From IMG/VR virus record IMGVR_UViG_3300028797_000094, positions 166,524 through 230,523 of that record: DNA of 64,000 nucleotides; one strand, given 5' to 3'. The translations under genes were made by a program, and so were the position numbers. Positions within the stretch are counted from its first letter, which is position 1, and each line of letters opens with the position of its first letter. The notes under the pieces are model-generated. The model did not search any database, had not been told where the DNA came from, and saw nothing but the letters and a program-made list of their open reading frames with translations. Positions 1-64,000 of this stretch are shown here, piece by piece. The stretch comes from a virus. Lineage: Duplodnaviria > Heunggongvirae > Uroviricota > Caudoviricetes.

Positions 1-2
1 TA

Positions 3-2906
3 TCAATTACACAAAATCCTGAAATTACTCCAATTATTAGTAGAAGTTATACTGTTTCTGGTGCAACGGATTCTACATATGGTGTAACAACTACTCAGCC
101 TTCATCTGGAAATTATGCAACATTTGACCCAGGTGCAACAGTAAATAAAGAAGCAAAAGCAAAAGGCCGTGGTACAGTTAATAGAGCAGCAGTTACAAGG
201 GCTGCATTTAGTCAAGATGTAAATTTATCTGCTTTTAGTCAAACAGTAAATAGAGCTGCTGTTACTGATGCTCATACAGCAGGATATATTCCAGCTAAAT
301 CAGCTACAACAGTAATTGATGCAGGAAGTTCAACAGTATCTTTAGCAGCTGCTTCACAAACAGTTAGTTTAGCAGCAGATTCAACAACTATCGGTGCTAC
401 TTCTGAGACATCTAATTATTCTTCTGAAAGCTCATCAACTACTACAGTAAATGCTGGTACAAATATTTATATTCCAGTAGCAGTTGCAACAGCAGCAGGT
501 GGAACGGCATCAGCAAGTGCTTCAATTGCTAAACAACCAAGTGCAAGTGCTAGTGCTACAGCTGGTACAGCTTCAGCTAGTGCCTCTCAATCAGGTATGA
601 CTGCTGGTGTAAGTAGTACTGCTACAAGTTATTATTTTACATCTTCTGCAAGTGCAACAGGTGGCAATGCCTCAGCAAGTGCTGCTTCTGGTTATTCTAC
701 AGCTAGTGCATCTGCAAATGGTGGCTCTGCCTCAGTTGGAAAAGGTATTACTGCTGGAGCATCTGCAAGTGGACAAGCATCAGGTAATAAGTCTGCTACT
801 TCTACTGAAGTAACAGCATCAGACAGTAAAACAGGTGCTAATGCATCAGATAGTTCAACTATATATTTAAAAGCTGCTACATGTACTGTAGCAGGAGGCG
901 GTTTAAGTAAAGGAACTGCAACTGGTGGTGATCTTTCTGGTGGCGGACTTTCTAAAGGAACTGCTACTGGTGGTGGATTATCAGGTGGCGGTCTTAGCAA
1001 AGGTACAGCCTCTGGTGGTGGATTATCAGGTGGTGGTTTAACTAAAGGTGATGGAGCTGTTAATGTATCATCATCAAATGTATCTTTAACTGAGGTTAGT
1101 AGTGCACCAAGTTCTGGCTATTATATTACTGCTACAGGAAGTGGTACAGTTAATCGTGCTACTATAACAAGAGCAGCATTTAGTCAAGATGTAACTCGTG
1201 CAAAAGTTGATAGGGCAGCATTTAGTCAAGATGTAACTCGTGCAAAAGTTAATAGAGCAGCATTTAGTCAAACAGTTACAAGAGCTAATATAACTGATGC
1301 ACATACAGCTGGATATTTACCTGCTAAATCTGCTGCTACAGTTATTGATTCAACTTCTGAAACTGTTAGTTTAGCTGCTGGTAGCATAGCTGCAGATTCT
1401 ACAACTGTTAGTTTAGCTGCTGGAAGCTTAGATTCAACTTCAACAACTGTTAGTTTAGCTGAAGATTCTATCAGTTCAACTTCTGAAACTTCTAATACAG
1501 CTACAAAATATTATACTATTCCAACTGCTACTTTTACAAATGTTACAGTAGTTGATAGCGGTGGTGTACAAATAGTTAGTGGTGCTGGTTATACACCTAC
1601 TAAAAGAATTTCAGCTTTGACTATTCCAGCAAGTAATACATTAACTACTGTAACTCTAACTAGTGGAACAAGTTCAAGTAGAACATATTTAACTAATTTA
1701 AATGTTAACGGTTATACAACTGTAGCAAATTTAAATTTAAGTGGTATTATTACAACACTTACAAATACAAGTGGTATTATTTCAACACTTAGTAATGCTG
1801 GAACAATTACAACATTAAGCGGTACTGGTGCAATAACTACTTATTCAGACACAGGTACTATTACTAATATGATTGGTAGCAGAACTATTACTACATTAGG
1901 TAGCTCTAGTAGTACAGGTACTATTAATGTTACTACTAATGGTTATAATTCTAGTTATAAAGGTTATATTAATGTAACAACTAATACAAATGGTGTAATT
2001 AGACTTGGTGGAACAACTGATGCTGGATCTAATATATATTTTACTGGTTTAGATGGAGTTATTCCTTCTAGCAAATCACTTAGCTCTTTAACAGTTACAG
2101 GAACATTAACATCATTATCTGGTGGTGGAACTGTTAATATTGCTTCTGGAAAAACTTTAACTACACTTGCAAATGCAGGTACTATTACAACATTAAATGG
2201 AGCTGGTTCAATAACTACTTTAGGTGGAAGTGGAACTATCGGAACATTCTCTAGAACTGGTAATATTACAACATATTCTGGAACTGGTACAATTTCTAAT
2301 ATGACAGGAAGTAGAACTATTACAACATTAGGCTCTTCTAGTACTGCCGGTACTGTTAATATTACTAATAATGGATATTCTGGCTCTTATAAAGGTACTG
2401 TAAACATAACAACAAATACAAACGGTACTGTTAGAATCGGTGGTACTACAGATGCAGGATCTAATATATATTTCACTGCTTTAAATGGAACTGTACCTTC
2501 AGGAAAAACTCTAACATCACTTACAAATAGTGGAACAATTACAACATATTATGGTAGTGGTACAATCACTAATTTAGGCTCATCTAGTTCAGCAGCAACT
2601 ATGAATATTACAACAAATACTTATGGTACAGTTAAAGTTGCTGGTGGTGCTGGTACAACAACAGGTGGTAGTTCTATTATTAATAAGACTGTTAAAGTAT
2701 CATTAGGTAATTCATCTAGTGCAGTAGCAACAACAGTTACTGATGCTGATGGCTTCTATATTTCTTCAGTTAGTAATGGTACTACATTAGCAAGCTTATT
2801 AACAGATGGTAATCATAAAGGAATTTATTATAAATTTACTGGTACTACAGGAACTTATAGTACTTTATATTTTAGAAATGGAAATGTTTATAGTCAAGAA
2901 AATTAG
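3..2906 (+). CDS. 5'-truncated Gly/Ser/Thr/Ala-rich repeat protein, probable virion fibre or beta-solenoid structural protein (at least 967 aa)
   Basis: The frame of track ORF 597..2906 is open back to position 3. It carries GTITTL-type repeats, 13-aa and 15-aa tandem repeats and a duplicated domain of about 85 aa. It ends in TAG and has no Trp codon of either kind. Confidence 0.6.
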   Translation, partial: SITQNPEITPIISRSYTVSGATDSTYGVTTTQPSSGNYATFDPGATVNKEAKAKGRGTVNRAAVTRAAFSQDVNLSAFSQTVNRAAVTDAHTAGYIPAKSATTVIDAGSSTVSLAAASQTVSLAADSTTIGATSETSNYSSESSSTTTVNAGTNIYIPVAVATAAGGTASASASIAKQPSASASATAGTASASASQSGMTAGVSSTATSYYFTSSASATGGNASASAASGYSTASASANGGSASVGKGITAGASASGQASGNKSATSTEVTASDSKTGANASDSSTIYLKAATCTVAGGGLSKGTATGGDLSGGGLSKGTATGGGLSGGGLSKGTASGGGLSGGGLTKGDGAVNVSSSNVSLTEVSSAPSSGYYITATGSGTVNRATITRAAFSQDVTRAKVDRAAFSQDVTRAKVNRAAFSQTVTRANITDAHTAGYLPAKSAATVIDSTSETVSLAAGSIAADSTTVSLAAGSLDSTSTTVSLAEDSISSTSETSNTATKYYTIPTATFTNVTVVDSGGVQIVSGAGYTPTKRISALTIPASNTLTTVTLTSGTSSSRTYLTNLNVNGYTTVANLNLSGIITTLTNTSGIISTLSNAGTITTLSGTGAITTYSDTGTITNMIGSRTITTLGSSSSTGTINVTTNGYNSSYKGYINVTTNTNGVIRLGGTTDAGSNIYFTGLDGVIPSSKSLSSLTVTGTLTSLSGGGTVNIASGKTLTTLANAGTITTLNGAGSITTLGGSGTIGTFSRTGNITTYSGTGTISNMTGSRTITTLGSSSTAGTVNITNNGYSGSYKGTVNITTNTNGTVRIGGTTDAGSNIYFTALNGTVPSGKTLTSLTNSGTITTYYGSGTITNLGSSSSAATMNITTNTYGTVKVAGGAGTTTGGSSIINKTVKVSLGNSSSAVATTVTDADGFYISSVSNGTTLASLLTDGNHKGIYYKFTGTTGTYSTLYFRNGNVYSQEN
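894..1049 (+). repeat. About 3.5 tandem copies of a 45-nt unit (GGGLSKGTATGGxLS)
   Basis: Visible directly in the translation and in the DNA. Confidence 0.85.
1170..1290 (+). repeat. Tandem 39-nt coding repeat (RAAFSQDVTRAKV)
   Basis: GCAGCATTTAGTCAAGATGTAACTCGTGCAAAAGTT occurs twice, followed by a diverged third copy. A related block lies at about 175-420. Confidence 0.85.
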
Positions 2907-2920
2907 AAAGGATAATATTT

Positions 2921-5578
2921 ATGGCACTTATTGAACATATAAGAAATAGTTTAGTAGACAGTACTGGTAAAATTCGTGAATATTATCTAGCTGAAAATGT
3001 AGATGATGCTTGATTTCAACAAGTAGTTTGTCTTTTAAGTGAATTAAAAACTGTACGAATTTCTATAAATAATGGAAGTTCTTGAACTACTGTAACTAGC
3101 CGTGGTAATGTAAATTTATGTGAATTATTTTATGGCTCTGGTACTAGCAGAGTTTTGCCAGCAAATGCAAATGTAATAATAGAAATAAGTGAATATGTAG
3201 CCCCAGTTGATTATTCTGGTAATGGCTATTATAATAGTGCGAGTATAACTACTGGTGGAACTACTTATACTCCAGTTAGCAATCGTATAACTGTTCCAGT
3301 AAATAAGATAACTAAGACAATAGCAGATGTAAAAGGAACACCAGAAACTTCAACAATTACTATTGATTTTCCTTTACATGTTGAATCTGTTTCTATTGTA
3401 TATAAAGATAAAAATGGTCAAGAACAAACACTTAATATGACTAGAGCTCAATATGATGCTTATATTCAAACTTATGGAACGCATCCAACTTTAGAGTGTT
3501 GATCAGGAACAAGTGCTAGTGTAACTAAAACATATGAAGCTGGTTATGAATCAGGTGGAAGCAGTACAACTGAAACTGATTGAGCTATTGGTAGACCTAG
3601 TGGTGGAACACAAGGTGGAAGTGGTAATGTTTATTATATAGATGATGAAGGTCAAGTTTCAGATGATCCAGCAGATTTAGGTGATCTTGGTGATGATGAA
3701 AGCCCAGCAGTAGAATCATTTACATTTACTTTGACAAAGAACTCGCATATTGATACTATTAAAATTTGAAGAACAAGTTCTCCTTATCAAGGAGCTGCAA
3801 CTTCAACAGAAAGTAGTCCATTAATTAATGGTACTGGAACTGCAACTATTTATTATGGTGATGTTTTAGCTGGTAAAGCTTATGCTGCTACTGGATATCA
3901 TTTTGGTTCATTGAACTCTAATACAACATCTACTTTTTCAAATGCTAGTGTTACAGCAAATGACTCTTGGAGTCCAACTGTTAACTTAAATAGCTACAGT
4001 ATTAAATTCTTAGGCCCAACATCAGGATATGGTAGTTGGAATGTAGATGAAATAGATGCTTATCATGGTGATGCTATCTCAAGAAGCTCTAATACAGTAA
4101 CAATTACAGGAAGAGGCAGCTCTACATTTACACCACCTTCTAATACTGCTCAATATTACTATACTGTAACTTATCCAACTATTTCATCACCTGTTACTGC
4201 TGCAGCAAGTATTAGACCAACAGTTACTCGAAATACTCAAACATATACTATTACTTTAACAAATGAAAACGGCTACTGGGAACAAGGTGCTACTACTATA
4301 ACACAAATTACTAATGTGCCTTATGGTACAGCAATTAGTAAATCAGGAACTACTTTAACAGTAGGCTCTACTAATTATAGTTTTAATGCTAATAGTGCTA
4401 CGGCACAATATACTTATTCTAATCCTCAGATAGTTGCTTTTGCTGGCTCAACTGTAACAGGTAATATGACAATACATGGAAAAGCAACTGCTAATTTAAG
4501 ATCTTATACTGTAACATTAAGTAGTACTAATGGTTATTGAAAAAATTCTGGTGGCACTACAGTAACAACAGCTGGTAGTCGTAGTTATGGAACTACTATG
4601 AGCAAATCAGGAACTACTTTAACTGTTGGGTCTGATACTTATACATTTAATGCTAATGCTAATACAGCTCAGTATAATTATACTAATCCAACAATTGGAA
4701 CAGTACCTTCAACAGTAACTGGTGCACATACAATTTCTGGCTCAGCTACTAGAACACTAAGATCATATACAGTAACAATCTATTATCATTTTGAAGGAAC
4801 TCCTCTATGGTCAGATAATCGTGTCTTTAATTATGGCACACAAGTAAATCCAGATATATATTTTGAAAATTATTCTGATAGTAATTATACATATAGTACT
4901 GCAACTTATGATAATCCACAACAAGATAGTGACTTTGAAGTAACTGGTGATAGAACAGTTTCTGTACATTATATTAATAGAACATTTACTGGTACGGCTA
5001 CTATAACATTTACAAATCCAAATTATGGATACTGAGATTATAATAGTAAAACTGCAACAGCTAATGATTATTTATATATAAGTGGAAATACTGTTACTTG
5101 TAGAATTGGTAGCTCTAGTGGTTCAACTAGATGAACTAATACACTACATCCAGATCCTCAAGATGATGAATTTACTTATACAGCTAGTATAACAAGTTCT
5201 TCTCGTACTGTTAATACTGCTAGTATAAGTATTTCAAGCTCTTCAAGCTATGACTATAGATATTACTATATTCCAGTTACAATATATTTCTATGTTGATG
5301 GTACATATCATCATCAAGCTACAGCTGCTCAATTTGGTCCTGTAACTTACTGAGAGACTTTAAACTCAGAAACAGCTGAGGATATTGGTGGTGTTCCAAG
5401 TTCATTCCAGGTAGAAGGACCAGGAGAAGGTGATCTTAGAGAAGCCACTCTTAGCTATGCACGTATTTCAACATCATCTGATGGAAAGTATAGCTCTACT
5501 TGAAGTGGTCGACCAGTTGAAGTAAGTAGATTTTATGTAAAAGCTTATTATATTACAAATGGTGGAGATGGAGACTAG
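2921..5578 (+). CDS. 885-aa virion-type protein with repeated beta-rich domains (TGA read as Trp)
   Basis: ATG follows an AAAGGA RBS. Track ORFs 3155, 3911 and 4598 share one frame, broken only by about 10 TGA; the gene ends in TAG. Internal repeats align NGY-TGG (4277) with NGY-TGA (4538). Confidence 0.8.
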
Positions 5579-5592
5579 AAAGGAAATTATTT

Positions 5593-7230
5593 ATGAATAG
5601 AGAAGACTTATTTAATATTATAAAAAATTCAAGTTCAGAATATAATACTATTTCAAAGATAGAGAATTTAACGGAAAAATTACCAACACTAAATTCTACA
5701 GATTTTAAAGTATTAACTGAAAATCCTATACTACTTAAAATTATTAGAAATTATTTAGCAAACGCAGAAGATTTAGAAGATGATTTTAAAGATTTATTAG
5801 AAAGAATTATTAAAGAAGTTCCAAGCAATCCGATTATTATTGGCGTTGCTGGAACTTGAGGTAAAACCACAACTTGTAATTTATTATATAAATACTTAAG
5901 AGCTATCGGAAAGCATGCTTGTTTAATAAGTAGTTCTAAAATTGAATGTCCATTTTTTAAGTATGATAGTAATAATTCTCATATTAATACTATTTCAGAT
6001 AATAACTATATTAAAGAATTTGTAAAAAAAGCATTAATGTCTAATCCTGATTATATTATTATTGAAGTACATGAATTAGAAATTTGCAAACGTCAAGCTA
6101 ATTATAATGGTACTATGGCTACTCAAGCCTTTAGAAATTTAGCACCAGGACAAACTATTTTGGATGATATTCCTTTTGATTATAAAATTTTAACTAGTTT
6201 TGAGGAAGCTGTTGTTATGTCAGCATTTCCAAATGAAGATATAGTAATAGCAATAAAAGATTTTATTATTCCACAAGAAAATCAAGTTAGTTTTATTAAT
6301 CTTAATGGTTGCAGTAATGCAGAAGCTATTTATAATTCTTGCAAGTCTGGTAATCTTAAATGGCAAGCATCTACAATTTTAGCGAGACATCAAAATTTAT
6401 ATAATATATTAAAAAATGAAAATAAAATATATAGTGAGATTACAAACTTTTTTACTAATATTGATGGATGTGATGTTTCTTTTGACCTTAATGGTACTAC
6501 TTATATAAGTACAATTTCTAATAAATTTGAAATTGCAGTAGATGCTGTATCAGTTGCAAGTATTTTAGAATATTTAAATTTATTTGATAAAACAGTTTTT
6601 GATAATTGTCTTGCAACACTTAAACAAGCTGATCAAATTATAAAACTTACAAACAATAGAAAAATTATTATTACTCAAAATAATTATATTGATTATACTA
6701 ATGTGTATAAACTTCATGAAATAAATCCAGATGCATTTGCGGGAAAACCACAAAATAGTAAAGTTATTGTAATACAAAGTTCTCCATCAAGATATGGTTA
6801 TGGTATTGGTACATATGAAGAGTATATTAGTAGTAAAGCTGCCGTAGAACCAATTAGAAAGCATGATTGAATTGATAGTAATTGTTGACAGTATGTAGAT
6901 AAGCTAATTATTACTCCTGATAGCCCTGGTGAAGTAACACCAGAACAAGCTTGTGCAGATGTTAAAGAAATTTATGATAAATATTTACCAAAAGAAAATA
7001 CTTTAGAAATAGTAGAAGAAACTGATAGAAAATTAGCAATTAGTCAGGCTGTAGCAAATTTAGAAACAAATGATATTTTAATTATTAGTGGACGTGGTAC
7101 ACGTACTCAGTATTTTTGTAAAGCAGATAAAAAAATACATAATGGTCATGAAGTTATATTATTTTCAGATTTATCAATAGTATTACAAACTATTAATGAT
7201 ATATTTGGAATGGACACTATAATTGGATAG
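5593..7230 (+). CDS. Mur-ligase-like (MurE-type) ATP-dependent amide ligase 1, 545 aa (TGA read as Trp)
   Basis: P-loop GVAGT[TGA]GKTT, IIIE motif, and C-terminal DRKLAISQAV..NDILIISGRG. Three TGA, one inside the P-loop; ends in TAG. Confidence 0.75.
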
Positions 7231-7244
7231 GAGATTTTCAATAT

Positions 7245-8498
7245 ATGATACTATATGAATATATTAATGATAAAACATTAGATGAGAATAAGGTAAATAA
7301 TATAAAAATTATTGGTGTTACTGGATCTGCTGGCAAATCTTCTGTAATTACATTATTACATAAATTTTTTATAGCAAATAATATAAATGTTGCAAGTTTT
7401 TCTACTATAGGTACCTATATAAATAATGATAATATTCAAAAAAATAATACTTATTCTTCTATAGCAACTAAAAATGCTCTAATTAAATTTATATATCAAG
7501 CATACTTAAATAATTGTGAGTATATTATTATAGAATTGACGGCTGAAAATTCTTCTCAGACTTTTTGAGAAAATTTACCTTTTGAAATAATTGCAATTAC
7601 AAATTTAATCGGAGATCATTACTGACATTTTGACTCGGTTGAAAATTATATTAAAGCAAAAGCAAATTATTTTAATAATAATGTTAAATATAAAATAATA
7701 AATAATTTTGGTGAACTTGCTGATGAATATTCAGAGTGTGTTCCAGAAGCTCAAGATGAAATTCCTCAATTGCTGCAATATATTAAAAATAAACAAAATA
7801 TTTATTATTTTGGAAATCATCAAACAGATAATTTAGTGTTAGAACAATATAGCTTAATGCAGGATACTTTTAAAGCGTGTCTAAAAATTAATAAATATAA
7901 AGATACTATTTATACAAATTTATTTGGTAAAAGTAATATTGAAAATGTTTTATGTTATCTAGCAATATTAGATAATCTGGCATTACTAGATTTTGATAAC
8001 TATAATATTATAAACTTTTTACAAGAAGTTACAATAGATGGTAGAAGTGAATTGATAACTATTAATGAAAGATTTATATTTATAGATACATTTTATGAAG
8101 ATTTAGCTGGGGCTCGAACTGCACTAGATTATATTCAAAATAAAAATCCTATTGTAGTATTAGCTACTGGTTGTTTAGGAGAAATTGAACCGCTGTTAAA
8201 AACTTATTGATTAAATTGCAAAAATTTAATTTTAACTAGAACTTTTCGCTATTCTTTATTATTAGAAAAATGTCATATTAAAGCATTAGCGCATTATTAC
8301 AGAAATTTAGGTGATAAGGTTATTATTGAGTATGACAGATATGAAGCTGTTAAAAAAGCTTGTGAATTATCACAACCAGGTGATTATATTATTTTATTAG
8401 GTAAAGGCACAGAAAGATATCATAAAGAAAGCCAAGATGAGACAAATATAGTATGAGAAACTGATAAAGAAGTTGCTCAGCATTATTTAGGAGAGTAA
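7245..8498 (+). CDS. Mur-ligase-like protein 2, 417 aa (TGA read as Trp)
   Basis: GVTGSAGKSS, TNLIGDHY[TGA]H (compare MurE TNLxxDHLDYH), DGRSE and DRYEAVKKA..PGDYIILLGKGTE. Four TGA; ends in TAA. Confidence 0.85.
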
Positions 8499-8499
8499 T

Positions 8500-9297
8500 A
8501 TGATATATGTAAAAATAAATACTTCTACTATGTGTTCACCAGATGAACAAGACTCTATAGCTATATCAAAATTTGATTATTTTAAACTAAACTGTGGCGC
8601 ATTGATATGAGAAAATAATATATTAGTACAAAATCCTGAATTTATACAAAATTTTTTTACTGAACAAGTTTATGGAGTAGAAATAGAATTTTCTTGTAAA
8701 GAAATTTATAATTTATATTTAGCTTTAAATAAAGCCGGTATAAAATATGTAATTAGTAATAAAGCTCATGAAGCAGATTATGAAAATATTGTCATTAAGC
8801 CAGAGATTAGTGTAAAGCATGGTTATGAAATTAATTTTCCACCTGCTTATTCTAGAATTTCTGATGTGCTAAGTATTATCAGCCAATATGTAAAAATCAC
8901 AAAAAATTGTGCTTTACATGTACATATAAGCGACCCGAGATTACATATTGATATTCTTCCAACATTTACTGAGAAATATAAGCAATATGAATTGACAAAC
9001 ATAGCTTTACTCAAGGAACATAATTTATATCATATTTATAGTAGCATAGATTTAACAGCTGATGAGCTAAAGTCAATAGAGCAAGAAAGTCTTGTTACTA
9101 ATTATAATAATATTGAATCATTATTTGATAGAAGAAGACTAACTTTAAACGTATTTAAGGCTTTTAAAAGACATAGAACAGTAGAATTTCGTTTATATAA
9201 GTCTACTCTTGATTATACTGAATTAATGTTTTGTGTAAATAATGCAATAGAGATTGTAAATAATTGCTTAGCTGATATAAATAAAGAGACAGAATAA
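8500..9297 (+). CDS. Putative amidoligase (COOH-NH2 ligase family), 265 aa (one TGA)
   Basis: YGVEIEF, NCALHVHIS and TVEFRL motifs. The frame is open from ATG 8500 apart from a single TGA at 8608. Confidence 0.7.
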
Positions 9298-9310
9298 TCT
9301 GTCTCTTTTT
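9285..9310 (+). terminator. Intrinsic terminator
   Basis: AGAGACAGA-ATAA-TCTGTCTCT followed by a T tract; identical 26-mer at 10548. Confidence 0.85.
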
Positions 9311-9322
9311 ATTTATTTATTT

Positions 9323-9338
9323 TTTGCTAAATTATATG
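9323..9338 (+). promoter_or_regulatory. Putative late-type promoter motif TTTGCTAAATTATATG
   Basis: Intergenic, and recurs near 13432 (minus), 26600, 54304 and 55407, with a variant at 48974. Confidence 0.5.
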
Positions 9339-9389
9339 GAATATAAAACTTTAGTTTTATTTTAAGTGTCTAAAGGAGAAAATAAAATT

Positions 9390-10541
9390 ATGACTATTGA
9401 TCAAGTACAAAAATTATTATTAGATGGTTATATTACAGCTGAAGAAAGTGATTCTTTGCTATATGAATATACTATTTGAGATGAAAATACCCATACAGTT
9501 CTTAATAACCCAGCATGACATCAACCAGACCTAAAAACAATTAAAAAGATTGGTATAACTGGCAGCTTTGGAAAAACTTGTACCTGTGAAATACTTTATC
9601 AGTATTTACGAGCTAAAGGAAAAAGTTGTTTATTACTGTGTACAAATGGTATATTTATAAATGATAGAACTGTTCAAAAAGATTTTTTAGCTACATCTTT
9701 CTCAAAAGCAATGCTTTTAAAGTTATTAAATGGTCTATGTGGGGCAAATTCTATAGATTATGTAATTATTGAATTAGCAGCTGAATTAACTACTTATTTT
9801 AATAATAATCTTTTTATTGATTATATACAATTAGATATTACAGGTTTAACTTTCTTTTCACAAAATTTAACTGCTCATTTTAATAATGATACAGCATTTT
9901 ATCAAAGATGTAAGGATAAAGTACTTGGATTAGCTCCAATACGTTTTGTACCTTCAACCTGCACAGAATTTAATTATACAGATATTTTTGAAAATGTAGA
10001 AAGCTTTAGAAATTATAATAAAAGTCAATTAAGAAACTGATCACTCGCAAAAGCAATATTACAAAAATTAGGTGAATATACTATTCCAGAAGAAGAAATT
10101 CCAAATTTCTATATTCGTGGCCGTTATGAAGATTTTTTAAATAATAAAATTATAATTGATACTTGTTGAAGTGGAATACGACATTTATGTGAATGCTATA
10201 AGCCATTAAATAAAAAATTTAGAGTAATATATGTACCTATTTTTTGACCAGACATTAATCAATCTATAATAAATTATAGGCGACGTCAATTACCAACTTT
10301 AGCAAGTTGTGAACATGTTTATATAACTGATCCGAAAGAAATTACTGTAGAAAAAGATTTAGATTTTTATAAAGATTTTTTACCAGAAGATCACAGTAAT
10401 TTTGAATATATTTTTGGCTGGGAAAATTGTGTACGAAAAGCTATAAATGAATTACAAGATGATGAAATTTTATTAATAGCTTGTAGAGAAAACTTTAGAG
10501 CTTTTAGACATATCTTGGTTGATTTATTAGATAAAGAATAA
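9390..10541 (+). CDS. Mur-ligase-like protein 3, 383 aa, divergent (TGA read as Trp)
   Basis: AAAGGAG RBS, GITGSFGKTCT P-loop, VIIE and IRGRYE motifs. Five TGA; ends in TAA. Confidence 0.7.
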
Positions 10542-10573
10542 AAAAATAGAGACAGAATAATCTGTCTCTTTTT
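10541..10573. terminator. Bidirectional intrinsic terminator between convergent genes
   Basis: A tract, then the AGAGACAGA hairpin, then a T tract. Confidence 0.8.
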
Positions 10574-10615
10574 AATTTGCAATTTTAAGCTCAAAATTTG
10601 CTCAATTTCGCATTT

Positions 10616-12625
10616 TTATTTAATTTCTATATAAGTATTAGGTTTTGTCTTAATTGCGACTACACCGCCGGCAGTTCGACCTTTTGTAATAAAATCTTTA
10701 ACATTAATAAGTTTATTTTTCTTATTGTAAACTGCTTTAATACTTGTTTCATCGTCAACATTTTCACAATAGATAATTTCATCTTTATCATTTACTTTCA
10801 TCACAGGTGCACCTGCAAGTTTTGTTAAACCAAATACAATATTTGCTTCAATTTTCTTTGCAAGACCACATTTTGTAATAAAGAATAAATAATCTTTATC
10901 TTCAAGTCCTGTGAAAATATTTATAATCTTTTCGTTCTTTTCTAAACAATTAAATAAAGTTCCTGATAGATTTTGTTTTACATTTGTATTTAATGTTTTT
11001 TCTTCACATTTATACATTGTGCCTTTATTTGAAATTAAAACAAATCTATCTTTTTTATTTATTTCAATAAACTTAATATCAGTATTATTTAATTTATTTC
11101 TATTAAAGATTTGAGAAGAAATTTTTCTAATTTTGCCTTCATTATCAAGAATAATAATAAATTTTTCTTCTTGTTTTTCTTGTTTTAATGTTTGTTTTTC
11201 TTCTTCTAAGTCAACATCAATAACTTCTGTTCTACGTTCCCAGCCAAACTTTTTAGCAAAATCATTTAATCTTTTTAAGAATTCTTTTTGTTGTAATTCT
11301 TCTGAACTTAAAATTAATTTGCAGTTAATAATTAAGTTATTTAAATCTTTTTGTTCATTAACTAATTCTTGTTGCTCAAGATTTGCAAGTTTTCCAAGTC
11401 TCATATCAATAATTGCTTTAGCTTGGTTTTCTGTAAAAGTAAACTTAGAAATTAATTTTTCTTTTGCAAGCTCAGCAGATTTAGAAGATTTAATTACTTT
11501 AATAACATCATCAATAATAGACAAAGCAGTAAGCAAACCATTAACAATTTCAAGTCTGTTTTCAGCTTTTTCTTTATCAAAAGTATATTCACGAACTAAA
11601 CATTTAATATTATGTTCAACATAAACTTTAATATAATCTTGCAAAGTTAACATTTGTGGAACACCATCAACAAGTGCCATTTGATTTGCATTAAAAACTA
11701 CTTGTAAATCAGTTAATTTGTATAATTTACTTAAAACTAATTTAGGTTCAACTGAACATTCTATCTCAATAAATAAACCATTATCATCAGATTTATTGCA
11801 AATATCTTCAATACCTGTTAAAGTTCCAGCATTAACTAAATCTTTAATTTTTTGAATAAAAGGTTCGGCATAAACTTGATAAGGAAGCTCATAAATGTTA
11901 ATATATTTGCCTAAAATTTCAGTTTTTCCTCTTAAAATTACTTTACCACGACCTGTTTTATAGATTTCAGACAGGTCTTTTTTATTTATAATGATACCAC
12001 CAGTTGGAAAATCAGGATAAATATCAGTGAAAGTAATTTTCTTTTTAGAAATATATTGTTTAACTTTACTTACAAACTCATTTAAGTTGCCAGGTTCCCA
12101 TTCTTGTGCAATAGTATAACCAATTCCTTGACTACCATTAACAAATAATCTTGGAAAAATAGCAGGAAATACTGACGGCCATTCGTCATCTTCTGAAAAA
12201 TTAGGAATCATATCAATTACATTTTTCTTTATGTTTTTAAATAAGCCATCTTCTGCAGCTTTTGATAGACGACATTCAGTATATCTCGAACTTGCTGCTT
12301 CTGGCCCACCTAAAAGTGAACCATTTGCGCCGTGAAAGTCAACTTCAGGAATATTATTTAGCCATTCTTGTGACATACGAACAAGTGCTTCATATGCAGA
12401 ACTATCACCATGTGGCCATAATTCACCAATAACAGCACCTGTAATTTTTGCAGACTTTACATGTGGCTTATCAGCGGTAAATCCTTTTCTAAACATTGTA
12501 TATAGAGCAGCTCTTTGTGCCGGCTTTAATCCATCACGAGCATCTGGAAAGGCACGATTATTATTAACTTCTTGAGCATAAACAAGAAAATCTGTTTTTA
12601 ATTCGTCTAAAATGTTAATTGACAT
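10616..12625 (-). CDS. Type IIA DNA topoisomerase subunit A (GyrA/ParC family)
   Basis: RAFPDARDGLKP, WPHGDSSAY, catalytic AASSRYTE and PDFPTGG motifs; short C-terminal domain. All Trp are TGG. Confidence 0.95.
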   Translation of the reverse strand: MSINILDELKTDFLVYAQEVNNNRAFPDARDGLKPAQRAALYTMFRKGFTADKPHVKSAKITGAVIGELWPHGDSSAYEALVRMSQEWLNNIPEVDFHGANGSLLGGPEAASSRYTECRLSKAAEDGLFKNIKKNVIDMIPNFSEDDEWPSVFPAIFPRLFVNGSQGIGYTIAQEWEPGNLNEFVSKVKQYISKKKITFTDIYPDFPTGGIIINKKDLSEIYKTGRGKVILRGKTEILGKYINIYELPYQVYAEPFIQKIKDLVNAGTLTGIEDICNKSDDNGLFIEIECSVEPKLVLSKLYKLTDLQVVFNANQMALVDGVPQMLTLQDYIKVYVEHNIKCLVREYTFDKEKAENRLEIVNGLLTALSIIDDVIKVIKSSKSAELAKEKLISKFTFTENQAKAIIDMRLGKLANLEQQELVNEQKDLNNLIINCKLILSSEELQQKEFLKRLNDFAKKFGWERRTEVIDVDLEEEKQTLKQEKQEEKFIIILDNEGKIRKISSQIFNRNKLNNTDIKFIEINKKDRFVLISNKGTMYKCEEKTLNTNVKQNLSGTLFNCLEKNEKIINIFTGLEDKDYLFFITKCGLAKKIEANIVFGLTKLAGAPVMKVNDKDEIIYCENVDDETSIKAVYNKKNKLINVKDFITKGRTAGGVVAIKTKPNTYIEIK

Positions 12626-12640
12626 TATTTCCTCCTGTAA

Positions 12641-13396
12641 TTATACTTGTATATTAGGTCATTCATGGCCTAATCAAACATTTCTAAAAGTACTTTTTTT
12701 CAGTCCTATTTGTCTATAAAAAGTCTCATAAACTGTTTGTCAGTTTTCGCCATTTTTTCGTCTCAATCTTATATCTTTTACCATACTTTCATCTAAAATG
12801 GCTCTACCATTCTTAGAACCTTTACAGCCAGTATTATTTTTATGAAAGTTTTTATTTTCTTCTGTATAAACTTCTGGCATTATGTCGCTTCAAGTATGAC
12901 CTTGTCAAATTTTTTTAAAGCCAGATGGACCTATTTTATCTTTATATAGTTCTTCTACCTCATAACGACGCTCATGATTAGCATATCTTGTTCTAATATC
13001 AATAATATCTTCTATAGTTAATTTATGATTTGGATGTTTATCATCTCCGCTAAAACCATCATTATCACCACCATCAGTAATATTATAACCGATATCTCTG
13101 TTTTGGGTATTAAGTTTAGTAATTCAATATTTTTCAAATAAGCCTAAATCTTTTTTATCACATATTTCTATGATAGTAAATTCAAAATTTTCAACACCAT
13201 ATAATTGAAATGCTTTGTATAACGGCTTATTTGGTTCTTTCTTTCAAGAAGACTCTGAACAATGTTGTGCTCATCTTTTTTTAATATTAGTAGATCTGCC
13301 AATATAAAGTTTATTATTTACTAAATTTTTAATTTGGTAAATACCGCAAATTGCTTCTTCTCTAGCATAAGCTTCATGTAATTCTTTGAATGTCAT
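12641..13396 (-). CDS. Free-standing GIY-YIG homing endonuclease, 251 aa (TGA read as Trp; absent from the ORF track)
   Basis: GIYQIKNLVNNKLYIGRS, KR[TGA]AQH, EKY[TGA]I and GYNITDGG, plus two C-terminal repeats ending I[TGA]xGxT[TGA]-like. AAGGAG RBS; about 8 TGA and no TGG; ends in TAA. Confidence 0.9.
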
Positions 13397-13417
13397 TTTA
13401 AAAATCTCCTTAATAAC

Positions 13418-13435
13418 TACATTTAATTTAGCAGA
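13418..13435 (-). promoter_or_regulatory. Putative late-type promoter motif (TCTGCTAAATTAAATG) ahead of the endonuclease
   Basis: Matches the recurrent GCTAAATT motif about 30 nt upstream of the ATG. Confidence 0.5.
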
Positions 13436-13482
13436 TTTTCGGCTGACCCTTTTAAAAACAGTGTCTAGCTGAACTGACAGTA

Positions 13483-15402
13483 TTATTCAATATTAATAGG
13501 TATACTATTAGCATTTGCTAATAGATAGTCGCGTCTTGAATCTATTTTAGTTCCCATAAATATTTCTAATAAATTATCAGTTTCTTCAATATCATTAATT
13601 AGTAATTGGTGCACAGTACGTGTATCAGGTCTTAATAAATATTGAGCTAATTCTTCACTAGAACTTTCGCCTAAACCTTTGTTTCTATTAATTATAAACT
13701 GTTCTTTATGTGTTTTTTTATAATTATTTAAAGCTTTCTGGTCTACTAAATATATATATTCATTCTTTTTTGTTGTAATTCTAAATAGAGGTGGAATTGC
13801 TACATAAATATGACCGTTAATTATTAATTCTGGGCATAGCCACCAAAACATATTTATTAATAATAGTCTAATATCATAGCCATCAGCATCAGCATCAGCT
13901 GCTAAAATAATTTTACCATATCTTAATTTCTTTTCATCATAAATAAGCTTACCTGTTGTTTTATCAATGTCTAACCCAATAGCTTTTACAATATTAGAAA
14001 TTTCTTGATTACCATAAATTTTTTCTACTGCAGCTTTTCTGCAAGACAATACTTTACCTCTAATTGGAAATACCGCTTGAGTTTTACCATCACGCTTAGC
14101 AATAAGACCATTAGCAGCACTATCTCCTTCTGTAATAAATAATTCACATTCATTACGATTTTTAGAATAAGCATCAACTAATTTTGTTGGAAGTGATATA
14201 AATTTTTTATTTTTAGCACCAGTATTTCTGATATTATCTTTGGCTTTTTGTGCGGCTTCACGAGCTTTTCTTGCAGTTAAAGCTTTATTAACAATAGTTT
14301 TAACATCTTTTGGATTATTGTTTAGCCAATCAACAAATTCATTATTAATAACATCATTAATTAAAGTTTTATCTAAGTCAACAATTCTAACTTTTGTTTG
14401 TGAATCATACTTAACATTCTTAGCTTTAACATTAAATGCAAGTACTAAGCCTTCAGAAAGCTCAACTTGAGTTAATGGATCATCATTTTTCTTTAATAGA
14501 CCATTTGCAGAAGCATATCTATTAATTTGACGAGTTAGACCATACTTAACTGCTGCAATATGAGCTCCGGCTTCAGTTAAACCATAATTAACATATGGAA
14601 TAATTGTTTCAGAATAGTCTGAAGTATAAGTCATTGCAATATCAATAAGTTCATTTTCTGTAGATTTCTTAGCAGTAAATCTTTTATTTAAAATTTCTTT
14701 CTTAGAAACTTTCTTATCAAATAAATCTGCAAGTCCATTTTTAGAATGATAAACAAACGTATCATAATTTACAATAAAATTAATAGTTAACTCAGGGCAA
14801 AGAGCAGCAATATCTTCAAAAAGTTTCTTTAATTCATTGATATTTACTCTATAATTTTGAAAGAATTGAGGGTCTGGTTCCCAAATAACTAAAGTTCCTG
14901 AGCCTTCATTATAAGTATCTTTGCCTGTTTCACGAGATTTAAAAATACCATCTTCAAATATTAATTCTTCAAAATTTTTACCGTCAGATGAACGAACTAA
15001 TAATTTTGTAGAAAGGAAATTTGTAAGCTTAGCTCCAATACCATTTAGACCAAGGCTTGCACCGCCATAAACTCCGTCATCATCATACTTACCAGAAGTA
15101 TTAAAACGGTCAAATGCAGCTTGCAAAATAGTTTCGCCATCTTTATCTACATTGATAGGAAAACCTTGTCCATGATCTTGAACAGAACAGTTGCAAACTC
15201 CGTTTTCTTCACAGATACTTACATCTATTTCTTTACCATGACCAATTATATGCTCATCTAAAGCATTAGCAAAAACTTCTTTAACTAATTGAGTAGAATA
15301 CTCATTAGAGCCAAGATAAGTTGCTGGACGAAGCCTAGTAAAGTCTCTTGGACTTAAAGTTTTTATACTATCTTCGGTATATAAAGTTTTGTCTTTCTTC
15401 AT
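13483..15402 (-). CDS. Type IIA DNA topoisomerase subunit B (GyrB/ParE family)
   Basis: RLRPATYLGS, EVFANALDE, GLNGIGAK, EGDSA, PIRGK and ADADADG motifs. Start placed at MKKDK after a GGAGG RBS. Confidence 0.95.
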   Translation of the reverse strand: MKKDKTLYTEDSIKTLSPRDFTRLRPATYLGSNEYSTQLVKEVFANALDEHIIGHGKEIDVSICEENGVCNCSVQDHGQGFPINVDKDGETILQAAFDRFNTSGKYDDDGVYGGASLGLNGIGAKLTNFLSTKLLVRSSDGKNFEELIFEDGIFKSRETGKDTYNEGSGTLVIWEPDPQFFQNYRVNINELKKLFEDIAALCPELTINFIVNYDTFVYHSKNGLADLFDKKVSKKEILNKRFTAKKSTENELIDIAMTYTSDYSETIIPYVNYGLTEAGAHIAAVKYGLTRQINRYASANGLLKKNDDPLTQVELSEGLVLAFNVKAKNVKYDSQTKVRIVDLDKTLINDVINNEFVDWLNNNPKDVKTIVNKALTARKAREAAQKAKDNIRNTGAKNKKFISLPTKLVDAYSKNRNECELFITEGDSAANGLIAKRDGKTQAVFPIRGKVLSCRKAAVEKIYGNQEISNIVKAIGLDIDKTTGKLIYDEKKLRYGKIILAADADADGYDIRLLLINMFWWLCPELIINGHIYVAIPPLFRITTKKNEYIYLVDQKALNNYKKTHKEQFIINRNKGLGESSSEELAQYLLRPDTRTVHQLLINDIEETDNLLEIFMGTKIDSRRDYLLANANSIPINIE

Positions 15403-15425
15403 AGATACCTCCATCTATTCATATT

Positions 15426-15577
15426 ATTATACAATAAATTTAAATATTTTTTCAGAAAAATTTTTTAAACAAAAATATTGTATAATATATTAGTATAATA
15501 ATAAATATATAATATAAATCTATAATTATAAATATTTTAATTTATTTAGTATTTTTTAGTATTTATTATTGTATAAT
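15426..15577. promoter_or_regulatory. Divergent promoter region with three TTGTATAAT copies (15426-15434 minus; 15478 and 15569 plus)
   Basis: Perfect TATAAT boxes in an extremely AT-rich intergenic gap between divergent operons. Confidence 0.75.
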
Positions 15578-15607
15578 AATTTAGAAACAATTTTAGAGGA
15601 GATATTT

Positions 15608-15838
15608 ATGGAAAGAATTTTAACTGTTCAATTTAAACAAGAAGATGTTGAAACTTTAAAGGCTGCTGCAAATCTTTTATTAGATTTAGAAGATGCTAAT
15701 CAAAGTAAAGGAAATGCTAAGTTAAAAGTTGATGGAATTGATTTAGAATTATTAGTAAAATTATTAGAAAGCTTTAAAGCAACTGCTGATAGTGTTGAAA
15801 AAGGTTTAGATATATCTACATTTAGTGAGGCACAATAA
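15608..15838 (+). CDS. Hypothetical protein
   Basis: GAGGAG RBS. The TTG start in the track is part of the promoter motif. Confidence 0.6.
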   Translation: MERILTVQFKQEDVETLKAAANLLLDLEDANQSKGNAKLKVDGIDLELLVKLLESFKATADSVEKGLDISTFSEAQ

Positions 15839-16155
15839 TGAGTGAAGATACAAGAACTAAAACAGAACAAGATATTGAAATGGAAAAGAATTCTACTGCT
15901 ACAACAAATGAATTAAGTTCTAATGAGCCAGTAGAAGCAGTTCCAAAGCCTGTTAAAAAATATAGAAAGCAAAGAACTAAGTTAACTACAAGTAATGTCA
16001 GTGAAGAAGCTGTTGGCCAAGCATATGTTGATGGCAAAATAACTTCTAAAGAATGGTCTTTGATGTCGCCTGCTTTAAGAAAAGTATGCGAACGTTATGC
16101 TAAGAAACATAAAAGAGCAAAGAAGGCAGAAGTAGTTAAAGTAGCTGAAGACTAG
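15838..16155 (+). CDS. Hypothetical protein with a basic C-terminus
   Basis: Translationally coupled ORF (TAATG overlap). Confidence 0.6.
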   Translation: MSEDTRTKTEQDIEMEKNSTATTNELSSNEPVEAVPKPVKKYRKQRTKLTTSNVSEEAVGQAYVDGKITSKEWSLMSPALRKVCERYAKKHKRAKKAEVVKVAED

Positions 16156-16159
16156 AGCT

Positions 16160-17110
16160 ATGAAAAAATATTTTATTTCAAGCGATATTCATAGTTTCTT
16201 TTCTATATATAATGATGCATTAGAAGAAAACGGCTGAGATATAAATAATCCAGATCATATTCTAATTATTCTTGGCGATATTTTTGACCGTGGTGATGAT
16301 ACTTTAAAAATGTATGAATTTTTAAGATCACTTCCAAAAGAAAGAAGAATTTTAATTAGAGGCAATCATGAATATTTATTAAGGTCTTTAGTAAAAAGAA
16401 AAGATTTTTATGATCATGATATTTCTAATGGAACACTTGTTTCTTTATTACAGTTAAATAACTTTTGGTATGATAACTTTTCTTTAAAATACTTTTTATA
16501 TGCTGAACCAAATGGCTGAGACGATATTAAGAAACGTTTAAAAATAAGTTATGACAGTAAAATAACAAAAGAATGTTTAGATTGGATGTTTGGAGATGAA
16601 TGGGTAGATTATTATGAACTTGGTAATTATATTCTTACTCATGCTTTTATTCCTGTCAATTTAGGAGCAAATCCAGATTTATTTAGACCAATTTATGCAG
16701 ACTTATCTTATTTACCAGACTGGAGACATGCTGATAAAAAAGCTTTTGAAGAAGCAACTTGGGGCTGTCCTTGGAAATTATTTGATGCTGGTTTATTTGA
16801 TGAAGAAATCAAAAATAATAAAATTTTAGTTTGTGGTCATTGACATGCAAGTGATTTTCATTTGCACTATGAAACTAAAGAACATCTTATAGATACAGGT
16901 ATGGGTTGAAAAGAAATTCCAAATTATACACCTTATATTGGAAAAAATTTAATTGCAATTGATGCTTGTACAGTAGTTTCAGGAAAAGTTAATATTATTA
17001 TATTAGAAGAACAAGAAAATAATAATTTTAAACTTATTAATAATAATGTTCAAGAACCAATTATTTATACATCAACAATTAAGGAGAATAAAAATGAGCA
17101 AAGTAATTAA
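16160..17110 (+). CDS. Calcineurin-like metallophosphoesterase, 316 aa (4 TGA read as Trp)
   Basis: SDIHS, GDIFDRG, RGNHE, THAF, VCGH[TGA]H and IAIDAC..SGKVN motifs, all in one frame. Confidence 0.85.
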
Positions 17111-17564
17111 ATGTGATAGTTGCAAACATAATGAAGTTTGTAAATTTAAAGATGAATTTGAAGCTTTAAATAAAAAAATTCAAGAGATGTTTTATGAAAA
17201 ATCTGAACCAAGTCCTTTTGACGTAGAGGCAGCATGTAAATATTTTTCTAAACCAGAATCATATTGGCCAGAAGGTGCTAAAAGATCAAAAGGATTAAGA
17301 GAACCAACAAATGTTCCAAAAGATTTTGATGATTTTAAATGGCCAAATACTATTAAAATAAATGAAGGTTGGGCAGATCTTGACTGTGAAACTTGTCCAA
17401 GTAATCCAAAATTTAATCCACTTGGAATTCAAGTTGGTGACTCACCTTGTACTTGGTGCCCAAAAATGCAACCTAAATGCATAAGTGATTCAACTTTAAC
17501 TACTGCAACTTGTCCAAAAGATATTAAAACAAAATTGACAAGCACAACTACAACAGGAGAATAA
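17094..17564 (+). CDS. Cys-rich hypothetical protein, possibly zinc-binding
   Basis: CDSC..C, CETCP and CTWCP motifs; AAGGAG RBS. Confidence 0.6.
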   Translation: MSKVIKCDSCKHNEVCKFKDEFEALNKKIQEMFYEKSEPSPFDVEAACKYFSKPESYWPEGAKRSKGLREPTNVPKDFDDFKWPNTIKINEGWADLDCETCPSNPKFNPLGIQVGDSPCTWCPKMQPKCISDSTLTTATCPKDIKTKLTSTTTTGE

Positions 17565-17566
17565 TT

Positions 17567-17839
17567 ATGACAGTAATTGGATTTTCAGGACAAATAATTT
17601 TTGCAGATAAACTTTTATATGTAAGCAAAAGATATGTTAAGTTTAAAAATCATCAAAGAAAACCTGTTGATGCTGATGGTAAACCAATGGCAAGAGAATC
17701 ATATACTATTGCTTTTCATTATGATAATGGTGAAACAAGTCAAATCTTTTATGATACTGAAGAAGCAAGAGATGAAGATTATAAAGAGCTTTTATCTAAA
17801 CTTGGTGTAAAGTTAGATACTTATAAAATTACAATTTAG
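17567..17839 (+). CDS. Hypothetical protein
   Basis: AGGAG RBS; continues the operon. Confidence 0.6.
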   Translation: MTVIGFSGQIIFADKLLYVSKRYVKFKNHQRKPVDADGKPMARESYTIAFHYDNGETSQIFYDTEEARDEDYKELLSKLGVKLDTYKITI

Positions 17840-17848
17840 GTAAATTAT

Positions 17849-18157
17849 ATGGAAAGACAAGAATTAATCGATAGAATACAAAAAGTACTTGATAAGACAG
17901 TGCCAAACAGCTGTTATAAAAAAAGAGCTTTTGAAGAATTAGAAGATATTGATAAATATCCAAATACTAAATTTATATTAGATCAATATCCAAATTTTGA
18001 TCATTTAAAAATTTCTTTATCAAGTAATGAAGATGATTTTATTATAGAATTTAGACTTAATTTAGCACTTCTTAAAAATGATACAAGTGCTGTTGAACAA
18101 GTTGCAGATTGGTTATTGCCAATATTAGAACAATATGATTATAAAATTATAGATTAG
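17849..18157 (+). CDS. Hypothetical protein
   Basis: ORF within the operon. Confidence 0.55.
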   Translation: MERQELIDRIQKVLDKTVPNSCYKKRAFEELEDIDKYPNTKFILDQYPNFDHLKISLSSNEDDFIIEFRLNLALLKNDTSAVEQVADWLLPILEQYDYKIID

Positions 18158-18166
18158 AGGGAAATA

Positions 18167-18307
18167 ATGTTAACTGAAGAAGAAAAGAAAGCTATTAAGT
18201 ATTTGTTAGATGTTGCTGAAGAAGAAGCTATTAGAATTGGTGAATATACAAAATATAAAGAAGTCAAAGAAATTTTAAAAAAATTATTATCAAAAAAAGA
18301 AAATTAA
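18167..18307 (+). CDS. Small hypothetical protein (46 aa)
   Basis: GAGGG RBS, ATG to TAA, fills the gap in the operon. Confidence 0.45.
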   Translation: MLTEEEKKAIKYLLDVAEEEAIRIGEYTKYKEVKEILKKLLSKKEN

Positions 18308-18341
18308 TTGTATAATATAATAAGAAAGGATGTGAACCAAA

Positions 18342-19058
18342 ATGTCAAAAGTTTTATATGATATTTTTGAAAAAACTTGGAAAAGAACAGACAGTTCAAG
18401 CATCTGGTTATACTCTGATCCACATTTTGGTGAACCAGACTTATTCGAAATTCGTGGAGATATGACACCAGATGAACAAGTAAGAAGAATTAATAGTAAA
18501 GTTGGAAAATATGATACTATTATTTTCTTAGGTGATATTGGTGATATCGAATATATTAAAAAAATTCGTGGTTATAAAGTTTTAATTTTAGGAAACCACG
18601 ATAAAGGTAAATCTAACTATGAACGTGTTAGAGAAGAAATAAAATGCTTTGATAGTTCAAAATTAACACTTGCTAATGTTGTTTTTGGTGATTTACAAAA
18701 AGGTTTTTCAACTAGAATTGAAGATAACAAGTTATTTGATGAAGTTTATGACGGTGAATTAACTATTTCTAACAAAATAAGATTAACTCATATTCCAGAA
18801 ATTTCACCATATGTTTTAAATATTCATGGTCATTGTCATCCATATGAAAAATTAGATTTTACTGGTTTATCTTATGATGCAATTATAAAAAGACATTTAG
18901 AAAGAACAATTGCTGCTGGAATTCCAGAATTAAACTTATGTTGTGAATATACAAATTTTTATCCAATTAACTTAAATGCTATTGTTAAATCTGGTATTTT
19001 AAAATTAGTAAAAGACCCAGTAAGAGATTTAATTGATAGTAAAGATTTAAAAAAATAA
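18342..19058 (+). CDS. Calcineurin-like phosphoesterase (phage type)
   Basis: SDPHFG, LGDIG, LGNHD, THIP and IHGHCH motifs; TTGTATAAT at 18308. Confidence 0.85.
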   Translation: MSKVLYDIFEKTWKRTDSSSIWLYSDPHFGEPDLFEIRGDMTPDEQVRRINSKVGKYDTIIFLGDIGDIEYIKKIRGYKVLILGNHDKGKSNYERVREEIKCFDSSKLTLANVVFGDLQKGFSTRIEDNKLFDEVYDGELTISNKIRLTHIPEISPYVLNIHGHCHPYEKLDFTGLSYDAIIKRHLERTIAAGIPELNLCCEYTNFYPINLNAIVKSGILKLVKDPVRDLIDSKDLKK

Positions 19059-19129
19059 AGCTGATAATTTAAAATTATCGGCTTTTTTATTGTATAATAA
19101 TATGTATGAAATATAAAAAGGAGTCAAAA

Positions 19130-19549
19130 ATGAAATTAACTCTTAATGATTTAAAACGAGATTATGATGACAGATTAGATTATGTTAAACGAATGATTAA
19201 GTCTGATCCAAGTAGAAAAGGTTATTGGAAAGCATTTTTACATGGTGTTTATGCTGCAATTGATAGTACAATGCAAACTTATTTAGCTTATGAAGATTTT
19301 CCAAAAATGAAGCAAGTTAAATCAAAACATGTAAAAGGTAATAAATATTTTTCTAAAGTTGGTGAGATAGAAATATTTGGTAAAACATATGATGTTTATT
19401 TAGATGACTATGGCCAATGTTATAGTTTAGAATTAGAAAAAGATAAATTTATTGGTCTTGGAACTTATAATATTTTAGTTGAACCAGACATTGTTTATTT
19501 AGTTTTTCAAAAAATACATGATAAAAATTTAGATGAATTAGGTGATTAA
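19130..19549 (+). CDS. Hypothetical protein
   Basis: AAGGAG RBS; terminator at about 19059-19088 and TTGTATAAT at 19090 lie upstream. Confidence 0.6.
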   Translation: MKLTLNDLKRDYDDRLDYVKRMIKSDPSRKGYWKAFLHGVYAAIDSTMQTYLAYEDFPKMKQVKSKHVKGNKYFSKVGEIEIFGKTYDVYLDDYGQCYSLELEKDKFIGLGTYNILVEPDIVYLVFQKIHDKNLDELGD

Positions 19550-19551
19550 TA

Positions 19552-19875
19552 ATGAAAACAACAGATTTTAATAAAATAGTTGATGAAACTTTAGAATTGT
19601 GTAAAAAAACTCTGACAGTTAAGCAAAATGAATATAATCTTGATGCAGACAGATTATCATTCTTTAAAGAAGGCAATGAGTTAACAAAATTAACTCCAGA
19701 AAGAACTTTATATATGTTTATGTTCAAGCATATTAAGAGTTTAGCTGATATGGTTGCAAGTGAAAAGAAATATTCTAAAGAACTTTGGGAAGAAAAGATT
19801 AAAGATAATATTAATTACTTATTATTATTGCGTGCATTATTAGAAGATGATAATATGTTTGAGGAGAAAAAATAA
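19552..19875 (+). CDS. Small helical protein resembling nucleotide-modification-associated (DUF1599/MazG-like) domains
   Basis: KQNEY..D.L..F, KHIKSL and EKIKDNINYLLLL pattern. Confidence 0.45.
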   Translation: MKTTDFNKIVDETLELCKKTLTVKQNEYNLDADRLSFFKEGNELTKLTPERTLYMFMFKHIKSLADMVASEKKYSKELWEEKIKDNINYLLLLRALLEDDNMFEEKK

Positions 19876-20360
19876 TGAGTAAAGCTTATACAGAATATAT
19901 TACAGAACACAGAGAAAACGTTAGAAAAGCTTATGAATGGCTAAAGAAACATAAAATTATTAAAGGCAATTTTGAAAAACAAATTATGCAACATGATGCA
20001 TCAAAGTATTCAGATGAAGAATATGATGCCTATGATAAATATTTTTATGGTAAAGAAAAGACTGAAAAAGTTGAATCAGATTTTAATTATGCTTGGCTTC
20101 ATCATATACATGAAAATCCACATCATTGGCAATATTGGGTTTTAAAACATGATGATGAACCAGAAGAAGCATTGGAAATGCCTTATGAATATGTGGTTGA
20201 AATGATTTGTGATTGGTGGTCATTTAGTCATAAAATAAATAAATTAGATGAAATCTTTAGTTGGTATAATCAACATAAAGATATGGTTTTACACGCAAAT
20301 ACAAGAAAATTAGTTGAAGATATACTAGAAGATATTAGAAAGGAACTTGATAATGAGTAG
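19875..20360 (+). CDS. DUF5662-like HD-type protein (paralogue 1)
   Basis: HDASK, HHIHENPHHWQYW and MPYEYVVEMICDW motifs. Confidence 0.65.
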   Translation: MSKAYTEYITEHRENVRKAYEWLKKHKIIKGNFEKQIMQHDASKYSDEEYDAYDKYFYGKEKTEKVESDFNYAWLHHIHENPHHWQYWVLKHDDEPEEALEMPYEYVVEMICDWWSFSHKINKLDEIFSWYNQHKDMVLHANTRKLVEDILEDIRKELDNE

Positions 20361-21225
20361 AGCTGACCAATATTTTAAAGAAGAAATTAATAAACTTTTA
20401 ACAGAAGGTTTTAATGATAAAGATTATAAAGTAAGACCTGTTTGGATAGATACAGATGAAAATGGTAATGAAGTAAGAACTCCTGCGCACACAATTAAAA
20501 TTTTTGGTGCAATGAGAAGTTATGATTTATCAAAAGAATTTCCAATTTTAACTCTAAGAACTCAACCATTTAAAACTGCAGTTAAAGAAGTTATTTGGAT
20601 GTGGTGTAAAAAGTCAAATGTTACTGCTGAATTAGGCGCAAAAATTTGGGATGCATGGACATTAGAAGATGGAACTATTGGAAAAACTTATGGATATCAA
20701 CTTGCTCAAAAATATGATTTACCAGAAGGTGATAATATGGATCAAGTTGAAGCTTTAATATATAATTTAAAGAATAATCCTATGAATAGACGTATGATAG
20801 TTACAATGTGGAACCCAAGAGACTTAAAAGAAATGAATAAAACTTTAATGCCATGTGTATATGAAACACTATGGGACGTAGAAAATGGGCGATTAAATTG
20901 TACATTAATTCAACGTTCAGGCGATACACTTGCAGCAGCTGCTTCTGGTGGTTTTGATACTATTGAATATGCTTTATTGGTTCATATGATTGCACAAGTT
21001 TGTGGCTTAAAGCCAGGAATTTTAAATCATTATGTTAATAATTTACATATTTATGATAGACATATTGAAGCTTGTAAAAAGCTATTAGAAAATCCAGAAT
21101 ATGATGCTCCAACTCTATGGATTAATCCTGAAGTTAAAAATTTAGAAGATTTTACCATTGATGATTTTAGACTTGATAATTATCAATCAACTAAATTAGA
21201 AGAAAAAATTCCTGTTGCGGTGTAA
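20353..21225 (+). CDS. thyA: Thymidylate synthase family enzyme with Asp at the Asn177-equivalent site
   Basis: YDLSKEFPILTLR, IWDAW, GKTYGYQL, catalytic PC, QRSGD, YALLVHMIAQ and LHIYDRH motifs. All 8 Trp are TGG. Confidence 0.9.
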   Translation: MSRADQYFKEEINKLLTEGFNDKDYKVRPVWIDTDENGNEVRTPAHTIKIFGAMRSYDLSKEFPILTLRTQPFKTAVKEVIWMWCKKSNVTAELGAKIWDAWTLEDGTIGKTYGYQLAQKYDLPEGDNMDQVEALIYNLKNNPMNRRMIVTMWNPRDLKEMNKTLMPCVYETLWDVENGRLNCTLIQRSGDTLAAAASGGFDTIEYALLVHMIAQVCGLKPGILNHYVNNLHIYDRHIEACKKLLENPEYDAPTLWINPEVKNLEDFTIDDFRLDNYQSTKLEEKIPVAV

Positions 21226-21234
21226 GGAGAAATT

Positions 21235-21741
21235 ATGTTTAAAGTAATTAACCCAGCAGACGAAAAAACTAGAAAAGTTGGCGACCCAGCTTTTGATTTG
21301 TTTATAGAAAAGCCTAATACAGTTATATTTTTAGCTGGGCCATGTCCAAGAAAAAACTATGATGAAGACTGGCGAAATGAAGCTATTGAATATTTAGAAA
21401 AAGCGGGTTTTGATGGAGTTGTATTTAATCCAACAAATCCTTATTATAATACTTCAGACCCACTTTATTTAGAAAAACAAACTGAGTGGGAACAAAAAGC
21501 AATTCACATGTCAGATAAAGTTATATTTTGGATTCCTAGAACTGAAGAACATCCAGCATTAACGACAAATATAGAACTTGGTGAATTCCTAACAAAAGAA
21601 AATATTAACAAAATTTTAATAGGTATGCCTGACTTTGCAATAAAAAATAATTATATAAAAATCAGGCTAAAAATGTTAAATAAATATTATGATACAGATT
21701 TAAAAACATTAATGTATAGAGTTGTAGAGGAACTTAAATAA
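21235..21741 (+). CDS. Nucleoside 2-deoxyribosyltransferase-like (nucleotide N-glycosidase) protein
   Basis: IFLAGP, QTEWE, IFWIPR and TNIELG motifs. Confidence 0.7.
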   Translation: MFKVINPADEKTRKVGDPAFDLFIEKPNTVIFLAGPCPRKNYDEDWRNEAIEYLEKAGFDGVVFNPTNPYYNTSDPLYLEKQTEWEQKAIHMSDKVIFWIPRTEEHPALTTNIELGEFLTKENINKILIGMPDFAIKNNYIKIRLKMLNKYYDTDLKTLMYRVVEELK

Positions 21742-21742
21742 A

Positions 21743-22321
21743 ATGACAGATAAAGAAAAAAGAGACTTACATGTAGAAACTATTTTAGATCATATTACAG
21801 TTGTTAAAGATTTATGCTATCAAATGGGAATTTCTGAGCTTGGTGATGCACATGATTTAAGTAAGTTTACACCAGAAGAATTTGAAATCTATAAATATGC
21901 AGATGGTAAAAGAAGTCCACATGATAATGCAAGAGATGAATTAGGCTATTCTCCATCTTGGATTTATCATAAAGCTAGAAATCAGCATCATTGGGAGTAC
22001 TGGACTGATTTTAATGAAGCAAAACCTAATGGAGATGGAACCTTTACTATTGTTTGTAGATGTGTTAAAATGCCATATGATAGAGTTATTGAAATGCTTT
22101 GTGATTTTGTAGGGGCAGGAAAAGCCTACTCTAAAGAAGCTTGGACAGTTCATACACCTCTTGATTATTGGAAGAAAAACTGTGAAGGCAAAAGAGCTAT
22201 GCATAAAGATTCGGAAAAACTTTTAGTTACTCTTCTTACTCAATTAGATAAATCAGATAGTTTAGATGCGTTTGTTTCTTGGTATAATAAAAATAAAGAA
22301 AGATTAGAAAAAAATTATTAA
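21743..22321 (+). CDS. DUF5662-like HD-type protein (paralogue 2)
   Basis: HDLSKF, HKARNQHHWEYW and MPYDRVIEMLCDFVGAGKAY motifs. Confidence 0.65.
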   Translation: MTDKEKRDLHVETILDHITVVKDLCYQMGISELGDAHDLSKFTPEEFEIYKYADGKRSPHDNARDELGYSPSWIYHKARNQHHWEYWTDFNEAKPNGDGTFTIVCRCVKMPYDRVIEMLCDFVGAGKAYSKEAWTVHTPLDYWKKNCEGKRAMHKDSEKLLVTLLTQLDKSDSLDAFVSWYNKNKERLEKNY

Positions 22322-22348
22322 TAAAGAAAAGTTTGAGGTGGCTGAATA

Positions 22349-22999
22349 GTGAGTACTATTTTTACTCAAGAAGATCGTAATGCTATTTTTAATTATTATA
22401 GACAAAAATATGGTAATGCAGTAAAATGGCAAACAATTTTAGCAAATGTATGTGATTTTAAGCAACATGAGCAAGAAATAAAAAATGATCCACAATTATT
22501 TTTAGAGTGGTATGGATTTTTATATTATTTAGCACATATTGAAGGAACTATTGGTTTATTTGGTTATACATCAAAAGGTATTTTTCATCGAATTTTTACA
22601 ATGTTTGGGAGAGCTTTTTTAGAAGAAGCTGAAGTTAAAGATTCTCCTGAAGGAAAAGAGCTTGGTATGAAATGGTATAAAGATAATTCAGCTTATTTTC
22701 ATACTGGTAATGGTGACCCCGATGATGTAGATATAGTTGATAAAAATGGCATTCTTTATGATGTTAAAAATAATAATCCAATTTTTAATAAAGCGCATAT
22801 TGCACAAAATCTTTTAGCTTATAATTATTATTCAGGCCAAGTAGGCAAATTTGATGTTAAAACTCAAAAATTTATAGATATATTTGCTACTTTGGCTTCA
22901 GTAAAAGATATTGCTAAAAGGTATGGCTTAGATGAATTATTATTTAATTATGACTCATCTGAAGAAGATATTGAAAGATATTTAGGTTTGATTGATTAA
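22349..22999 (+). CDS. Hypothetical protein with a weak PD-(D/E)XK-like motif
   Basis: GAGG RBS and GTG start; PDDVD...YDVK. Confidence 0.5.
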   Translation: MSTIFTQEDRNAIFNYYRQKYGNAVKWQTILANVCDFKQHEQEIKNDPQLFLEWYGFLYYLAHIEGTIGLFGYTSKGIFHRIFTMFGRAFLEEAEVKDSPEGKELGMKWYKDNSAYFHTGNGDPDDVDIVDKNGILYDVKNNNPIFNKAHIAQNLLAYNYYSGQVGKFDVKTQKFIDIFATLASVKDIAKRYGLDELLFNYDSSEEDIERYLGLID

Positions 23000-23013
23000 T
23001 ATAGAGGTAATTA

Positions 23014-24633
23014 ATGAAAAATATATTAGAATTAGCAAAAGAGCTTAATATTCCAGAAGAATATGTTATTCCTTATGGCTGGGATAAAGCTAAGATAGAT
23101 TTAAAATATAAAGACGTTTTAAAAGATAGACCAGATGGTAAGCTTGTTTTAGTTACTGCTATTACACCAACAAAAGCTGGTGAAGGAAAAACAACAACTA
23201 CTATTGGTTTACATGATGGCTTACGTAGAATTGGTGTCAATTCACTTGCTTGTTTACGTGAGCCAAGCTTAGGCCCAGTTTGGGGAATTAAAGGTGGTGC
23301 AGTTGGTGCTTTAAAATCTACAATTGTTCCAAGTGATGATATTAATCTTCATTTTACTGGCGACTTTCATGCACTAACTTCTACAATTAATTTAATGGCA
23401 GCAATTATTGATAATCATATTTATCAAGGAAATGAATTAAATATTGACCCAAATAGAATTGTTTGGACACGAGCTTTAGATATTAATGATAGAGCTTTAA
23501 GAAGTGTTACAGTAGCACAAGATGATAAAAAAGCTACTCCGCATCATAATGAATTTGTTATTACAGTTGCAAGTGAATTAATGACTATTTTAACAATTTC
23601 ACAATCTGAAGAAGAATTTATTGATAGAGTTAACAAAATTATAGTTGCTTATACTTATAATGATGAGCCTGTTTATTTTGGTCAATTTAATTGTGGTAAA
23701 GCTATTCTTAAAATGATGAAAAATACAATGAATCCTAATATTGTTCAAACACTTGAAGAAAACCCAGTATTAGTTCATTGTGGCCCATTTGCTAATATTT
23801 CAATTGGAGTTAACTCAATTAATGCTACCAAGATGGCTTTAAAAATGGCTGATGTAGTTGTTACTGAAGCAGGCTTTGGTGGTGATTTAGGCGCTGAAAA
23901 ATTCTTAGATATTAAGTGTCAACTTGGTAATTTATCACCAGATGCTATTGTTTTAGTTGCAACAATTAGAGCACTTAAACTTCATGGTGGTGTTAAATTT
24001 GAGGACTTAGATAAAGAAAATATTGAGGCATTAAAAGCTGGTTATTGTAATCTAAAAAAACATTATGAAAATATGTGTACATATGGTGTTCCAGTAATTG
24101 TAGCTATTAATAGATTTCCAAATGATACAGGTAAAGAACAAGAAACTTTGTGTGAATTATTATTAAATGATAAGATTTGGTATGCTTTAAATAGAGCTGC
24201 CTTAGATGGCAGTGAAGGTGCTGTTGATTTAGCCAATCAAGTAATGACTGCAATTAATTTAGATACTAAACACATAGCTTGCTTTGGTGGTTTTGAACCG
24301 CTTTATAGCTTTGATACACCAATTTTAACTAAGATAGATAAAATCTGTAAAGAAATTTATGGTGCTTCTGGTGTAGAATATACAGATTTAGCTCTTAAAC
24401 AAATTAAACAATATGAAGATATGGGCTATGGCGGTTTACCTGTTTGCATTTCTAAGACTCCAAATTCATTAACAGATGACCCAAAAATTTTAGGAGCTCC
24501 AACAGATTTTACTATTCATATTAGAGAAGTAAGATTATATGCGGGTGCTGGCTTAATTGTTCCACTTTCTGGTGCTTTATTATTGATGCCTGGTTTGCCA
24601 AAAGAGCCACGTTGTTTAGATAAATTTAATTAA
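23014..24633 (+). CDS. fhs: Formate--tetrahydrofolate ligase
   Basis: AITPTKAGEGKTT, REPSLGP, INLHFTGD, HCGPFANI and TEAGFG motifs. Confidence 0.95.
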   Translation: MKNILELAKELNIPEEYVIPYGWDKAKIDLKYKDVLKDRPDGKLVLVTAITPTKAGEGKTTTTIGLHDGLRRIGVNSLACLREPSLGPVWGIKGGAVGALKSTIVPSDDINLHFTGDFHALTSTINLMAAIIDNHIYQGNELNIDPNRIVWTRALDINDRALRSVTVAQDDKKATPHHNEFVITVASELMTILTISQSEEEFIDRVNKIIVAYTYNDEPVYFGQFNCGKAILKMMKNTMNPNIVQTLEENPVLVHCGPFANISIGVNSINATKMALKMADVVVTEAGFGGDLGAEKFLDIKCQLGNLSPDAIVLVATIRALKLHGGVKFEDLDKENIEALKAGYCNLKKHYENMCTYGVPVIVAINRFPNDTGKEQETLCELLLNDKIWYALNRAALDGSEGAVDLANQVMTAINLDTKHIACFGGFEPLYSFDTPILTKIDKICKEIYGASGVEYTDLALKQIKQYEDMGYGGLPVCISKTPNSLTDDPKILGAPTDFTIHIREVRLYAGAGLIVPLSGALLLMPGLPKEPRCLDKFN

Positions 24634-24643
24634 GAGGTGTTAT

Positions 24644-25519
24644 ATGATTTCAATTAAAGAATATGTAGCTAAAAGAAAAGAAGAAATTAAAGAAGAAGTT
24701 AAAGCTTTTTCTAATTTAAAGCTTGTAATTATACAAATTGGTGATAACCCTGCAAGTAATGCTTATATTAAAGGTAAGTTAAAAGACTGCGATGAAGTGG
24801 GTATTAAGGTAGAGCTAATTAAATTAGCTGAAGATGTTGATGAGCATTATTTATTAAATTTAATTGACTGTCTAAATGCAGATAAAGAAGTTACAGGTTT
24901 AATTGTTCAACTTCCACTTCCAAAACATATTTCTGAGCAAAAAGTAATTGAAGCTATTAGCCCAGAAAAAGATGTTGATGGTTTTTCAAAATTAGCTTAT
25001 GTTAATCCAGGAACTCCACAAGGAATTATTGATTATTTAGAATACAATAATTATAATTTTGTTGATAAAAATGCAGTAGTTATTGGTCGTTCAAATATTG
25101 TTGGTAGACCAATTGCAAGATTATTATTAGATAGAAGCTGTAATGTTTCTGTTATTCACAGTAAAACTTCAGTTGAGCATAAACAAGAGCTTTTAAAGAA
25201 AGCTGACTTAGTTGTTGTAGCTACTGGTCATAGAAATACTATTGTAAATGAAGACCTAGAACTTGATAGACAAATAACAACTATCTTTTTTGAAACTTCA
25301 AATGGTGGTGGAGGTGCTTATCAAGGTCCAGATAAAATTATTTATGCAACTCCATTTATAGTAGATGTTGGTATGAATAGAAATGATGAAGGCAAGCTTT
25401 GTGGTGATTGTGAAGCTGTTACAGTTTGCGAAAAAACTCCAGTTCCTGGCGGTGTTGGACTATTAACAAGACTTGCTTTAATTACAAATTTAATGAAATT
25501 AGCTAAGAGAGGAAATTAA
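24644..25519 (+). CDS. folD: Bifunctional methylene-THF dehydrogenase/cyclohydrolase
   Basis: VQLPLP, PEKDVDGF, VIGRSNIVGRP, VDVGMNR and TPVPGGVG motifs. Confidence 0.95.
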   Translation: MISIKEYVAKRKEEIKEEVKAFSNLKLVIIQIGDNPASNAYIKGKLKDCDEVGIKVELIKLAEDVDEHYLLNLIDCLNADKEVTGLIVQLPLPKHISEQKVIEAISPEKDVDGFSKLAYVNPGTPQGIIDYLEYNNYNFVDKNAVVIGRSNIVGRPIARLLLDRSCNVSVIHSKTSVEHKQELLKKADLVVVATGHRNTIVNEDLELDRQITTIFFETSNGGGGAYQGPDKIIYATPFIVDVGMNRNDEGKLCGDCEAVTVCEKTPVPGGVGLLTRLALITNLMKLAKRGN

Positions 25520-25520
25520 T

Positions 25521-25976
25521 ATGGATATTTATGAAATTAAAAAACTTTTAGATGCTCCAGATAGAAGTGTTAAAGATAATCTTATTATATTTGCTTATAT
25601 TTTAGATGAAATGTTTGATTTATATGAAAAGAAAAATGCTAATTATGGAGACAGCTTTGGTGAAACTTGGGCAAAGTTAGGTCCAATTTCAGGGCTTACA
25701 AGACTATCAGACAAGCTAAATAGAGCTATAAATTTAGTAACTGGTGGTAAAAATGACTTTGAATCTATTGAAGATACATTTATTGACTTAGCTAATTACT
25801 CAGTTATGTGTTTAGTTGAGCTACAAAAAGAAAAGTTAGCTGATATTAAGGCTGATACTAAGGCAAGAAATAAGTATATTCAACAATATTTTGATGATCA
25901 AAAAGCTATTGAAGATAAAATAGTTGATAAAAAGTCTAAAAAGACTGGCAAAACTATATTAAATGAGGAGAAATAA
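25521..25976 (+). CDS. DUF1599 (nucleotide modification associated domain 1)-like protein
   Basis: KKNANYGDSF, RLSDKLNR and EDTFIDLANY motifs. Confidence 0.7.
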   Translation: MDIYEIKKLLDAPDRSVKDNLIIFAYILDEMFDLYEKKNANYGDSFGETWAKLGPISGLTRLSDKLNRAINLVTGGKNDFESIEDTFIDLANYSVMCLVELQKEKLADIKADTKARNKYIQQYFDDQKAIEDKIVDKKSKKTGKTILNEEK

Positions 25977-26582
25977 ATGATTACTGGTATTGTTTGTTGT
26001 GCAAGAGACTGGGGAATTGGTAAGAAAAACGGACTTTTATTTAATATAGAAGATGATATGAAGTATTTTAAAGAACATACTACAGGTTGTATCTGTGTAT
26101 TTGGTTATAATACTTATATGTCATTACCAAAAAGACCTTTACCAAATAGAATTAACGTAGTTTTATGGGATCAAGCAACTTCACCAAATTGTTTAGAAGG
26201 TGCAATTACTTTTAAAGAGTTTGATGCTTTATTAAATTTTGTTCAAATAATGTCAACACAATATATAGTTTATATTTGTGGTGGTGCAACTATCTATAAA
26301 TTATTTTTACCTTATTATGACGAAATTTGTTTAACAAAAGTTTATGCAACTGACCCAGAAGCAACAGCATTTTTTGATTTATCAGAGGCTGATTTTGTTT
26401 CAGATTATGCTTCACCAATTTTAGAAGATAAAAAAACAGGACTATGTTATAGATTTATTCATTTGTTATGTAAAGCTGATGCAAAAATTTTCTTACAAGA
26501 TTTTCCAGATGTTGATTTAAAAAAGCCTAAATTAACTGATGCAGATATTTACGATGAAGAAGGAAAATTAAAGACTGTATAA
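25977..26582 (+). CDS. folA: Dihydrofolate reductase
   Basis: GIGKKNGL, DDMKYFKEHT, RPLPNRINVVL and ICGGATIY motifs. Confidence 0.9.
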   Translation: MITGIVCCARDWGIGKKNGLLFNIEDDMKYFKEHTTGCICVFGYNTYMSLPKRPLPNRINVVLWDQATSPNCLEGAITFKEFDALLNFVQIMSTQYIVYICGGATIYKLFLPYYDEICLTKVYATDPEATAFFDLSEADFVSDYASPILEDKKTGLCYRFIHLLCKADAKIFLQDFPDVDLKKPKLTDADIYDEEGKLKTV

Positions 26583-26596
26583 TACAGTCTTTTTTA
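26571..26596 (+). terminator. Intrinsic terminator overlapping the DHFR stop
   Basis: AAGACTGTA/TACAGTCTT stem followed by a T tract. Confidence 0.75.
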
Positions 26597-26612
26597 TTTG
26601 CTAAATTATATG
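26597..26612 (+). promoter_or_regulatory. Putative late-type promoter motif TTTGCTAAATTATATG
   Basis: Identical to the 9323 copy and sits at the head of a TGA-rich operon. Confidence 0.55.
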
Positions 26613-26647
26613 ACAAATTAAACTTCTATGATAAAGGAGATAGAACT

Positions 26648-27568
26648 ATGCCAGAAGAAAAAGAATGACAAGACTTTAATAGAACTAACAATAGAATTGA
26701 AAATAAGGATGTTGTAGCTATTGAAAAAAATGTTGAATATTTAAAAGAAACAAAATCAACAGTTTCTGTTCCAGAAGAAATTTCTGGAAGTGCTCCAGAA
26801 ATTGAAGGCTTAATCATTGATGGAACAACATATAAAATTCAAACATTAACAGAAGAACAAATTAATGCTATTAATTGGGCTTTTCAAAAATGACAAAAAG
26901 AAGAGGCAGAAGCAAACAAGCCAGAAATTACCAGTTTTATAGTAAGTCCAACTTCAGTAGTTCCTGGAGAAACAGTTAATATTAATTTTTCTTTTACAGT
27001 TAATAGAATAGCTAATGTAAAAAAAGATGAAAATGATAAATATATAATAAAAATAAAATTAAAAAATACTGGTGCTTATCTTGTTGATCAAAATGCTATT
27101 GATTGAAGTGCATCCCCATATACAGCTAGTTTAGAAATGTCTACTATTGAAGATCAATTCTATGCATTAGAAGTAACACCAGCAAGTCAATATTTAGTAG
27201 ATAAAATAACAAAAGATGTAGAAATTTTAGTTGGCTATCCTTGTTATTATGGTAATTTGGCAGCAACTACATTTACCGCTGCTGATGTTTTAGATAATAC
27301 AAAGTTTACTCGTGTTCAAAGCTGACCAGCAGAAGGCATTCAAATGACTACTCCAACTAATAAATATACATTCTGAGTAGTTCCAGAAAGTTATTCTACA
27401 TATACTCCAGAAAGCAATATGCCTGAAGATTTAGAAGTAATTCCTGGAATTTCAATTACTTTAGATGGCCATAGTTATTATGTTTACAGCCCAAATTGAA
27501 CTATTGCTACTCAAACACTTGATTTATTTCAAATAGAAGTAACTGATACATATAAGCTTAATAGGTAA
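26648..27568 (+). CDS. 306-aa probable virion protein (6 TGA read as Trp)
   Basis: AAAGGAG RBS; single frame to TAA; first TGA at codon 7. Confidence 0.7.
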
Positions 27569-27579
27569 GGAGACTAACA

Positions 27580-30500
27580 ATGCCAAAAATTTATAGTAAA
27601 TTAGTAAATCCAAAAGGTAGCAAAGTTGCTGATTTAAAAGATATTGATTTAGGTAATGCTGAGGAAATTAAAGGTAAGGTATTATTTATTAATAATAGTG
27701 GAGAAGCTGAATGAAAAACCCCTGGTTCTGTTCCTGAATTAAAGGGTGATAAGGGTGATAAAGGCGATCCAGGTGAAAAAGGTGCTGATGGTGCTCCTGG
27801 AGCTGACGGTGCTCCTGGTGCTGATGGTGCTCCTGGTGCCATAGGTCCACAAGGTCCTGCTGGTGCTGATGGTGAAAGCATTTATACCATTACTTTAGAT
27901 AATGATTTTGATTCAATTCCATGTGCAGCTGATGGCACTCCAAGTTATACCCCACAACAATGAATTGATCAAACAAGTCATAATATTAAAGTTTTTTGTG
28001 GAACAAGTCAAGAAGAATTTTTAATGTCTGACACAGTTCCAGTAGTAAATGATAATATTTTAACAGTAGTATATGAATATGATAGTACTAAACTTACTGT
28101 ATATAATTCATGGCCAGTTGTAGCAGTTAATAATTTTACACAATATATTACAGCATTAAATTCTGATAAAGAAGTTATCACTTATAAATTGTATAAAGGT
28201 AGTACATGACTTGCTCAAGCTAAATTTGAAATTTCAAAGCTTCGTGCTGGACAAGCAGGTGCAACAGAAACTATTTCAGGTTTTCATGAATATTATTTTG
28301 CCTGCAATAAATCAGACTATAGTGAGTTTCCTGCAGCAGATAAATTCATAATTAATGAGCAAGTTAATACTAAATGAAAAGAAGATATTTCTCAAATTAC
28401 TTTTGATGAAACTCATCAATATTTGTGAAATGGTGAAGAAACTGTTCTATATGATAGTGTTACTGGTACATCAAGAAGTTTATTTACAGCACCAGCATTG
28501 CTTGGTCATTTTGCTGTTGATGGTAAAGGTATTCAAAGTATTGAAAATTGATATTTAGCTACACCAACAGATGAAACTCCAGAGTTTACACCAGCTTCGC
28601 CATGAAGTCAAACATATATTGTGCCAGACGGTAATAATTTATATGTTTGAAATGTTGAAAGAATTATTTTTTCAGATCTTTCACAAACTGTAACCAATCC
28701 TACAATTGTTACATCATTAGGTGTTCCTGGTATACCTGGAAAAGGCATTGATGGATTAGTTGAATATTATTATACATCAAATACTGATAATTATGAAAAT
28801 ATTCCATCATCTCAAAAATTTATCTATAATGGTGAAATTAATACTGCTTATTGAAAAACTTCAACTACTGAAGTAATTTTTGATGAAGAACACCCATACT
28901 TATGAAATGGTGAATCAATTGAATATGATGATAATACTCATCAAGAAACTTCACCAGTTGTAATTGCTAATTGGTCTGCAGACGGCCGTGGAATTGATGA
29001 AATTAGAAATTATTATGCAAGAACTACTACAAATAGTAGACCACCATTCGTATTCGCAGATTTAGATGATCCTGAATCTGCAACATATTTAGCTGGATGA
29101 TCTATTACTTATGTGGCTCCAGATGCAGAAAATAGATATTGTTGAAATGTTGAAGTTATTTTTTATAATGATGATACAATTGAAACAACACCAGTAGCTT
29201 TGTGCTCATATTTAAGTGAAGATGCGGTTGATACTACAATTCATTTAAGTACAAATATTATTAGAAAAGCAAGTGATGATGTTACTTTTAATCCAACTGT
29301 AATTACTGCACAAGCTTTTGCAACTACTGGTTCTGGTGAACCTTCTGAAGTTACTAATAATGTTTATTGAAAATATTGATATAATAGTGATACTGCAAAT
29401 GCTCAATATGCGAGTGACATTATAGCACCATTAAGTATTAATGTTATAGCTAATACTGAAATAATTACAATTGAAGCTTATTCAGATGAAAATTATCTTA
29501 ACTTATTAGATAGACAGACTGCAAATGTAATTCATGATGGTCAAGATAATGAAGCAATTTATAGAGTAGTATTAGATAATAACTTTGATTCTGTACCTTG
29601 TGATGCAGATGGTATTATTTCATATACAAGTTCAGACTGACATAATCAAACTGCTCATACTTTTAAAGTTTATTTTGGTAATGAACAACAAAACTTTAAA
29701 ATTGCCAAAAAAACAGACCCAGTGGTAAGTACACCAGATTTAACTATTTTATATTCACTTGAAGCAGTAACATTTGAAAGTAGTATTGATTCTAATATAG
29801 CTATTTCTAGTCAAACTGCTTATTTAAATTCACTTACTGCAGATAAAGGTAAAGTTCATTATGAATTATATAAAAATGGTGAACAATTAGCTTGGGCTGA
29901 TTTTGACATTGTAAAAATTAAAACAGGTAAAGATGTTGTAGATTATTATATTTTAACAGACTATTCTGCAATAGGTAGAGCTGGTGATGGACAAACAATT
30001 ACTCCAGCACAATTAGAAATAAAAGCTTATAAGAAAGTTGGTAAAGATCTTCCAACACTTATTACACTTGCACAATTAGCACAACAAGATCGTGAAGTAG
30101 ATTTAGTTATTAAAAAAGATAATACTACTGTAACATTAGATTCTAATTATAAAGTTAGTACAAGTGGATTAACAGATAAATTTGAAATTGAATTAAAGAA
30201 CCATACAGATAATACAATTTTATATGATAAAGAAACAGTGTTACTAGTAAAAGATGCTGTTCAAACTTATGGACATACTGTTTTCTGTGCTGACCCAGAA
30301 GGTTTAACTCCAGAAGCTATAGATTATTCACCAAGTGTATCAAAAAAATACACAACTATATATTGAGATGGCAATGTAAATGCTGCAGCAAATTGAGCTA
30401 GTTTACCAGCAAATTTAAATTGATCTTTATATCAACCAGCTACTATTGTTAGTGTAATAAAACAATATGCACAACAAGATAAAGCTATTTCAACAGCTCC

Positions 30501-33500
30501 TGCAGAAAGTTCTGAGCTATGGGTTAATGTTCCAGGAGCTTATGATCAAACTAAATATTATTGGGAAAGAACAAAAACAACTTTTGATGATGGAACAATT
30601 TCATATTCAGTTGGTGTTAAAAATGAAGAACTAAATGAATGCTTTGTATTAGCACAAGGTAGAACTAAGTCTATTAGAGGCACCCGTAATGTTATGTGAA
30701 GTTTGCGTGATCAATTAAAAGTTGATGATATTTGATTCTGTACAGAAGATTATTATCAAAATTCACATAGTAGTACTCCACAAGATGCTAATGATGAGCT
30801 TATTTTTGAAGCTAATAATTTATATGTAATTAATGAAATTACTAAAGAAGCTGGTGCTGTTACAAATATTAGTTTTGATCAAGTTGTTAGTGAAGAAATT
30901 GTTAATAAGTTAACAGCAAATTATATTGACGCTCATGAAATTACTGCCGATCTTATTAATATTATAAAAACTAGTGGTGGTCAAAGCAGTACTATATTTA
31001 AAGCTGATGGTAGAAGAAGTACACAAGAACACCCAATTTCAGATGATGATAGAGTTCAAATTGGTGGATTTAAAGTAACTGATAGTTCTTTACACACTGA
31101 GGGTCTTACAAGCATGTCACAAACTTATCCAATAGATCCTAACACTGGTGAACGTGCAATAGATCCTGAAACAGGTGAACCAATTTATTTAAATGGTGTT
31201 TATGTTGGTACTGATGGTATTAGACTTGGTGAAAAATTTAAAGTTGAACCAGATGGTACAGTTACTGCATCTGATTTCCAAAAATGAATTAGAAATGATG
31301 TTGATTATCAAGTAAGTAATTCAGGCTCACAAATTCCAAGTACTTGGGATACTTGAGCTAATGTTATAAATAATTATGTTGATGGTACTTATTTATGAAC
31401 TAGAACAACACCAGTTTACCAACAAGTTGGAAGTAACCAATATAGTAGAGGTGAAGCAACTTATACAGTTTCTAGTAAAGGTATTGAAGGTACTGCACCT
31501 CATATAGATGCTACAACAGGAAATTGATTTATTGGAAATACTGATACAGAAGTTCATGCAGAAGGTCCACAAGGTATTCCAGGTGTTTCTTATACAATTA
31601 ATATTGAAAATGAATATGTAACAATTCCTTGTGATGATACAGGTGCTCCAATTGATCCAATTGATCCAAATTGAGCAACAACTACTAAGCATACTTTAAC
31701 ATTTTTAGAAAATCTTAGTAGAATTGCTGTAGATGATATTACTATTTCTAGCACTATACCAAGCTCTGGTACAGGCTATACATTATATTATAATATAACA
31801 GGCTTTACTACAATTCGTGGCCCAAGAAAAATTGGAACTTATACTATTTCTGCAGATGTTACAGCAATGCCTAATGCAACAGCAACTGGATGCATTGACT
31901 ATAGCTTATATAAAGGAACTATTTTAGTTGCACAAGCTAAATTTGAATTAGTTAAACAATTAAATGGTGCTGATGGTGTAAGTCCAGTAATTTATAATAT
32001 TAAAAAAGATATTAGTTATATTGCTAAGACAACTGATACAAATAATCCATATAAACAATTAGGTTTTAGTTTTGGTTTAGACAAAATTGAAGGTAGTACT
32101 ACAAGCCCAATAAAAGCTTTTTACTATGAAATTATTGTAGACAATACTGCTACTCCTATTCAAGGTTCTATAGATGAAACTTCAACTGGTGATGGTCTTA
32201 TTGATGTTGATCTTTCTGCAACACATGTTGCTGGTGATTATAATATAACTCCAAATACACAAGTTGAACTTAAAATTTATAGTGATAATTCTTATTCAGC
32301 TGCTAAATTATTAGATAAAGAAACCATTATGGTTGTTTCTGATGGTGATGATGGTGATACTCCAGAAATTATTAATGATTATTGATATATTAATGGCACT
32401 TCAACTGGCGTAAAAGCATTAGGACAAGATGGAACTTCACCATATACTATAAGTATTACTAATGATTTTGATTCAGTATCAGCAGACAATAGTTTAGAGT
32501 ATGATGATAGTTATGCTTTTGCAACTCAAACTTTACATACTGTTAGTGTATATTATGGAAAAGATTTAGTTAATTTTATAGTAGTAAATTCTGCACCAAG
32601 TGCTTCAGATACTGGTGTAAAAGTTTATTGTCATGTAGATAGCGTAACTGCAAAATATACAACACATAGCTCTGCAGATCATTTTGATAATTATCTTGAT
32701 AATAGTAGTAGTTTAGCATTTAACCCTAGATTATCTGCAAAAGGTAAAATTATTTATGATTTATATGTAGATGGTCATTTACAAGATTCTACAGAATTTG
32801 TAGTAGTAAAGAATAAATCTGGTGCTGATGCAATTGACTACTATATGATATTAGATGCTAATACAATTAGTATTGATGTAAATAATAATAATGCTATTTC
32901 ACCTTCACATATTATGCCAGCTGGTCGTAAACAAATTGGTAGCGGCAGTGCTTCTGCTTTTCCAAATGCTGGTTCTAGTACTCCTAACTATTATAAAGTA
33001 TATTGGGATAATGATTCAGAACATCCAATTGATTGGACTGCCCTTTATGATACGGGTATTCCTACAACAGGAGCTGCAAGTCATACTAGATTAAATATTG
33101 AATTATATAAAACTACAGATAAAGCAGCTGCTGATTTATTAGATAGAGAAACTGTAGCTGTTGTTAAAAATGGTAAAACTCCAGTTAAGGGCACTGATTA
33201 TGATGATGGTAAATCTATTACAATGCAAGCTAATGAAGCTGCTTGTCAAGCTATTGGTGATGGTTATATTAATTCAAGTGATGGTCATTTATATGTAGTA
33301 AATGCTACTAGTCCATCTATAACTTTTACAGATTGTGGTAAAGTTAAACCAATTAAAGGTACTGATTATGATGATGGTACTCCTGCTCCATATATTACAA
33401 GTACTGTACCTCAATATATAAGTTGAAGTATAGAAGCTCAAACAGATCCAACAGGATCAGAAGATGAGGTTGATGCTGCACATAATACATATGGAAAATG

Positions 33501-35814
33501 ATGTGAAGTACCATATAATTATGATGCTTCATATAAATATTGAACAAGAACTGTAACTACTTATAGTGATAGCACTCAAGCTAATCCACATATAGATAAA
33601 AGTACTCCAGTTTTATGTCAAGAATTAAATGAAGCATTTAGTGTTACACAAGGTAAATCTACGACTTATTATAGCTCAACTATCCCTGAGAATCCAAATA
33701 AAGGTGATGCTTGATTCTGTACTGGATATATAGATGTGGAAGGTGATCCAGTAAATAATGTTCATAAATATGACACAGATACACGATATGGCGCACATAA
33801 ATGAGTAATTGGGCCAGATGACAAATTTTGATTTACTTTATATGATACTTTTACAACAACTACAAGTTGAGAAGACTTTAAATCAGCTGCCCAACCAATA
33901 GAATGAAGTACTATTAATAGTAGTTCTGAATGATTTAGATATAAAATTGCATATTTTAAAAATACTTTATATCAATGAGATGGCGCAGCTAGTTATCCAA
34001 TATGACATCCAATTAGTGATGAAATAATTGCAAATAAAGTTACTGCAACTTATATTAATTCATTAGGAATTACTACTGCAGGTATTGAAGTTAAAAATGG
34101 CAATAATACAGTTTTATCTGCTTATGCTGATCAACCAAACAATGTTATCGTTGGTGGTTTTACTGTTGGAATAGATAGTTTAACTAAAGCTACTAATAAT
34201 AGCTATGTTAAACTTGGCACAGATGAAATTATTTTAGGTAAAGCTATTAATAATAATTTATATCCATTTAAAGTTACAAATTCTGGTAATGCAACAATTA
34301 ATTCTGCTAATATTGGATTGCCTTTAGCTTTTGCTTCGGGTGTATATTGAAAAACTTTACCAACAGATTTTGATCATGGCTGACCACTATATAATCCACA
34401 GACTGGTGGACAACATACGCTTACTTTTACTTTTCCATCTGAATCAAAAGTTGATGATAATGATGATACAAGTTATGTACTTGACAGTATTGCAGTAGAA
34501 GCTAATGATAGTAGTACTGTAATATCAGAAACAATAGTTGGAAAACAAATTAGTAAATTATCAGCAACTGTAAATAGAGAAGTTATAACTAGAAATAGCG
34601 GCGAGCCATTTGGTGAAATAAGATATGAAGTAATTATTTTTGCAGATGCTGCAAAATTTAGTAGCAGCACTCCAGTAGTTAATATACAAATAACTGCTAT
34701 AAAAACTAATTTTTTAACTAGTAGATCTTATACATCAACTAAAAGTAGCTTTTTAGAAGCTAGTACTTGCTTAGGTCATAATGAAAATGTTGCTGGCTAT
34801 ACTAATTATGCAAGTGCTGATTGTATTACTATTAGTAACGGTGCTTTGCAATTTAATAATGCAAAATTAAGTAAATATGGTATTACTATTACTGATTTAA
34901 ATGATCAAGAACAGTTTACTCCTTGAACAAGCGTACCTGGTAGTTTTGGTCATTTTGTATATAATGAATTAACTAATTGAACACCAGTTAATTTAACTTT
35001 AGCTGATTCAGCTGTTAAATTAGGTGATTATGTAACTATGCAGTTTGCAGCAGATAGTACAGCAAATCCATTTAAAAAATTTAATTATCCACAACCTACT
35101 ACTCTTAATTTACCATTAGATAAAGCTTTACCAGAAGGTTTATTATATAATAGTGTAAAGGGTCAAGTATTTGGTTTATTTCCTAATACAGTTAATTTAT
35201 GAATAACTGGTACAAATAGTAATACAGTTTTAAATATTTCTGGAAAAGTATATAATAATTTTGGTATTGATACAATGCCGATTTTACCAACTGCACCATT
35301 AATTATACCTTTGTGCTATTCAGAAGGTTATGGTGGTTATGTAGCAACAGGTGTCATGATTAATAATTCAACATTAAAAGCTTATAATATATTAGGATAT
35401 GAAGATCAAACTGATAATAAACTTTATTTTCTTTTTGCTGTCGCTCGTCCATATATTTATACATATGATATAAGTTATAACGTTCACTTTACAAATGTTA
35501 GAGTTGGTGGTACTTTAATACCAGATAGTAATTATTCTTTTAAACAGGTTGGCGGAAGAACAGACTTTATTAGACCAGAAGAGGTTGTATTTGGTAATGG
35601 TATAAATAGATTTTTACAAATAGATTTATATGGTATGTATTATACAGGATTTGATAAGAATAGTTCTACTACGCACCATATTACTTTTGATAGCTGTGTT
35701 GAATATTCATATTTAGGTAAAGATAGTCATGATCGAGACGAGTGAAAAGCATCTACTGCTAATGGTACAAGTCTTGATGTATCTGTAATAATGAAAGGAG
35801 CAATAATAGACTAA
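27580..35814 (+). CDS. 2,744-aa tail or receptor-binding-type virion protein with a collagen segment and repeated domains (TGA read as Trp)
   Basis: Read codon by codon: no TAA or TAG from ATG 27580 (AAGGAG RBS) to TAA 35812. About 43 TGA against about 8 TGG; recurring YL[TGA]N.E and ND(F)DSxPC repeats. Confidence 0.85.
27745..27879 (+). repeat. Collagen-like Gly-X-Y tract (15 triplets)
   Basis: GDK GDK GDP GEK GAD GAP ... GES. Confidence 0.9.
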
Positions 35815-35957
35815 TGAACAACAAAGATAAATTACAAAAAATAGAAAGTTTATTTAACAAATATGATGGACAACTTGCACCAGTAAAAAATAATGAAGAA
35901 ATTAAAGTAGTAGAGACTGAAGAACAAACAGACTCTACTACTGAAAGTGAGGAATAA
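35814..35957 (+). CDS. Small acidic hypothetical protein (47 aa)
   Basis: TAATG coupling; AAAGGAG upstream. Confidence 0.45.
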   Translation: MNNKDKLQKIESLFNKYDGQLAPVKNNEEIKVVETEEQTDSTTESEE

Positions 35958-35959
35958 TT

Positions 35960-37300
35960 ATGTATACTTTAAATGATGCAGTTATTATTGGAATTACTGG
36001 TCGTAGTGGTAAATCTTCTACTGCTTATCTTGTTCATGAGTATTTAAAAAGTATTGGTAAAAAGTCAATTATTTATAGTTCATGCTTAGTAGAATCACCA
36101 GCAAGTTTTGCAGAAGACGGCGTATCTTATGATTTTGCTTTTAGTTCTGAAAGAGCCATTGTTAATATTTTAAATGAAGCTATTGCTTATGAAGCAGAAT
36201 ATATTATTTTAGAGTGCTGAGAAGCTTCTATTGCAAAAGGTGTGTTTGATAATATTCCATTTGATATTAAATGTTTAACTAAGTTTTATTACACAGGAAA
36301 TGGTCATATTTCAGCTGAACAAGTATATCAAAATAAATTAAGATTTTTTAAAGATGATGAAGATGCTATTTGTTTATTTAATATTGTGGGTGATGAAAAG
36401 TATACTCCAGATTATTCAACTTCAAGAATGATTTCAGAAGCTAATTGTTCTAATGTAGTATTATATGATTCAATTGGACTTAAAGACTGATTTATGGCAG
36501 ATTCAAGCTTGGCACCATATGATGTTATTTTTAGATGTCGTGGTCAAATTGCAAATAATTTTACAGCTAATGATGTAAAATATTATGCAAATGGTAGAAC
36601 TTTTGGATTAGAACAACAAAGTGCAAATTTATATTGTAATGGAACAAATTTTAATATAAATACAACACTTGCAGGTAGTGCTCATTTAGAAAATATTGTT
36701 AGTGCAATGGCAATATTAAATGAAGCCGGTGCATTTGATATAGATGCTTTTCAATCTTTTATTTCTAACCCAGATTTACAAATTCCAGGTCGTATGGAAG
36801 ATATTGAGTATCAAGATAAAACTATTATTATAGATACTGATGCAGATAGTGCTTTACCTATAATTAAAAGATTATCTGGTAATCGTAGAATTGTTGTAGT
36901 TGATTCTTATCGTTTAACAAAAATTGATAGTAATGAGCAATATAGAAAAGATAATCCTGATATTTCTTATGAATATAATTTTGATTATGAACCATCAATT
37001 TTAAATCAATATGCAGATTTTGTTTATGTTACAACTGATGATATATGTGATTTACATGAAGGAATAATTATTAGTAATTTTGCTAGTAGACTTACTGTTC
37101 CATATGAAATTATAAGTGATCGTAAACAAGCAATTAGAACTGCTATTGTTGAAAATGGTGATAATCATAATGATATTATTTGTATTTTAGGTAGAGGTAA
37201 TAGAGATATTAGATTTACTGGTTACCACTCAATTGAGTTATTTAACGATAGAAAAGTTGTTCAAGAAATATTAGAAGAATTAGAAAATGAAAGGAAATAA
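35960..37300 (+). CDS. Mur-ligase-like protein 4, 446 aa (2 TGA read as Trp)
   Basis: GITGRSGKSS, IILE, NIVSAMA, IPGRME and DRKQAIRTAI..DIICILGRG motifs. Three track ORFs lie in one frame. Confidence 0.85.
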
Positions 37301-37303
37301 AAC

Positions 37304-37468
37304 ATGAGAAAATTTAAAGTAACATTAATTAGAGAGGATCCTTCTTTAGAGCCTTATGTATTTATTGTTGAGGCAGAAGATGAAGCTGCAGCTGTTTTAT
37401 TAGTTTGTAATGAACATGCAGATTTGCCTGATGTTGAAGCAATTCAATGTGAAGAAATTTTTTATTAA
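37304..37468 (+). CDS. Small hypothetical protein (54 aa)
   Basis: AAGGA RBS; ATG to TAA; terminator at about 37479-37507. Confidence 0.5.
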   Translation: MRKFKVTLIREDPSLEPYVFIVEAEDEAAAVLLVCNEHADLPDVEAIQCEEIFY

Positions 37469-37547
37469 ATAAAAATTAGACAATATTTCAAAATATTGTC
37501 TTTTTTTATTGTATAATAATATGATAGATAAAAGGAGTTTAAAAATT

Positions 37548-38105
37548 ATGCAATTTATTAAAACAAGAGATGTTAAAGACCCTGTTAGAAATGTGGGTGA
37601 AAATGCTGGTATTGATGTCTATATTCCAGAAAATAATGGACAATTTAGATTAGATTTACTTTTGAAAAATCCAGCTGTACATTTTGCAGATAGTAATGAT
37701 TCAATTATGGAAGCTTTAAAAGTTGGTGCAAGTTATCTAACTCCAGAAGGTATAATTAATATTGCACCACACAAAGATATTATTATTCCAAGCGGTATCA
37801 GAAGTAAATTTGGTCCAGAACTTGCATTAATTGCAAATAATAAATCAGGAATTGCAACAAAAAAGAAATTAGTTTTTGGTGCATCAGTAATTGATTCAAG
37901 TTATCAAGGTGAATGGCATTTACATTTAATTAATACTTCTGATGAGTATCAAGTATTAGAATGTGGTCAAAAAGCAATTCAATTTATTCCACATTTAATT
38001 TCAACAGAACCAGTTGAAGTTTTAGATTTATCACCAGAAGAATTTTATAAAGATTCAACATCAACTCGTGGTGAGGGTTGGCAAGGAAGTACAGGTTTAA
38101 AATAA
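37548..38105 (+). CDS. dut: Trimeric dUTPase
   Basis: AGIDV, KSGIA, VIDSSYQGE and RGEGWQGSTG motifs; TTGTATAAT at 37509. Confidence 0.9.
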   Translation: MQFIKTRDVKDPVRNVGENAGIDVYIPENNGQFRLDLLLKNPAVHFADSNDSIMEALKVGASYLTPEGIINIAPHKDIIIPSGIRSKFGPELALIANNKSGIATKKKLVFGASVIDSSYQGEWHLHLINTSDEYQVLECGQKAIQFIPHLISTEPVEVLDLSPEEFYKDSTSTRGEGWQGSTGLK

Positions 38106-38117
38106 GGAGCATAATCA

Positions 38118-38846
38118 ATGCAAAAATGTTTTTGGGAAGCAAAATGCAATAAAAAAGATTGTGATAAAGATTTTTGCTTACGAAAATATAAATTAGAAGA
38201 TCTATTTTCTAAATCTTTATTAACACCAAGTCAATATAGTCGAAAAGATTTATATGTTGATAGTGATAATACAGATTTAGTTGAATTTCAACAATTATCT
38301 TTAATAGAAAAAAATATTGATAAGTTTGTTGAAGAAGGTCGAAATTTATATATTCATTCACATATTTGTGGAAATGGCAAAAGTTCTTGGGCAATTAGAA
38401 TGATTCAAGCATATTTCAACAAAATTTGGCCTGAGTCATCTTTAAAATGTCGTGCCTTATTCATTTCAGTTCCAAGATTTTTACTTGCTATAAAAGATTT
38501 TAAGAATACAAAAAATGATTATTTAGATTTTATTCAAGAAAATATTTTAAAAGCAGATTTGGTAGTTTGGGACGATATTGCAGCAAAAGTTGGAACAGAA
38601 TTTGAAATTTCTCATTTATTAAGTTATATAGATAATAGAATTTCTTTAAATAAAGCAAATATTTATACTTCAAACTTAAATAAAGATGAAATCACAGATG
38701 CTTTAGGTGAAAGACTTGCAAGTAGAGTCTGCAATTTTTCTATGGAAATTGAGTTAAAAGGTGCAGATAAACGTGGTCATGAAGTATCAGAATTAGATAA
38801 ATTTTTACAAAGTGTACAAAATAATAATGGAGGTAATCAATGTTAA
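38118..38846 (+). CDS. DnaC/IstB-like AAA+ helicase loader
   Basis: GNGKSS Walker A, VWDDI Walker B, IYTSN and RLASR motifs. Confidence 0.75.
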   Translation: MQKCFWEAKCNKKDCDKDFCLRKYKLEDLFSKSLLTPSQYSRKDLYVDSDNTDLVEFQQLSLIEKNIDKFVEEGRNLYIHSHICGNGKSSWAIRMIQAYFNKIWPESSLKCRALFISVPRFLLAIKDFKNTKNDYLDFIQENILKADLVVWDDIAAKVGTEFEISHLLSYIDNRISLNKANIYTSNLNKDEITDALGERLASRVCNFSMEIELKGADKRGHEVSELDKFLQSVQNNNGGNQC

Positions 38847-40177
38847 GTCAATCTCAATTTTTAAGTAAGATTATAAGTTCACATGATTATTCTCTTGTTG
38901 TTAAAAATAATTTAAGTGATGATTATTTCTTTAATTATAAAAATGAATTTAATTTTATTAAAAATCATTATAATGCTTATCATGATGTACCAGATGAAGC
39001 TACATTTTTAGCACATTATCCAGATTTTGACTATATAAAAGATGTTAAAGAATCAGAAAAATATTTAGTTGAACAACTTTTAAATGACTATAAGCAAGCA
39101 AAGTTTGCAGAAATCTTTAATAATGCTAAAGAAAAGTTTGAAAGCGGCAAAGCAGATATTTCAGAATTAATGCATAATACTGCAGAAGCTTTAACAGAAG
39201 TTTCAGATAGAAATACTAAAATGTCTTGTACAGATATTACTGCTGACACTGATGAACGTTTTAAGCGTTATTTAGATAGAGTTAATCATAGATCTGAGTT
39301 TTATTTTCGTACAGGTTTTAAAGAATTAGATGATAAAATTGGTGGAATTGATACTAAGAATGAAAATATGGTTATTGCTGCTCGTACTGGTATTGGTAAA
39401 ACTTGGATGCTTGTTATAATGGCAGCAAATGCAGCTTTACAACAAAAGACTGTTGGTTTCTATTCAGGTGAAATGACGGTTGATAAAGTTGCAAGTCGTA
39501 TTGATACAATTCTTGGTAATGCTAAATGGCCAAGTTTCACAAATACTGCTATTACAAAAGGTGATGGCAATGCAAGTGATAACTATAAAAAGTATTTAGA
39601 TGAGCTAAAAGAAAAGCGTAAGAATAATGCAATTGGTCAAATTAAGATTTTAACACCAAAAGATATTAATGGTCCAGCAACAGTTGATGCATTAAGTGCA
39701 TTTGTTGAGCAAGAACATATTGATATTTTATTTGTCGACCAATATTCTTTACTTGAAGATACAAGTCATGCAAAAGTAGAGCATGAAAGAGTTGCAAATA
39801 TTTCAAAAGCTATTAAGAATTTACAAGTAATGAAAGAAATTCCAATTATTTCTGTTACTCAAAATAATAGAACTGGTGAAAAAGATAAAGATACTGGTAA
39901 ATTTATTCAAGATACAACTCAAATTGCTTTATCAGATAGAATTGGTCAAGATGCAACTGTTATTTTAATGCTAAGTCGTAAGCAAGAAAAAGTAAATGAC
40001 CACGATCAATTTGTTATTAATATCTTAAAATCACGTGATGGTGGTGATGGTCAAGAACTTGTTTATGAAGCAGACTTTGATAATGGTAAAATGACTTTTA
40101 TTCCTGAAGCAAAGAATAAAGAAGATGCTAAAAAAATGGCAAGTGCTTATGATGAAGATACAGGTGAAATGATTTAA
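38840..40177 (+). CDS. dnaB: DnaB-like replicative helicase
   Basis: AARTGIGKT, FYSGEM, FVDQYSLL, VTQNNR, SDRIGQDA and KSRDG motifs. Confidence 0.9.
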   Translation: MLSQSQFLSKIISSHDYSLVVKNNLSDDYFFNYKNEFNFIKNHYNAYHDVPDEATFLAHYPDFDYIKDVKESEKYLVEQLLNDYKQAKFAEIFNNAKEKFESGKADISELMHNTAEALTEVSDRNTKMSCTDITADTDERFKRYLDRVNHRSEFYFRTGFKELDDKIGGIDTKNENMVIAARTGIGKTWMLVIMAANAALQQKTVGFYSGEMTVDKVASRIDTILGNAKWPSFTNTAITKGDGNASDNYKKYLDELKEKRKNNAIGQIKILTPKDINGPATVDALSAFVEQEHIDILFVDQYSLLEDTSHAKVEHERVANISKAIKNLQVMKEIPIISVTQNNRTGEKDKDTGKFIQDTTQIALSDRIGQDATVILMLSRKQEKVNDHDQFVINILKSRDGGDGQELVYEADFDNGKMTFIPEAKNKEDAKKMASAYDEDTGEMI

Positions 40178-41133
40178 TGAGACAATTAATTATTGATAAT
40201 TATTTAATAGATAAACCTATCTTAGATATTCTTTATGATATTCAATTTATCTTAACAAATGGTAAACTTAGAGATATAAAACCAGGAACTGATGACATTG
40301 TAGTTACATGTCCATTCCATGCCGGTGGTGCTGAAAATCGCCCAGATATGAATATTTATATTGGTGATGATAAAAAGTTGCCTTATGGTTATTGTAGATG
40401 TTTTGCATGTGATGCAAAAGGCCCATTTTATAAATTAGTTGCTGCTTGTTTTGATAAATCTGAAGAATATGCTAAGAAATGGTTAATTGATCATTATGGT
40501 GTTAGACAAAAAGAAACAATTTCACTTGGTGATCCAATTGTGCCTAAACAACAAGCAGTAAAAACATATTTAGATGAAAAAGAATTAGATAAATATCAAA
40601 ATTATTGTTATTATTTGCAAAAACGTAAGATAACTCGTAATGTTTGTGAGTATTTTAATGTTAGATTTGACCCAGTAAAGCGTGAAGTTTTGTTTCCATG
40701 CTATAATGAATCAGGCAAATTAGTCATGATTCCGACAAGAAAGATTGATTATAAACAATTTTACTTGCCAAAAGATGTTGAAAAGCCAGTTTATGGGCTT
40801 GATAAAATAATAAAAAAGAATATAAATGAGTGTATTTTAACAGAAGGACCGTTTGACTGCTTAACTGCTTGGTCTTATGGTTTTCCTGCAATAGCATCAC
40901 TTGGTAATATAAGTGATGAACAAATAGAAATACTTGGAAAATCAACAATTACTCATCTATTATTAATGTTTGATAATGATGTTTATGGTCAAAAATTCGC
41001 AAAAAGAGTAAAAGAAAAGTTAAATAAACGAATTTTGGTTGATATTATTCATATTCCAAGCCCATATAAAGATATAAATGACTTAAATTATGAAACTTTT
41101 TGGAATTTATTATCTAAATATGTTAAAAAATAG
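40177..41133 (+). CDS. DnaG-type primase (zinc finger plus TOPRIM)
   Basis: CPFH..C.CF.C zinc finger; EGPFD and FDND motifs. Confidence 0.85.
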   Translation: MRQLIIDNYLIDKPILDILYDIQFILTNGKLRDIKPGTDDIVVTCPFHAGGAENRPDMNIYIGDDKKLPYGYCRCFACDAKGPFYKLVAACFDKSEEYAKKWLIDHYGVRQKETISLGDPIVPKQQAVKTYLDEKELDKYQNYCYYLQKRKITRNVCEYFNVRFDPVKREVLFPCYNESGKLVMIPTRKIDYKQFYLPKDVEKPVYGLDKIIKKNINECILTEGPFDCLTAWSYGFPAIASLGNISDEQIEILGKSTITHLLLMFDNDVYGQKFAKRVKEKLNKRILVDIIHIPSPYKDINDLNYETFWNLLSKYVKK

Positions 41134-41214
41134 AAAATTATATTGTATAATAATATGTGAAAAATAAAATTCACGAAAAGATAAAAACTTAAAAGATACA
41201 AGGAGAAAAAAATT

Positions 41215-42153
41215 ATGTCAGTTTTTACTTATGATGCTTATGTAAAAGAAAGCGAAAATCGCAAACAAAATGGTGGTAATTTTCCAAAGATTGGTTTTTT
41301 CAAATTAGCTAAAGATGGTGATGCTTGTTTAGTTAGATTTAATGTTCACTCACAAGCTGATTTAAAGTTAGTTAAGGTTCATAAACCAGTATTCGGAAAG
41401 AAATTTGAAGGATTATCAAATCCTTATGCAGGTATTAGTTGCTTCAATGATGTTACTCAACATTCAGCAGAAACTTGTCCATTATGTCAAGCTGCTGCAA
41501 ATGGTCATCCAGTAATTAATAAAGCAGAAAATGTTATCTTTGTTCAAATGATTGTTTCATACAAAGATCCAACAACTGGTGCATTTTCAGAACCAGTTCC
41601 AGTAGTATGGGAAAGAAAAGCAGCTTATGCTCGTGAATTAGCAGCTAAGTTAACAACTTATGGTGATTTAACTAACCAATTATTCCTTATGACACGTATT
41701 GGTTCAGGAAAAGAAACAAAGTATAACTTAGATTATGCTGTTCCAACTATTTTCAAGCCAGAAATGGTCCCAGCTGATTTTAGTGCATTTGAAAACTTCC
41801 AAGTTAATAGACATTCTTATTGGGAAAAATCACCTGAAGAAATTAATACTTATTTAATGACTGGTACATTCCCAGAAGTTGCTAAAGAAGAAGGTACTTC
41901 ACAAACAGCAACTGCTCAACCTGCTTATGCAGCTCCAGTTCAACCAACTGTACAACCAAGTTATGCTGGCGGATATGTAGCTCCAACTGCAACTCCAGCT
42001 CAACCAGCTTATCAAGCTCCAGTAAGCCCTGCCTATCAAGCACCTGCTACTCCAGTTTATAATACACCAGCAACTCCAGCTCAACCAGCTCAACCTGCTG
42101 GACAAGCACCAGCTGAAGAAAGACCTGCAAGACAATTTGGTGGCAGATTCTAA
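41215..42153 (+). CDS. Probable phage single-stranded DNA-binding protein with a Pro/Ala/Gln-rich tail
   Basis: C..CPLC metal site, position between primase and polymerase, and a low-complexity tail ending in F; TTGTATAAT at 41143. Confidence 0.6.
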   Translation: MSVFTYDAYVKESENRKQNGGNFPKIGFFKLAKDGDACLVRFNVHSQADLKLVKVHKPVFGKKFEGLSNPYAGISCFNDVTQHSAETCPLCQAAANGHPVINKAENVIFVQMIVSYKDPTTGAFSEPVPVVWERKAAYARELAAKLTTYGDLTNQLFLMTRIGSGKETKYNLDYAVPTIFKPEMVPADFSAFENFQVNRHSYWEKSPEEINTYLMTGTFPEVAKEEGTSQTATAQPAYAAPVQPTVQPSYAGGYVAPTATPAQPAYQAPVSPAYQAPATPVYNTPATPAQPAQPAGQAPAEERPARQFGGRF

Positions 42154-42224
42154 TTAAAAATATTTTTCAAAAAGGCCTTAAAAAAGGTCTTTTTTTATTG
42201 TATAATATATAGAGGTGCTATACA

Positions 42225-45224
42225 ATGAATGGCTTATTTGATAATTTAATTATACCAACGCAAGTTGATGTCAAAAAAACTTTAAGTAAAGCAAAAAATA
42301 AAAAGACAGATGATTTAGATATTGAAAAAGTAATTAAATCAAAATCTATTTCACTTGCAGAGAAACTTTCTGTAATTAACGAAAGAGTTTTAAGAGTTTT
42401 AGGCAAGCAAAAAGATAATGTTTTAGTTATTAAAGACCAACAAACTTTTGAAGATTATGTAACTAAAGCAATTAATTTTGGTCGTGTTGCAATAGATACT
42501 GAAACTAATAACTCAACAGATCCATGTGGTGCAGAAACTAAATTAATGGGTCTATGTTTATATTATGAAGGTGGCAAGCAAGCATATATTCCAGTTAATC
42601 ATACAGATTTTAACAAAAATAGATTAACTTGGCAATTAACAGAAGAAGACTGTCGCAAGCAATTACAAAGAATTCTTGATGCAAATATTATTAAAGTTAT
42701 GCACAATGGTAAGTTCGATTATGAAGTTATTTGTCAAACTTGTAATATTAGAGTTGCGCCAGATTGGGACACTTTAGTTGCAGCAAGATTAATTGATGAG
42801 AATAAATATTCTGAAAAAAGAACAAGTTTAAAATGGATTTATATTAATGAAATAGATCCAAGTCAAGAAAAATATTCTATTGATAAATTATTTGAAAATA
42901 TTCCTTATCAATATGTAGACCCAGATATTTTTGCTTTATATGCTGCCACAGACTCAATGATGACAGATAAAGTTTATGTTTGGGAATTGCCACAAATTGA
43001 AGCACAGGTTCCACATATTGAAAAAATTGGTGAAAATTATACACGTGAAGTTAAAGGTGGCGCTTGGTTATTTCATAATATTGAAATGCCTCTTGTTCAA
43101 GTTACTGCTGAAATGGAAATGGTTGGTGTTGAAATTGATGAAGAACTTGGTGCAAGATTAAAAGATAAATATAATAAGAAATTAGAATATCTTGATAGTG
43201 AAATTGATAAATTATTACAATCTTTAGACAAATTAATTGCAATTTGGAAGACAAAGAAAGTTGCAACAGTACAAAGTAAAGTTTATGCTCCAAAGAAAAC
43301 TAAAACTTCACCTGCAAAACTTGCTTTACAATATCCATGCACAGATAAAGATGGTAATAGATATAAAGTTGGTAAATCTAAAGCTTTACAATTAGAAACT
43401 CCAATTAATTTATCATCACCAGTTCAATTAGCAATTCTATTTTATGATATTTTATTAAAAGATGGCAGCACTTCACCTGATACAAAAGAAGAATTAGATA
43501 CTCCAGTTGAACAAATATTAGATGCAATTACAGCAGATGAAAATAGAAAAACTGGTAAAGATGATTTAAAAGCAATAAAAGAAAAGTTAGCTTTCTATAT
43601 TAATAAAGAAGATGACTTTGAAGAAGAGGAAGATGCTTTTAGTTTATTAGATGATGCTATTGAAAGAAATGATAGTAATAAAATTGAAACATTTAAGCGA
43701 ACAGTTGCAGCAGATCTTTGTAGTTTGCTATTAGAACGTCGTGGTTATGCAAAATTAATTACTACATATCTTGATACAATTCCAACTTTAGCTAAGCATT
43801 GGCCTGATAATAGAATTAGATTTAGATTAAATTCAACAGGAACTGATACAGGTCGTTATTCATCTGGCGGTAAATGGCACTGGCTTGATGAAAATGATAA
43901 TGATATTACAACTTCAGGAATTAATATTCAAAATATTCCTTCAAGAGGTGATGGTAAGATTACCAGAATGCTATTTAAAGCTAAAGATGGCTATAAGATT
44001 ATTGGATCAGACTATTCAGCACAAGAACCAAGATTATCAGCTTATATGTCGCGAGATGATAATATGATTAATGCATATTTAAATGGTCAAGACTTATATG
44101 CAGTTATTGCACAATCAATGTATGATAATAATTATGAAGATAATCTTGAATTTTATCCAGCAGGAACAGAATTAGATATTGATGGTCATAAAGTTATTGC
44201 TGGTAATAAAACTCATTTAAATAAAGCTGGTAAAGAACGTCGTGCAGCTGGTAAGACAATGCAACTTGCAACTTGTTATGGTATGTCAGGTGCAACAGCT
44301 GGCCAAAGAATGGGCAAATCTAAAGAAGAAGGCCAAGCTCTAATGGACAAGTTCTTTAGTAAATTCTCAAAATTAAAAACTGTTATTAATGATTCAAAAG
44401 AAAATTTACAAAAGATGGCTAAAGAATATAAAGACGCTAAGGTTAATCATTTAGAACATGAAGCTCCTTACGTTGAAGACTGGGTTGGTCGTCGTAGACA
44501 TTTACCAGATTATGTATTAGACCCATATGAAGTTCATTTAGAAAATGAATCTCCAGAATTTAATCCATTCTTAGTCTGTGAAGATAAACAAAATCCTGCT
44601 GACCTTGTATTAAAAGCTAAATGGGAGCAAGCAGTTAAAGATAAAGTTGCAGCTTCACAAGAATGGCAAAAGAAAAATAGACCTGGTTTTAAAGGAAATA
44701 ATGAAATGTCTAATACTGCACATAAAAAATTAGCCCAAGAAGCTTTACAAGAACATGTAATTATTAGAGCAAATACAGGAAGAATTGCACAAGCTGAACG
44801 TCAATGCTTTAATGCAAGAATTCAAGGTGGTGCTGCTTCTTTAACTAAATTAGCAATGGTCAATATCTTTAAAGATGAAAGATTAAGATCAATGGGTGCT
44901 TATTTAATTATTACAGTTCATGATGAAGTTCTAGTTGAATGCCCAGAACAATATGCTGATGAGGTTGAAAAGATTTTACCAGAAATTATGGTTAATACTG
45001 CTAAAGAAGTTGGTATTGATGTTCCAATGAAATGCGACCCATATAATGTTACAAGATGGTATTGTGATGAATATGCAGTAGCAATTCAAGATGAATATAA
45101 GAAACTTGAAAAATCTGGTTTATCTAAAGAAGAAGCATTAGATAAATTATATAATACACATACTGAATTGCCGCCAGCAGCAATTTTAAAGACAGTTGAA
45201 ACTGGTTGTGACTTAGATTTTTAA
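42225..45224 (+). CDS. polA: Family A DNA polymerase with 3'-5' exonuclease
   Basis: DTET, HNGKFD, YAATD, GRYSS, NIQNIP, DYSAQEPR, K..QLATCYG, NARIQG and VHDE motifs. All 13 Trp are TGG. Confidence 0.95.
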   Translation: MNGLFDNLIIPTQVDVKKTLSKAKNKKTDDLDIEKVIKSKSISLAEKLSVINERVLRVLGKQKDNVLVIKDQQTFEDYVTKAINFGRVAIDTETNNSTDPCGAETKLMGLCLYYEGGKQAYIPVNHTDFNKNRLTWQLTEEDCRKQLQRILDANIIKVMHNGKFDYEVICQTCNIRVAPDWDTLVAARLIDENKYSEKRTSLKWIYINEIDPSQEKYSIDKLFENIPYQYVDPDIFALYAATDSMMTDKVYVWELPQIEAQVPHIEKIGENYTREVKGGAWLFHNIEMPLVQVTAEMEMVGVEIDEELGARLKDKYNKKLEYLDSEIDKLLQSLDKLIAIWKTKKVATVQSKVYAPKKTKTSPAKLALQYPCTDKDGNRYKVGKSKALQLETPINLSSPVQLAILFYDILLKDGSTSPDTKEELDTPVEQILDAITADENRKTGKDDLKAIKEKLAFYINKEDDFEEEEDAFSLLDDAIERNDSNKIETFKRTVAADLCSLLLERRGYAKLITTYLDTIPTLAKHWPDNRIRFRLNSTGTDTGRYSSGGKWHWLDENDNDITTSGINIQNIPSRGDGKITRMLFKAKDGYKIIGSDYSAQEPRLSAYMSRDDNMINAYLNGQDLYAVIAQSMYDNNYEDNLEFYPAGTELDIDGHKVIAGNKTHLNKAGKERRAAGKTMQLATCYGMSGATAGQRMGKSKEEGQALMDKFFSKFSKLKTVINDSKENLQKMAKEYKDAKVNHLEHEAPYVEDWVGRRRHLPDYVLDPYEVHLENESPEFNPFLVCEDKQNPADLVLKAKWEQAVKDKVAASQEWQKKNRPGFKGNNEMSNTAHKKLAQEALQEHVIIRANTGRIAQAERQCFNARIQGGAASLTKLAMVNIFKDERLRSMGAYLIITVHDEVLVECPEQYADEVEKILPEIMVNTAKEVGIDVPMKCDPYNVTRWYCDEYAVAIQDEYKKLEKSGLSKEEALDKLYNTHTELPPAAILKTVETGCDLDF

Positions 45225-45233
45225 GGAGACGCC

Positions 45234-45560
45234 ATGAGAAAAGCAAAATTTAAAAAATATTGGATAGATGAATGGCCAGAACCAGTAGCTTCTAATGAAT
45301 ATGATAAAGAAGTAGAGCAAGAAAAGACATCAGATAAAATACATTATGAATTATTATTAGCTTTTAATGGAAATTGTGAAATTAATAATAAAGTATATTC
45401 TAATGATGAATTAAAAAAATATGCTAATGAATGTTATACTATTGGTCAAAAAATAAAAGTTAATAATGTTTATGATGGCTTTGAAAGTGCATATATAGGT
45501 GTTTTATTAGAGCTTGTTGAAAGACCAGCAGGCATCTATGGTAAAATACTTGAAGATTAG
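45234..45560 (+). CDS. Hypothetical protein
   Basis: AAGGAG RBS. Confidence 0.55.
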   Translation: MRKAKFKKYWIDEWPEPVASNEYDKEVEQEKTSDKIHYELLLAFNGNCEINNKVYSNDELKKYANECYTIGQKIKVNNVYDGFESAYIGVLLELVERPAGIYGKILED

Positions 45561-45615
45561 ATTTCTAACAAAAATATTGTATAATAATATATAATCGGAA
45601 GGAAAAAAATACAAA

Positions 45616-46752
45616 ATGATTTTAAATTTAAAAGATTTTCAAAATGTTGCAAAAGTTATTTTACCTGCAGTCGATAACAAAGATGCTAAGGCTGCAAATC
45701 TTGAATTAGTTGCAAAAGATAATGTATTATCTTTAAATGTAACAAATTTAGAGTATTATGTTTCAGTTAAATTTGCATTAACTTCAAGTGAAAGTTTCAG
45801 AGCAGTAGTTAAAGCTCAACAATTCTTAGATTTAATTGCATCACTTTCTGTTGATGAAATTGAATTAACTATTGAAGCTACAGCTGTTAAGATTACTGCT
45901 GGTAAATCTAATTATAAATTAGCCATGATTTATGAAAATGGTGATTTAATGGATTTACCTGTTATTAGCGTTGATAATAAAACTGTTGAAATGTCAATTA
46001 GTAATGATATTCTTCAAAGTATTTTAACAGTTAATAGTAAAGAACTATTAAAAGCTAAAACTTTAGACAAAGATAAATTAAATGAACTTCAAAAATCTTA
46101 TTATGTAACTGAAGAAGGCTGTTTTACATTTGTAACTGGTTCATGTTTAAATGCTTTTACATTAGAAAAGCCAATTAAAATGTTATTAAATGATAGAGTT
46201 GTTAAGTTATTTAAGTTATTCAGCACAGATGTTAACTTTAGTTTTGGTTATGATGCTTTACCAAATGGTGTTGTTCAAACAAAAGTTGTTTTTGAAGCAG
46301 AAAATATCTATTTAGCAGCAATTATTGTTAATAATGATATCTTATTAAATCAAATTTTAGGTCCATATAATGCAACTAAAAATTATTTAAATGAAAATTA
46401 TGCAAATAAATTAGTTGTTTCAGTTAATGGTTTAAATTCAGCCATCACAAGAATTATGTCATTTGGTAAAGATGATGGTGCTGGCACATCTAAAATGTTT
46501 GCAGCAGTATTTACAATTGATAATAATGATTTAATTATTACTGATAATCTTGGTAACAATGAAGCAGTTAAAATTGAAAATAATACTATTGCAGATGCTA
46601 AGTATAAGATGACTTTGAACTTAAATGATATTAAATTATTATTAGATGCTTGTTCATCAGACTTTATTACTTTAAATTTTGGTAACCATAAGTCAGTAGT
46701 ATTTAATAGAACAAATATTTCTAACTTAGTGCCAGAATTGGCCTTAGCTTAA
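45616..46752 (+). CDS. dnaN: Probable beta sliding clamp (DnaN-like)
   Basis: 378 aa with a three-domain beta-rich pattern (TNLE, LNLNDIKLLL), in a replication module that also holds a clamp loader. Confidence 0.65.
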   Translation: MILNLKDFQNVAKVILPAVDNKDAKAANLELVAKDNVLSLNVTNLEYYVSVKFALTSSESFRAVVKAQQFLDLIASLSVDEIELTIEATAVKITAGKSNYKLAMIYENGDLMDLPVISVDNKTVEMSISNDILQSILTVNSKELLKAKTLDKDKLNELQKSYYVTEEGCFTFVTGSCLNAFTLEKPIKMLLNDRVVKLFKLFSTDVNFSFGYDALPNGVVQTKVVFEAENIYLAAIIVNNDILLNQILGPYNATKNYLNENYANKLVVSVNGLNSAITRIMSFGKDDGAGTSKMFAAVFTIDNNDLIITDNLGNNEAVKIENNTIADAKYKMTLNLNDIKLLLDACSSDFITLNFGNHKSVVFNRTNISNLVPELALA

Positions 46753-46753
46753 T

Positions 46754-47251
46754 ATGTCAAAGACTGATTTAGGAAAACAATTTGAAGCTGTATTTAGATT
46801 ACAGTGGAAAAAATGCTTTCCAAACACTTTAGTTTTTAGACTAAAAGATTTGATGAACGGATATAAAGATACCAGTCAGAATCCATGCGATTTTTTATGC
46901 TTTCCAGGTCATAATAGATTATTTATGGTTGAATGCAAAGAGCATAAAGGCGCATCAATTCCATTTTCTACAATACCACAATATGAAAGATTATTAGAAT
47001 ATAAAGATTATTTTGATGTTTATCCTGGTATTTTAGTTTGGTTATCTGAAAAAGATACTGTTTTTTGGGTGCCAATATCAGAAATGGAAAAAATGGTTAA
47101 TGATGGTCTGAAATCAGTTGGAATAAGTGCTATAAATGAAAAGAAATATAATATAGTAGTTATTCCTTCTGAAAAAAAGCGTGTTTATATGGATACAGAT
47201 TATACTTATTTATTAAAAGTTAACCAAAATGGTGAGGTGTGTGATGAATAA
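46754..47251 (+). CDS. recU: RecU-like Holliday junction resolvase
   Basis: GKQFE, PCDF, ECKE and HQ-equivalent PQYERL motifs. Confidence 0.65.
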   Translation: MSKTDLGKQFEAVFRLQWKKCFPNTLVFRLKDLMNGYKDTSQNPCDFLCFPGHNRLFMVECKEHKGASIPFSTIPQYERLLEYKDYFDVYPGILVWLSEKDTVFWVPISEMEKMVNDGLKSVGISAINEKKYNIVVIPSEKKRVYMDTDYTYLLKVNQNGEVCDE

Positions 47252-47768
47252 AAAACTTCAAGATGCTTTAGAAGTAGTTGATACTACTTATTTTGACATT
47301 GTTGACATTGCAAATGGTGCAGTTAAACCAATTACTCAAGAAGTAGATGATTTAGTTAAAACAATTAATTTAACTGTTAATAGTTTATCTATTGATCAAA
47401 TTCGAGATTATATCCTAAGACTTCAATTAAAAGCATTTGAACTAAGTGAAATTAAAGAAAAGTCTGCATTAAAAGCAGAACTTGCAGAAGCTTTACAAAA
47501 AGAAAAATATGCAGTTCGTTTTAATGCATTAGAAGGTTCAGCAGCAGTTAAAGATAAATTAGCTATTGTTGAAACTGCTCCAGAAGTTGTTTCAGAAGCT
47601 TTTTATAACTTAATTGCTAACTTATTTAAGACAAAACTTGATCAAATTCATCGACTTGTTGATGCACTTAAATCAATTTTAATGAGTAGAATGCAAGAAA
47701 CTAAATTTATGAATATTGGAATTGACAATAGTATTCCTGCCACAACTAATGGCAAGGTTAATTTATAA
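47244..47768 (+). CDS. Helical hypothetical protein, possible recombination accessory factor
   Basis: GAGG RBS; coiled-coil character; directly upstream of recA. Confidence 0.5.
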   Translation: MNKKLQDALEVVDTTYFDIVDIANGAVKPITQEVDDLVKTINLTVNSLSIDQIRDYILRLQLKAFELSEIKEKSALKAELAEALQKEKYAVRFNALEGSAAVKDKLAIVETAPEVVSEAFYNLIANLFKTKLDQIHRLVDALKSILMSRMQETKFMNIGIDNSIPATTNGKVNL

Positions 47769-47778
47769 GGAGATTTAA

Positions 47779-48933
47779 ATGGCAAGTATTACTGAAATTG
47801 TAAAAAAATTAAATAAAGAATATAAAACTGATAATTTAATTATTAAAAGTAGCATTTTACCTAAGTATGAGCGTTTAGCAACATCTGCATTAGGCATGGA
47901 CTACCCACTTTTTGGTGGCCTTCCATTAGGTCGTATTTGTGTTTATTCTGGATTACAACATTCTGGAAAGACAACAGCTGCATGCGCTGAATTAGCTGCT
48001 TATCAAAGAAAATTTCCTGATAAGCAATGTGTTTATGTTGATGCAGAACACTCGCTAGATTTAAAGTTTCAAGCAGCAATGAATGGAATTGACTTAGATA
48101 AACTTTTATATGTTAATGTCCCAGCAGGTATGTCTGGTGAGCAAGTGTGTGATTTAATTGTTGAACTACAAAAATCTGATGAAATTGGAATGATTATTTT
48201 AGATAGTATGCCTGCACTGCTACCTGCAGCTGTGCTAGAAAACGATTTAACTAAAGATAATGGTATGCGTGGAACTCTTGCAAAAAAACTATATCCATTT
48301 TTAAATGAAATGCAAGCAATGTTAGCAGAAAAAAATAATATTTTAATTTTAATTAATCAAGTTCGTGATGATGGTAAGACTTTTACAGGTATTCAAAAAT
48401 GGAAAGAACCAATGGGTGGTGCACCTCAATTTTTATCTTCAGTATCTGTAAGATTTGGAACTCGTAAGTTTACACAAGGTGATAATATGGATGCTTGTGG
48501 TGCAACTAATGGTGAAGGTGCTGATGGTTTTAGACTTCAATTTAAGATTATGAAGAATAAAACAGCTCCATGCAACAGAGGTGGCGGTTTTATTACTTAT
48601 CGTTATGCAACTGGCTTAGACTGGATGAATGATTTACTTGAAATTGCAATTGGCTTTGATTTTATTCATCGTGTTAATAATGTTACATATGAACTTATTA
48701 ATTTAGAAACTGGTGAAGTATATCAAGATGAAAATGGTAATGATCTACGTGGCAAAAAAGCTGATTTAATTGAATATATTAAAACAAATATAAAATTCCA
48801 AGTAGAGTATTTAGCTATGTTAAACAGATATATTAGTGCTAATGATGCTTCATATGGCTCATTATTAGATGAAAGAGCAGCTGCAGAAATTGATGCTCAA
48901 GAGGCAGCTGTTGAACAAACTGAAAGTTTTTAA
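47779..48933 (+). CDS. recA: RecA-family recombinase
   Basis: GGLPLGRI, GLQHSGKTT, YVDAEH, IILDS, INQVR and KNKTAP motifs. Confidence 0.95.
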   Translation: MASITEIVKKLNKEYKTDNLIIKSSILPKYERLATSALGMDYPLFGGLPLGRICVYSGLQHSGKTTAACAELAAYQRKFPDKQCVYVDAEHSLDLKFQAAMNGIDLDKLLYVNVPAGMSGEQVCDLIVELQKSDEIGMIILDSMPALLPAAVLENDLTKDNGMRGTLAKKLYPFLNEMQAMLAEKNNILILINQVRDDGKTFTGIQKWKEPMGGAPQFLSSVSVRFGTRKFTQGDNMDACGATNGEGADGFRLQFKIMKNKTAPCNRGGGFITYRYATGLDWMNDLLEIAIGFDFIHRVNNVTYELINLETGEVYQDENGNDLRGKKADLIEYIKTNIKFQVEYLAMLNRYISANDASYGSLLDERAAAEIDAQEAAVEQTESF

Positions 48934-49011
48934 TAAGAGCCTTGTGAAATTACAAAGTTCCTGATAAATATTTGCTAATTTTATTAAAATAAATAAATAT
49001 AAGGATTAATT

Positions 49012-49380
49012 ATGGCAATAGAGTTGATACGTAGAGAAAAAGAAGGTAAAAAAATACCAACAAGAACTTTTTCGAAAAAGCAAGAAACTAAAATCGCTAA
49101 TGAGACTGGTGGTAGCAGAACTCCAAATAGTGGTGCTACTGCCTGGTCAAAAGGTGATGTTTTAACAGAACAATTTTTATTAGAAGCAAAAACAAAAACT
49201 ACTCATTCTGAATCAATTACAATTAAGAAAGAATGGTTTACAAAAAATATACAAGAAGCTGTTTTTATGGGCAAACCATATTCAGCATTAGTATTTAATT
49301 TTGGTCCTGATGAAGAAAATTATTATGTTATTGATGAATATCTTTTTCAGGAACTATTAGAATATTTAAATAATAAATAA
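49012..49380 (+). CDS. Small PD-(D/E)XK nuclease, Hjc-like resolvase
   Basis: SGA..KGDV....LLEAKT motif. Confidence 0.65.
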   Translation: MAIELIRREKEGKKIPTRTFSKKQETKIANETGGSRTPNSGATAWSKGDVLTEQFLLEAKTKTTHSESITIKKEWFTKNIQEAVFMGKPYSALVFNFGPDEENYYVIDEYLFQELLEYLNNK

Positions 49381-49390
49381 AGGTGGTTAC

Positions 49391-50041
49391 ATGAATAAAA
49401 AACAAAATAGTCTTCCAGAAGAACTTTTAGAAGGAATTTTAGCAGGTTTACCAGAAGGTGTTGCTAATATGCAATTACCAGATAATAATTTACGTGATTA
49501 TTATCGAGATGAGGCTGAGAGAATTGTTTGAATTGATGATCAAGTTGAAGGCGATTCACTTAAAGTAGTTGAAAAAATCTTAAAATATAATCGTGAAGAT
49601 TTTAATATTCCTGTTGAAGAAAGAAAACCAATTAAGATTTTTGTAGATACTCCAGGTGGTTCTGTAATTGTTATGTGGTCAATTGTTAATGCAATTAAAA
49701 TGAGCAAAACTCCAGTTTGGACAATAAATTGGTGTACAGCTTATTCAGCAGGTGCAATTATTTTAGCTGCAGGACATAAACGTTTTGCAATGCCAGGCTC
49801 AACTGCATTAGTTCATTCAGGAAGCTGTTATTATAGTGGTAATCAAGAACAAGTTGATAATGCTAAGAAGTTCTTTGATAAAATCGGTAAAGAAGCAGAC
49901 GATTTCTTACTATCAAGAACTAAGATTGACAAGAAAACATTTAATAAGAAAAAAGCTGGCGACTGGTATTTTAATACTCAAGAAAGTCTTGATAATGGTC
50001 TTGTCGATAAAATCATTGAATCTTTTGATGAAATATTATAA
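49391..50041 (+). CDS. clpP: ClpP-like protease, 216 aa (one TGA at codon 47)
   Basis: RIV[TGA]IDD, DTPGGS, AYSAG (Ser), LVH (His) and DWYF (Asp). The track ORF begins mid-protein. Confidence 0.85.
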
Positions 50042-50095
50042 AAATTAGACCATTTTTGGTCTTTTTTTATTGTATAATATATATGAGGTATTGTT

Positions 50096-50458
50096 ATGTC
50101 TGATTATATTAAAAAACAATTACAAAAATGTGCTTGGGCTAATTTAAATAATTATGATCCAAATACAAATACATATCATATTCCAAAATATTCAAAACCT
50201 GTATTTAAGGTTGGTGGAACTTATATTGTAAAACTGCCAATAGATGTTGTTAATAATAAAGATAGTATTTTAGCAACAAACTGGAATAATGGTTTAGCTC
50301 CAAAATATCAATATTTAAAGATATATATTTCAAAAATGCTTGGAGCAAATATTTATGTAGATTCAATTGGTTTTGATATTAATACTAATCAAGATATAAA
50401 TGATATATTTAGTGGTTGGTTAGATGCAACTACTTTAGAACAAATAGCAATTTTATAA
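50096..50458 (+). CDS. Hypothetical protein
   Basis: GAGG RBS; TTGTATAAT at 50070. Confidence 0.6.
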   Translation: MSDYIKKQLQKCAWANLNNYDPNTNTYHIPKYSKPVFKVGGTYIVKLPIDVVNNKDSILATNWNNGLAPKYQYLKIYISKMLGANIYVDSIGFDINTNQDINDIFSGWLDATTLEQIAIL

Positions 50459-50469
50459 GAGGTGATAAA

Positions 50470-51498
50470 ATGTCATTAGCTGTTAAATATAGACCACAAA
50501 CTTTTGCTGAAGTAACTGAACAAAGTGTTACTGTTAAAATCTTAGAAAAAGTTATTGAGCAAAAAAGCTTTAAAAATGTATATTTATTCTCAGGCAAAAC
50601 TGGTGCTGGTAAAACAACAATTGCACGTATTTTTGCAAAAGCAATAAATGGTGGAATTGGTGATCCTATTGAATTAGACTGTGCATCAAATAATGGTGTA
50701 GATGATGTTCGTTCAATTATGGAAAAAGCAAGCCAAAGAGCATTAGTTGGTGAATATAAAATATTTATCTTAGATGAATGTCATGCATTTACAACTCAAG
50801 GTTGGCAAGCATTTTTAAAGGGAATTGAAGAAACTCCAAAATATACAATTTTTATCTTTTGCACAACTGAGCCAAATAAGATTCCAGCAACAGTTTTAAA
50901 TAGAATGCAAAGATATAATTTTGCTAATATTTCAGTAGCTGGTATTCGTGAAAGATTAGAATATATTTGTAAGCAAGAAGGCTTCACAAATTATGAAGAT
51001 ACTTGTGATATTATTGCAAAAATTAGCCAAGGCTCAATGCGTGATGCAATTACAAGTTTAGAGCAATGTGCAGATTTATCAACTGATTTAAGTCTTGAAA
51101 ATACTAAAGATTTACTTGGTGATTTCTCATATGAAATTATGATGAAATTTACTAATTATTTAATTGATAAAAATGAAGCTGAAATAATTAAGTTTATTGA
51201 AAAGATGTATAATTCTGGTCGTGATTTAAAAGTATTTGTAAATTCATATTTAGATTTTCTTTTAGACTTAGTTAAATATATCTTATTTAGAGATATTAAT
51301 TTAACTACAATTCCAAGTTATTTAGAATATACCCAAGATAATTCAATTAATATAAATTATACAGTTGGTAATGGAACTGAAGGTCTTAGTTTCTTTAATA
51401 ACTTAGCAGATTTATTTTTAGATATTAAAACAACTATTAAAAATGATCCTTCTTATAAATCAACTATTATTACAAAATTACTTAAAGTGGTGAGATAA
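50470..51498 (+). CDS. dnaX: Clamp loader gamma/tau-like subunit
   Basis: KYRPQTF, GKTGAGKTTIARI, ELDCASNNGVDDVR, ILDECH and GSMRDA motifs. Confidence 0.9.
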   Translation: MSLAVKYRPQTFAEVTEQSVTVKILEKVIEQKSFKNVYLFSGKTGAGKTTIARIFAKAINGGIGDPIELDCASNNGVDDVRSIMEKASQRALVGEYKIFILDECHAFTTQGWQAFLKGIEETPKYTIFIFCTTEPNKIPATVLNRMQRYNFANISVAGIRERLEYICKQEGFTNYEDTCDIIAKISQGSMRDAITSLEQCADLSTDLSLENTKDLLGDFSYEIMMKFTNYLIDKNEAEIIKFIEKMYNSGRDLKVFVNSYLDFLLDLVKYILFRDINLTTIPSYLEYTQDNSININYTVGNGTEGLSFFNNLADLFLDIKTTIKNDPSYKSTIITKLLKVVR

Positions 51499-52310
51499 TG
51501 ATTGTCGGACAAAAAAAGCTATTACAAAAATTAGATAGCTATACAATTAAAAATGTCCCAAAAACAATATTATTCTTGGGAGAAGAAGGTTGTGGTAAAA
51601 GAACATTGGCTAAGTATTTGGCAAATAGACTTGATTTAAAGTTTGTAGAACTTGATACTGCACCAACTCCTGAAGAAATAAGTGGTTATCAATATGCAGT
51701 TTTAGGAACATTATATTTAATTGATTTAAGAAAATTCTTAACAAAAGAAGGCAAAGCTCAAAATGCATTTTTAAAGTTTATTGAAGAGCCAGGTGAAAAT
51801 GCTTTTATTGTTTTAACAGCAAATTCAGAAATTGGTGTTTTACCAACTATTTTAAATAGATGTACAAAAATGTATTTTGAAAGCTATACAGCAGAAGAAT
51901 TAAAGCAAACTCAATGGCTTGAAACTTCTACAGATGATGTTATTTATAAAATATGTAGAACACCTGGACAAGTATTAAATACAAGTGTTGAAGATGTTAA
52001 AAAAGCATATGATTTAAGTCAAGTAGTTTTAAATCATATAGCAGAATTAACATATCCAAGAATACTATCAGTTGCTTTACATATTAATGATAAATGGCAT
52101 GAAGATAGACTTACATTTGAGTTATTTTTAAATACTTTAATTTATGCTTCTTTTGATAGCTTTTTAAAAACTTCAAGAAGAACAGATTTAATTATCTATA
52201 ACTGTGCTGCAAAAGCTTTACAAACACAAGTTATTATTGGTGGTTTGGAAGAACATTTATTAGTTAATTTACTAACTAATATTTACGATGAGGTGCACGC
52301 ATGCAATTAA
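51498..52310 (+). CDS. holB: Clamp loader delta-prime-like subunit
   Basis: GEEGCGKR, NAFLKFIEEP and LPTILNRC motifs. Confidence 0.75.
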   Translation: MIVGQKKLLQKLDSYTIKNVPKTILFLGEEGCGKRTLAKYLANRLDLKFVELDTAPTPEEISGYQYAVLGTLYLIDLRKFLTKEGKAQNAFLKFIEEPGENAFIVLTANSEIGVLPTILNRCTKMYFESYTAEELKQTQWLETSTDDVIYKICRTPGQVLNTSVEDVKKAYDLSQVVLNHIAELTYPRILSVALHINDKWHEDRLTFELFLNTLIYASFDSFLKTSRRTDLIIYNCAAKALQTQVIIGGLEEHLLVNLLTNIYDEVHACN

Positions 52311-53230
52311 TCGATTTAAAAAGAAGTATTAAAGACCAAGATCTTACTGATGATTTCTTAATTTTTGTTTGTCCAGAAACTGATTTTTTGGCAAAGCAAT
52401 ATATTGAAGAAATTAGTAGAATTAAGAATATTACAATAAATAAAATTAATTCATTGCAAGAAACTTTAACTTCTGCAATTTCATTAGTATTTAATTATGA
52501 ATCATATTTAAATCTTTTAGCAGTAGATAATTTTGATGAGAAATTTACTGATTATTCACAATTTACAAATACTATTGTTTTGTGCAAAAAAGTTGATAAA
52601 TCAATAACTGCAAGAGTTAATGATTATTGTGTTAATTTTAATATGCCAGAACCTTGGCAAATAGTTGAATATATAAAAACTACTTGTAAAGGTCTTGATC
52701 AAAATCATGCAGAAAGATTATACAATTGCTGTGCACGATTAGATAAAGATAATAAGTTAAAAGTAGATTTATATAGAATTGAAAATGAATTAGATAAAAT
52801 TAAATTATTTGATGAAAAAGAAAGAAACAGTTTAGTTGAAGCTTTATTATTAGCTGAAAATACTGATTTAGTTCAACAAGTAAAGACTTATGATTTAATT
52901 GATGCTATTATTAAAAATGATAAAAAGTTTATACATGATGCTTGGCGAGTTCGTGATTACTGTGATTTTCAAGCAACTTATTTAACTGCTCTATTGGTAC
53001 CAAAACTTAGAGATGCTTGTTTAGTTTTGGCACCAACTGCAAAGCCAGAGGTTATGAAGATTTCACCAAAAGCATTTTATTATTTAAGAAATAACCCAGT
53101 CAATGTTGACCGTGCAAGAAAGATTTTAAAATTCGTTTCTGATATAGATCGAAAGATAAAAGAAGGTCAATTAGATTTAGAAGAATATCAAAAAGAAGAT
53201 TACATTTTATGCCAAATTTTAGGCCTTTAA
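52301..53230 (+). CDS. holA: Clamp loader delta-like subunit
   Basis: Follows dnaX and holB; NELDKIKLF and D..IK.G motifs. Confidence 0.55.
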   Translation: MQLIDLKRSIKDQDLTDDFLIFVCPETDFLAKQYIEEISRIKNITINKINSLQETLTSAISLVFNYESYLNLLAVDNFDEKFTDYSQFTNTIVLCKKVDKSITARVNDYCVNFNMPEPWQIVEYIKTTCKGLDQNHAERLYNCCARLDKDNKLKVDLYRIENELDKIKLFDEKERNSLVEALLLAENTDLVQQVKTYDLIDAIIKNDKKFIHDAWRVRDYCDFQATYLTALLVPKLRDACLVLAPTAKPEVMKISPKAFYYLRNNPVNVDRARKILKFVSDIDRKIKEGQLDLEEYQKEDYILCQILGL

Positions 53231-53317
53231 AGCCAGGCTATAAAGTGCTAACAAAAATATCAAAAATGCGATATAGGCCAAATTTTGGGCTTTATTTCAA
53301 GATTAAAAGGTAAGTAT

Positions 53318-54304
53318 ATGAAGAATGCAAGTTATTCTAAAATAGATAAATATAAACAATGCCCATTTATGTATAATTTATTATATAATGAGCATATTAA
53401 TCCTTATTCACAAAGCATTGCAACAGTATTTGGAAAGGCAGTTCATGCAGCCGAAGAAGCTATTGCAAATGATATTAAGGATGGAAAATTAATTAATTAT
53501 ACTAAGTATAAAAATGATTTTATTTTAAAAATGTATAAAGCTCAATATGAGTATAAAACTGAATATTTTACTTCTGATAAACAATATGCTGAACATGCAA
53601 CAAATTATTTAGATGAAGGTATTTATCGTTTAGATACTTTTATGAAGCTTCATCCAGCATATCAAATTGTTGGTACAGAAATAAATTTTAAAGATGTTGA
53701 TATTGAAGGTGTTACTTTTCAAGGTGCAATAGACCGATTATTATATGATACTGAAAGTGATGCTTATATTATTCATGATATTAAATCTTGGGACAAACCT
53801 GCAAAAGAAGAAGAAACAAAAACTCCACTTCAATTTGTAGTTTATGCTGAAGCTATTAAAAAATTATATAATGCAGATTTAAGTAAAGTTACTTGTTTTT
53901 ATGATTTACCTTGTTGTAATATGTATCAACCAGTTGCAACTAAAGGTTGGTTACAACGTGGTCATGAACAATTAAAGCATATCTTTGAAAAAATTGAAAA
54001 TCAAGATTATGCTCCAACTCCATCTGCTTTATGTAATTGGTGTATCTATAGTAAGACAAATCCAGAAGCAAGATTTGATACAAAATTCTTATGTCCATAT
54101 CATTCTATTTGGTTAAGAGAAACAAGAGATGGAAAAGATATGACTGCATCTGAATTTTATTATACTGGTGATGCAGGCTATTTAGAGATTTTACAAATGT
54201 CATTAGATAGAAGTTGTGTTAATATGACAGCACAAGATTATGCTGTTTTATATAATAAGCATAAACAAGAAGAGAAAGAAAATAAAAAGGCTGAGAAAAA
54301 TTAG
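53318..54304 (+). CDS. RecB/Cas4-like PD-(D/E)XK nuclease with probable Fe-S cysteines
   Basis: SYSKI..YKQCP, FGKAVH, GAIDRL, IHDIK, QF.VY and CNWC..CP motifs. Confidence 0.75.
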   Translation: MKNASYSKIDKYKQCPFMYNLLYNEHINPYSQSIATVFGKAVHAAEEAIANDIKDGKLINYTKYKNDFILKMYKAQYEYKTEYFTSDKQYAEHATNYLDEGIYRLDTFMKLHPAYQIVGTEINFKDVDIEGVTFQGAIDRLLYDTESDAYIIHDIKSWDKPAKEEETKTPLQFVVYAEAIKKLYNADLSKVTCFYDLPCCNMYQPVATKGWLQRGHEQLKHIFEKIENQDYAPTPSALCNWCIYSKTNPEARFDTKFLCPYHSIWLRETRDGKDMTASEFYYTGDAGYLEILQMSLDRSCVNMTAQDYAVLYNKHKQEEKENKKAEKN

Positions 54305-54341
54305 CTAAATTATTATGTTGATACCAATTTTATGAAAGGAT

Positions 54342-54569
54342 GTGACTCATTCAAGAATGGCAAAAGTTGTACTATATCGCGATAAAGAAACTGGACAACC
54401 AGAAGATATAACTTCAGCACTTCGTCGTTTCAAAAGAAAAGTACTGGATGACCAAATACTTTATGAGTGTAAACGTCGTGAGTATTTTCTTCCGAAATCA
54501 CTTAGACGTAAAATGAAATCGATCGAAGCTAAGAAACGTCAAAAGAAAAATTATAAACCAAAATATTAA
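54342..54569 (+). CDS. rpsU: Ribosomal protein bS21 (alternative start ATG 54357)
   Basis: EDITSALRRFKRKV, RREYFLPKS and RRKMKS pattern; GCTAAATT motif at 54304. Confidence 0.85.
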   Translation: MTHSRMAKVVLYRDKETGQPEDITSALRRFKRKVLDDQILYECKRREYFLPKSLRRKMKSIEAKKRQKKNYKPKY

Positions 54570-54637
54570 TATATACTTCATATTTGTTTCCTTGACCGAA
54601 AAGTCATTAAACTAAAATATATGGAAGGAGACAAATT

Positions 54638-54862
54638 ATGTTTGAATCACAATTTTCTAGTTGGACACGCTATTATTTATTTAGCACTGGCACAAAATTT
54701 AAAGCAAGATTTTTTGACTCTAAACAAGATGCTCTAAATGCAATGTATAAATACTGTGATAAGTATGGTATTCATTTAGAAGTTTCAGAAGATGATGTTT
54801 TTGGTGTTAAATACACAAATCATGCGGGTTGTAGATTTTATCTTAATAAAGTAATCTACTAA
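54638..54862 (+). CDS. Small hypothetical protein
   Basis: AAGGAG RBS. Confidence 0.55.
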   Translation: MFESQFSSWTRYYLFSTGTKFKARFFDSKQDALNAMYKYCDKYGIHLEVSEDDVFGVKYTNHAGCRFYLNKVIY

Positions 54863-54977
54863 GAGCTAGCAAGGTACCAACTACCTTGTTAAAAACAGTT
54901 GGCACAATTTGATTTTAAATTTTTAAAAAATATATTGTATAATAATATGTAAAGAAAAACGAAAGGAAAAAATTACA

Positions 54978-55181
54978 ATGGCAAAAGTAAATCAAGAATT
55001 TGACATTAAACGAGTTTTCACAGAAACTAAAGAAGCTTTAAATAAGAACATTACAAAGAGTGAAGGTCGTATCGAAATGATAACTGAAATTGAACAATTT
55101 TTTGAAGCTAATAATTTAAAGGTTGTTCAAGAAGTTGAAGTTCCAGATGCACCAGTTGAAGAAAAAGAAAATAAGAAGTAA
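54978..55181 (+). CDS. Small hypothetical protein
   Basis: AAAGGA RBS; TTGTATAAT at 54935. Confidence 0.55.
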   Translation: MAKVNQEFDIKRVFTETKEALNKNITKSEGRIEMITEIEQFFEANNLKVVQEVEVPDAPVEEKENKK

Positions 55182-55185
55182 TTAA

Positions 55186-55380
55186 ATGCTTAATTTTTTG
55201 ACAACCTACATGGACCAACAAGATGCTTGGGTCTGTGCCGTTTGTATTGGAATTATTTTAGTTTGTTTAGTTTTAATCGGAATTCATTTAATAAGATTTT
55301 TTGCACAAGAGAATGAATTTAATAGACAAATTAATCGTCGAGAAAAAATAGAAAGAATGCGAAGAAGAAGTAAGAGATAA
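55186..55380 (+). CDS. Small single-pass membrane protein
   Basis: Hydrophobic stretch followed by a basic tail. Confidence 0.5.
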   Translation: MLNFLTTYMDQQDAWVCAVCIGIILVCLVLIGIHLIRFFAQENEFNRQINRREKIERMRRRSKR

Positions 55381-55439
55381 CTTTAAAAATTTATCTTAAA
55401 AAATTCGCTAAATTTAGTGTAAGAAAATTTAATATTTAA

Positions 55440-55510
55440 ATTCTTGTGGGCAAACTATTGGAAACGATAGGACGCAAAGCTATAGGGCCTTAAATGGTAG
55501 CCAGTTGCTT
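55440..55510 (+). ncRNA. c-di-GMP-I (GEMM) riboswitch aptamer 1
   Basis: GGCAAA-CTATTG-GAAA-CGATAG-GACGCAAAGCTAT-AGGGCCT..GGTAGC-CAGTTGC: P2 with a GAAA loop, the GACGCAAAG junction and P3. Confidence 0.9.
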
Positions 55511-55530
55511 AATTAGGTAGCTGGTTTTTT
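55500..55530 (+). terminator. Riboswitch 1 expression-platform terminator
   Basis: GCCAGTTGCTTA/TAGGTAGCTGGT stem plus T tract; overlaps the 3' end of the aptamer. Confidence 0.8.
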
Positions 55531-55547
55531 ATTTTGCTCCTAATTAA

Positions 55548-55624
55548 AATCCATAAGGCAAAACACAGGAAACTGTGTGACGCAAAGCTATAGGACCTGA
55601 GATAAATATGGTAGCCAGTTGCAT
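55548..55624 (+). ncRNA. c-di-GMP-I (GEMM) riboswitch aptamer 2
   Basis: GGCAAA-ACACAG-GAAA-CTGTGT-GACGCAAAGCTAT-AGGACCT..GGTAGC-CAGTTGC; P2 covaries with aptamer 1. Confidence 0.9.
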
Positions 55625-55653
55625 TATAGAGATATTTTGCAATTGGCTTTTTT
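55614..55653 (+). terminator. Riboswitch 2 expression-platform terminator
   Basis: GCCAGTTGCA/TGCAATTGGC stem plus T tract; overlaps the 3' end of the aptamer. Confidence 0.8.
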
Positions 55654-55675
55654 ATTATGTTTATCGGAGGTAGCT

Positions 55676-56386
55676 ATGAGAAAAAGGAATGATTATTTAT
55701 ATCATCAAACAGCGTATTACAAAACAAGAGCATTTTTAAGATTAGGTATTTTAATATTAATACTCATCTTAGCACTCTTAGGATTTTTTGCTTACTTTTC
55801 ACAGTATAGTGGAACATTTGTTATTAGCTTAGACAAATATTCCCAAGCTGGTTTAAGCCTATGTGAAAAGCCAGATTTTTTAGAACCAACAAGTATGCTT
55901 CATGCAAGTACGATAAAAAAGATTAATCCTATTGAATATAAGACAGTTCCAATAGAAAGTGTTTTAGAAACTGATGGATTATCTAAAGAACCTAATTGTT
56001 TTGGATATACTTATTATTTAAAAAATGTTGGTGAGACAATTGTTGACGTTGATGTAAATGTTATTCAAGAAGGTGCTAGACAAAACTTAGATAAGTGTTC
56101 AAGAATTTTAGTTTTAAAAGATGACGAACCTATCGGAGTTTTCAAGGTGACTGACGGTTACATTGATCCACAAGATCAGACACCACCAGACTTGTATAGA
56201 CAATACTCAGGAAAAGATGTTTATACATTTAGTATTTATCACTTGAACCCAAATGATATTGTAAAATTTACAGTTATTATTTGGTTAGAGGGTTGGGATA
56301 TTGATTGTACCGATGACAAGATTGGTGGTGCAGTTCAATACGGTATGACAATAGGTATTGTAAATTATTACAAAGAAGAAGATTAA
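55676..56386 (+). CDS. Membrane-anchored or secreted protein with an AYF motif after the hydrophobic segment
   Basis: GGAGG RBS; ...LALLGFFAYFS; YYLKNVG; C-terminal IWLEGWDIDC. Confidence 0.7.
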   Translation: MRKRNDYLYHQTAYYKTRAFLRLGILILILILALLGFFAYFSQYSGTFVISLDKYSQAGLSLCEKPDFLEPTSMLHASTIKKINPIEYKTVPIESVLETDGLSKEPNCFGYTYYLKNVGETIVDVDVNVIQEGARQNLDKCSRILVLKDDEPIGVFKVTDGYIDPQDQTPPDLYRQYSGKDVYTFSIYHLNPNDIVKFTVIIWLEGWDIDCTDDKIGGAVQYGMTIGIVNYYKEED

Positions 56387-56421
56387 AAAAATAAAATAAA
56401 ATTTAACAAGGAGAAATTAAA

Positions 56422-57525
56422 ATGAAAAAATTAAGAAGAATGTTATTTTCATCAATTATTGCTTGTTTACTATGCTTCATTACATTAGGAACAAGTACAT
56501 ATGCATGGTTCTCAATGAACCAAAAAGTTTCTGTTACAGGTATGGCTGTTACTACAGCTGTAAATGATAACTTATTTATTGCTCAATCAACTGCTAGCAA
56601 TAATAAATTAGCAGATGCTGATTTTAGAAATGCTTTACATTATACTGCTGAAGCTGCTAAATTACAACCTGTTTCTACAGTAGATGCTAATAATTTCTAT
56701 TATACAAATGAAGCTGCTGCTGATGGACATAAAGTTAGTGGCAATTACACTGCTTTAGCTAATAATGATATACTTGTTAATAGCACTCATTATCAAGGAT
56801 ATGCTGATTATGTATTCGAATTAAAAGCTATTAATGCTAATGATACAAATGAATATGTTAACTTAACTAAGTTAAATATTTTATATGAAGGTGATGTTAC
56901 AAAAGTTACTCATGCATTCCGTGTTGCTATTTTTGTTCAAGCTAATACTAGTGCATTCGATGATCTAACTGATGAACAAAAAGCTACTGCTTATACAGGT
57001 GCTTATGATGCTATTGGTGCTGTTAATTCTATTTTTGCTAAATCTGACTATGCTTACTTTACAACTGGTAAAGCTGTTAGTGCTACTGATGCATTAGCTG
57101 CTGTTTCTAATATTAATACTGCTGTTTCATTGCTAGTACCTGCAAATACAACAAAATACTTTAAAGTTACAGTTCGTATTTGGTTAGAAGGTGAAGATAC
57201 AGACTGTTATAATACTAAGTTTGTAAACTTAACTAGTCAATGGGCTTTAGATTTAGCATTTGAATTACAAGCTAATAATACTGCTGCTGTTGCAGTTTTA
57301 AGTGCTGCTGCCAATGCTACAATTGCAAGTGATGGTACAACATTAACTGCTACATTAGTTAACACTCTTGGTGAAACTGCATCAACTTATGCATGGTATA
57401 AAGTTGGTCAAGCTGCTGCTGTTGCAACAACAGAAACATATGCACCAGCTGATACTGACAAATATTATTGTGTAATTACAACTGTTAAAGGCAACGAATA
57501 TAGAACACCTGCAATTACTAAATAA
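56422..57525 (+). CDS. Secreted protein with a SipW-class signal peptide (TasA/CalY-like export signal)
   Basis: MKK-hydrophobic-GTSTYAWFS; C-terminal IWLEGEDTDC shared with the preceding gene. Confidence 0.75.
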   Translation: MKKLRRMLFSSIIACLLCFITLGTSTYAWFSMNQKVSVTGMAVTTAVNDNLFIAQSTASNNKLADADFRNALHYTAEAAKLQPVSTVDANNFYYTNEAAADGHKVSGNYTALANNDILVNSTHYQGYADYVFELKAINANDTNEYVNLTKLNILYEGDVTKVTHAFRVAIFVQANTSAFDDLTDEQKATAYTGAYDAIGAVNSIFAKSDYAYFTTGKAVSATDALAAVSNINTAVSLLVPANTTKYFKVTVRIWLEGEDTDCYNTKFVNLTSQWALDLAFELQANNTAAVAVLSAAANATIASDGTTLTATLVNTLGETASTYAWYKVGQAAAVATTETYAPADTDKYYCVITTVKGNEYRTPAITK

Positions 57526-57597
57526 TTATTGTAGAATAAATTAAAAAGAGTCAGTAATTATTTACTGGCTCTTTAATTTTCAAGAAAGGAGAAAATC

Positions 57598-58299
57598 ATG
57601 AGCAAAAGATTTAGAAAAGCTATTATAAGCTCAATTATATCAATTATTTTAATAATTCTTTGTTTGACTACATGTGCTTTTGCATGGTTTTCTTTAAGTA
57701 CTGCAAAAAATATTGATGGTCCAGCAATTGAAATAAATGCCTCTGGTATGGCTGTAAATTATGAAGTTTATAAATATGAGAATGATGAATTTATAGAAGC
57801 AACTAATTCAAGTGGAGCTTTTAATTTAAGAGCTTATGATTCTATTATTCAATCAAGAAATAATAATATTTCGATTATTTTAAAATTATTTATAACTGGG
57901 CAACCAATATTAGACCATCAAGATATTACTATTATAATTACTTATAATAATACTCCAATGAGTGGTATGTATTTATCAAATGTAGTTTATTTTAAGTTTG
58001 CTACATTAAATATAAATTCGAATGACCCAGAAACAATTTATACTTGTGCTATAAATAGTTTTGATCAAAACAATAATAAATATACTTTTATAAATAACAA
58101 TGATAAAAATAGTATAAGTTATATAATTTCTAATTATGAAAATTACATAGTTAATAATGCTTTAGAAGTTTATGTTCAGATAAACTATGATCAAGATTTA
58201 GTTGAATCATCTGGAACAATTAGTTTAGAAGATTTTAATTCAGAGATTACATATACTTCTGACATTACTACTTTAAGTATTTTTGCAGGAGATAATTAA
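57598..58299 (+). CDS. Secreted protein with a SipW-class signal peptide
   Basis: MSKR-hydrophobic-TCAFAWFS; terminator-like hairpin at about 57547-57574 upstream. Confidence 0.7.
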   Translation: MSKRFRKAIISSIISIILIILCLTTCAFAWFSLSTAKNIDGPAIEINASGMAVNYEVYKYENDEFIEATNSSGAFNLRAYDSIIQSRNNNISIILKLFITGQPILDHQDITIIITYNNTPMSGMYLSNVVYFKFATLNINSNDPETIYTCAINSFDQNNNKYTFINNNDKNSISYIISNYENYIVNNALEVYVQINYDQDLVESSGTISLEDFNSEITYTSDITTLSIFAGDN

Positions 58300-58300
58300 T

Positions 58301-60511
58301 ATGAAGAAAATTTTTACTTTAATTATTTCAGTTTTATTAGTATTTTTCAGTTTAATTAGTATAACTTATGCTTGGCTAACTCTACAAACAAGCATTGATT
58401 TACCACTTTCAGGAAGTGTATTTACTGCATATTTTCATTGTGGAACTGGTACTGAACAAGACCCATATGTAATTACAAAACCACAACATTTATATAACTT
58501 AACAATGCTTTATCAACATTTAAATGGTTTTGATGAAGACCAAGTTTATATTGAAATTGGTTGTGATGGAAATTGTGGTCATACTCATAATAATGATTTA
58601 TTAATTGGTGGCCAAGCTACTACTTTAGATATGTCAGATTATGATGATTTTGTGCCAATTGGAACATATGCACATCCATTTAAAGGTATATTAAATGGTA
58701 ACAATTTTATTGTTGATAGCCTATCTATTGTCGGTCAAAGTGAACAAGGTGTCGGTATTTTTGGTTATGTAACTAATGAAGCTAATATTAGTGATATTTA
58801 TTTTGATAATTTAATTATAGATATTTCTAATTGTTCAAATAATAGTTATGTTGGTTATATTGCAGGTTATATTGAAGATGCAACTTGTTTTGAAAACGTT
58901 TACATAAATAATTGTGAACTTTGTGGAACTGCAAGTAATTTCCAAAGTGAATGGGGATATTTTGGTAAATGTGATAATGCTGCAACTTTAGAACAATTTA
59001 TTAAGAAAGCAAATGGTGAAGGCCAAGGTAATGACTGGGGTGGATCTATTGATATGCTTTCATTAAATCAACGTATTAGATATTTTCTAAATAATGTTAG
59101 CAAAACAGGTTTAAATGCCGGCACTTATAATTATGCAACAGCTGTAACATATAATAAGTCTATCTATACAAAATCTAGTAGTAATGTATTTAGATATTAT
59201 GTTGATGATTATCAATCTTATTCAACATATTCTGGTTCTACTTATAATAATGACCCAGCATCAAATCAAATTATTTATCGTTTTGTTGGTGGTGCAAATA
59301 ATGCTCGTGCAACAACAAGTAATCCAACTTCAACTTCTGGTACATATTTCTATGATATTCCAGCTTCTTATGTTCCATTATTAACAAAAGGTGAATCAGA
59401 AGGTTATGCAGTTGAAGAGGGAAATACAGGATATTTTGCTGGTGATTTAATGCACGGTAGTAATACTTTAAGAACTGCATCTTATGCAAATAGCTATATT
59501 GGAAATTCTTATGCAAATGGTGAATTAGAAGTATTATCAAATTCTACAGTTTCTTATAATGCAAATAATTATAAGAAAATTAATAATGGTCATACTAATA
59601 ATTTATTATCTGGTTATTCTGCAGATATTGCTGCTGACAAATATCCAGGTTATGCAAATGCATATCAAAAAATGTGTGGTGTTTTAAGTTCTTCAACTTT
59701 TGTTCAAGGACTTCACTTTACAGGAAGCACAATTAGTTCATCAAGTACAACTACTGTTCCAAAAGCTTATATTAATGGTCAGTTAATAAATAATTATAAA
59801 ACATTAAGAAGCTCAGTAGATTTTTATGCTAAAGAAAATGGTTCAATTAAATTCTTTGCAGGTAGTTATTATAATACTGTTGGAACAAATTCAGATTCAT
59901 TCTTCTCATTGCATACTGTAACAAGAAGTGGAAATAATATAACTACAAATCAAATTTTTTATATTTATGCTAATACAAATGAAGCAACAAAGAAAACTTA
60001 TCCACATTTGTATTATGATGAAAATAATAATTTAATTGCTGCAGGTTATGGAAATAATGTAACTAAAGGTGATTTAGAATTTGATATGAGATGGCTTCAT
60101 AATGCTCCACCTGTTGCAAATGCAGTTTATTATTTTGAAATTCCCGTAAATGCTGGTGAATTTGCTCTTGGCTCTGTTGCAGCTAATAAAACAAAAGGTA
60201 CATATTTAATGTATCTTGATATTGGTTCAAATGGTGCAAGTGATGATAATGATAAGATTGATGATTTTGGCTCAGTTGAATATAGAACAAATCCAAACAC
60301 AATAGATCACAGTATTTTAATTTTAAGATATGACCAAAATTCTGAAATTGATTTTAGTATTAAAGTAGAGTTTACAAATAATACTTATACTATTACAACA
60401 AGTGAAAATATTACAGTCATAATTGCAATTTTAGATGACGATTATACTTATATATTTGATGATGAAACACTGTCCTCAACCACAGGACAATATATAAGAC
60501 CACAGACGTAA
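58301..60511 (+). CDS. Large secreted protein with a SipW-class signal peptide and a GLUG-type domain
   Basis: MKK-hydrophobic-SITYAWL; GTGTEQDPYVI, PIG...PFKG.LNGN, GIFGY and VGYIAGY motifs. Confidence 0.7.
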   Translation: MKKIFTLIISVLLVFFSLISITYAWLTLQTSIDLPLSGSVFTAYFHCGTGTEQDPYVITKPQHLYNLTMLYQHLNGFDEDQVYIEIGCDGNCGHTHNNDLLIGGQATTLDMSDYDDFVPIGTYAHPFKGILNGNNFIVDSLSIVGQSEQGVGIFGYVTNEANISDIYFDNLIIDISNCSNNSYVGYIAGYIEDATCFENVYINNCELCGTASNFQSEWGYFGKCDNAATLEQFIKKANGEGQGNDWGGSIDMLSLNQRIRYFLNNVSKTGLNAGTYNYATAVTYNKSIYTKSSSNVFRYYVDDYQSYSTYSGSTYNNDPASNQIIYRFVGGANNARATTSNPTSTSGTYFYDIPASYVPLLTKGESEGYAVEEGNTGYFAGDLMHGSNTLRTASYANSYIGNSYANGELEVLSNSTVSYNANNYKKINNGHTNNLLSGYSADIAADKYPGYANAYQKMCGVLSSSTFVQGLHFTGSTISSSSTTTVPKAYINGQLINNYKTLRSSVDFYAKENGSIKFFAGSYYNTVGTNSDSFFSLHTVTRSGNNITTNQIFYIYANTNEATKKTYPHLYYDENNNLIAAGYGNNVTKGDLEFDMRWLHNAPPVANAVYYFEIPVNAGEFALGSVAANKTKGTYLMYLDIGSNGASDDNDKIDDFGSVEYRTNPNTIDHSILILRYDQNSEIDFSIKVEFTNNTYTITTSENITVIIAILDDDYTYIFDDETLSSTTGQYIRPQT

Positions 60512-60587
60512 TTAAGTTTACGTCTTTTTTAAATTTTAGATCTTTTTATTGTATAATATATGTAAAGATATAAAAGGAGAAAAAATT

Positions 60588-61106
60588 ATGCATTTTACTA
60601 GTGCTAGTGCAAACAAGTATTTGAATCAATTAAATGCTGAAAAAGATTTAATTGTTAGTCGTGAACGTGATGTTGCAACATTTACTGCTGCTACAGTTGA
60701 AAAACTTGAAGAAGTTGCTCCAAAGTATGATTTTCATGAAACTCAAGCAAAGTTATTTGAAATTGAAGATAAGATTATTAGATTAAAACATGCATTAAAT
60801 GTATTTAATACTACTACAGTTTTAGAAAGTTTTATCACATCAAATGGTGAAGCATTGACTGTTGATAGTGCATTAGTTTATATGGCTATTTTAAGTCAAA
60901 GAATTTCAAAGTATGAGCGTATGGCAAAAACTGAAGCTAAGAAATCTTATAGCTATAGCAATGGTTTAATTGTTTATAGATATGCAAATTACTCAGTACC
61001 ACAAGCTAAATTTGCTTATGAAAATGCTCAAAAAGAATTACATGAATTACAGTTAGCTTTAGATAAAGTTAATAATACTGTTGAATTTGAAGTTAATTTA
61101 GATTAA
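60588..61106 (+). CDS. Coiled-coil protein resembling the DIP1984 family
   Basis: KHALNVFNTTT, TVDSALVY, YRYANY and LQLALDKVNNTVEFEV pattern; TTGTATAAT at 60549. Confidence 0.5.
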   Translation: MHFTSASANKYLNQLNAEKDLIVSRERDVATFTAATVEKLEEVAPKYDFHETQAKLFEIEDKIIRLKHALNVFNTTTVLESFITSNGEALTVDSALVYMAILSQRISKYERMAKTEAKKSYSYSNGLIVYRYANYSVPQAKFAYENAQKELHELQLALDKVNNTVEFEVNLD

Positions 61107-61112
61107 TTAAAA

Positions 61113-61340
61113 TTTCCGGATATTACTAGATAGCAAAGCCCGCCAACTAGGACTTATTCACTTGATGACAAGATTGTAAATGTATGGGTTTAATGTTTTG
61201 AGGTTTTTAGTTATAAGTTATTTCTTTTAAGGAAGTTATTGATAGATGTAAAAGTTAAAACCTTAAACAAAAAGTTAAATTTTTCAAATTTGTATTACAC
61301 AAATTATTTACAAAAATATACTTTTCTGGTAATATGAAAA
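61113..61340 (+). ncRNA. Candidate structured RNA of about 220 nt, unassigned
   Basis: Nested helices 61120-61130/61325-61335, 61174-61181/61306-61313 and 61199-61207/61257-61265, plus a hairpin at 61287-61305. Confidence 0.45.
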
Positions 61341-61470
61341 CTTTTGGTTGTGGAAGTTCCCGGTTTCAAACAATCTTCTTAAAAATATTGTATAATATAA
61401 TAGAATATAAAAATATTCGAGTAGTCTCAAAAGGACAATTTTATAACCCAAAAGGTAAAGGAGAATAATA

Positions 61471-62340
61471 ATGAGTATTTACAGTGGAAAATGTGATCTT
61501 TATGACCATATAGCAGGCTTAGGTGGCTGGTATAATAGAGACGGTAAACCTGTTAGTTTTAATGATCCAGATGTTCATGTATTTTATTCAGATGAATATC
61601 GAGATTTCTTAGAATTTAAAAAACGTACAAATGGTACAATGTATCAACACAAGAAAGTTAAAGTAACTGAATGGAATCAAGATGAAGTTACTAAAAAGAC
61701 TGATCATTTTAAAGTTATCGAACATAAGGAAATTGTTGCTGATAAACGTTTAAAAGAAGGCCAAAGAGAAAAAGTTACTTATACTTATGAATATTTTGGC
61801 AGAGAATATAATTCTCTTAAAGAATTAAATAAGCATGGTGTTTATGTAACTATGGAAATTCATTTTGAAACTTTATTAGATTTAATTCCATATTATCCAT
61901 ATTTAGTTTCAATGAGTATGAGTGATAAAGGTAAAGAAATTGTTTACCTTTCACAAGAAAGTTTTGTTGATTCAGAACGTGATGATAACTATGAACACGG
62001 CTTCTTTTCAGAATTTTGGGAACATTATAAGAGAGATTTACAAGATCATTATCGTGATATTGTATTAACTTATTTTAATCCAGAAGGCAGAGAAAATCGA
62101 GAAATAGTTGTATTTGATGAAAATAGACGTGGTTGCGTATCAAAACCAATTGATTCTAATTTTAATGTAATATGGGATTTTGGTGATGGCCCAATTAAGA
62201 GTCATTGGACTTCGCCTAAAGTAATCAATGCAGAAACTGGTGAAATTGAAATAAGTAAAGAAGATTATGAAAGTTATTTAGGTCATACTGTTTCAGTTTA
62301 TTATGTTGAAGCTAAAGAATATCCTATTAAAATTAGCTAA
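61471..62340 (+). CDS. Hypothetical phage protein
   Basis: AAGGAG RBS; TTGTATAAT at 61388; all Trp are TGG. Confidence 0.7.
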   Translation: MSIYSGKCDLYDHIAGLGGWYNRDGKPVSFNDPDVHVFYSDEYRDFLEFKKRTNGTMYQHKKVKVTEWNQDEVTKKTDHFKVIEHKEIVADKRLKEGQREKVTYTYEYFGREYNSLKELNKHGVYVTMEIHFETLLDLIPYYPYLVSMSMSDKGKEIVYLSQESFVDSERDDNYEHGFFSEFWEHYKRDLQDHYRDIVLTYFNPEGRENREIVVFDENRRGCVSKPIDSNFNVIWDFGDGPIKSHWTSPKVINAETGEIEISKEDYESYLGHTVSVYYVEAKEYPIKIS

Positions 62341-62960
62341 TGGTGATAATTATGGAAAATAAAACAATAGCTGTAGATTTAAAAGATTTTTATCAATTGT
62401 TAATTGCAGAATGTCGTTATGGCTATACTCGTAATAATCATTTAATGCCAAGTGGTGCCTATGATAAAGTTAAATATTATTTTCCAAAAATGTTTGAAAT
62501 TGATAATGATTATGCAATTTATACATTAAAACAACTTTGCGATGAATGTATTAGTCAACAATTAATTATGAATTTTTATGATGGCGAAGATGACGAATAC
62601 AATAGTCATAAAGAAGCAATAGAATTTATTTCTTGGTGCTTAAATGAAATTCATAAAGTAGATACTTATTGGTTTCCATATAATATGGATCAATATTTAG
62701 AAAATCTTAAAAAAGATGATGAGCCAAGATATAATGTTTATATTATGGAAGGTAAGACAAAATTATTATTAACTAAAAAACCAGTAAGTGTTAATGATTA
62801 TTTTAAAGTTATTGTTGATACGATAAATTCTGACAGTGCTATTTTTAGAAAAGAAACTATTAGAGCTTTAGATAAAGAAGAACCAAAAAGTAAATATGAT
62901 GATTATATTTATCATATTTTAGAACCTGTTCAAAAAGATTTTTATGTAGAACATATTTAA
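62340..62960 (+). CDS. Hypothetical phage protein
   Basis: Coupled ORF; alternative start at 62352. Confidence 0.65.
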   Translation: MVIIMENKTIAVDLKDFYQLLIAECRYGYTRNNHLMPSGAYDKVKYYFPKMFEIDNDYAIYTLKQLCDECISQQLIMNFYDGEDDEYNSHKEAIEFISWCLNEIHKVDTYWFPYNMDQYLENLKKDDEPRYNVYIMEGKTKLLLTKKPVSVNDYFKVIVDTINSDSAIFRKETIRALDKEEPKSKYDDYIYHILEPVQKDFYVEHI

Positions 62961-62968
62961 AATATATA

Positions 62969-63112
62969 CACGGGCAGTCTCACGTGTGGCAAGGATGCTC
63001 TTCCTGCCGGATAGACCAGACCTCTTTGTAGTGTTGACGCGTAAGGTAAATGCTACCGCCATGTCGGTGAAAGATGACAAGGGGATTTAGTTAATTTCTA
63101 CCCAAAGCCGTG
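62969..63112. other. GC-rich non-coding structured island
   Basis: Much richer in GC than its surroundings; stems ACACG/CGTGT, GGCA(A)GGA/TCCTGCC and ACCG/CGGT. Confidence 0.4.
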
Positions 63113-63290
63113 AAATTAATAAAGAGTATTATTTTTGAAACAAATTGTCGTTGAATGAATGACAAATAAACAAAACATTCAATAATTCCTCCTAAATGCT
63201 AATATTTCATATTTAATTCCTCCTGTTTGAAATATAAGTGACGGCAGTTTCTTCAAAAAAAATTTGCAAAATTTATTGTATAATATATAT

Positions 63291-63365
63291 AGGGGTTTCG
63301 GTAAGTGGTTATGCCAGGAGTCTTCAAAACTTCTATCGTGGGTTCGAATCCTACAACCCCTGCCA
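63291..63365 (+). tRNA. tRNA-Trp with UCA anticodon (opal-decoding), CCA encoded
   Basis: Acceptor stem AGGGGTT/AACCCCT, discriminator G, CCA end. Anticodon stem GGAGT/ACTTC with loop CT-TCA-AA (63324-63326). T arm GTGGG-TTCGAAT-CCTAC; short variable loop. Confidence 0.92.
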
Positions 63366-63376
63366 TTTAATAAATT

Positions 63377-63409
63377 GCCAGTTTAATTTTTTATTAAATT
63401 GGCTTTTTT
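63377..63409 (+). terminator. Intrinsic terminator after the tRNA
   Basis: GCCAGTTTAAT/ATTAAATTGGC stem plus T tract. Confidence 0.8.
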
Positions 63410-63465
63410 AATTTTAAAATATTATAAAAAATATTGTATAATATATAGTAGATGAGGTATTTAAT

Positions 63466-64000
63466 ATGAGTTATATTGAAACAAAAACTATTCCTGTCCT
63501 AGTATTTGATGAGAAGCCAGTTTTACCAGGTAGTAGAATACACTTAGTAACTTCAAGTCAATTTTTCAAGGACTGTTATACAGTTTCACAAGAGCAATAT
63601 AATTGCGAAGTTGGTTTATTGTTTAGAACACCAATGACAAGTGAAATTAAATCAGCAGGAGTATTTGGCTATTTTAGAAATGTTACTTTTGTTGATGATG
63701 AAAATATAACATTTGATCTTGAAATAGAAAAGAGATTGGAATTAGTTGAATTTGGAAGTGCTGCTTCCGCAGATAATCCAAATGTTAATTGCCAAACTGC
63801 AAATGTTAATATCTATAATGATGATAGTGAAAATCTTAGTCCAGAAGATGATGCAGTATTTATGTATATCAGAAAGAAAGCTAAGAAATTTCAAAATCAT
63901 ATTTTTAAAGACCCTCTTGCAGTTCAACAATATATAAATATTGATAATAGAAAATCGTTACTATGTGATTTAATTGCAGCTAATTTAACAACTATTCAAG
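63466..64000 (+). CDS. 3'-truncated protein resembling the Lon protease N-terminal domain
   Basis: GAGG RBS; IPVLVFDEKPVLPGSRIHL resembles the Lon start LPxLPLRxxVxFPG; open to the window edge; TTGTATAAT at 63434. Confidence 0.45.
   Translation, partial: MSYIETKTIPVLVFDEKPVLPGSRIHLVTSSQFFKDCYTVSQEQYNCEVGLLFRTPMTSEIKSAGVFGYFRNVTFVDDENITFDLEIEKRLELVEFGSAASADNPNVNCQTANVNIYNDDSENLSPEDDAVFMYIRKKAKKFQNHIFKDPLAVQQYINIDNRKSLLCDLIAANLTTIQ

Follow-up and report, generated by a model that had tools for sequence, protein, structure and literature searches.

UGA-to-tryptophan recoding partitioned by promoter class in a complete jumbo phage genome from the bovine gut

The stretch of DNA analysed here (the window, 64,000 nt) belongs to a complete 237,392-bp phage record with a GC content of 29%, derived from bovine gut metagenomes. 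UGA is read as Trp in this genome, and the choice between TGA and TGG follows the promoter class of the gene. Very probably, the record represents a jumbo phage of virulent type that infects a low-GC, standard-code bacterium of Gram-positive lineage in the cattle gut or rumen and turns UGA from a stop into a Trp codon part-way through infection. Documented below are the altered code, its partition between genes and a recoding kit, together with the class of promoter ahead of this kit; related phages conserve all of them. The genome is a clean example of an already described phage trick.

Genes were called along the entire contig by greedy ORF tiling, once with code 4 and once with code 11, a comparison proposed in the initial annotation. 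Code 11 yields 309 genes with a mean length of 538 nt and a density of 69.9%. With code 4 the density rises to 93.2% (254 genes, mean length 874 nt), which counts for UGA = Trp recoding. The same drop under code 11 and recovery with TGA as sense codon are seen in the related genomes G001 and G002. Annotation with code 11 goes wrong for genomes like this one.

The identity of the encoded residue was inspected in 68 related loci. Opposite the TGA codons of this genome (G000) these loci have TGG (50%), TGA (14%), Tyr (16%) or Phe (11%), and Trp, Tyr and Phe together account for 91%. In the standard-code relatives G003 and G005, TGG is found at 64% and 57% of these positions, respectively. The remainder is mainly Tyr or Phe, the share of Trp, Tyr and Phe is about 80–84% in the two genomes, and the profile is the same as that of the phage's own TGG codons. 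The TGA-encoded W958, W1150, W1376 and W1461 of a GH2 domain correspond to invariant Trp residues of solved GH2 enzymes (PDB 6mvh). The conserved Trp sites noticed earlier in the phosphoesterase (CGH-W-HAS, W228) and the GIY-YIG endonuclease (KKR-W-AQH, W42) are both encoded by TGA. The Trp content of TGA-free genes is 1.06%; for genes with TGA it is 1.38% when TGA is counted as Trp and would be 0.34% otherwise. The alignment with TGG in relatives, the GH2 sites and a Trp-like tRNA(UCA) thus bear out the initial reading of UGA as Trp.

There are 456 in-frame TGA and 466 TGG codons in the whole genome, and their distribution among genes is highly heterogeneous (χ2 = 591, 218 df, P = 3e-36). Among the 122 genes with at least three Trp codons, 67 are pure, compared with 13 expected and a maximum of 25 in 2000 shuffles. 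The TGA-free set comprises 119 genes, among them those of replication and nucleotide metabolism, with 295 Trp codons, none of which is TGA (0/295). These same genes prefer the A-ending codon in every other A/G pair (77–96%). DnaB helicase, primase, SSB and the UvsX-like recombinase have no TGA. TGA is carried by portal, protease, sheath and fibre genes and also by enzymes (Mur-ligase-like, amidoligase, PhoH, Nudix, GH2, glycosyltransferase, papain-like protease, GIY-YIG endonuclease). The partition is conserved between G000 and G001, with 70 orthologue pairs TGA-free in both, 48 with TGA in both and 7 discordant.

Three promoter classes are recognized. Class I is sigma-A-like (TTTACA-N17-TGTGATATAAT), class II has the motif TTGTATAATA and class III, the late type, the motif TGCTAAATTA, also written TATTTGCTAAATTAWWTG. 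All class III motifs are intergenic (30/30). Promoter class was compared with the Trp codons of the first gene at most 150 nt downstream. The TGA/TGG counts are 103/41 for class III, 7/63 for class II and 1/27 for class I (Fisher odds ratio 28, P = 2e-24), and the pattern is repeated in the recoded relatives G001 and G002. Exceptions to the rule are the gene at genome positions 23970-26036 (7 TGA), downstream of a class II-like motif, and a few TGA-free genes downstream of class III motifs. Promoter class serves as an independent proxy of timing, with the presumed temporal order of the three classes taken from gene content only. The late bias of TGA noticed initially therefore exceeds chance and tracks promoter class. 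The features of the window are as follows.

3..2906, plus strand: 3' part of a 1122-aa late-class ORF; 1 TGA/1 TGG; no family match
2921..5578, plus strand: 885-aa ORF; 10 TGA/4 TGG; no family match
5593..10541, plus strand: TGA-class enzyme cluster; TGA/TGG 3/1 and 4/0 (two Mur-ligase-like), 1/0 (amidoligase-like), 5/1 (391-aa ORF)
9325-9334: TGCTAAATTA motif 5' of the 391-aa ORF, the last gene of this cluster
10616..12625, minus strand: DNA topoisomerase II subunit; 0 TGA/5 TGG
12641..13396, minus strand: GIY-YIG homing endonuclease between the two topoisomerase genes; 8 TGA/0 TGG
13424-13433, minus strand: the endonuclease's own TGCTAAATTA motif
13483..15414, minus strand: DNA topoisomerase II large subunit; 0 TGA/4 TGG
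15425-15434, minus strand: TTGTATAATA motif of the large subunit
16160..17110, plus strand: metallophosphoesterase; mixed, 4 TGA/6 TGG
18330..26582, plus strand: TGA-free block with two DUF5662 genes, ThyA, formate-THF ligase, FolD and others
20347-21225, plus strand: ThyA (PF00303); 0 TGA/8 TGG
23014-24633, plus strand: formate-THF ligase, in the TGA-free block
24644-25519, plus strand: FolD, in the TGA-free block
26599..26608, plus strand: class III motif TGCTAAATTA heading the giant-gene operon
26648..27568, plus strand: 306-aa ORF; 6 TGA/1 TGG
27580..35814, plus strand: 2744-aa ORF (giant gene); 43 TGA/8 TGG
35960..37300, plus strand: Mur-ligase-like ORF; 2 TGA/0 TGG
37509..62960, plus strand: TGA-free replication/middle block with DnaB helicase, primase, SSB, PolA, processivity factor, UvsX-like recombinase and others; TTGTATAATA motifs head most genes
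42225-45224, plus strand: PolA; 0 TGA/13 TGG

The counts given initially for the giant gene, PolA, ThyA and the topoisomerase II genes were exact. The giant ORF may be a virion gene, as had been assumed, judging only by an N-terminal collagen-like repeat common to tail-fibre families; the remainder of the ORF has no assignment. The orthologues of the mixed metallophosphoesterase have TGA/TGG counts of 8/1 in G001 and 0/9 in G002.

The phage's own TGA-reading tRNA, which had been predicted, is present at the end of the window. It is part of a kit of tRNA(UCA), lon and trpS within 3.6 kb, in the same order in G001.

63276..63285, plus strand: class II motif TTGTATAATA; its TATAAT ends 7 nt 5' of tRNA base 1
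63291..63365, plus strand: opal suppressor tRNA, anticodon UCA (RF00005, 54.5 bits); A1-U72, CCA encoded
63377..63403, plus strand: intrinsic-terminator-like hairpin and T run 3' of the tRNA
63434..63443, plus strand: second class II motif, heading lon-trpS
63466..64000, plus strand: 5' part of the TGA-free Lon protease gene (genome 229989-232358; TIGR00763, 809 bits)
Genome 232345-233430, beyond the window, after lon: trpS (TIGR00233, 317 bits; cut-off 177)

The hairpin and T run make the tRNA a separate transcription unit. Its Trp-like features are G73, the loop CUUCAAA and acceptor and T arms that match bacterial tRNA-Trp(CCA), which is also its best cellular match. A tRNA array including tRNA-Trp(CCA) follows trpS outside the window. 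All kit genes are TGA-free and lie downstream of TTGTATAATA motifs. Release factors, RF1 included, gave no PF00472 match in the complete genome. Inspection of related phages showed that the recoded G000, G001, G002 and L133 (genomes or fragments) carry trpS and that the gene is missing from the standard-code relatives G003, G004 and G005, each of which is at least 95% complete; their code was assigned by whole-genome tiling (G003, G005) or from the capsid-region locus (G004 = L057). The tRNA(UCA) is not detectable in the recoded G002, though trpS is present.

The mechanism proposed from these features would proceed in four steps. Early (class I) and middle (class II) genes are written TGA-free and would therefore be translatable by the unmodified host. 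The middle set would then supply the stand-alone tRNA-Trp-like tRNA(UCA) unit and the lon-trpS operon. The phage TrpRS would charge the UCA tRNA with Trp. Subsequently, genes with TATTTGCTAAATTAWWTG promoters, which encode virion and fibre proteins, accessory enzymes and homing endonucleases, could be read through TGA. The scheme would further involve the presumed temporal order of the promoter classes, the putative host and an out-competition of RF2. For ORFs with 43 TGA codons (this phage) or about 100 (G001), read-through must exceed 99% per codon.

The initial annotation regarded the switch as a device by which late proteins await the tRNA. The partition by promoter class agrees with this idea; the purpose is less clear. 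There is about an even chance that the TGA bias plays no part in regulation, i.e. that AT pressure converts TGG to TGA in genes expressed after the kit, that purifying selection prevents this in earlier ones and that promoters alone set the timing. This explanation contests only the adaptive gate, not the code change. In TGA-class genes the A-share of the Trp pair (0.81) is taken as equal to that of Lys, Glu, Gln, Leu and Arg (0.84–0.97), and TGA codons are spread evenly along the genes. Class II and III motifs are found, also intergenic, in the standard-code genomes G003 and G005, so the late programme is older than the recoding. Recoded members of the family have a lower GC content (29–34%) than standard-code members (35–38%). 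Furthermore, the late major capsid gene has no TGA and keeps TGG in all of the 14 recoded genomes checked, which indicates that TGA decoding is a cost rather than a benefit. Given the late promoters of unrecoded relatives, the neutral TGA level and the exempt capsid, gating may be a consequence and not a selected function. On the other hand, a secondary benefit is compatible with the sequence, e.g. by locking late transcripts that leak or by protecting against superinfecting competitors. Translational gating would matter for the TGA-rich gene at 23970-26036 behind its middle-type motif, and lysis timing is favoured by Borges et al. (10.1101/2021.08.26.457843). The codon statistics fit exclusion before the switch plus AT-biased drift where tolerated at least as well as a selected timer.

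Tentatively, and with chances somewhat below even, the opal reassignment can be described not as a selected timer but as codon capture that was driven by AT pressure, was tolerated, and came on top of an older programme of three promoter classes; the cost of UGA decoding would then explain why the capsid gene stays TGG. As a weaker addition to this proposal, Lon, located where Jade phages have RF1, would help to remove RF2. If the proposal is true, this mixed-code family with defined promoter classes is a natural system for measuring stop-codon capture.

The initial annotation also had the host reading UGA as stop, and this part of it is supported indirectly. Anaeroplasmataceae MAGs contain the nearest cellular TrpRS (60–62% identity) and the nearest cellular tRNA-Trp (87% identity over 46 nt), which gives no more than a hint of this family as a candidate host lineage. 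These MAGs carry RF2, and the tRNA match in them is tRNA-Trp(CCA). The gene prfB scores above the curated cut-off in all five candidate lineages tested. It is very unlikely that the host itself uses code 4 and that the TGG preference of some genes stems from their expression level or recent transfer, although the genome is AT-rich and its closest cellular matches for TrpRS and tRNA-Trp belong to a mollicute-related family. The complete exclusion of TGA from the 119 genes against a strong A bias is not what a code-4 host would impose. Additionally, standard-code sister phages with the same promoter motifs use TGA as stop in about 15% of their genes, and with a code-4 host the phage would need no tRNA(UCA) or TrpRS of its own. 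In Mycoplasma, Spiroplasma and their viruses, a host-matched code 4 is used and tRNA-Trp(UCA) reads UGA as Trp. There the code is common to host and whole viral genome, whereas the present phage brings its own decoder and keeps TGA completely out of 119 genes.

In phages of Absconditabacteria or Gracilibacteria hosts, TGA encodes Gly (code 25). For the present phage, Gly or another residue at TGA, or an import of the TGA-rich genes from a differently coded source, can practically be dismissed: one TGA site in the PhoH P-loop is opposite Ala in a distant solved homologue, where Gly would be plausible too, but opposite the TGA codons Gly is essentially missing from the 68 loci and absent among the commonest residues of the two standard-code genomes, unlike in code 25 phages, whose TGA aligns with Gly. 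In the standard-code relatives these genes carry TGG at the corresponding positions, which means that the codons changed in place and were not imported; the two gene classes are alike in GC and codon usage, and the body of the tRNA(UCA) resembles tRNA-Trp.

Late-biased stop recoding, to which the initial annotation referred as known, is indeed described: Borges et al. (10.1101/2021.08.26.457843; Nat Microbiol 2022) reported stage-biased TGA-to-W recoding with a TrpRS/tRNA/RF1 module. As in Jade phages, the genome is about 200 kb in size, low in GC and from animal gut, several TGA-coded structural modules are scattered over it, a standard-code 'code change' set includes tRNA(UCA) and TrpRS, the predicted host is a standard-code Firmicutes type, and close relatives use the standard code. 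Unlike in Jade phages, there is no RF1 gene, Lon protease lies between tRNA and trpS instead, and the tRNA forms its own promoter-terminator unit. Stage-biased recoding with standard-code replication genes, mixed-code clades and low GC as precursor are shared with Agate (TGA), crAss-like and Lak (TAG) phages; these are different phage lineages, and crAss-like and Lak phages recode TAG to Gln in Bacteroidota hosts. TrpRS:tRNA(UCA) pairs of Jade-type phages have been examined biochemically. With the TrpRS:tRNA-Trp(UCA) pairs of phages AP1 and HF2, insertion of Trp at UGA was demonstrated both in vitro and in E. coli (PMC12636597). In this phage, TrpRS and UCA tRNA are likewise co-located as a putative pair, and the tRNA shares the G73 discriminator with AP1. 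Pairs of this type are already being mined for genetic-code expansion.

Stage-dependent phage codes are established, and the genome is an unusually clean data set on their selective value and on the defeat of RF2. TGA is excluded from 119 genes on an all-or-none basis, each gene class has an independent marker in its promoter, the charging kit is complete and lacks a release factor, and complete sister genomes, recoded and unrecoded, have a common promoter programme. An early AAA-ATPase gene ends in GAA TGA TAT TAG (L005:6080-6088), where TGA may be its first stop before the switch.

The window comprises bases 166,524–230,523 of a single contig of 237,392 bp (29.2% GC, 0 N), an IMG/VR virus record with 100% completeness according to CheckV. 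Several studies of the bovine gut have yielded metagenome runs with near-identical DNA. Along with 20 tRNA genes, the genome has an early region (84–111 kb) and a structural module (~10–68 kb) with portal, PhoH, prohead protease, major head protein, sheath and a 1672-aa tail fibre. Genes were re-predicted with tables 4 and 11, as suggested in the initial annotation, by greedy ORF tiling of the whole genome. With TGA as sense, 254 genes with a mean length of 874 nt are obtained at a density of 93.2%, compared with 309 genes (mean 538 nt) and 69.9% under table 11.

The residue read at TGA was assessed codon by codon against 68 related IMG/VR loci, retrieved via the major head protein. Opposite the TGA codons of the phage these loci carry TGG (50%), TGA (14%), Tyr (16%) and Phe (11%), and Gly is essentially absent; the profile opposite its TGG codons is the same. 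In two complete standard-code relatives, TGG faces 47 of 74 and 44 of 77 TGA codons. A 1596-aa late protein contains a GH2 domain in which four TGA sites coincide with invariant Trp residues of PDB entry 6mvh and two further sites with Tyr. In PhoH, the three TGA sites covered by the alignment face Ala, Leu and Val of PDB entry 3b85, a homologue too distant to be informative on the residue. The suppressor tRNA (window 63291–63365) has the anticodon UCA, A1-U72, G73 and the loop CUUCAAA; the corresponding loop of the phage's own tRNA-Trp(CCA) is CUCCAAA. An Anaeroplasmataceae MAG has a tRNA-Trp(CCA) that matches the suppressor in the acceptor and T arms (87% over 46 nt). Because codon alignments, GH2 sites and the tRNA-Trp-like suppressor agree, TGA encodes Trp, as proposed initially. 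Selenocysteine, suggested by the name 'SeC' that ARAGORN gives to every UCA anticodon, is rejected in view of 456 Trp-aligned sites and the resemblance of the tRNA body to tRNA-Trp. Codes 25 and 10 are excluded by the TGA-site alignments and the tRNA features. The base following TGA is T in 16–18% of cases versus 21% after all codons in three related genomes, each with a P of only 0.06–0.09; given these values and the relatedness of the genomes, the difference is not counted as evidence.

The 456 in-frame TGA and 466 TGG codons of the genome are distributed bimodally over the genes (between-gene heterogeneity: chi2 = 591, 218 df, P = 3e-36). Among the 122 genes with at least three Trp codons, 67 are pure; 13 are expected, and 2000 shuffles gave a maximum of 25. 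The per-gene counts reported previously were exact on recount. The giant ORF (window 27580–35814) contains 43 TGA and 8 TGG, PolA 0 and 13, ThyA 0 and 8, and the topoisomerase II subunits 0 and 5 and 0 and 4, respectively. TGA is also absent from the genes of helicase, primase, SSB and the UvsX-like recombinase. In total, 86 TGA and 21 TGG reside in the ten window genes that use TGA as Trp. In the other window genes, ~122 TGG were counted; none of their few isolated TGAs is unambiguous, and these lie upstream of the likely true start. With TGA counted as Trp, the Trp content of the TGA genes rises from 0.34% to 1.38%; that of the TGA-free genes is 1.06%.

The claim that every gene terminates at TAA or TAG holds in general, with one exception, the first early gene, which encodes an AAA ATPase. 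Its 3' end reads GAA TGA TAT TAG (genome 86080–86088, L005:6080–6088) and overlaps the ATG of the next gene. Translation of this gene probably terminates at TGA before the code switch. It is the only candidate for a pre-switch TGA stop, with TAG as a putative back-up afterwards.

Some TGA-free operons contain inserted TGA-rich genes, each with a late-type promoter motif of its own. These genes and one TGA-free module are:
window 12641–13433, minus strand: GIY-YIG homing endonuclease with its own late-type motif, between two topoisomerase II genes
genome 135144–135800 and 138172–138996: two unassigned ORFs (TGA/TGG 7/1 and 9/2) with their own late-type motif, flanking nrdD
window 19875–25519, plus strand: TGA-free one-carbon and thymidylate module with DUF5662, ThyA, a second DUF5662, formate-tetrahydrofolate ligase and FolD

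Three classes of promoter motif mark the gene classes. Trp codons were counted in the first gene located at most 150 nt downstream of a motif.

Promoter classes and Trp codons of the downstream genes
Class I: TTTACA-N17-TGTGATATAAT with upstream GAAAACGTTTTC palindrome, genome 84–111 kb; 1 TGA, 27 TGG, 12 genes
Class II: TTATTGTATAATA(A)TAT, upstream-region motif; 7 TGA, 63 TGG, 22 genes
Class III: TATTTGCTAAATTAWWTG, upstream-region motif; 103 TGA, 41 TGG, 26 genes

A GAAAACGTTTTC-type palindrome is found upstream of each class I promoter (genome stretches L005 and L006). Each of the 30 class III matches lies between genes, on the coding strand, and a single gene holds all 7 TGA of class II. 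Promoter class and Trp codon are strongly associated (Fisher odds ratio 28, P = 2e-24). The association recurs in the TGA-recoded relatives G001 (TGA/TGG 83/22, 12/68 and 0/14 for classes III, II and I) and G002, in agreement with the initial view that TGA is largely confined to late or virion-type genes. Class I precedes small unknown genes, class II the genes of replication, nucleotide metabolism and the recoding kit, and class III virion genes; from this content the classes are inferred to be early, middle and late, respectively. Expression would proceed from the TTTACA-N17-TATAAT genes to the TTGTATAATA genes together with the tRNA, and then to the TGCTAAATTA genes. No sigma-70 region 2 domain was found in the phage genome. 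Class II and III motifs are present, in intergenic positions, in the standard-code genomes as well; therefore the transcriptional programme is older than the recoding.

In the genes using TGA, this codon accounts for 81% of the Trp codons. The A-share of other A/G pairs in these genes is 0.84 for Lys, 0.92 for Glu, 0.94 for Gln, 0.95 for Leu and 0.97 for Arg. The TGA-free genes are equally A-biased at the same pairs (0.77–0.96), yet TGA occurs at 0 of their 295 Trp codons. The share of 81% is near the general A-share, and thus the anomaly is the complete exclusion of TGA from genes whose translation comes before the kit is made and not a late enrichment. Of the evidence internal to the genome, this exclusion argues most strongly that the uninfected host cannot read UGA as Trp. 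The code change affecting late genes, as interpreted initially, is supported by the partition, the kit and the codon bias. TGA might act as an adaptive 'timer'; a credible neutral alternative is that TGA is used at its neutral level wherever it is tolerated.

The kit consists of the stand-alone tRNA(UCA), lon and trpS and includes the following features:
window 63276–63285: TTGTATAATA motif, its TATAAT ending 7 nt before tRNA base 1
window 63377–63403: hairpin and T run downstream of tRNA(UCA)
window 63434–63443: second TTGTATAATA motif, heading the Lon protease gene
window 63466–64000, on to genome 232358: full-length Lon protease gene between suppressor tRNA and trpS

Judged from these elements, motif, tRNA, and hairpin with T run form a predicted self-contained unit. 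Lon (TIGR00763, 809 bits) is followed 3' by trpS (TIGR00233, 317 bits, cut-off 177) and a tRNA array; tRNA(UCA), lon, trpS and the array are all without TGA. The order tRNA(UCA)-lon-trpS is the same in G001. The whole phage genome contains no RF-1-domain gene. A tRNA(CAU) of G002 (L100:10631–10718), missed by ARAGORN, lies directly 3' of a TTGTATAATA motif like the suppressor here, which suggests single tRNA units driven by middle-type promoters in this phage family.

The ORF with 43 TGA needs ~99% read-through per codon to give 65% full-length product. In G001, the ORF matching genome 169444–172101 as orthologue has ~100 in-frame TGA and 39 TGG and demands near-complete suppression of UGA termination. 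The suppressor activity of a homologous phage tRNA(UCA) in E. coli is reported to be limited by RF2 (PMC12636597). Candidates for its neutralization are tRNA dose, Lon or something else. A link of Lon to RF2 removal is pure conjecture; among the phage and its relatives G001, G002, G003 and G005, lon is present only in the phage and G001 and is absent from the recoded G002, too.

Standard-code family members have a GC content of 35–38%, the two codes give them the same density, and ~15% of their long ORFs stop at TGA; the recoded members have 29–34% GC. The gene-by-gene partition is kept across recoded relatives: orthologue pairs with G001 comprise 70 free-free, 48 TGA-TGA and 7 discordant pairs, and those with G002 32, 28 and 12, respectively. 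In the comparison of trpS and lon with recoding (four recoded versus three standard genomes), trpS is present in the phage, G001, G002 and the recoded fragment L133 and absent from G003, G004 and G005, each at least 95% complete. The standard code was assigned to G003 and G005 by whole-genome tiling and to G004 by its capsid-region locus. When IMG/VR was scanned with TrpRS or Lon as single proteins, only the same few relatives were recovered, and an alignment query added one more fragment and one unrelated 608-kb phage. G002 encodes a tmRNA (L097:9640–10045, RF00023, 85.5 bits) in addition to trpS. ARAGORN found only four tRNAs in it and Rfam a fifth, and a tRNA(UCA) was detected neither by these programs nor by a custom anticodon-loop scan.

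The major head protein gene (genome 33682–35001, L002:13682–14998) is part of a late operon and has TGA-rich genes around it. It has 0 TGA and 3–4 TGG in the phage and in 13 of 13 recoded relatives, while its neighbours use 35–69% TGA. The pattern suggests that decoding UGA is costly in this gene, the most heavily translated of the late genes.

TGA-to-Trp 'Jade' phages of ~200 kb with several recoded structural modules have been described by Borges et al. (10.1101/2021.08.26.457843). Their hosts are predicted to be standard-code Firmicutes, their close relatives use the standard code, low GC is regarded as a precursor, and a TrpRS-RF1-tRNA(UCA) module is written in standard code. Two phage TrpRS:tRNA(UCA) pairs of this type, AP1 and HF2, insert Trp at UGA (PMC12636597), and a 2026 survey reported that 8.75% of rumen jumbo phages use alternative codes (PMC13037316). 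The phenomenon itself is therefore already known. The present analysis adds counts by which pre-switch genes exclude TGA all-or-none and late genes use it at its neutral level, a promoter test that holds in relatives too, the exemption of the capsid gene and a module that, unlike that of Jade, lacks RF1 and contains Lon.

Several signals hint at an Anaeroplasmataceae-type, Gram-positive host. The closest cellular TrpRS belongs to uncultured Anaeroplasmataceae (60–62% identity), followed by Bacilli and Erysipelotrichaceae MAGs. In two Anaeroplasmataceae MAGs the match to the suppressor lies in their tRNA-Trp(CCA), and prfB scores above the curated cut-off in five of five genomes tested. The class I promoters have an extended -10, a feature typical of Gram-positive sigma-A. 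A nucleotide search of window 20001–40000 against 301 genomes of the Anaeroplasmataceae order gave no spacer-like match. It returned conserved ThyA and formate-tetrahydrofolate ligase homology and one 4.7-kb binned contig with 79% identity (G205:C130), none of which counts as host evidence. The ligase (PF01268, 707 bits) shares 65–70% nucleotide identity with genes in many genomes of this order.

Two c-di-GMP-I riboswitch aptamers (RF01051, 60.8 and 65.1 bits) are arranged in tandem on the plus strand at window 55439–55512 and 55547–55626, upstream of a gene at window 55577/55619–56386. G002 has one such aptamer (L097:7003–7077).

Follow-up and report, generated by a model that had tools for sequence, protein, structure and literature searches.

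A 237-kb phage genome of gut or rumen type contains a cluster of ligase genes (5593-10541 of the window, the 64,000-nucleotide stretch of this genome analysed here), whose Mur-like products are diverged ligases of MurE-derived fold devoid of both the UDP-binding N-terminal domain and the DNPR motif. Across phages and bacteria, the conserved element is the combination of such a ligase with a fibre-like protein ending in Asp or Glu. Judged from the sequences, we tentatively favour an ATP-dependent ligation onto the C-terminal acidic residue of the fibre, which in this phage would proceed in several steps.

Genomic organization and reading code

Translation of 5593-10541 with table 11 yields only fragments of 88-277 aa. 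With TGA read as Trp, the same stretch resolves into four closely packed plus-strand ORFs, termed MurA, MurB, the PF12224 amidoligase and MurC (Table 1), which contain 3, 4, 1 and 5 in-frame TGA codons, respectively. The initial annotation had described all cluster genes as TGA-gated, which holds for each of the four ORFs; its three Mur-like genes were recovered as well, but a fourth paralogue, Mur4, had been missed. The tRNA with a UCA anticodon is likely a UGA suppressor that enables translation of the TGA-containing late genes, and because the ligase genes carry in-frame TGA codons, their products would be made late, together with the fibres. In the public gene call (P0191), MurC starts at the ATG at 9390.

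Table 1. Features of the window discussed in the text (window coordinates).
Feature	Position	Strand	Remarks
3' part of 1122-aa late gene	1..2906	+	gene starts 462 nt before the window; 1 TGA; from ORF map and synteny with G001
885-aa fibre-type protein	2921..5578	+	10 in-frame TGA; ends ...NGGDGD; directly before MurA
MurA	5593..7230	+	545 aa; MurE fold, helical N-extension
MurB	7245..8498	+	417 aa; MurE-like ligase, domains 2 and 3 only
Amidoligase PF12224	8500..9297	+	265 aa; compact glutamine-synthetase-like COOH-NH2 ligase
Direct repeat, copy 1	9275..9331	.	57 nt; terminator-like hairpin 9283-9308; at end of amidoligase gene
MurC	9366..10541	+	391 aa; MurE fold, central domain shortened, C-terminal motif altered
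Direct repeat, copy 2	10538..10594	.	57 nt; 81% identical to copy 1
306-aa TGA-rich gene	26648..27568	+	first of a three-gene block inserted relative to G001
Collagen-repeat fibre protein	27580..35814	+	2744 aa; 43 TGA; ends ...KGAIID; precedes Mur4
Mur4	35960..37300	+	fourth N-domain-less MurE-like ligase
tRNA, anticodon UCA	63291..63365	+	75 nt

The genes upstream of the cluster match tail-fibre/adhesin families (BspA LRR, Listeria-Bacteroides repeat, Big_13, Mtd_N + Phage_tail_C), in agreement with the earlier statement that the cluster directly follows virion genes. The 1122-aa late gene, without a match in Pfam or PHROG, occupies a hypervariable fibre slot upstream of the ligases. The 885-aa protein carries its C-terminal Asp after a Gly-rich tail and is 33% identical over 301 aa to part of a 6300-aa giant protein of the relative G001. 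Family searches with the 306-aa gene gave no match. On the other side of the cluster, the second repeat copy, which has the same 22-nt hairpin core (10548-10569) as the first, sits between MurC and a convergent topoisomerase II gene.

Architecture of the Mur-like proteins

The Mur-like proteins show the hallmarks of the superfamily, an ATP-binding central domain (P-loop GxxGK[TS], Mg-binding Glu) followed by a Rossmann-like C-terminal domain (PF08245 + PF02875). Pfam Mur_ligase_M scores 73.8 bits with MurB, in an alignment that crosses two TGA codons, and 23.6 and 19.1 bits with MurA and MurC, both slightly below the cut-off of 24. Foldseek placed the AlphaFold models of MurA (E 1e-21) and MurC (E 3e-15) onto MurE structures, and these matches together substantiate the assignment of three MurE-like paralogues. 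MurE is the top match in sequence and structure, but only from model position ~82-105 onward, and the scores with the MurE model TIGR01085 (MurA 68.5, MurB 122.9, MurC 32.9 and Mur4 98.2 bits) stay below its cut-off of 257.3.

The N-terminal UDP-MurNAc-binding domain PF01225, which the initial annotation could not recognize, gave no Pfam hit in any of the four paralogues. MurB begins ~25 residues ahead of its P-loop, and the range for MurB and Mur4 is 10-25 residues; residues 1-75 of MurA are predicted to be all-helical, at low confidence (pLDDT 47-67). The DNPR or Lys-type specificity motif is absent in all paralogues, the aligned segments being DSPGE in MurA, RTFRYS in MurB, DPKE in MurC and TTDD in Mur4. 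MurA, MurB and MurC are not recent captures of host mur genes, as they share at most 26% (MurA, MurB) or 43% (MurC) identity with any other database sequence.

Catalytic residues

As previously annotated, MurA, MurB and MurC all retain the P-loop GxxGK[TS] and the Mg-binding Glu, the P-loop Gly/Lys and the Glu being invariant in two alignments, and two of them, MurA and MurB, also have the DR..AI..D....G[KR]G tail, which MurC lacks. MurB keeps all residues for ATP, Mg and acyl-phosphate binding, including TN..DH and the carbamylation-site Lys, and has lost DNPR. In alignments of sequences 20-25% identical, MurB has the full catalytic set (DH His, carbamylation Lys, Asn, Gly-Arg), the MurC subfamily has it except for the Asp of DH, and MurA lacks both DH and GR. 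Because of this loss MurA may be inactive; degeneration of the ATP site, considered at the outset, thus applies in part to MurA only. MurC, the 43% identical P0192 and the homologue encoded by contig L047 share K70, E136, T162, a His, K183, N224 and G252-R253. Among 53 aligned members of the Mur4 family the P-loop Lys, Glu187, Thr209, Lys229 (the carbamyl-Lys site), Asn314, Gly-Arg345, Arg447 and Asp486 (Pantoea MurE numbering) are invariant, and MurB possesses every one of them.

This conservation bears on the alternative that some or all paralogues are pseudoenzymes that serve as chaperones of fibre assembly, as adaptors or as structural proteins of the virion. In plants, the MurE-like PAP11 has such a structural role, as a subunit of the plastid RNA polymerase, and PAP11 structures are among the best sequence and fold matches. 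MurA without DH and GR, MurC without the GKG tail and the position of the ligase genes behind a fibre gene, where chaperone genes often lie, would also fit such a role. However, Mur4 family members that are 27-60% identical all have the P-loop Lys, the Mg-binding Glu, the carbamylation Lys, the Asn and the Gly-Arg, and MurB and the MurC subfamily retain these residues as well. Such constancy would hardly be expected of non-catalytic proteins. The amidoligase, whether fused or adjacent, likewise preserves its catalytic residues. We consider a non-catalytic role unlikely.

The amidoligase and its fusion to a MurC-like protein

The COOH-NH2 ligase reported between the Mur-like genes passes the Pfam gathering score of PF12224 (24.9 versus 22 bits), and Pfam at E<=1 gave no other match for it, Pup_ligase included. 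Its ExE, GxE, HxH and ExR motifs are intact, and G59, E61, E63, G108, E110, H140, H142, N217, E229 and R231 are invariant among 16 sequences. Compact homologues keep the catalytic ExE, HxH and ExR and adjoin gp25 or Laminin_G, Phage_tail_C and LRR fibre genes; the proteins encoded upstream of them end in A or G, not in D/E. In L047, a single 4.7-kb contig of a closely related phage and the sole source of the fusion, one ORF combines a MurC-like protein with the amidoligase and adjoins the same topoisomerase gene as here.

Pairing of ligases with acidic-tailed proteins

Mur4 belongs to a family of ~190 N-domain-less ligases, which adjoin giant fibre/baseplate genes in phages and giant Rhs toxin genes in low-GC Bacilli. 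In the tree, MurE and the N-domain-less proteins are split with an SH-aLRT of 100 and Mur4, 27-31% identical to the bacterial ligases, is nested in a phage subclade; MurA, MurB and MurC all fall on the N-domain-less side, their exact position being unsure owing to very long branches. The gene order is recurrent: in G001 the 6300-aa giant is followed by a single ligase, here the 2744-aa giant by Mur4 and the 885-aa protein by MurA, and in L041 and L133 the giant and ligase genes adjoin the gp25 baseplate gene. In bacterial MAGs, a small fibre-like protein, a ligase and a giant Rhs protein follow each other in 9 of the 10 loci with a readable downstream gene.

Of the 18 ligases examined, 16 have a fibre-like protein with a terminal Asp or Glu encoded one or two genes upstream, compared with a D/E background of 23-25% of all ORF ends in two phages. 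As the D/E-tailed proteins are often homologous and represent ~4-5 independent lineages, the probability of chance occurrence is ~1e-3 to 1e-4, as against 1e-8 when calculated naively. In both L041 and L133, the second ligase is preceded by a small protein ending in K or N, and for MurB, MurC and the amidoligase there is no separate giant with a D/E tail. Conservation of the neighbourhood does not extend to the four-gene cluster as a unit: the nearest complete relative carries a lone ligase without an amidoligase, so that the cluster is specific to this lineage. A literature search found neither a paper describing the pairing of a ligase with an Asp tail nor a described system of this composition, in line with the view expressed before.

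The pairing also has to be weighed against a late-infection activity towards peptidoglycan precursors or stem peptides of the host, as an aid to lysis, a block to superinfection or a change of the wall. In favour are MurE as the closest family, the earlier proposal that phage amidoligases modify cell walls, and a holin-like gene upstream in some bacterial cassettes. Against this stand the absent UDP-binding domain and the DNPR/Lys-type motif lost in all paralogues, and the cluster, which lies between fibre genes and topoisomerase II, includes no lysis or further wall-precursor gene; likewise, no peptidoglycan-precursor enzyme or lysis gene is linked to the ligases in this phage. Bacilli MAGs with Rhs cassettes also possess separate high-scoring Mur ligase genes beside mraY, and the linkage to acidic-tailed fibre and Rhs proteins would be left unexplained. 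The giant fibre product ending in aspartate directly before the ligases suggests extension or cross-linking of the fibre tail rather than cell-wall synthesis, and we regard envelope remodelling as improbable.

Comparison with known systems

MurE offers the best sequence-profile and predicted-fold match, its central ATP-binding and C-terminal domains being present here, and the MurC-F pathway provides the idea of paralogous ligases taking turns on a growing C-terminal carboxylate. Unlike MurE, the cluster resides in a phage fibre module and not in a dcw cluster, and the proposed acyl substrate is a protein tail. MurT-GatD, CapB/PgsB and FolC, which also lack the MurC-F N-domain, illustrate that the two-domain Mur core can work on acceptors different from UDP-MurNAc. 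Foldseek lists MurT structures among the fold matches; Pfam scans, however, show only Mur_ligase_M and Mur_ligase_C and no DUF1727, and no glutaminase is found among the four cluster genes. The NCBIfam hits at E<=1 include no CapB/PgsB model, and the membrane partner genes (PgsC, PgsA) are missing within 2921-10541. MurB reaches 19 bits with the FolC model TIGR01499 (cut-off 162.65) and MurA 15.1 bits with the bifunctional FolC model NF008101 (PRK10846; cut-off 360).

[quoted passage not shown] CphA1 structures are among the fold matches of the MurA and MurC models, while sequence matches to CphA models are weak. CphA1 is a single multidomain enzyme with an ATP-grasp partner domain and a poly-Asp storage polymer as substrate, whereas the phage encodes separate proteins, with a GS-like amidoligase as partner, that presumably act on a fibre protein of ribosomal origin.

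Some N-domain-less Mur-fold enzymes make small peptide or polymer products, CapB/PgsB and FolC among them. The CphA1 M domain provides a further example (PMC9262961). Several ligases in a row plus a GS-like ligase might form a soluble peptide or polymer of small size (poly-gamma-glutamate-like, cyanophycin-like or a folate-type polyglutamate) for the virion or the infected cell. Yet the curated CapB, FolC and CphA models were missed or weakly matched, PgsC, PgsA and ATP-grasp partners are absent, and the conserved pairing with D/E-tailed giants would find no explanation. A free product appears quite improbable.

Ligation at an acidic C-terminal residue of a protein has precedents, although by analogy only. 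In the Pup-PafA system, an ATP-dependent carboxylate-amine ligase of the same GS-like superfamily as the PF12224 amidoligases acts on an acidic C-terminus after a Gly-rich tail (Pup ...GGQ/E), and RimK adds residues to the C-terminal Glu of ribosomal protein S6. Here, the main enzymes have a Mur fold instead of a GS-like or ATP-grasp fold, the substrates would be giant fibres instead of a small tag, and a small ORF with a GGQ/E end was not seen among the cluster genes. The bacterial Rhs cassettes share the order of D/E-tailed fibre-like protein, ligase and giant protein (ten bacterial loci). In the phage, by contrast, the acidic tail belongs to the giant fibre itself, whose gene precedes that of the ligase; Rhs repeats were not found in the phage giants, and the present phage adds two more ligase paralogues and the amidoligase.

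Proposed function

Of the options originally listed, decoration of fibres is favoured by the pairing with D/E-tailed proteins, and envelope remodelling and a small peptide less so. In our tentative scenario the Mur-like proteins would act as MurE-derived ATP-dependent carboxylate-amine ligases, having lost the UDP-binding domain and the diaminopimelate pocket. The acyl substrate, deduced entirely from gene order and C-terminal residues, would be the acidic C-terminal residue of the upstream tail-fibre/adhesin protein, presumably the 885-aa protein (...GGDGD) for the cluster and the 2744-aa protein (...AIID) for Mur4. Acyl-phosphate activation is common to all Mur ligases; correspondingly, the carboxylate might be activated as an acyl phosphate and then joined to an amine, which an amino acid could supply or else another virion protein, through a lysine or its N-terminus. 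The three ligases and the amidoligase would most likely act successively, so that the fibre tail would acquire a short extension, branch or cross-link of non-ribosomal origin.

It is possible, if doubtful, that phage tail modules and the Rhs cassettes of low-GC Bacilli have in common a previously undescribed post-translational system, in which MurE-derived ligases either extend giant fibres and adhesins with a non-ribosomal peptide at their C-terminal Asp/Glu or cross-link them there by an isopeptide bond, and that the present phage carries its most elaborate version with four ligases of two folds in one pathway. If so, the Mur fold would have acquired a new class of substrates, proteins, and phage receptor-binding fibres and Rhs toxins would share an unrecognized step of maturation or attachment. 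Such a step would bear on the anchoring or arming of giant fibres, on the delivery of signal-less Rhs toxins in Gram-positive gut bacteria and on the use of TGA-recoded late genes in gut and rumen jumbo phages.

Genetic code and gene organization

The source record is a 237,392-bp IMG/VR phage genome rated complete by CheckV, and the window covers its positions 166524-230523. Read with the bacterial code, positions 5593-10541 yield only pieces of 88-277 amino acids, and with TGA read as Trp they resolve into four closely packed plus-strand genes for three MurE-like paralogues, designated MurA, MurB and MurC (not to be confused with the cell-wall enzymes of these names), and a PF12224 amidoligase. 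Since the domain matches in these genes span the in-frame TGA codons, TGA is a sense codon here; a tRNA with the anticodon UCA is also present. Only some genes contain in-frame TGA: those of the fibre-type proteins and the ligases, one homing endonuclease gene and one phosphoesterase gene. The GIY-YIG homing endonuclease gene is located between two TGA-free topoisomerase II subunit genes, which are adjacent in G001, the closest complete relative phage; it is thus a TGA-recoded mobile gene recently inserted into an early or replication operon.

Coordinates of the ligase genes and associated features
Feature	Position	Strand	Length	In-frame TGA	Remark
MurA	5593-7230	+	545 aa	3	
MurB	7245-8498	+	417 aa	4	
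Amidoligase	8500-9297	+	265 aa	1	
Direct repeat, first copy	9275-9331		57 nt		
MurC	9366-10541	+	391 aa	5	public gene call: start 9390
Direct repeat, second copy	10538-10594		57 nt		
GIY-YIG homing endonuclease	12641-13396	-		8	
Three-gene block	26648-37300				306 aa, 2744-aa fibre, Mur4
Mur4	35960-37300				fourth Mur-like gene
tRNA, anticodon UCA	63291-63365		75 nt		

Fold, catalytic residues and origin of the Mur-like proteins

Pfam searches identified Mur_ligase_M in MurA, MurB and MurC, and Mur_ligase_C in MurA and MurB. The top NCBIfam model was MurE every time, with scores far under the cut-offs, and the matches start at about model position 82-105, i.e. past the UDP-binding domain; MurB aligns from residue 16 onward to solved MurE chains from chain position ~99. 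MurE structures were also the top fold matches of the AlphaFold models of MurA (pLDDT 77.8; E 1e-21) and MurC (pLDDT 77.1; E 3e-15), followed by MurT, CphA1, MurC and MurF enzymes and pseudomurein ligases. For MurA residues 1-75, five low-confidence helices and no alpha/beta nucleotide-binding domain are predicted. The lack of a UDP-MurNAc-binding N-terminal domain claimed in the initial annotation is thereby corroborated, both by the late start of the NCBIfam matches and by the helical N-terminus of MurA.

MurB retains the P-loop, the Mg-binding Glu, TN..DH, the carbamylation-site Lys, Asn, Gly-Arg and the DR..AI..D....GKG tail, and has lost the DNPR motif. MurC, its closest homologue P0192 (43% identical; encoded on an 8.1-kb contig) and the homologue on contig L047 have in common the P-loop Lys, Glu, Thr, a His, Lys183, Asn224 and Gly-Arg, and carry CRE(N/D)FR in place of the GKG tail. 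An apparent absence of the carbamylation-site Lys from MurC in one alignment was dismissed, as the residue is present in the MurC subfamily alignment. Of the motifs first ascribed to the paralogues, P-loop and Glu stand for all three, and the tail motif stands for MurA and MurB and is replaced in MurC. The DH and GR motifs are absent from MurA. Judged from these residues, at least two of the three cluster proteins look catalytically competent, and the competence of MurA is doubtful. The missing motifs of MurA would suit a role of the Mur-like proteins as chaperones or pseudoenzymes, which we nevertheless consider unlikely in view of the ATP/catalytic residues retained in MurB and the MurC subfamily.

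A recent host capture was rejected on the basis of the low identity of MurA and MurB (≤26%), the missing N-terminal domain and the separate clade. In the maximum-likelihood tree the proteins without this domain split from genuine MurE with an SH-aLRT of 100, and MurA, MurB and MurC lie at the base of their side on very long branches. The cluster gave no blastn match in 50,697 phage records, and IMG/VR pattern scans with the MurB, amidoligase and Mur4 alignments returned G001 alone or no match. The best tblastn hits of MurB among phage records, named ‘Acinetobacter phage MD-2021a’, were discarded as a mislabelled bacterial dcw cluster (ftsI-murE-murF-mraY); these records (CAKLQH020000003.1 and CAKLQF020000004.1), which also contain tRNA synthetase and PBP genes, appear to be contigs of bacterial chromosomes deposited under a phage name. 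Another MurB hit was to the unannotated record MT835527.

The amidoligase and the surroundings of MurC

The amidoligase scores above the PF12224 gathering threshold, and an exhaustive HMMER search retrieved 54 relatives, mostly compact (175-195 aa). ExE, GxE, HxH, Asn and ExR, the metal/ATP set of glutamine-synthetase-like ligases, are invariant in 16 aligned amidoligases. Some compact relatives adjoin the gp25 baseplate-wedge gene, others, on a TGA-recoded contig, have Laminin_G, Phage_tail_C and LRR fibre genes as neighbours. A general pairing of Mur ligase and amidoligase was rejected, as the 8-kb surroundings of 80 generic phage PF12224 loci proved devoid of Mur-like genes. The two are fused on L047, a 4.7-kb contig with an 87% identical topoisomerase: ORF 2-1375, which contains three TGA codons, reads in frame from a MurC-like portion, 35% identical to residues 129-384 of MurC, into an amidoligase (33%), and adjoins the topoisomerase gene as MurC does in the window. 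MurC is flanked by a 57-nt direct repeat, whose copies are 81% identical and share an identical 22-nt terminator-like hairpin core with no further occurrence in the window, an arrangement suggestive of movement or insertion of MurC as a cassette.

Mur4 and the relative G001

A genome-wide scan revealed Mur4; the gene directly before it contains 43 TGA codons and encodes a collagen-repeat protein of 2744 aa. Both belong to a TGA-rich three-gene block inserted between genes that are neighbours in G001, within an otherwise TGA-free collinear run, and the unit of fibre and ligase behaves as a movable cassette. G001 (223 kb; topoisomerase 87% identical to that of the window phage) encodes one ligase, 52% identical to Mur4, directly after a 6300-aa ORF and adjoining the same topoisomerase gene as MurC. 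The 885-aa protein encoded before MurA shares 33% identity with part of this giant. The giant itself (G001:C1:51584-70486; 3' part, L007:13517-21991) spans 6300 codons in a single open frame, 100 of them in-frame TGA, and is an extreme recoded giant gene filling the slot where the window phage has several smaller fibre genes.

In more distant relatives, no Mur-like gene was found either in the 10-kb topoisomerase flanks (L008-L020) or in the four whole records searched. Since these relatives are devoid of Mur-like genes and G001 contains a single ligase and no PF12224 gene, the four-gene cluster is lineage-specific, and the ligase-after-giant-fibre unit is the recurring part. Conserved linkage of all four cluster genes, as considered in the initial annotation, was accordingly not upheld.

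The wider ligase family

A Mur4 search yielded ~190 proteins, including ~18 relatives of 42-61% identity on phage-like contigs and more than 100 of 27-31% identity and ~452 aa on bacterial contigs of ≤1.6 Mb. The phage contigs L041 and L133 carry two or three ligase genes in alternation with those of giant proteins, beside a gp25 gene. An assignment of the phage giants as Rhs proteins found no support, there being neither BLAST similarity to bacterial Rhs nor an RHS Pfam match.

The bacterial carriers are ‘Bacilli bacterium’ and Erysipelotrichales MAGs from rumen and gut with a GC content of 25-36%. Their ligase gene has on one side that of a small fibre-like protein, frequently aBig_2, and on the other that of an Rhs/YD protein of 1600-2200 aa; a holin-like gene is in some cases located upstream. 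The genes around the cassettes are housekeeping; these include the upstream genes of locus L053, on account of which an interpretation as prophage tail modules was rejected. The genomes also contain higher-scoring Mur ligase genes, beside mraY in three of five. Three single Bacilli MAGs of 1.5-2.1 Mb (G007-G009, the genomes of L051-L053) have eight Mur_ligase_M matches each, several of them in frames of 450-470 aa, the size expected without the N-terminal domain, so that one Bacilli genome may hold multiple Rhs/ligase cassettes. At the head of one cassette, a 41-aa ORF (L037:7264-7389) carries the motif W.GT..E(F/Y)..L....T.Y.I, which resembles the C-terminal end of a tail protein with a Phage_tail_C match (L048:4009-5481), a hint that the bacterial cassette came from a phage tail fibre.

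Acidic tails of the partner proteins

The proteins encoded before the ligases share acidic C-termini: ...NGGDGD in the 885-aa protein before MurA, ...GAIID in the 2744-aa giant before Mur4, ...VGEGD in the G001 giant, ...GGTGD and ...PGSEE in the giant and the 863-aa protein of L041, and ...NNQTTD in the L133 giant. All ten bacterial partners likewise end in D or E. Altogether, 16 of 18 ligases have a D/E-ended partner, compared with a background of 23-25% (D alone, 11-12%) when every ORF end of the two phages is counted (247 and 246); the exceptions are the second ligases in L041 and L133. As many D/E-tailed partners are mutually homologous, ~4-5 independent lineages were counted, over which we estimate the chance of the pairing at ~1e-3 to 1e-4.

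Proposed function

Full-text literature searches found no paper in which Mur ligases are connected to tail fibres or to Rhs toxins, and a jumbo-phage survey (PMC7824862) does not mention a Mur-type ligase. New here are the phage version with the acidic tail on the giant fibre itself, the increase of the ligases to three paralogues, and their association with an amidoligase, including the fusion of the two.

Mur ligases in general convert a terminal carboxylate to an acyl phosphate, to which an amine is then added. In cyanophycin synthetase, the Mur-like M domain applies this chemistry to the side-chain carboxylate of a C-terminal Asp (PMC9262961). Because the UDP handle and the DAP pocket are lost, the ATP machinery is retained and the pairing with D/E-tailed fibres is conserved, the fibre tail might serve as the acyl substrate of the Mur-like ligases. 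Envelope remodelling by these ligases appears somewhat less probable than a chaperone or pseudoenzyme role, and the production of a free peptide or polymer is the least probable alternative. We tentatively propose, as the most probable of these readings, that the ligases act on the acidic fibre tail, where the three ligases and the glutamine-synthetase-type ligase of this phage would probably bring about several additions or a cross-link.

Follow-up and report, generated by a model that had tools for sequence, protein, structure and literature searches.

The topoisomerase locus and the endonuclease gene

The stretch of DNA analysed here (the window; 64,000 nucleotides) comprises bases 166524–230523 of a 237,392 bp IMG/VR virus record, which has a GC content of 29% and is complete according to CheckV. 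The source is a jumbo phage of the rumen or gut. In the window, a gene for a GIY-YIG homing endonuclease stands between two topoisomerase II subunit genes. The features of this locus are the following (window coordinates):

10548..10569, no strand assigned: predicted bidirectional terminator-like hairpin that closes the topoisomerase operon
10616..12625, minus strand: GyrA/ParC-like topoisomerase II subunit (gyrA), 669 aa, 5 TGG, 0 TGA
12636..13503, minus strand: inserted cassette of about 870 bp, approximate extent from a junction comparison with the related contig L081
12641..13396, minus strand: free-standing GIY-YIG homing endonuclease gene, 251 aa, 8 TGA as Trp, 0 TGG
13397..13482, minus strand: spacer from the gyrB stop to the endonuclease start, 86 nt, carrying the L motif
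13406..13411, minus strand: endonuclease Shine-Dalgarno sequence AAGGAG, 9 nt ahead of the ATG, read from the sequence
13424..13433, minus strand: core TGCTAAATTA of the L-class promoter-like motif, with the endonuclease ATG 27 nt downstream
13483..15414, minus strand: GyrB-like topoisomerase II subunit (gyrB), 643 aa, uninterrupted, 4 TGG, 0 TGA
13674|13673, minus strand: empty intron insertion site in gyrB, at T|TA of Leu581, motif KG|LGE
15425..15433, minus strand: extended -10 type motif of the M class, TGTATAATA, located 19 nt ahead of gyrB and conserved before gyrB in L081

Under the standard code (table 11), positions 12641–13396 of the minus strand yielded nothing but fragments of 41–46 aa. 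The gene is therefore missed by standard ORF calls, as the original prediction had it. With TGA read as Trp, the same positions gave a single ORF of 251 aa, having no in-frame TAA or TAG. The predicted composition of about eight TGA codons and no TGG turned out to be exactly eight and none, the TGA codons being numbers 42, 51, 91, 164, 169, 219, 241, and 246. The short stub predicted for translation without suppression was also found, although its length is 41 aa and not the 42 aa originally given, since the stop falls at codon 42.

The product matched the Pfam GIY-YIG family (PF01541, E = 1.1e-15), and its residues 18–251 matched PHROG 7168, annotated as 'homing endonuclease'. The catalytic domain aligned with that of T4 I-TevI (PDB 1MK0, E = 2.5e-11), with R41 and E88 placed on I-TevI R27 and E75. 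An alignment with 18 homologues showed invariant GIY18–20, YIG31–33, R41, E88, and N105, and strong conservation of residues 110–251 inside the family. The domain profile search detected no named DNA-binding domain in this C-terminal part, and the PDB matches did not extend beyond residue 109, leaving the DNA-binding domain of I-TevI unmatched. Judged from its sequence, the ORF was confirmed to be intact and to encode an I-TevI-type GIY-YIG homing endonuclease. The enzyme is presumably active.

TGA as a tryptophan codon

The alignment with the GIY-YIG homologues placed Trp at the TGA sites. Five of the eight TGAs (W91, W164, W169, W241, and W246) occupy invariant or near-invariant Trp columns among the 18 homologues, and the remaining three sit in variable columns in which Trp is frequent. 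I-TevI, the enzyme of a standard-code phage, has Trp at the positions aligned with W42 and W91. When all relatives were considered, Trp-majority columns held 27 of the 31 TGA codons. A candidate decoder of these codons is encoded in the window, together with an upstream motif:

63277..63285 (genome 229800), plus strand: M-class motif TGTATAATA of tRNA(UCA), starting 14 nt upstream of the tRNA 5' end
63291..63365, plus strand: tRNA with anticodon UCA and a Trp-like acceptor end

The acceptor end of tRNA(UCA) matches that of the phage's own tRNA-Trp(CCA) (5' AGG and 3' CCUGCCA with G73); the anticodon loops are CUUCAAA and CUCCAAA, respectively. A TrpRS gene with no in-frame TGA is located 2.5 kb downstream of tRNA(UCA) (TIGR00233, 317 bits, cut-off 177), and its product probably helps to charge this tRNA. 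Between the two sits a full-length Lon protease gene (TIGR00763, 809 bits) with its own M motif upstream. This code-change module, consisting of tRNA(UCA), Lon, and TrpRS, is free of TGA and covers window positions 63277–63999 and beyond (genome 229800–233430). To ascribe a role to Lon between the suppressor tRNA and TrpRS, such as an action on host RF2, would be pure speculation. RF1 was not found in the phage genome.

Genome-wide, 454 in-frame TGA codons were counted in genes that are otherwise intact. At the sequence level, these data establish that TGA stands for Trp in this phage. The early genes, being free of TGA, and the tRNA and TrpRS encoded by the phage itself suggest a host with the standard code.

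The eight breaks of the frame under the standard code could also be taken for inactivating nonsense mutations in a decaying pseudogene that makes no protein. Random decay is difficult to reconcile, however, with a frame in which all eight stops are TGA, with no TAA, TAG, or frameshift. It also fails to account for five stops on invariant or near-invariant Trp columns, or for the conservation of the catalytic residues and of the full length. The abundance of in-frame TGA in intact genes and the presence of tRNA(UCA) speak against it as well. The evidence from the Trp columns, tRNA(UCA), and TrpRS led us to rule out the pseudogene reading, which we consider scarcely credible.

Insertion between gyrB and gyrA

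Both flanking topoisomerase genes proved to be TGG-only, as had been claimed for them. Together they contain nine TGG and no TGA codons, versus eight TGA and no TGG in the endonuclease gene (Fisher exact p = 4.1e-5). The description of the endonuclease gene as inserted is justified, because in two close relatives, L081 and L082, gyrB is followed at once by gyrA and the endonuclease is absent. L081, a 223-kb contig, has GyrB and GyrA proteins 80% and 87% identical to those of the window and a gyrB–gyrA spacer of 1 nt. The corresponding values for L082 are 63%, 60%, and 35 nt. The neighbouring genes are TGA-rich in both.

The former gyrA ribosome-binding site GGAGGAAA is kept directly downstream of the endonuclease stop (12635–12628), whereas in L081 the gyrA ribosome-binding site GGAGGAAAA lies within the last gyrB codons. 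As GGAGGAAA follows the endonuclease stop and the gyrB tail differs from that of L081, we estimated the insert at about 870 bp; the cassette gives gyrB a new 6-codon tail and stop. With relatives of only about 80% identity for comparison, its boundaries can be placed only approximately. At the start of the 86-nt spacer, a weak hairpin precedes a U5 run, and these elements after gyrB might already limit read-through. No similarity was found between the spacer and the intron sequences of the relatives described below.

The flanks of the insertion were also compared. GyrB identity to L081 drops to 20–57% in the last approximately 120 residues, and the same region is variable relative to L082 too, so a co-conversion signature in the flanks is ambiguous. 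GyrA residues 41–80 (window ~12386–12505) are 50% identical to L081 and 87% identical to the otherwise more distant L082. This mosaic adjoins the insertion site used at residue 73 in other phages, which suggests past gene conversion.

Within the endonuclease ORF, a sigma-70-like TTGACA-18-CATAAT (12879–12908, minus strand; 11/12 matches) was observed 254 nt upstream of gyrA. Its -35 hexamer is formed by the TGA codon of W164 (ATT TGA CAA). The site could be a promoter for the displaced gyrA, as in T4 segG/gene 32, or alternatively a chance match in AT-rich DNA.

Promoter-like motif classes and TGA use

Three motif classes were recognised among upstream regions genome-wide. They are listed with the TGA/TGG counts of the first downstream genes:

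Class E: TTTACA-N17-TATAAT with an upstream palindrome; host-type; precedes small ORFs; TGA/TGG 3/30
Class M: TTGTATAATA(ATAT); extended -10 type; precedes TGG-only genes; TGA/TGG 14/68
Class L: TTTGCTAAATTA; precedes TGA-rich genes; TGA/TGG 121/46

The L core GCTAAATTA has 41 copies, mostly 10–88 nt ahead of a start codon; 36 of them are on the plus strand, where nearly all genes lie. In the window, TGCTAAATTA is present in six copies as compared with 1.1 expected, and none of 100 shuffles reached six. The TTGTATAATA motif, and not the L motif, marks gyrB, the replication genes, and the suppressor tRNA. The TGA users include the head maturation protease and tail sheath genes, and the TGA-free genes encode DNA polymerase A, DnaB helicase, primase, the sliding clamp, RecA, thymidylate synthase (ThyA), and NrdD. 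All 112 ORFs of at least 100 aa that lack in-frame TGA end in TAA or TAG.

TGA use follows the expression class and not the map position, because the motif classes differ in their TGA/TGG counts. This agrees with the original prediction, which had also assigned a late-type motif to the endonuclease itself: TGCTAAATTA, directly upstream of the gene, belongs to the class that precedes the TGA-rich structural genes. The position of the motifs and the gene content suggest that they are promoters with early, middle, and late timing.

The codon bias of the endonuclease gene could have arisen by passive drift. In this case, the late-class promoter came first, TGG codons then changed neutrally to TGA in a genome of 29% GC, and TGA adds no control. 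The TGA share over the other TGA-using ORFs is 77%, and four of these ORFs, with 5–6 Trp codons each, are TGA-only as well. The eight of eight in the endonuclease cannot be distinguished from that share (P = 0.12). The drift reading is further favoured by the same M-class motif standing upstream of tRNA(UCA) and gyrB.

Other genes of the genome also depart from the usage of their surroundings. Two isolated ORFs with TGA/TGG counts of 7/1 (genome 135144–135800; L077:15144–15800) and 9/2 (genome 138172–138996; L077:18172–18996) flank the TGG-only nrdD gene. Each has a perfect L motif upstream, and neither matched Pfam or PHROG; they add to the cases in which late-class genes lie inside an early module. 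The major head protein gene (genome 33682–35001; L072:13682–15001) has four TGG and no TGA codons inside a TGA-rich late block, perhaps owing to very high expression.

A second GIY-YIG protein (genome 110740–111402; L076:10740–11402) has a predicted transmembrane N-terminus and is not a typical homing endonuclease. Its gene follows an E-type promoter and uses TGG only, so not every nuclease of the phage is gated. HNH and HNH_3 profile searches revealed no further clear homing endonuclease in the genome. Elsewhere in the window, two c-di-GMP-I riboswitch aptamers (65 and 61 bits) stand in tandem at 55439–55626 on the plus strand.

Relatives of the endonuclease and the gyrB intron

A scan of IMG/VR yielded 65 loci with relatives of the endonuclease, nearly all between GyrB and GyrA homologues. 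The family is present at the topoisomerase locus in about 60 other phages, mostly inside a group-I-like intron of gyrB. At most loci, the GyrB frame is interrupted within the conserved KGLGEM motif, exactly after KG, and picks up again about 1.0 kb further on. In the window, gyrB is continuous through KGLGE, and the endonuclease is not inside an intron. Conserved intron elements were not found anywhere in the source genome, nor were intron remnants around the window endonuclease.

In the relatives, the exon ends in U and the insert in G. Pairing of the insert's 5' end with the exon end gives a P1 helix whose splice-site pair is G-U. The ORF-deleted alignment of 23 intron copies displayed compensatory changes in 30 of 61 pairs. 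Rfam gave no group I intron match for these inserts at gathering or E-value thresholds. By its splice-site conventions and covariation, the interruption of about 1.0 kb fits a group I intron that bears the endonuclease.

Free-standing copies were found between gyrB and gyrA at three distant loci (L058, L060, and L061), as in the window. In the maximum-likelihood tree, which was midpoint-rooted, the window protein grouped with the intron-borne L050 and L004 (support 97/94), and the other free-standing copies formed a separate clade. Most likely, the window copy stems from the intron-borne lineage and settled as a free-standing gene 280 bp downstream of the intron site.

The terminal branch of the window protein is long (0.65), and the nearest sampled relative is just 61–70% identical to it; for the closest protein relatives, P0002–P0005, identity is 60–70%. 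The metagenome scan gave no relative closer than 55%, and a blastn search of the locus against GenBank phages returned no matches. The long branch and the distance of the sampled relatives would be in line with a recent arrival from another code-4 phage or organism, the codon usage of the donor being retained, and homing endonuclease genes do move horizontally. The gene's own GC content of 28.0%, however, equals that of the genome, and the cassette bears the L motif of the resident genome. The closest copies on the tree, L050 and L004, are standard-code and use TGG. In addition, the endonuclease of every lineage uses the recoded codon of that lineage, whether TAG or TGA. On these grounds, a code-4 donor was rejected, and we regard a donor signature as very improbable.

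The endonuclease is polymorphic for presence at this locus, being absent in L081 and L082 and represented by family members in the roughly 60 other phages. Such polymorphism among the closest relatives is the pattern of a selfish element. It argues against a domesticated nuclease which is not purely selfish and serves the phage, for example, in marker exclusion at the topoisomerase locus or in self-repression. Both functions have precedents in T4, with marker exclusion by free-standing endonucleases and autorepression by I-TevI (PMC2988022). The family has also remained at this locus in phages that are very divergent. Even so, we find domestication improbable.

The topoisomerase genes of the relatives contain additional insertions of 1–1.4 kb, near GyrB residues 430, 454, and 515 and GyrA residues 73, 104, and 164 (loci L003, L004, L013, L019, L043, L049, L050, L051, and L066). 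Several of these hold additional GIY-YIG homologues, which makes the locus a mobile-element hotspot. The intron-bearing relatives also share three conserved segments about 100 nt before the endonuclease start (e.g., L012:5900–6000), namely AGATAATCTC, GATTATCTCC, and GGAGATAAT. The middle segment, GATTATCTCC, can pair alternatively with AGATAATCTC or with the ribosome-binding site. This arrangement resembles a switch by which the intron copies could sequester the ribosome-binding site.

Recoding contrast across the family

For the comparison of codon usage, the loci were dereplicated at 95% endonuclease identity, resulting in 21 recoded clusters (17 TAG and 4 TGA). The counts, which are not phylogenetically independent, were as follows:

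TAG-recoded loci (17 clusters): endonuclease 64 TAG / 126 CAA+CAG; topoisomerase exons 1 / 457; Fisher p = 6e-37
TGA-recoded loci (4 clusters): endonuclease 25 TGA / 3 TGG; topoisomerase exons 0 / 35; Fisher p = 1e-14

A recoded endonuclease thus stands beside unrecoded topoisomerase exons in TAG- and TGA-recoded lineages alike. The TAG codons of the relatives occupy polar columns that are variable and usually include Gln. The recoding states are scattered over the endonuclease tree, and therefore each copy took on the code of its resident genome. Such scatter is what passive drift would give if the copies simply adapted to their residence; the TGA share of 25/28 in the TGA-type relatives points the other way.

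We tentatively put forward a wider reading, to which we assign slightly less than an even chance. Homing endonucleases nested in early genes would generally be locked by recoded stops, a solution reached convergently in TAG-to-Gln and TGA-to-Trp lineages. The family would switch between intron-borne and free-standing forms, and the window copy would have escaped recently from the gyrB intron and would still target the empty site 280 bp away.

Proposed mechanism

For the window itself, we consider it likely that, in a TGA-recoded jumbo phage, a free-standing I-TevI-type GIY-YIG cassette was inserted between the gyrB-like and gyrA-like genes, and that its expression is confined to late infection by transcription class together with codon choice. 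The cassette would comprise the promoter-like motif, the ribosome-binding site, and the ORF, placed between the formerly abutting gyrB and gyrA. On a transcript started at the gyrB M-class promoter, a ribosome initiating at the endonuclease site would halt at codon 42 unless UGA is suppressed. The resulting 41-aa stub would end ahead of the catalytic residues Glu88 and Asn105. Transcripts from the L motif would arise with those of the structural genes, by which time tRNA(UCA) should be established, and would provide the full enzyme as well as gyrA.

Since all eight Trp codons are UGA, the full-length enzyme can be expected only when tRNA(UCA) reads UGA as Trp. With TGCTAAATTA placing the cassette in the structural-gene class in addition to its UGA codons, the production of the endonuclease is probably late-only and controlled in two layers. 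A hairpin was also predicted, in which AAAAUCU, upstream of the motif and partly overlapping it, pairs with AGAUUUU at the ribosome-binding site. This hairpin is weak, the whole fold being no better than shuffles (z = -0.75).

In relatives without the endonuclease, the gyrB–gyrA region would contain the target of the enzyme. The free-standing endonucleases of T4 cut hundreds of bp away from their genes, and this makes the surroundings of the empty gyrB intron site, 280 bp upstream, the likeliest candidate.

Recoding as a safety catch on a toxic nuclease is plausible. Because tRNA(UCA) shares its M class with gyrB, suppression may already exist when the operon is transcribed, and the period of the TGA block may be short. 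The passive drift reading has to contend with the position of the endonuclease on any read-through transcript of a TGA-free operon, where the stop at codon 42 must matter until suppression becomes efficient. Furthermore, the intron endonuclease of the Agate phages is preferentially TGA-coded relative to other genes (p = 1.3e-3; Borges et al., bioRxiv 10.1101/2021.08.26.457843). On balance, we hold drift to be unlikely, at odds that still command attention. With the present data, selection for the lock cannot be separated from neutral drift after late-class expression.

The locus shows that codon reassignment follows the expression class gene by gene and not by genome block, with one TGA-only late-class gene inside a TGA-free operon. 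The pattern is repeated in dozens of phages under two different reassignments, and it supports the published model that recoding times translation. Annotators should be warned that a block-wise assignment of the code misses such genes. The locus is also suited to studying the movement of homing endonucleases between introns and intergenic sites.

Comparison with known systems

The safety-catch idea is not new, because Borges et al. (bioRxiv 10.1101/2021.08.26.457843; later Nature Microbiology) stated it for TGA-recoded Agate phages. These carry a group I intron endonuclease in an early gene; this endonuclease prefers TGA over TGG, and the in-frame stops should hold it back until late. The two systems share a homing endonuclease nested among early genes of a TGA-to-Trp phage, a preference for TGA, and a proposed late-only logic. 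They differ in that the Agate endonuclease is intron-borne in a genome of about 127 kb, whereas the window gene is free-standing, with an uninterrupted gyrB and its own L motif, in a genome of 237 kb. The TGA-recoded intron copies L031 and L046–L048 may belong to the Agate endonuclease family.

With the principle already in the literature, the gain lies in breadth and in a new architecture, and no new mechanism is claimed. The free-standing arrangement with its own late-class motif beside an intron-less host gene is new, as are the three motif classes that link TGA use to transcription class. So is the contrast that recurs at one locus in TAG- and TGA-recoded lineages, of which no description was found in the literature searched.

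I-TevI, encoded in the td intron of T4 (PDB 1MK0, 1LN0), is made only late, through a late promoter inside an early unit and a ribosome-binding-site hairpin on the read-through RNA (PMC2988022). It resembles the window gene in the residues of the GIY-YIG motif. Its late promoter directly upstream, within an earlier unit, has a candidate counterpart in the L motif of the window gene, whose class and position would fit such a role. The block on read-through translation is the hairpin in I-TevI and, as we propose, the eight UGA codons in the window gene. I-TevI is intron-encoded, and the window gene is free-standing.

The latter arrangement is shared by T4 mobA, which also occupies a type II topoisomerase locus (between genes 60 and 39). 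Unlike the window gene, mobA encodes an HNH enzyme, interrupts a subunit gene, lacks its own promoter, and is written in the standard code. The free-standing seg/mob endonucleases of T4 cut hundreds of bp from their own gene, a process termed 'intronless homing' (PMC2988022), and the window enzyme would be expected to cut at a similar distance from its insertion.

F-CphI of cyanophage S-PM2 is a free-standing endonuclease that targets an intron insertion site (PMC6083498). Like the window gene, it adjoins a gene that has a group I intron in related genomes. The window differs in that its enzyme comes from the same protein family as the intron-borne copies and its neighbour gene is intron-less.

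Follow-up and report, generated by a model that had tools for sequence, protein, structure and literature searches.

A ThyA-family protein with aspartate at the pyrimidine-specificity position as a probable dCMP C5-methyltransferase of a cattle-gut phage

Background

Replacement of asparagine by aspartate at position 177 of thymidylate synthase (TS or ThyA; E. coli numbering) leads to specificity for dCMP (PMC13326640; PMC8670742). The engineered mutants E. coli TS N177D and L. casei TS N229D are dCMP methylases of reduced efficiency, as far as the works cited in PMC8670742 describe them. An acidic residue at position 143 is characteristic of hydroxymethylases and a non-acidic one of enzymes with methyl products, and D169N is the mark of 5-hydroxy-dCMP synthases (PMC13326640). 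Metagenomic TS homologues with Asp177 have been linked to cytosine-modified phage DNA (MetaGPA, eLife 2021, PMC8670742). In vivo, 5mdC was made by the Xp12 homologue and by five of the seven metagenomic Asp177 homologues assayed, the other two giving none; the same study found that phage deaminases turn 5mdCTP into dTTP, and that Xp12 labels both 5-methylcytosine (5mC) and T from cytosine (bioRxiv 10.1101/2024.12.05.627091).

The present locus was found in a window of 64,000 nucleotides from a tailed phage, taken from IMG/VR record IMGVR_UViG_3300028797_000094. The source phage, which has a family A polymerase, comes from the cattle gut and is present in bovine gut metagenomes; its genome is 237 kb long with ~29% GC (71% A+T).

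Comparison with described enzymes

The dCMP methyltransferase of phage Xp12 (QNN97214.1), which has kin in PaMx74 and AXL1 and belongs to phages with 5mC for C in their DNA, shares its fold, catalytic Cys and Asp177 with the ThyA homologue of the cattle-gut phage. A phage dihydrofolate reductase (DHFR) is linked in both, and the predicted chemistry is alike, with dCMP and methylene-tetrahydrofolate (methylene-THF) giving 5-methyl-dCMP and dihydrofolate. The two proteins are, however, only 23% identical over 141 residues, and the Xp12 enzyme differs in having Asn at 143, Pro at 147 and another C-terminus. With identity so low, the function of the homologue is predicted not by orthology but from a handful of residues, and its Asn-to-Asp switch is taken to have arisen independently on another branch of ThyA. 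The neighbourhoods differ as well: in Xp12 a deaminase and a HAD hydrolase adjoin the gene, whereas the cattle-gut phage has Fhs, FolD, HD and DUF1599 genes there and no deaminase. The metagenomic Asp177 homologues (those of MetaGPA and of the preprint on a 5mC-selective deaminase) follow the same logic of diagnostic residues, and the deaminase linkage is seen in relatives of the present phage, its own genome falling into a sub-group that lacks the deaminase. The E. coli and L. casei mutants carry the same single substitution in an otherwise intact TS, made in the laboratory in their case and natural in this one.

T4 gp42, a dCMP hydroxymethylase of the ThyA superfamily, likewise has Asp at the specificity position, but it carries Asp143, lacks the TS tail and releases THF, whereas the phage homologue has Leu143 and retains the tail. 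Phage enzymes with Asp177 that methylate dCMP are already known; what would be new is a member from an independent lineage.

The ThyA-family gene and its product

The gene occupies positions 20353..21225 of the plus strand, its start overlapping the end of the gene upstream by 8 nt, and is predicted to encode a dCMP C5-methyltransferase (5-methyl-dCMP synthase). The stop-free translation of 290 aa is a full-length ThyA-family protein with a PF00303 match of E 6.6e-75 (252 bits against a cut-off of 24.3 bits), in agreement with a preliminary description of this DNA, which had named a ThyA homologue here from the sequence alone. Among the matches listed by HMMER, the best PDB sequence match was ThyA of B. 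subtilis (E ~1e-66; 42-46% identity), and T4 gp42 was absent from the 60 PDB matches listed. The B. subtilis protein (PDB 1B02, 1BKO) is the closest solved structure and, unlike the Asp177 homologue, is a dUMP enzyme with Asn177. An AF2 model with a pLDDT of 93 and TM-scores of 0.90/0.94 to 1b02 only confirms the predicted TS fold. The score for TIGR03284 lies above the cut-off (174 against 108), and those for the NCBIfam equivalog models of the NF series lie below theirs (264.7 against 327 for NF002495).

The preliminary description had proposed a search for a second canonical thyA or thyX. In the genome, which CheckV rates as 100% complete, this open reading frame is the sole PF00303 match and no ThyX was found, so that neither a second canonical thyA nor a thyX is present elsewhere.

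Specificity residue and active site

In the HMMER alignment against the PDB, the segment SGDTLAAAASGGFDTIEY is aligned with SNDM---ALGNPFNVFQY of B. subtilis ThyA; Asp there stands across from the specificity Asn, and three residues are inserted. MAFFT alignments with E. coli ThyA (from NC_000913.3) gave the same placement of Asp. The residue in question, Asp202, is encoded by a GAT codon at 20956..20958 (+) and corresponds to the pyrimidine-specificity residue Asn177 of E. coli and Asn229 of L. casei, at which canonical dUMP-specific TS (EC 2.1.1.45) has Asn. Direct reading of the codon and both alignments uphold the earlier assignment of Asp to the dUMP/dCMP specificity site, and the peptide and the 3-residue insertion relative to E. 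coli had also been given correctly.

The insert belongs to the segment TLAAAASGGF (20926..20955, +), which joins Asp191 (the counterpart of E. coli Asp169) to Asp202, counts 10 residues against 7 in E. coli and is modelled confidently (pLDDT 92-96, AF2). Genomes of Tissierellia/Peptoniphilaceae encode Asn177 enzymes with the same insert, which is also found in protein clusters P0131, P0136 and P0143. As the housekeeping ThyA proteins of Tissierellia/Peptoniphilaceae, the closest cellular relatives of the phage protein, are dUMP enzymes with Asn177 and have the insert in common with it, a role of the insert in the specificity switch was ruled out.

The motif Leu165-Met-Pro-Cys168 (20845..20856, +) supplies Leu at position 143 and the equivalent of the catalytic Cys146, and both L165 and C168 are invariant in alignment A1. 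In E. coli numbering, the homologue keeps R21, E58, W80, W83, Y94, R126, R127, L143, C146, Q165, R166, S167, D169, H207 and Y209; the alignment with E. coli ThyA thus retains the catalytic Cys and all of the phosphate-binding arginines R21, R126, R127 and R166. The folate-contact residues checked are also retained, as is the C-terminal tail, which ends in KIPVAV. Leu165 at position 143 together with this tail sets the protein apart from dCMP hydroxymethylases of the T4 gp42 type, and the motif QRSGD retains Asp169 (Asp191), where 5-hydroxy-dCMP synthases of the RB69 gp48 type have Asn. The pattern of Asp177, a non-acidic residue at 143, Asp169, equivalents of W80, W83 and Y94 and the KIPVAV end is that of dCMP methyltransferases. 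Judged by the published diagnostic residues, the protein would most likely be a dCMP methylase that releases dihydrofolate.

Conservation of the aspartate and relatives with asparagine

Chance does not account for the Asp: of the 120 closest clusters at 90% identity, 119 have the motif QRS[GA]D-x10-D, and Asp stands at site 177 in 34 of the 36 clade rows of the tree (SH-aLRT of the clade, 99). The codons at this site in 30 distinct clade genes are GAT (19), GAC (9) and AAT (2). Since the codons vary between GAT and GAC across the clade, Asp is held by selection even though a single G-to-A transition would give Asn, the synonymous change taking place in a genome of ~29% GC. In a scan of GTDB, all 76 ThyA homologues outside the clade had Asn, and Asp occurred only on three phage-like MAG contigs.

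The Asp177 and Asn177 enzymes of the clade are 60-67% identical to each other. One Asn177 relative (L018/L023) carries, besides a thymidylate-kinase-like gene, a further ThyA-family gene whose product shares 37% identity with T4 gp42, has Asp at both 143 and 177 and lacks the TS tail; in another (G001) there is a strong canonical dCMP deaminase. In this clade, natural Asn177 members occur where cytosine chemistry has another route.

These results bear on the possibility that the protein still works as a TS and makes dTMP from dUMP, or that it acts on both dUMP and dCMP, with Asp being tolerated, perhaps aided by the remodelled 169-177 segment. Such a role would suit the sole ThyA/ThyX of an A+T-rich genome, a protein with 42-46% identity to B. 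subtilis ThyA and a near-identical fold, and a module that also holds a dUTPase-family gene and DHFR, the former lying right after the latter in the related genome G003. The lack of a detectable deaminase and dNMP kinase in the genome points the same way, as do the two assayed Asp177 homologues without 5mdC (bioRxiv 10.1101/2024.12.05.627091). On the other hand, the insert is common to Asn177 housekeeping enzymes and so offers no special compensation, the homologues outside the clade in the GTDB scan uniformly have Asn, Asp is kept by selection where one transition would restore Asn, and the Asn versions within the clade occur where other genes handle cytosine chemistry. A retained activity on dUMP is considered improbable.

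Neighbouring genes and the one-carbon module

Directly upstream of thyA lies a gene (19875..20360, +) for a DUF5662 protein (PF18907, E 9e-38), a putative HD-type metal-dependent phosphohydrolase. Proteins of this family have an invariant H..HD..H..HH..E..D pattern. The ten best VIA-align matches of its AF2 model (pLDDT 91) were all HD-domain hydrolases, DatZ among them, with Z of 5-8, modest scores given that the protein is helical. Foldseek gave no significant match for the model, and a literature search found no paper that mentions DUF5662. A second DUF5662/HD-type paralogue, assigned by Pfam and the HD pattern, is located at 21743..22321 (+). Between the latter and thyA, directly downstream of thyA, is a gene (21235..21741, +; PF15891, E 8.4e-12) for a nucleoside 2-deoxyribosyltransferase-like (NDT-like) protein, whose gene is found next to that of the Asp177 enzyme in a part of the relatives only. 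In G003, the same module conserves a smaller ORF (phrog_6802), which in the window lies at 19552-19875.

Further downstream, the phage encodes formate-tetrahydrofolate ligase (Fhs; 23014..24633, +; PF01268, E 1.2e-212), methylene-THF dehydrogenase/cyclohydrolase (FolD; 24644..25519, +; PF00763, PF02882), a DUF1599 or 'nucleotide modification associated domain 1' protein (25521..25976, +; PF07659, E 2.5e-8; phrog_1485) and DHFR (25977..26582, +; PF00186, E 2.6e-29). The linked DHFR of the preliminary description is therefore real, and 39 of the 46 Asp177 locus rows, the present window among them, have a DHFR gene no more than 10 kb away. Pfam at lenient thresholds, PHROGs and the ESM Atlas gave no tie between the DUF1599 protein and MazG-type pyrophosphatases. 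A FocA-like channel gene is found beside nrdD/nrdG in the phage genome.

The dUTPase that had been reported in the window is also present, as a divergent protein of the dUTPase family, trimeric type, that is extended at its N-terminus (37509..38105, +; PF00692, 25 bits; TIGR00576, 54 bits, below the cut-off), in which five of five dUTPase motifs are readable. Its interpretation as a dCTPase of the T4 gp56 type was dropped, as T4 has no PF00692 match and the five motifs place the phage protein in the dUTPase family. In G003, synteny puts the dUTPase gene directly after DHFR.

This gene content could also be read as the start of a hypermodification, in which dCMP receives another C5 product (5-hydroxymethyl- or 5-hydroxy-dCMP) and the NDT-like, HD and DUF1599 proteins carry out later steps. 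The clustering of a 'nucleotide modification associated domain 1' protein with two HD proteins and an NDT-like protein is compatible with this, and the pairing of TS-family and NDT-family proteins recalls MilA/MilB (PMC5175136; PMC4081090). It is nevertheless very improbable: the homologue has Leu rather than Asp or Glu at 143, Asp rather than Asn at 169 and an intact TS tail; a dedicated DHFR is present, whereas hydroxymethylases release THF; and no tailoring gene of the glycosyl-, carbamoyl- or kinase-type was found among the ~60 ORFs scanned. The T4-type hydroxymethylase homologue of L018, moreover, is a separate gene.

Deaminase, kinase and sequence footprints

A gene of the dCMP-deaminase family lies within 10 kb in 25 of 46 Asp177 rows against 2 of 49 Asn177 outgroup loci, and this linkage in relatives reproduces the published one. 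In the genome of the cattle-gut phage itself, Pfam, a clade-specific HMM (with --max) and a scan for the zinc motif gave no such gene, nor was one found by Pfam in G003, which is a complete genome with direct terminal repeats. Searches of the phage genome for a dNMP kinase, with the thymidylate-kinase-like protein of L018 as query and with a Walker-A scan of small ORFs for a P-loop kinase, gave no candidate, and no recognisable dCTPase was found in it. There was no C5 DNA methyltransferase (PF00145) in the genome either, and a post-replicative route to 5mC is accordingly not encoded.

It might be argued that dCMP is methylated but that 5-methyl-dCMP is mainly an intermediate, which a host dCMP/dCTP deaminase converts into a thymidine nucleotide. 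The module would then be a formate-fuelled route to dTTP in reversed order for a genome of 71% A+T, and the cytosine of the virion would be ordinary or partly 5mC. Such a route would agree with the pairing of deaminase and Asp177 genes in many close relatives, with the published conversion of 5mdCTP into dTTP and the passage of cytosine label into 5mC as well as T in Xp12 (bioRxiv 10.1101/2024.12.05.627091), with the presence of Fhs, FolD and DHFR in the phage, an outlay in keeping with a large flux of one-carbon units, and with the absence of a proven dCTP-excluding enzyme. However, as neither the genome of the phage nor G003 has a deaminase, it would rely wholly on a host enzyme, and in known phages with both Asp177 and a deaminase 5mC still replaces C in the DNA. 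We regard this use of the product as unlikely.

Markov observed/expected ratios of 4- and 6-base palindromes gave no informative difference between the Asp177 genomes G000 and G003 and the Asn177 genome G001; CTAG and TCGA are lower in G000 and G003, and low ratios of GATC and CATG are common to the three genomes. The suggestion of the preliminary description that 5mC deamination favoured TGG-to-TGA change was not supported: Asn177 relatives (L018/L023, L025) have multiple in-frame TGA codons and a similar GC content, so that they are also recoded and equally A+T-rich, a weak comparison that covers two Asn lineages.

Proposed pathway

The best explanation overall, held to be probable, is that a TS-fold enzyme has switched from dUMP to dCMP and is a dCMP methylase; the chance that most C of the virion DNA is replaced by 5mC is even or slightly lower. 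The earlier proposal of a possible 5-methyl-dCMP synthase agrees with all available sequence-level tests, namely Asp177, Leu143, Asp169, Cys146, the tail, DHFR, the sole ThyA/ThyX and the Asn relatives, and is also backed by the published assays of the Xp12 and metagenomic homologues (bioRxiv 10.1101/2024.12.05.627091); it is from the observed residue pattern, conservation, gene content and synteny that we infer substrate and product.

In the proposed mechanism, Cys168 would attack C6 of dCMP, and Asp202 (E. coli 177) would pair with the N3/4-amino face of cytosine. The carbon would come from methylene-THF and, since neither the folate cage of TS nor the C-terminal tail is disrupted, a hydride from the folate would be expected to reduce the exocyclic methylene, giving 5-methyl-dCMP and dihydrofolate. 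The retention of DHFR, although the sole TS-type gene has Asp177, fits dihydrofolate rather than THF as the product. The phage DHFR may recycle dihydrofolate, and Fhs and FolD may regenerate methylene-THF from formate. More tentatively, host kinases might convert 5-methyl-dCMP into the triphosphate, the family-A polymerase might place 5mC in virion DNA for much or all C, and a linked HD (DUF5662) or DUF1599 hydrolase might lower the dCTP pool.

Several points count against this pathway. Parts of the known 5mC modules are missing (the deaminase, the thymidylate-kinase-like or small P-loop kinase and a proven dCTPase), a genome of 71% A+T would encode no route to dTMP if the enzyme were a dCMP methylase, and the dUTPase-family gene in the module is also typical of the ordinary dUMP-to-dTMP pathway. 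The low identity to the Xp12 enzyme, the two assayed Asp177 homologues that made no 5mdC and the uninformative palindrome ratios count on the same side.

Implications

A wider proposal, which we put forward as doubtful, is that a group of TGA-recoded jumbo phages of the ruminant gut, comprising this one and G003, would encode a self-contained pathway from formate to 5-methylcytosine, consisting of the FocA-like channel, Fhs, FolD, the Asp177 methylase and DHFR, and would have dropped the dUMP-type TS and the deaminase of 5mC nucleotides. C would then be replaced by 5mC, all thymidine would come from the host, and the HD (DUF5662) or DUF1599 hydrolase would be a new dCTP-excluding enzyme analogous to DatZ of Z-genome phages.

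Coupling to a phage formate one-carbon pathway in the absence of the usual deaminase goes beyond the published cases. If the assignment is true, there would be a widespread family of large code-switching rumen/gut phages with fully or largely 5mC-substituted DNA, with effects on restriction enzymes, modification-dependent defence and long-read basecalling of gut viromes. The independently evolved Asn/Asp pair, on one backbone, would also be a clean natural system for the pyrimidine specificity of TS.

Active-site residues of the ThyA homologue

The ORF at 20353-21225 (+) encodes a 290-aa protein of the thymidylate synthase (TS) family (Pfam Thymidylat_synt, E 6.6e-75), whose closest solved relative is ThyA of B. 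subtilis (E ~1e-66). In the HMMER alignment SGDTLAAAASGGFDTIEY of the query stands opposite SNDM---ALGNPFNVFQY of the B. subtilis enzyme, and alignments with E. coli ThyA (from NC_000913.3) give the same register, placing Asp202 (GAT, 20956-20958) at E. coli Asn177, the pyrimidine-specificity residue; the spacing from the Asp169 equivalent to this site is 10 residues versus 7 in E. coli. Apart from this site, every residue checked matches a working thymidylate synthase, namely R21, E58, W80, W83, Y94, R126, R127, L143, C146, Q165, R166, S167, D169, H207 and Y209. The C-terminus reads KIPVAV (KAPVAI in E. coli ThyA), and the query shares Val at position 147 with B. subtilis ThyA. The AlphaFold model (pLDDT 93) superposes on 1b02 with TM 0.90/0.94. 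The alignments, conserved residues and model thus bear out in all details the preliminary description, which had reported an Asp at the specificity site and a 3-residue insertion.

According to work cited in PMC8670742, E. coli TS becomes a dCMP methylase through N177D and L. casei TS through N229D, and in metaviromes Asp177 is the residue with the strongest association to cytosine-modified contigs (PMC8670742). Co-expression with T4 gp1 yielded 5mdC from the Xp12 ThyA homologue and from five of seven metagenomic Asp177 homologues (bioRxiv 10.1101/2024.12.05.627091). Hydroxymethylases are recognised by an acidic residue at position 143, and flavin-dependent 5-hydroxy-dCMP synthases by D169N (PMC13326640). 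By these published residue rules the query, with Asp177, Leu143, Asp169 and the TS tail, is predicted to belong to the 5-methyl-dCMP class. The enzyme might form a different C5 product, though the residues at 143 and 169, the tail and a linked DHFR gene all argue against this.

Gene neighbourhood

The thyA block is compact, TGA-free and confined to a single strand. It comprises a small DUF1599-like ORF (19552-19875), a DUF5662 gene (19875-20360), thyA(Asp), an NDT-like gene (PF15891, 21235-21741), a second DUF5662 gene (21743-22321), an ORF not assigned to a family (22349-22999), and genes for Fhs (23014-24633), FolD (24644-25519), DUF1599 (25521-25976) and DHFR (25977-26582). The order in G003, a complete, terminally repeated relative, is DUF1599-like, HD, ThyA(Asp), Fhs, FolD, DUF1599, DHFR and dUTPase-like.

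The query is the sole ThyA-family gene of the genome, which has neither ThyX nor a C5 DNA methyltransferase; no dNMP kinase was found. A dedicated DHFR beside the sole ThyA-type enzyme argues for dihydrofolate release, and so for reductive methylation rather than hydroxymethylation, as initially suggested. The query could also be still, or additionally, a dUMP thymidylate synthase: there is no other route to dTMP in this 71% A+T genome, and the module includes a gene of the dUTPase family in which the five motifs are all present (37509-38105). This gene, previously mentioned as compatible with an ordinary thymidylate synthase, is real and fits either reading.

Genes for NrdD, a formate/nitrite-transporter-family protein and NrdG lie outside the window (genome 135902-140410; L014:7902-12410 in locus numbering) and, with the Fhs/FolD/DHFR block (23014-26582), make up a formate-based supply for one-carbon metabolism and ribonucleotide reduction. 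This makes it plausible that formate both supplies the one-carbon units and serves as reductant in nucleotide reduction. A literature search found no paper joining formate-tetrahydrofolate ligase with a phage thymidylate synthase, nor any on DUF5662.

In most relatives the ThyA/DHFR genes come with one or two copies of DUF5662. These proteins carry an invariant H..HD..H..HH..E..D pattern, an HD-type metal-binding signature, and the ten best VIA-align matches of the model (pLDDT 91) are HD-domain phosphohydrolases (Z 5.0-8.0, modest for a helical protein), among them DatZ, the dATP-removing enzyme of the Z-genome phage S-2L. DUF5662 might act in dCTP clearing or nucleotide dephosphorylation.

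Conservation and origin of the aspartate

The pattern QRS[GA]D-x10-D occurs in 119 of the 120 nearest 90%-identity clusters, which are 65-88% identical to the query; the remaining one has Asn. Among 30 distinct clade genes from IMG/VR and assemblies the specificity codon is GAT in 19, GAC in nine and AAT in two; Asp thus outlasts synonymous codon change, though in these A+T-rich genomes one G-to-A transition would restore Asn. The insertion-bearing phage clade forms a single group in the maximum-likelihood tree (SH-aLRT 99; 34 Asp and two Asn rows), in which the wider B. subtilis-ThyA-like group requires at least four to six changes of the Asn/Asp state.

In one genome per GTDB species, all 76 non-clade ThyA homologues found have Asn, and Asp occurs only on three phage-looking MAG contigs; two of these contain HD, deaminase and DHFR genes as well. 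The same set holds 13 ThyA genes with QRSGDFLAAAGPGGIN-type sequences and Asn (39-46% identical to the query), mostly from Tissierellia/Peptoniphilaceae (e.g. Gallicola, Citroniella, Helcococcus), and insert and Asn also occur together in clusters P0131, P0136 and P0143. Asn177 enzymes bearing the same insert rule it out as the specificity switch. Since the insert is common to Asn177 housekeeping ThyA, the phage clade is derived from this TS type, with a subsequent change from Asn to Asp.

Related phages

One Asn177 member, P0045, lies on an IMG/VR 3300001598 contig (L018, also L023), followed by a thymidylate-kinase-like gene, a second ThyA-family gene (both ThyA-family genes within L018:10001-12206), DUF5662, DHFR and Fhs. 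The second enzyme shares 37% identity with T4 gp42 (E 3e-43), has Asp at 143 and 177 and lacks the tail; the contig probably belongs to a 5hmC phage of the same family. The other Asn177 lineage, represented by the complete genome G001, combines one ThyA with a canonical dCMP deaminase that scores strongly (95.8 bits).

Of 46 Asp177 rows, 25 have a dCMP-deaminase-family gene within 10 kb, versus only two of 49 Asn177 outgroup loci; these counts lack phylogenetic independence. Deaminases adjoining the published Asp177 genes convert 5mdCTP to dTTP (bioRxiv 10.1101/2024.12.05.627091), and the methylated nucleotide could be a mere intermediate, turned into thymidine nucleotides by a host deaminase. 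No deaminase was found in the source genome by Pfam, a clade-specific HMM without filters or a zinc-motif scan, and none in G003 by Pfam; most deaminase-less loci have Fhs and FolD in the module instead. In a further relative, an inserted four-gene NAD salvage/synthesis block (L020:10954-13941; NAPRTase, a CTP_transf_like nucleotidyltransferase-family protein, an isochorismatase-family protein and NAD synthase) separates the Asp177 thyA from the DUF5662-deaminase-DHFR genes, with an ART-PolyVal gene nearby.

Genome context and TGA recoding

The window covers bases 166524-230523 of an IMG/VR virus record (237,392 bp, GC ~29%) that has a CheckV completeness of 100% and occurs in public runs from bovine gut metagenomes. 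Late genes contain TGA codons that are read through, a 2744-aa ORF (27580-35814) having 43 in-frame TGA and eight TGG, whereas nucleotide-metabolism and replication genes have no TGA. The genome also encodes a tRNA with anticodon TCA (63291-63365) and a class-I tRNA synthetase of Trp/Tyr type (genome 232345-233430). The earlier idea that 5mC deamination favours TGG-to-TGA change is unsupported: ORFs of Asn177 relatives of similar GC hold up to eight in-frame TGA.

Three Mur-ligase-family genes, all with in-frame TGA, and one Amidoligase_2 gene (5593-7230, 7245-8498, 8500-9297 and 35960-37300) have possible folylpolyglutamate- or peptide-ligase roles. A GIY-YIG endonuclease gene with eight in-frame TGA (12641-13396, -) is flanked by the genes for the A and B subunits of gyrase/topoisomerase, and a gene for full-length Lon protease, with LON substrate-binding, AAA and Lon_C domains (genome 229989-232358), crosses the window edge from 63466 onwards.

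Predicted reaction

From the observed residue pattern, conservation and gene content of the query we infer its substrate, its product and the fate of this product in DNA. The enzyme would bind dCMP, with Asp202 pairing with the N3/4-amino face of cytosine; Cys168 would attack C6, methylene-THF would be joined at C5, and hydride transfer inside the closed TS active site would give 5-methyl-dCMP and DHF. Methylene-THF would be rebuilt from formate by DHFR, Fhs and FolD, and host kinases would convert 5-methyl-dCMP to the triphosphate used by the family-A polymerase of the phage.

The query shares only 23% identity over 141 residues with the Xp12 enzyme, so its switch arose independently of the Xp12 lineage. 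Published work already describes dCMP-methylating Asp177 ThyA homologues and how 5mC phages use them. What is new is a separate lineage of such predicted enzymes in TGA-recoded rumen/gut jumbo phages, derived from an insertion-bearing Firmicutes TS, and within it a sub-group lacking the deaminase and a second TS and carrying a phage-encoded formate one-carbon supply.
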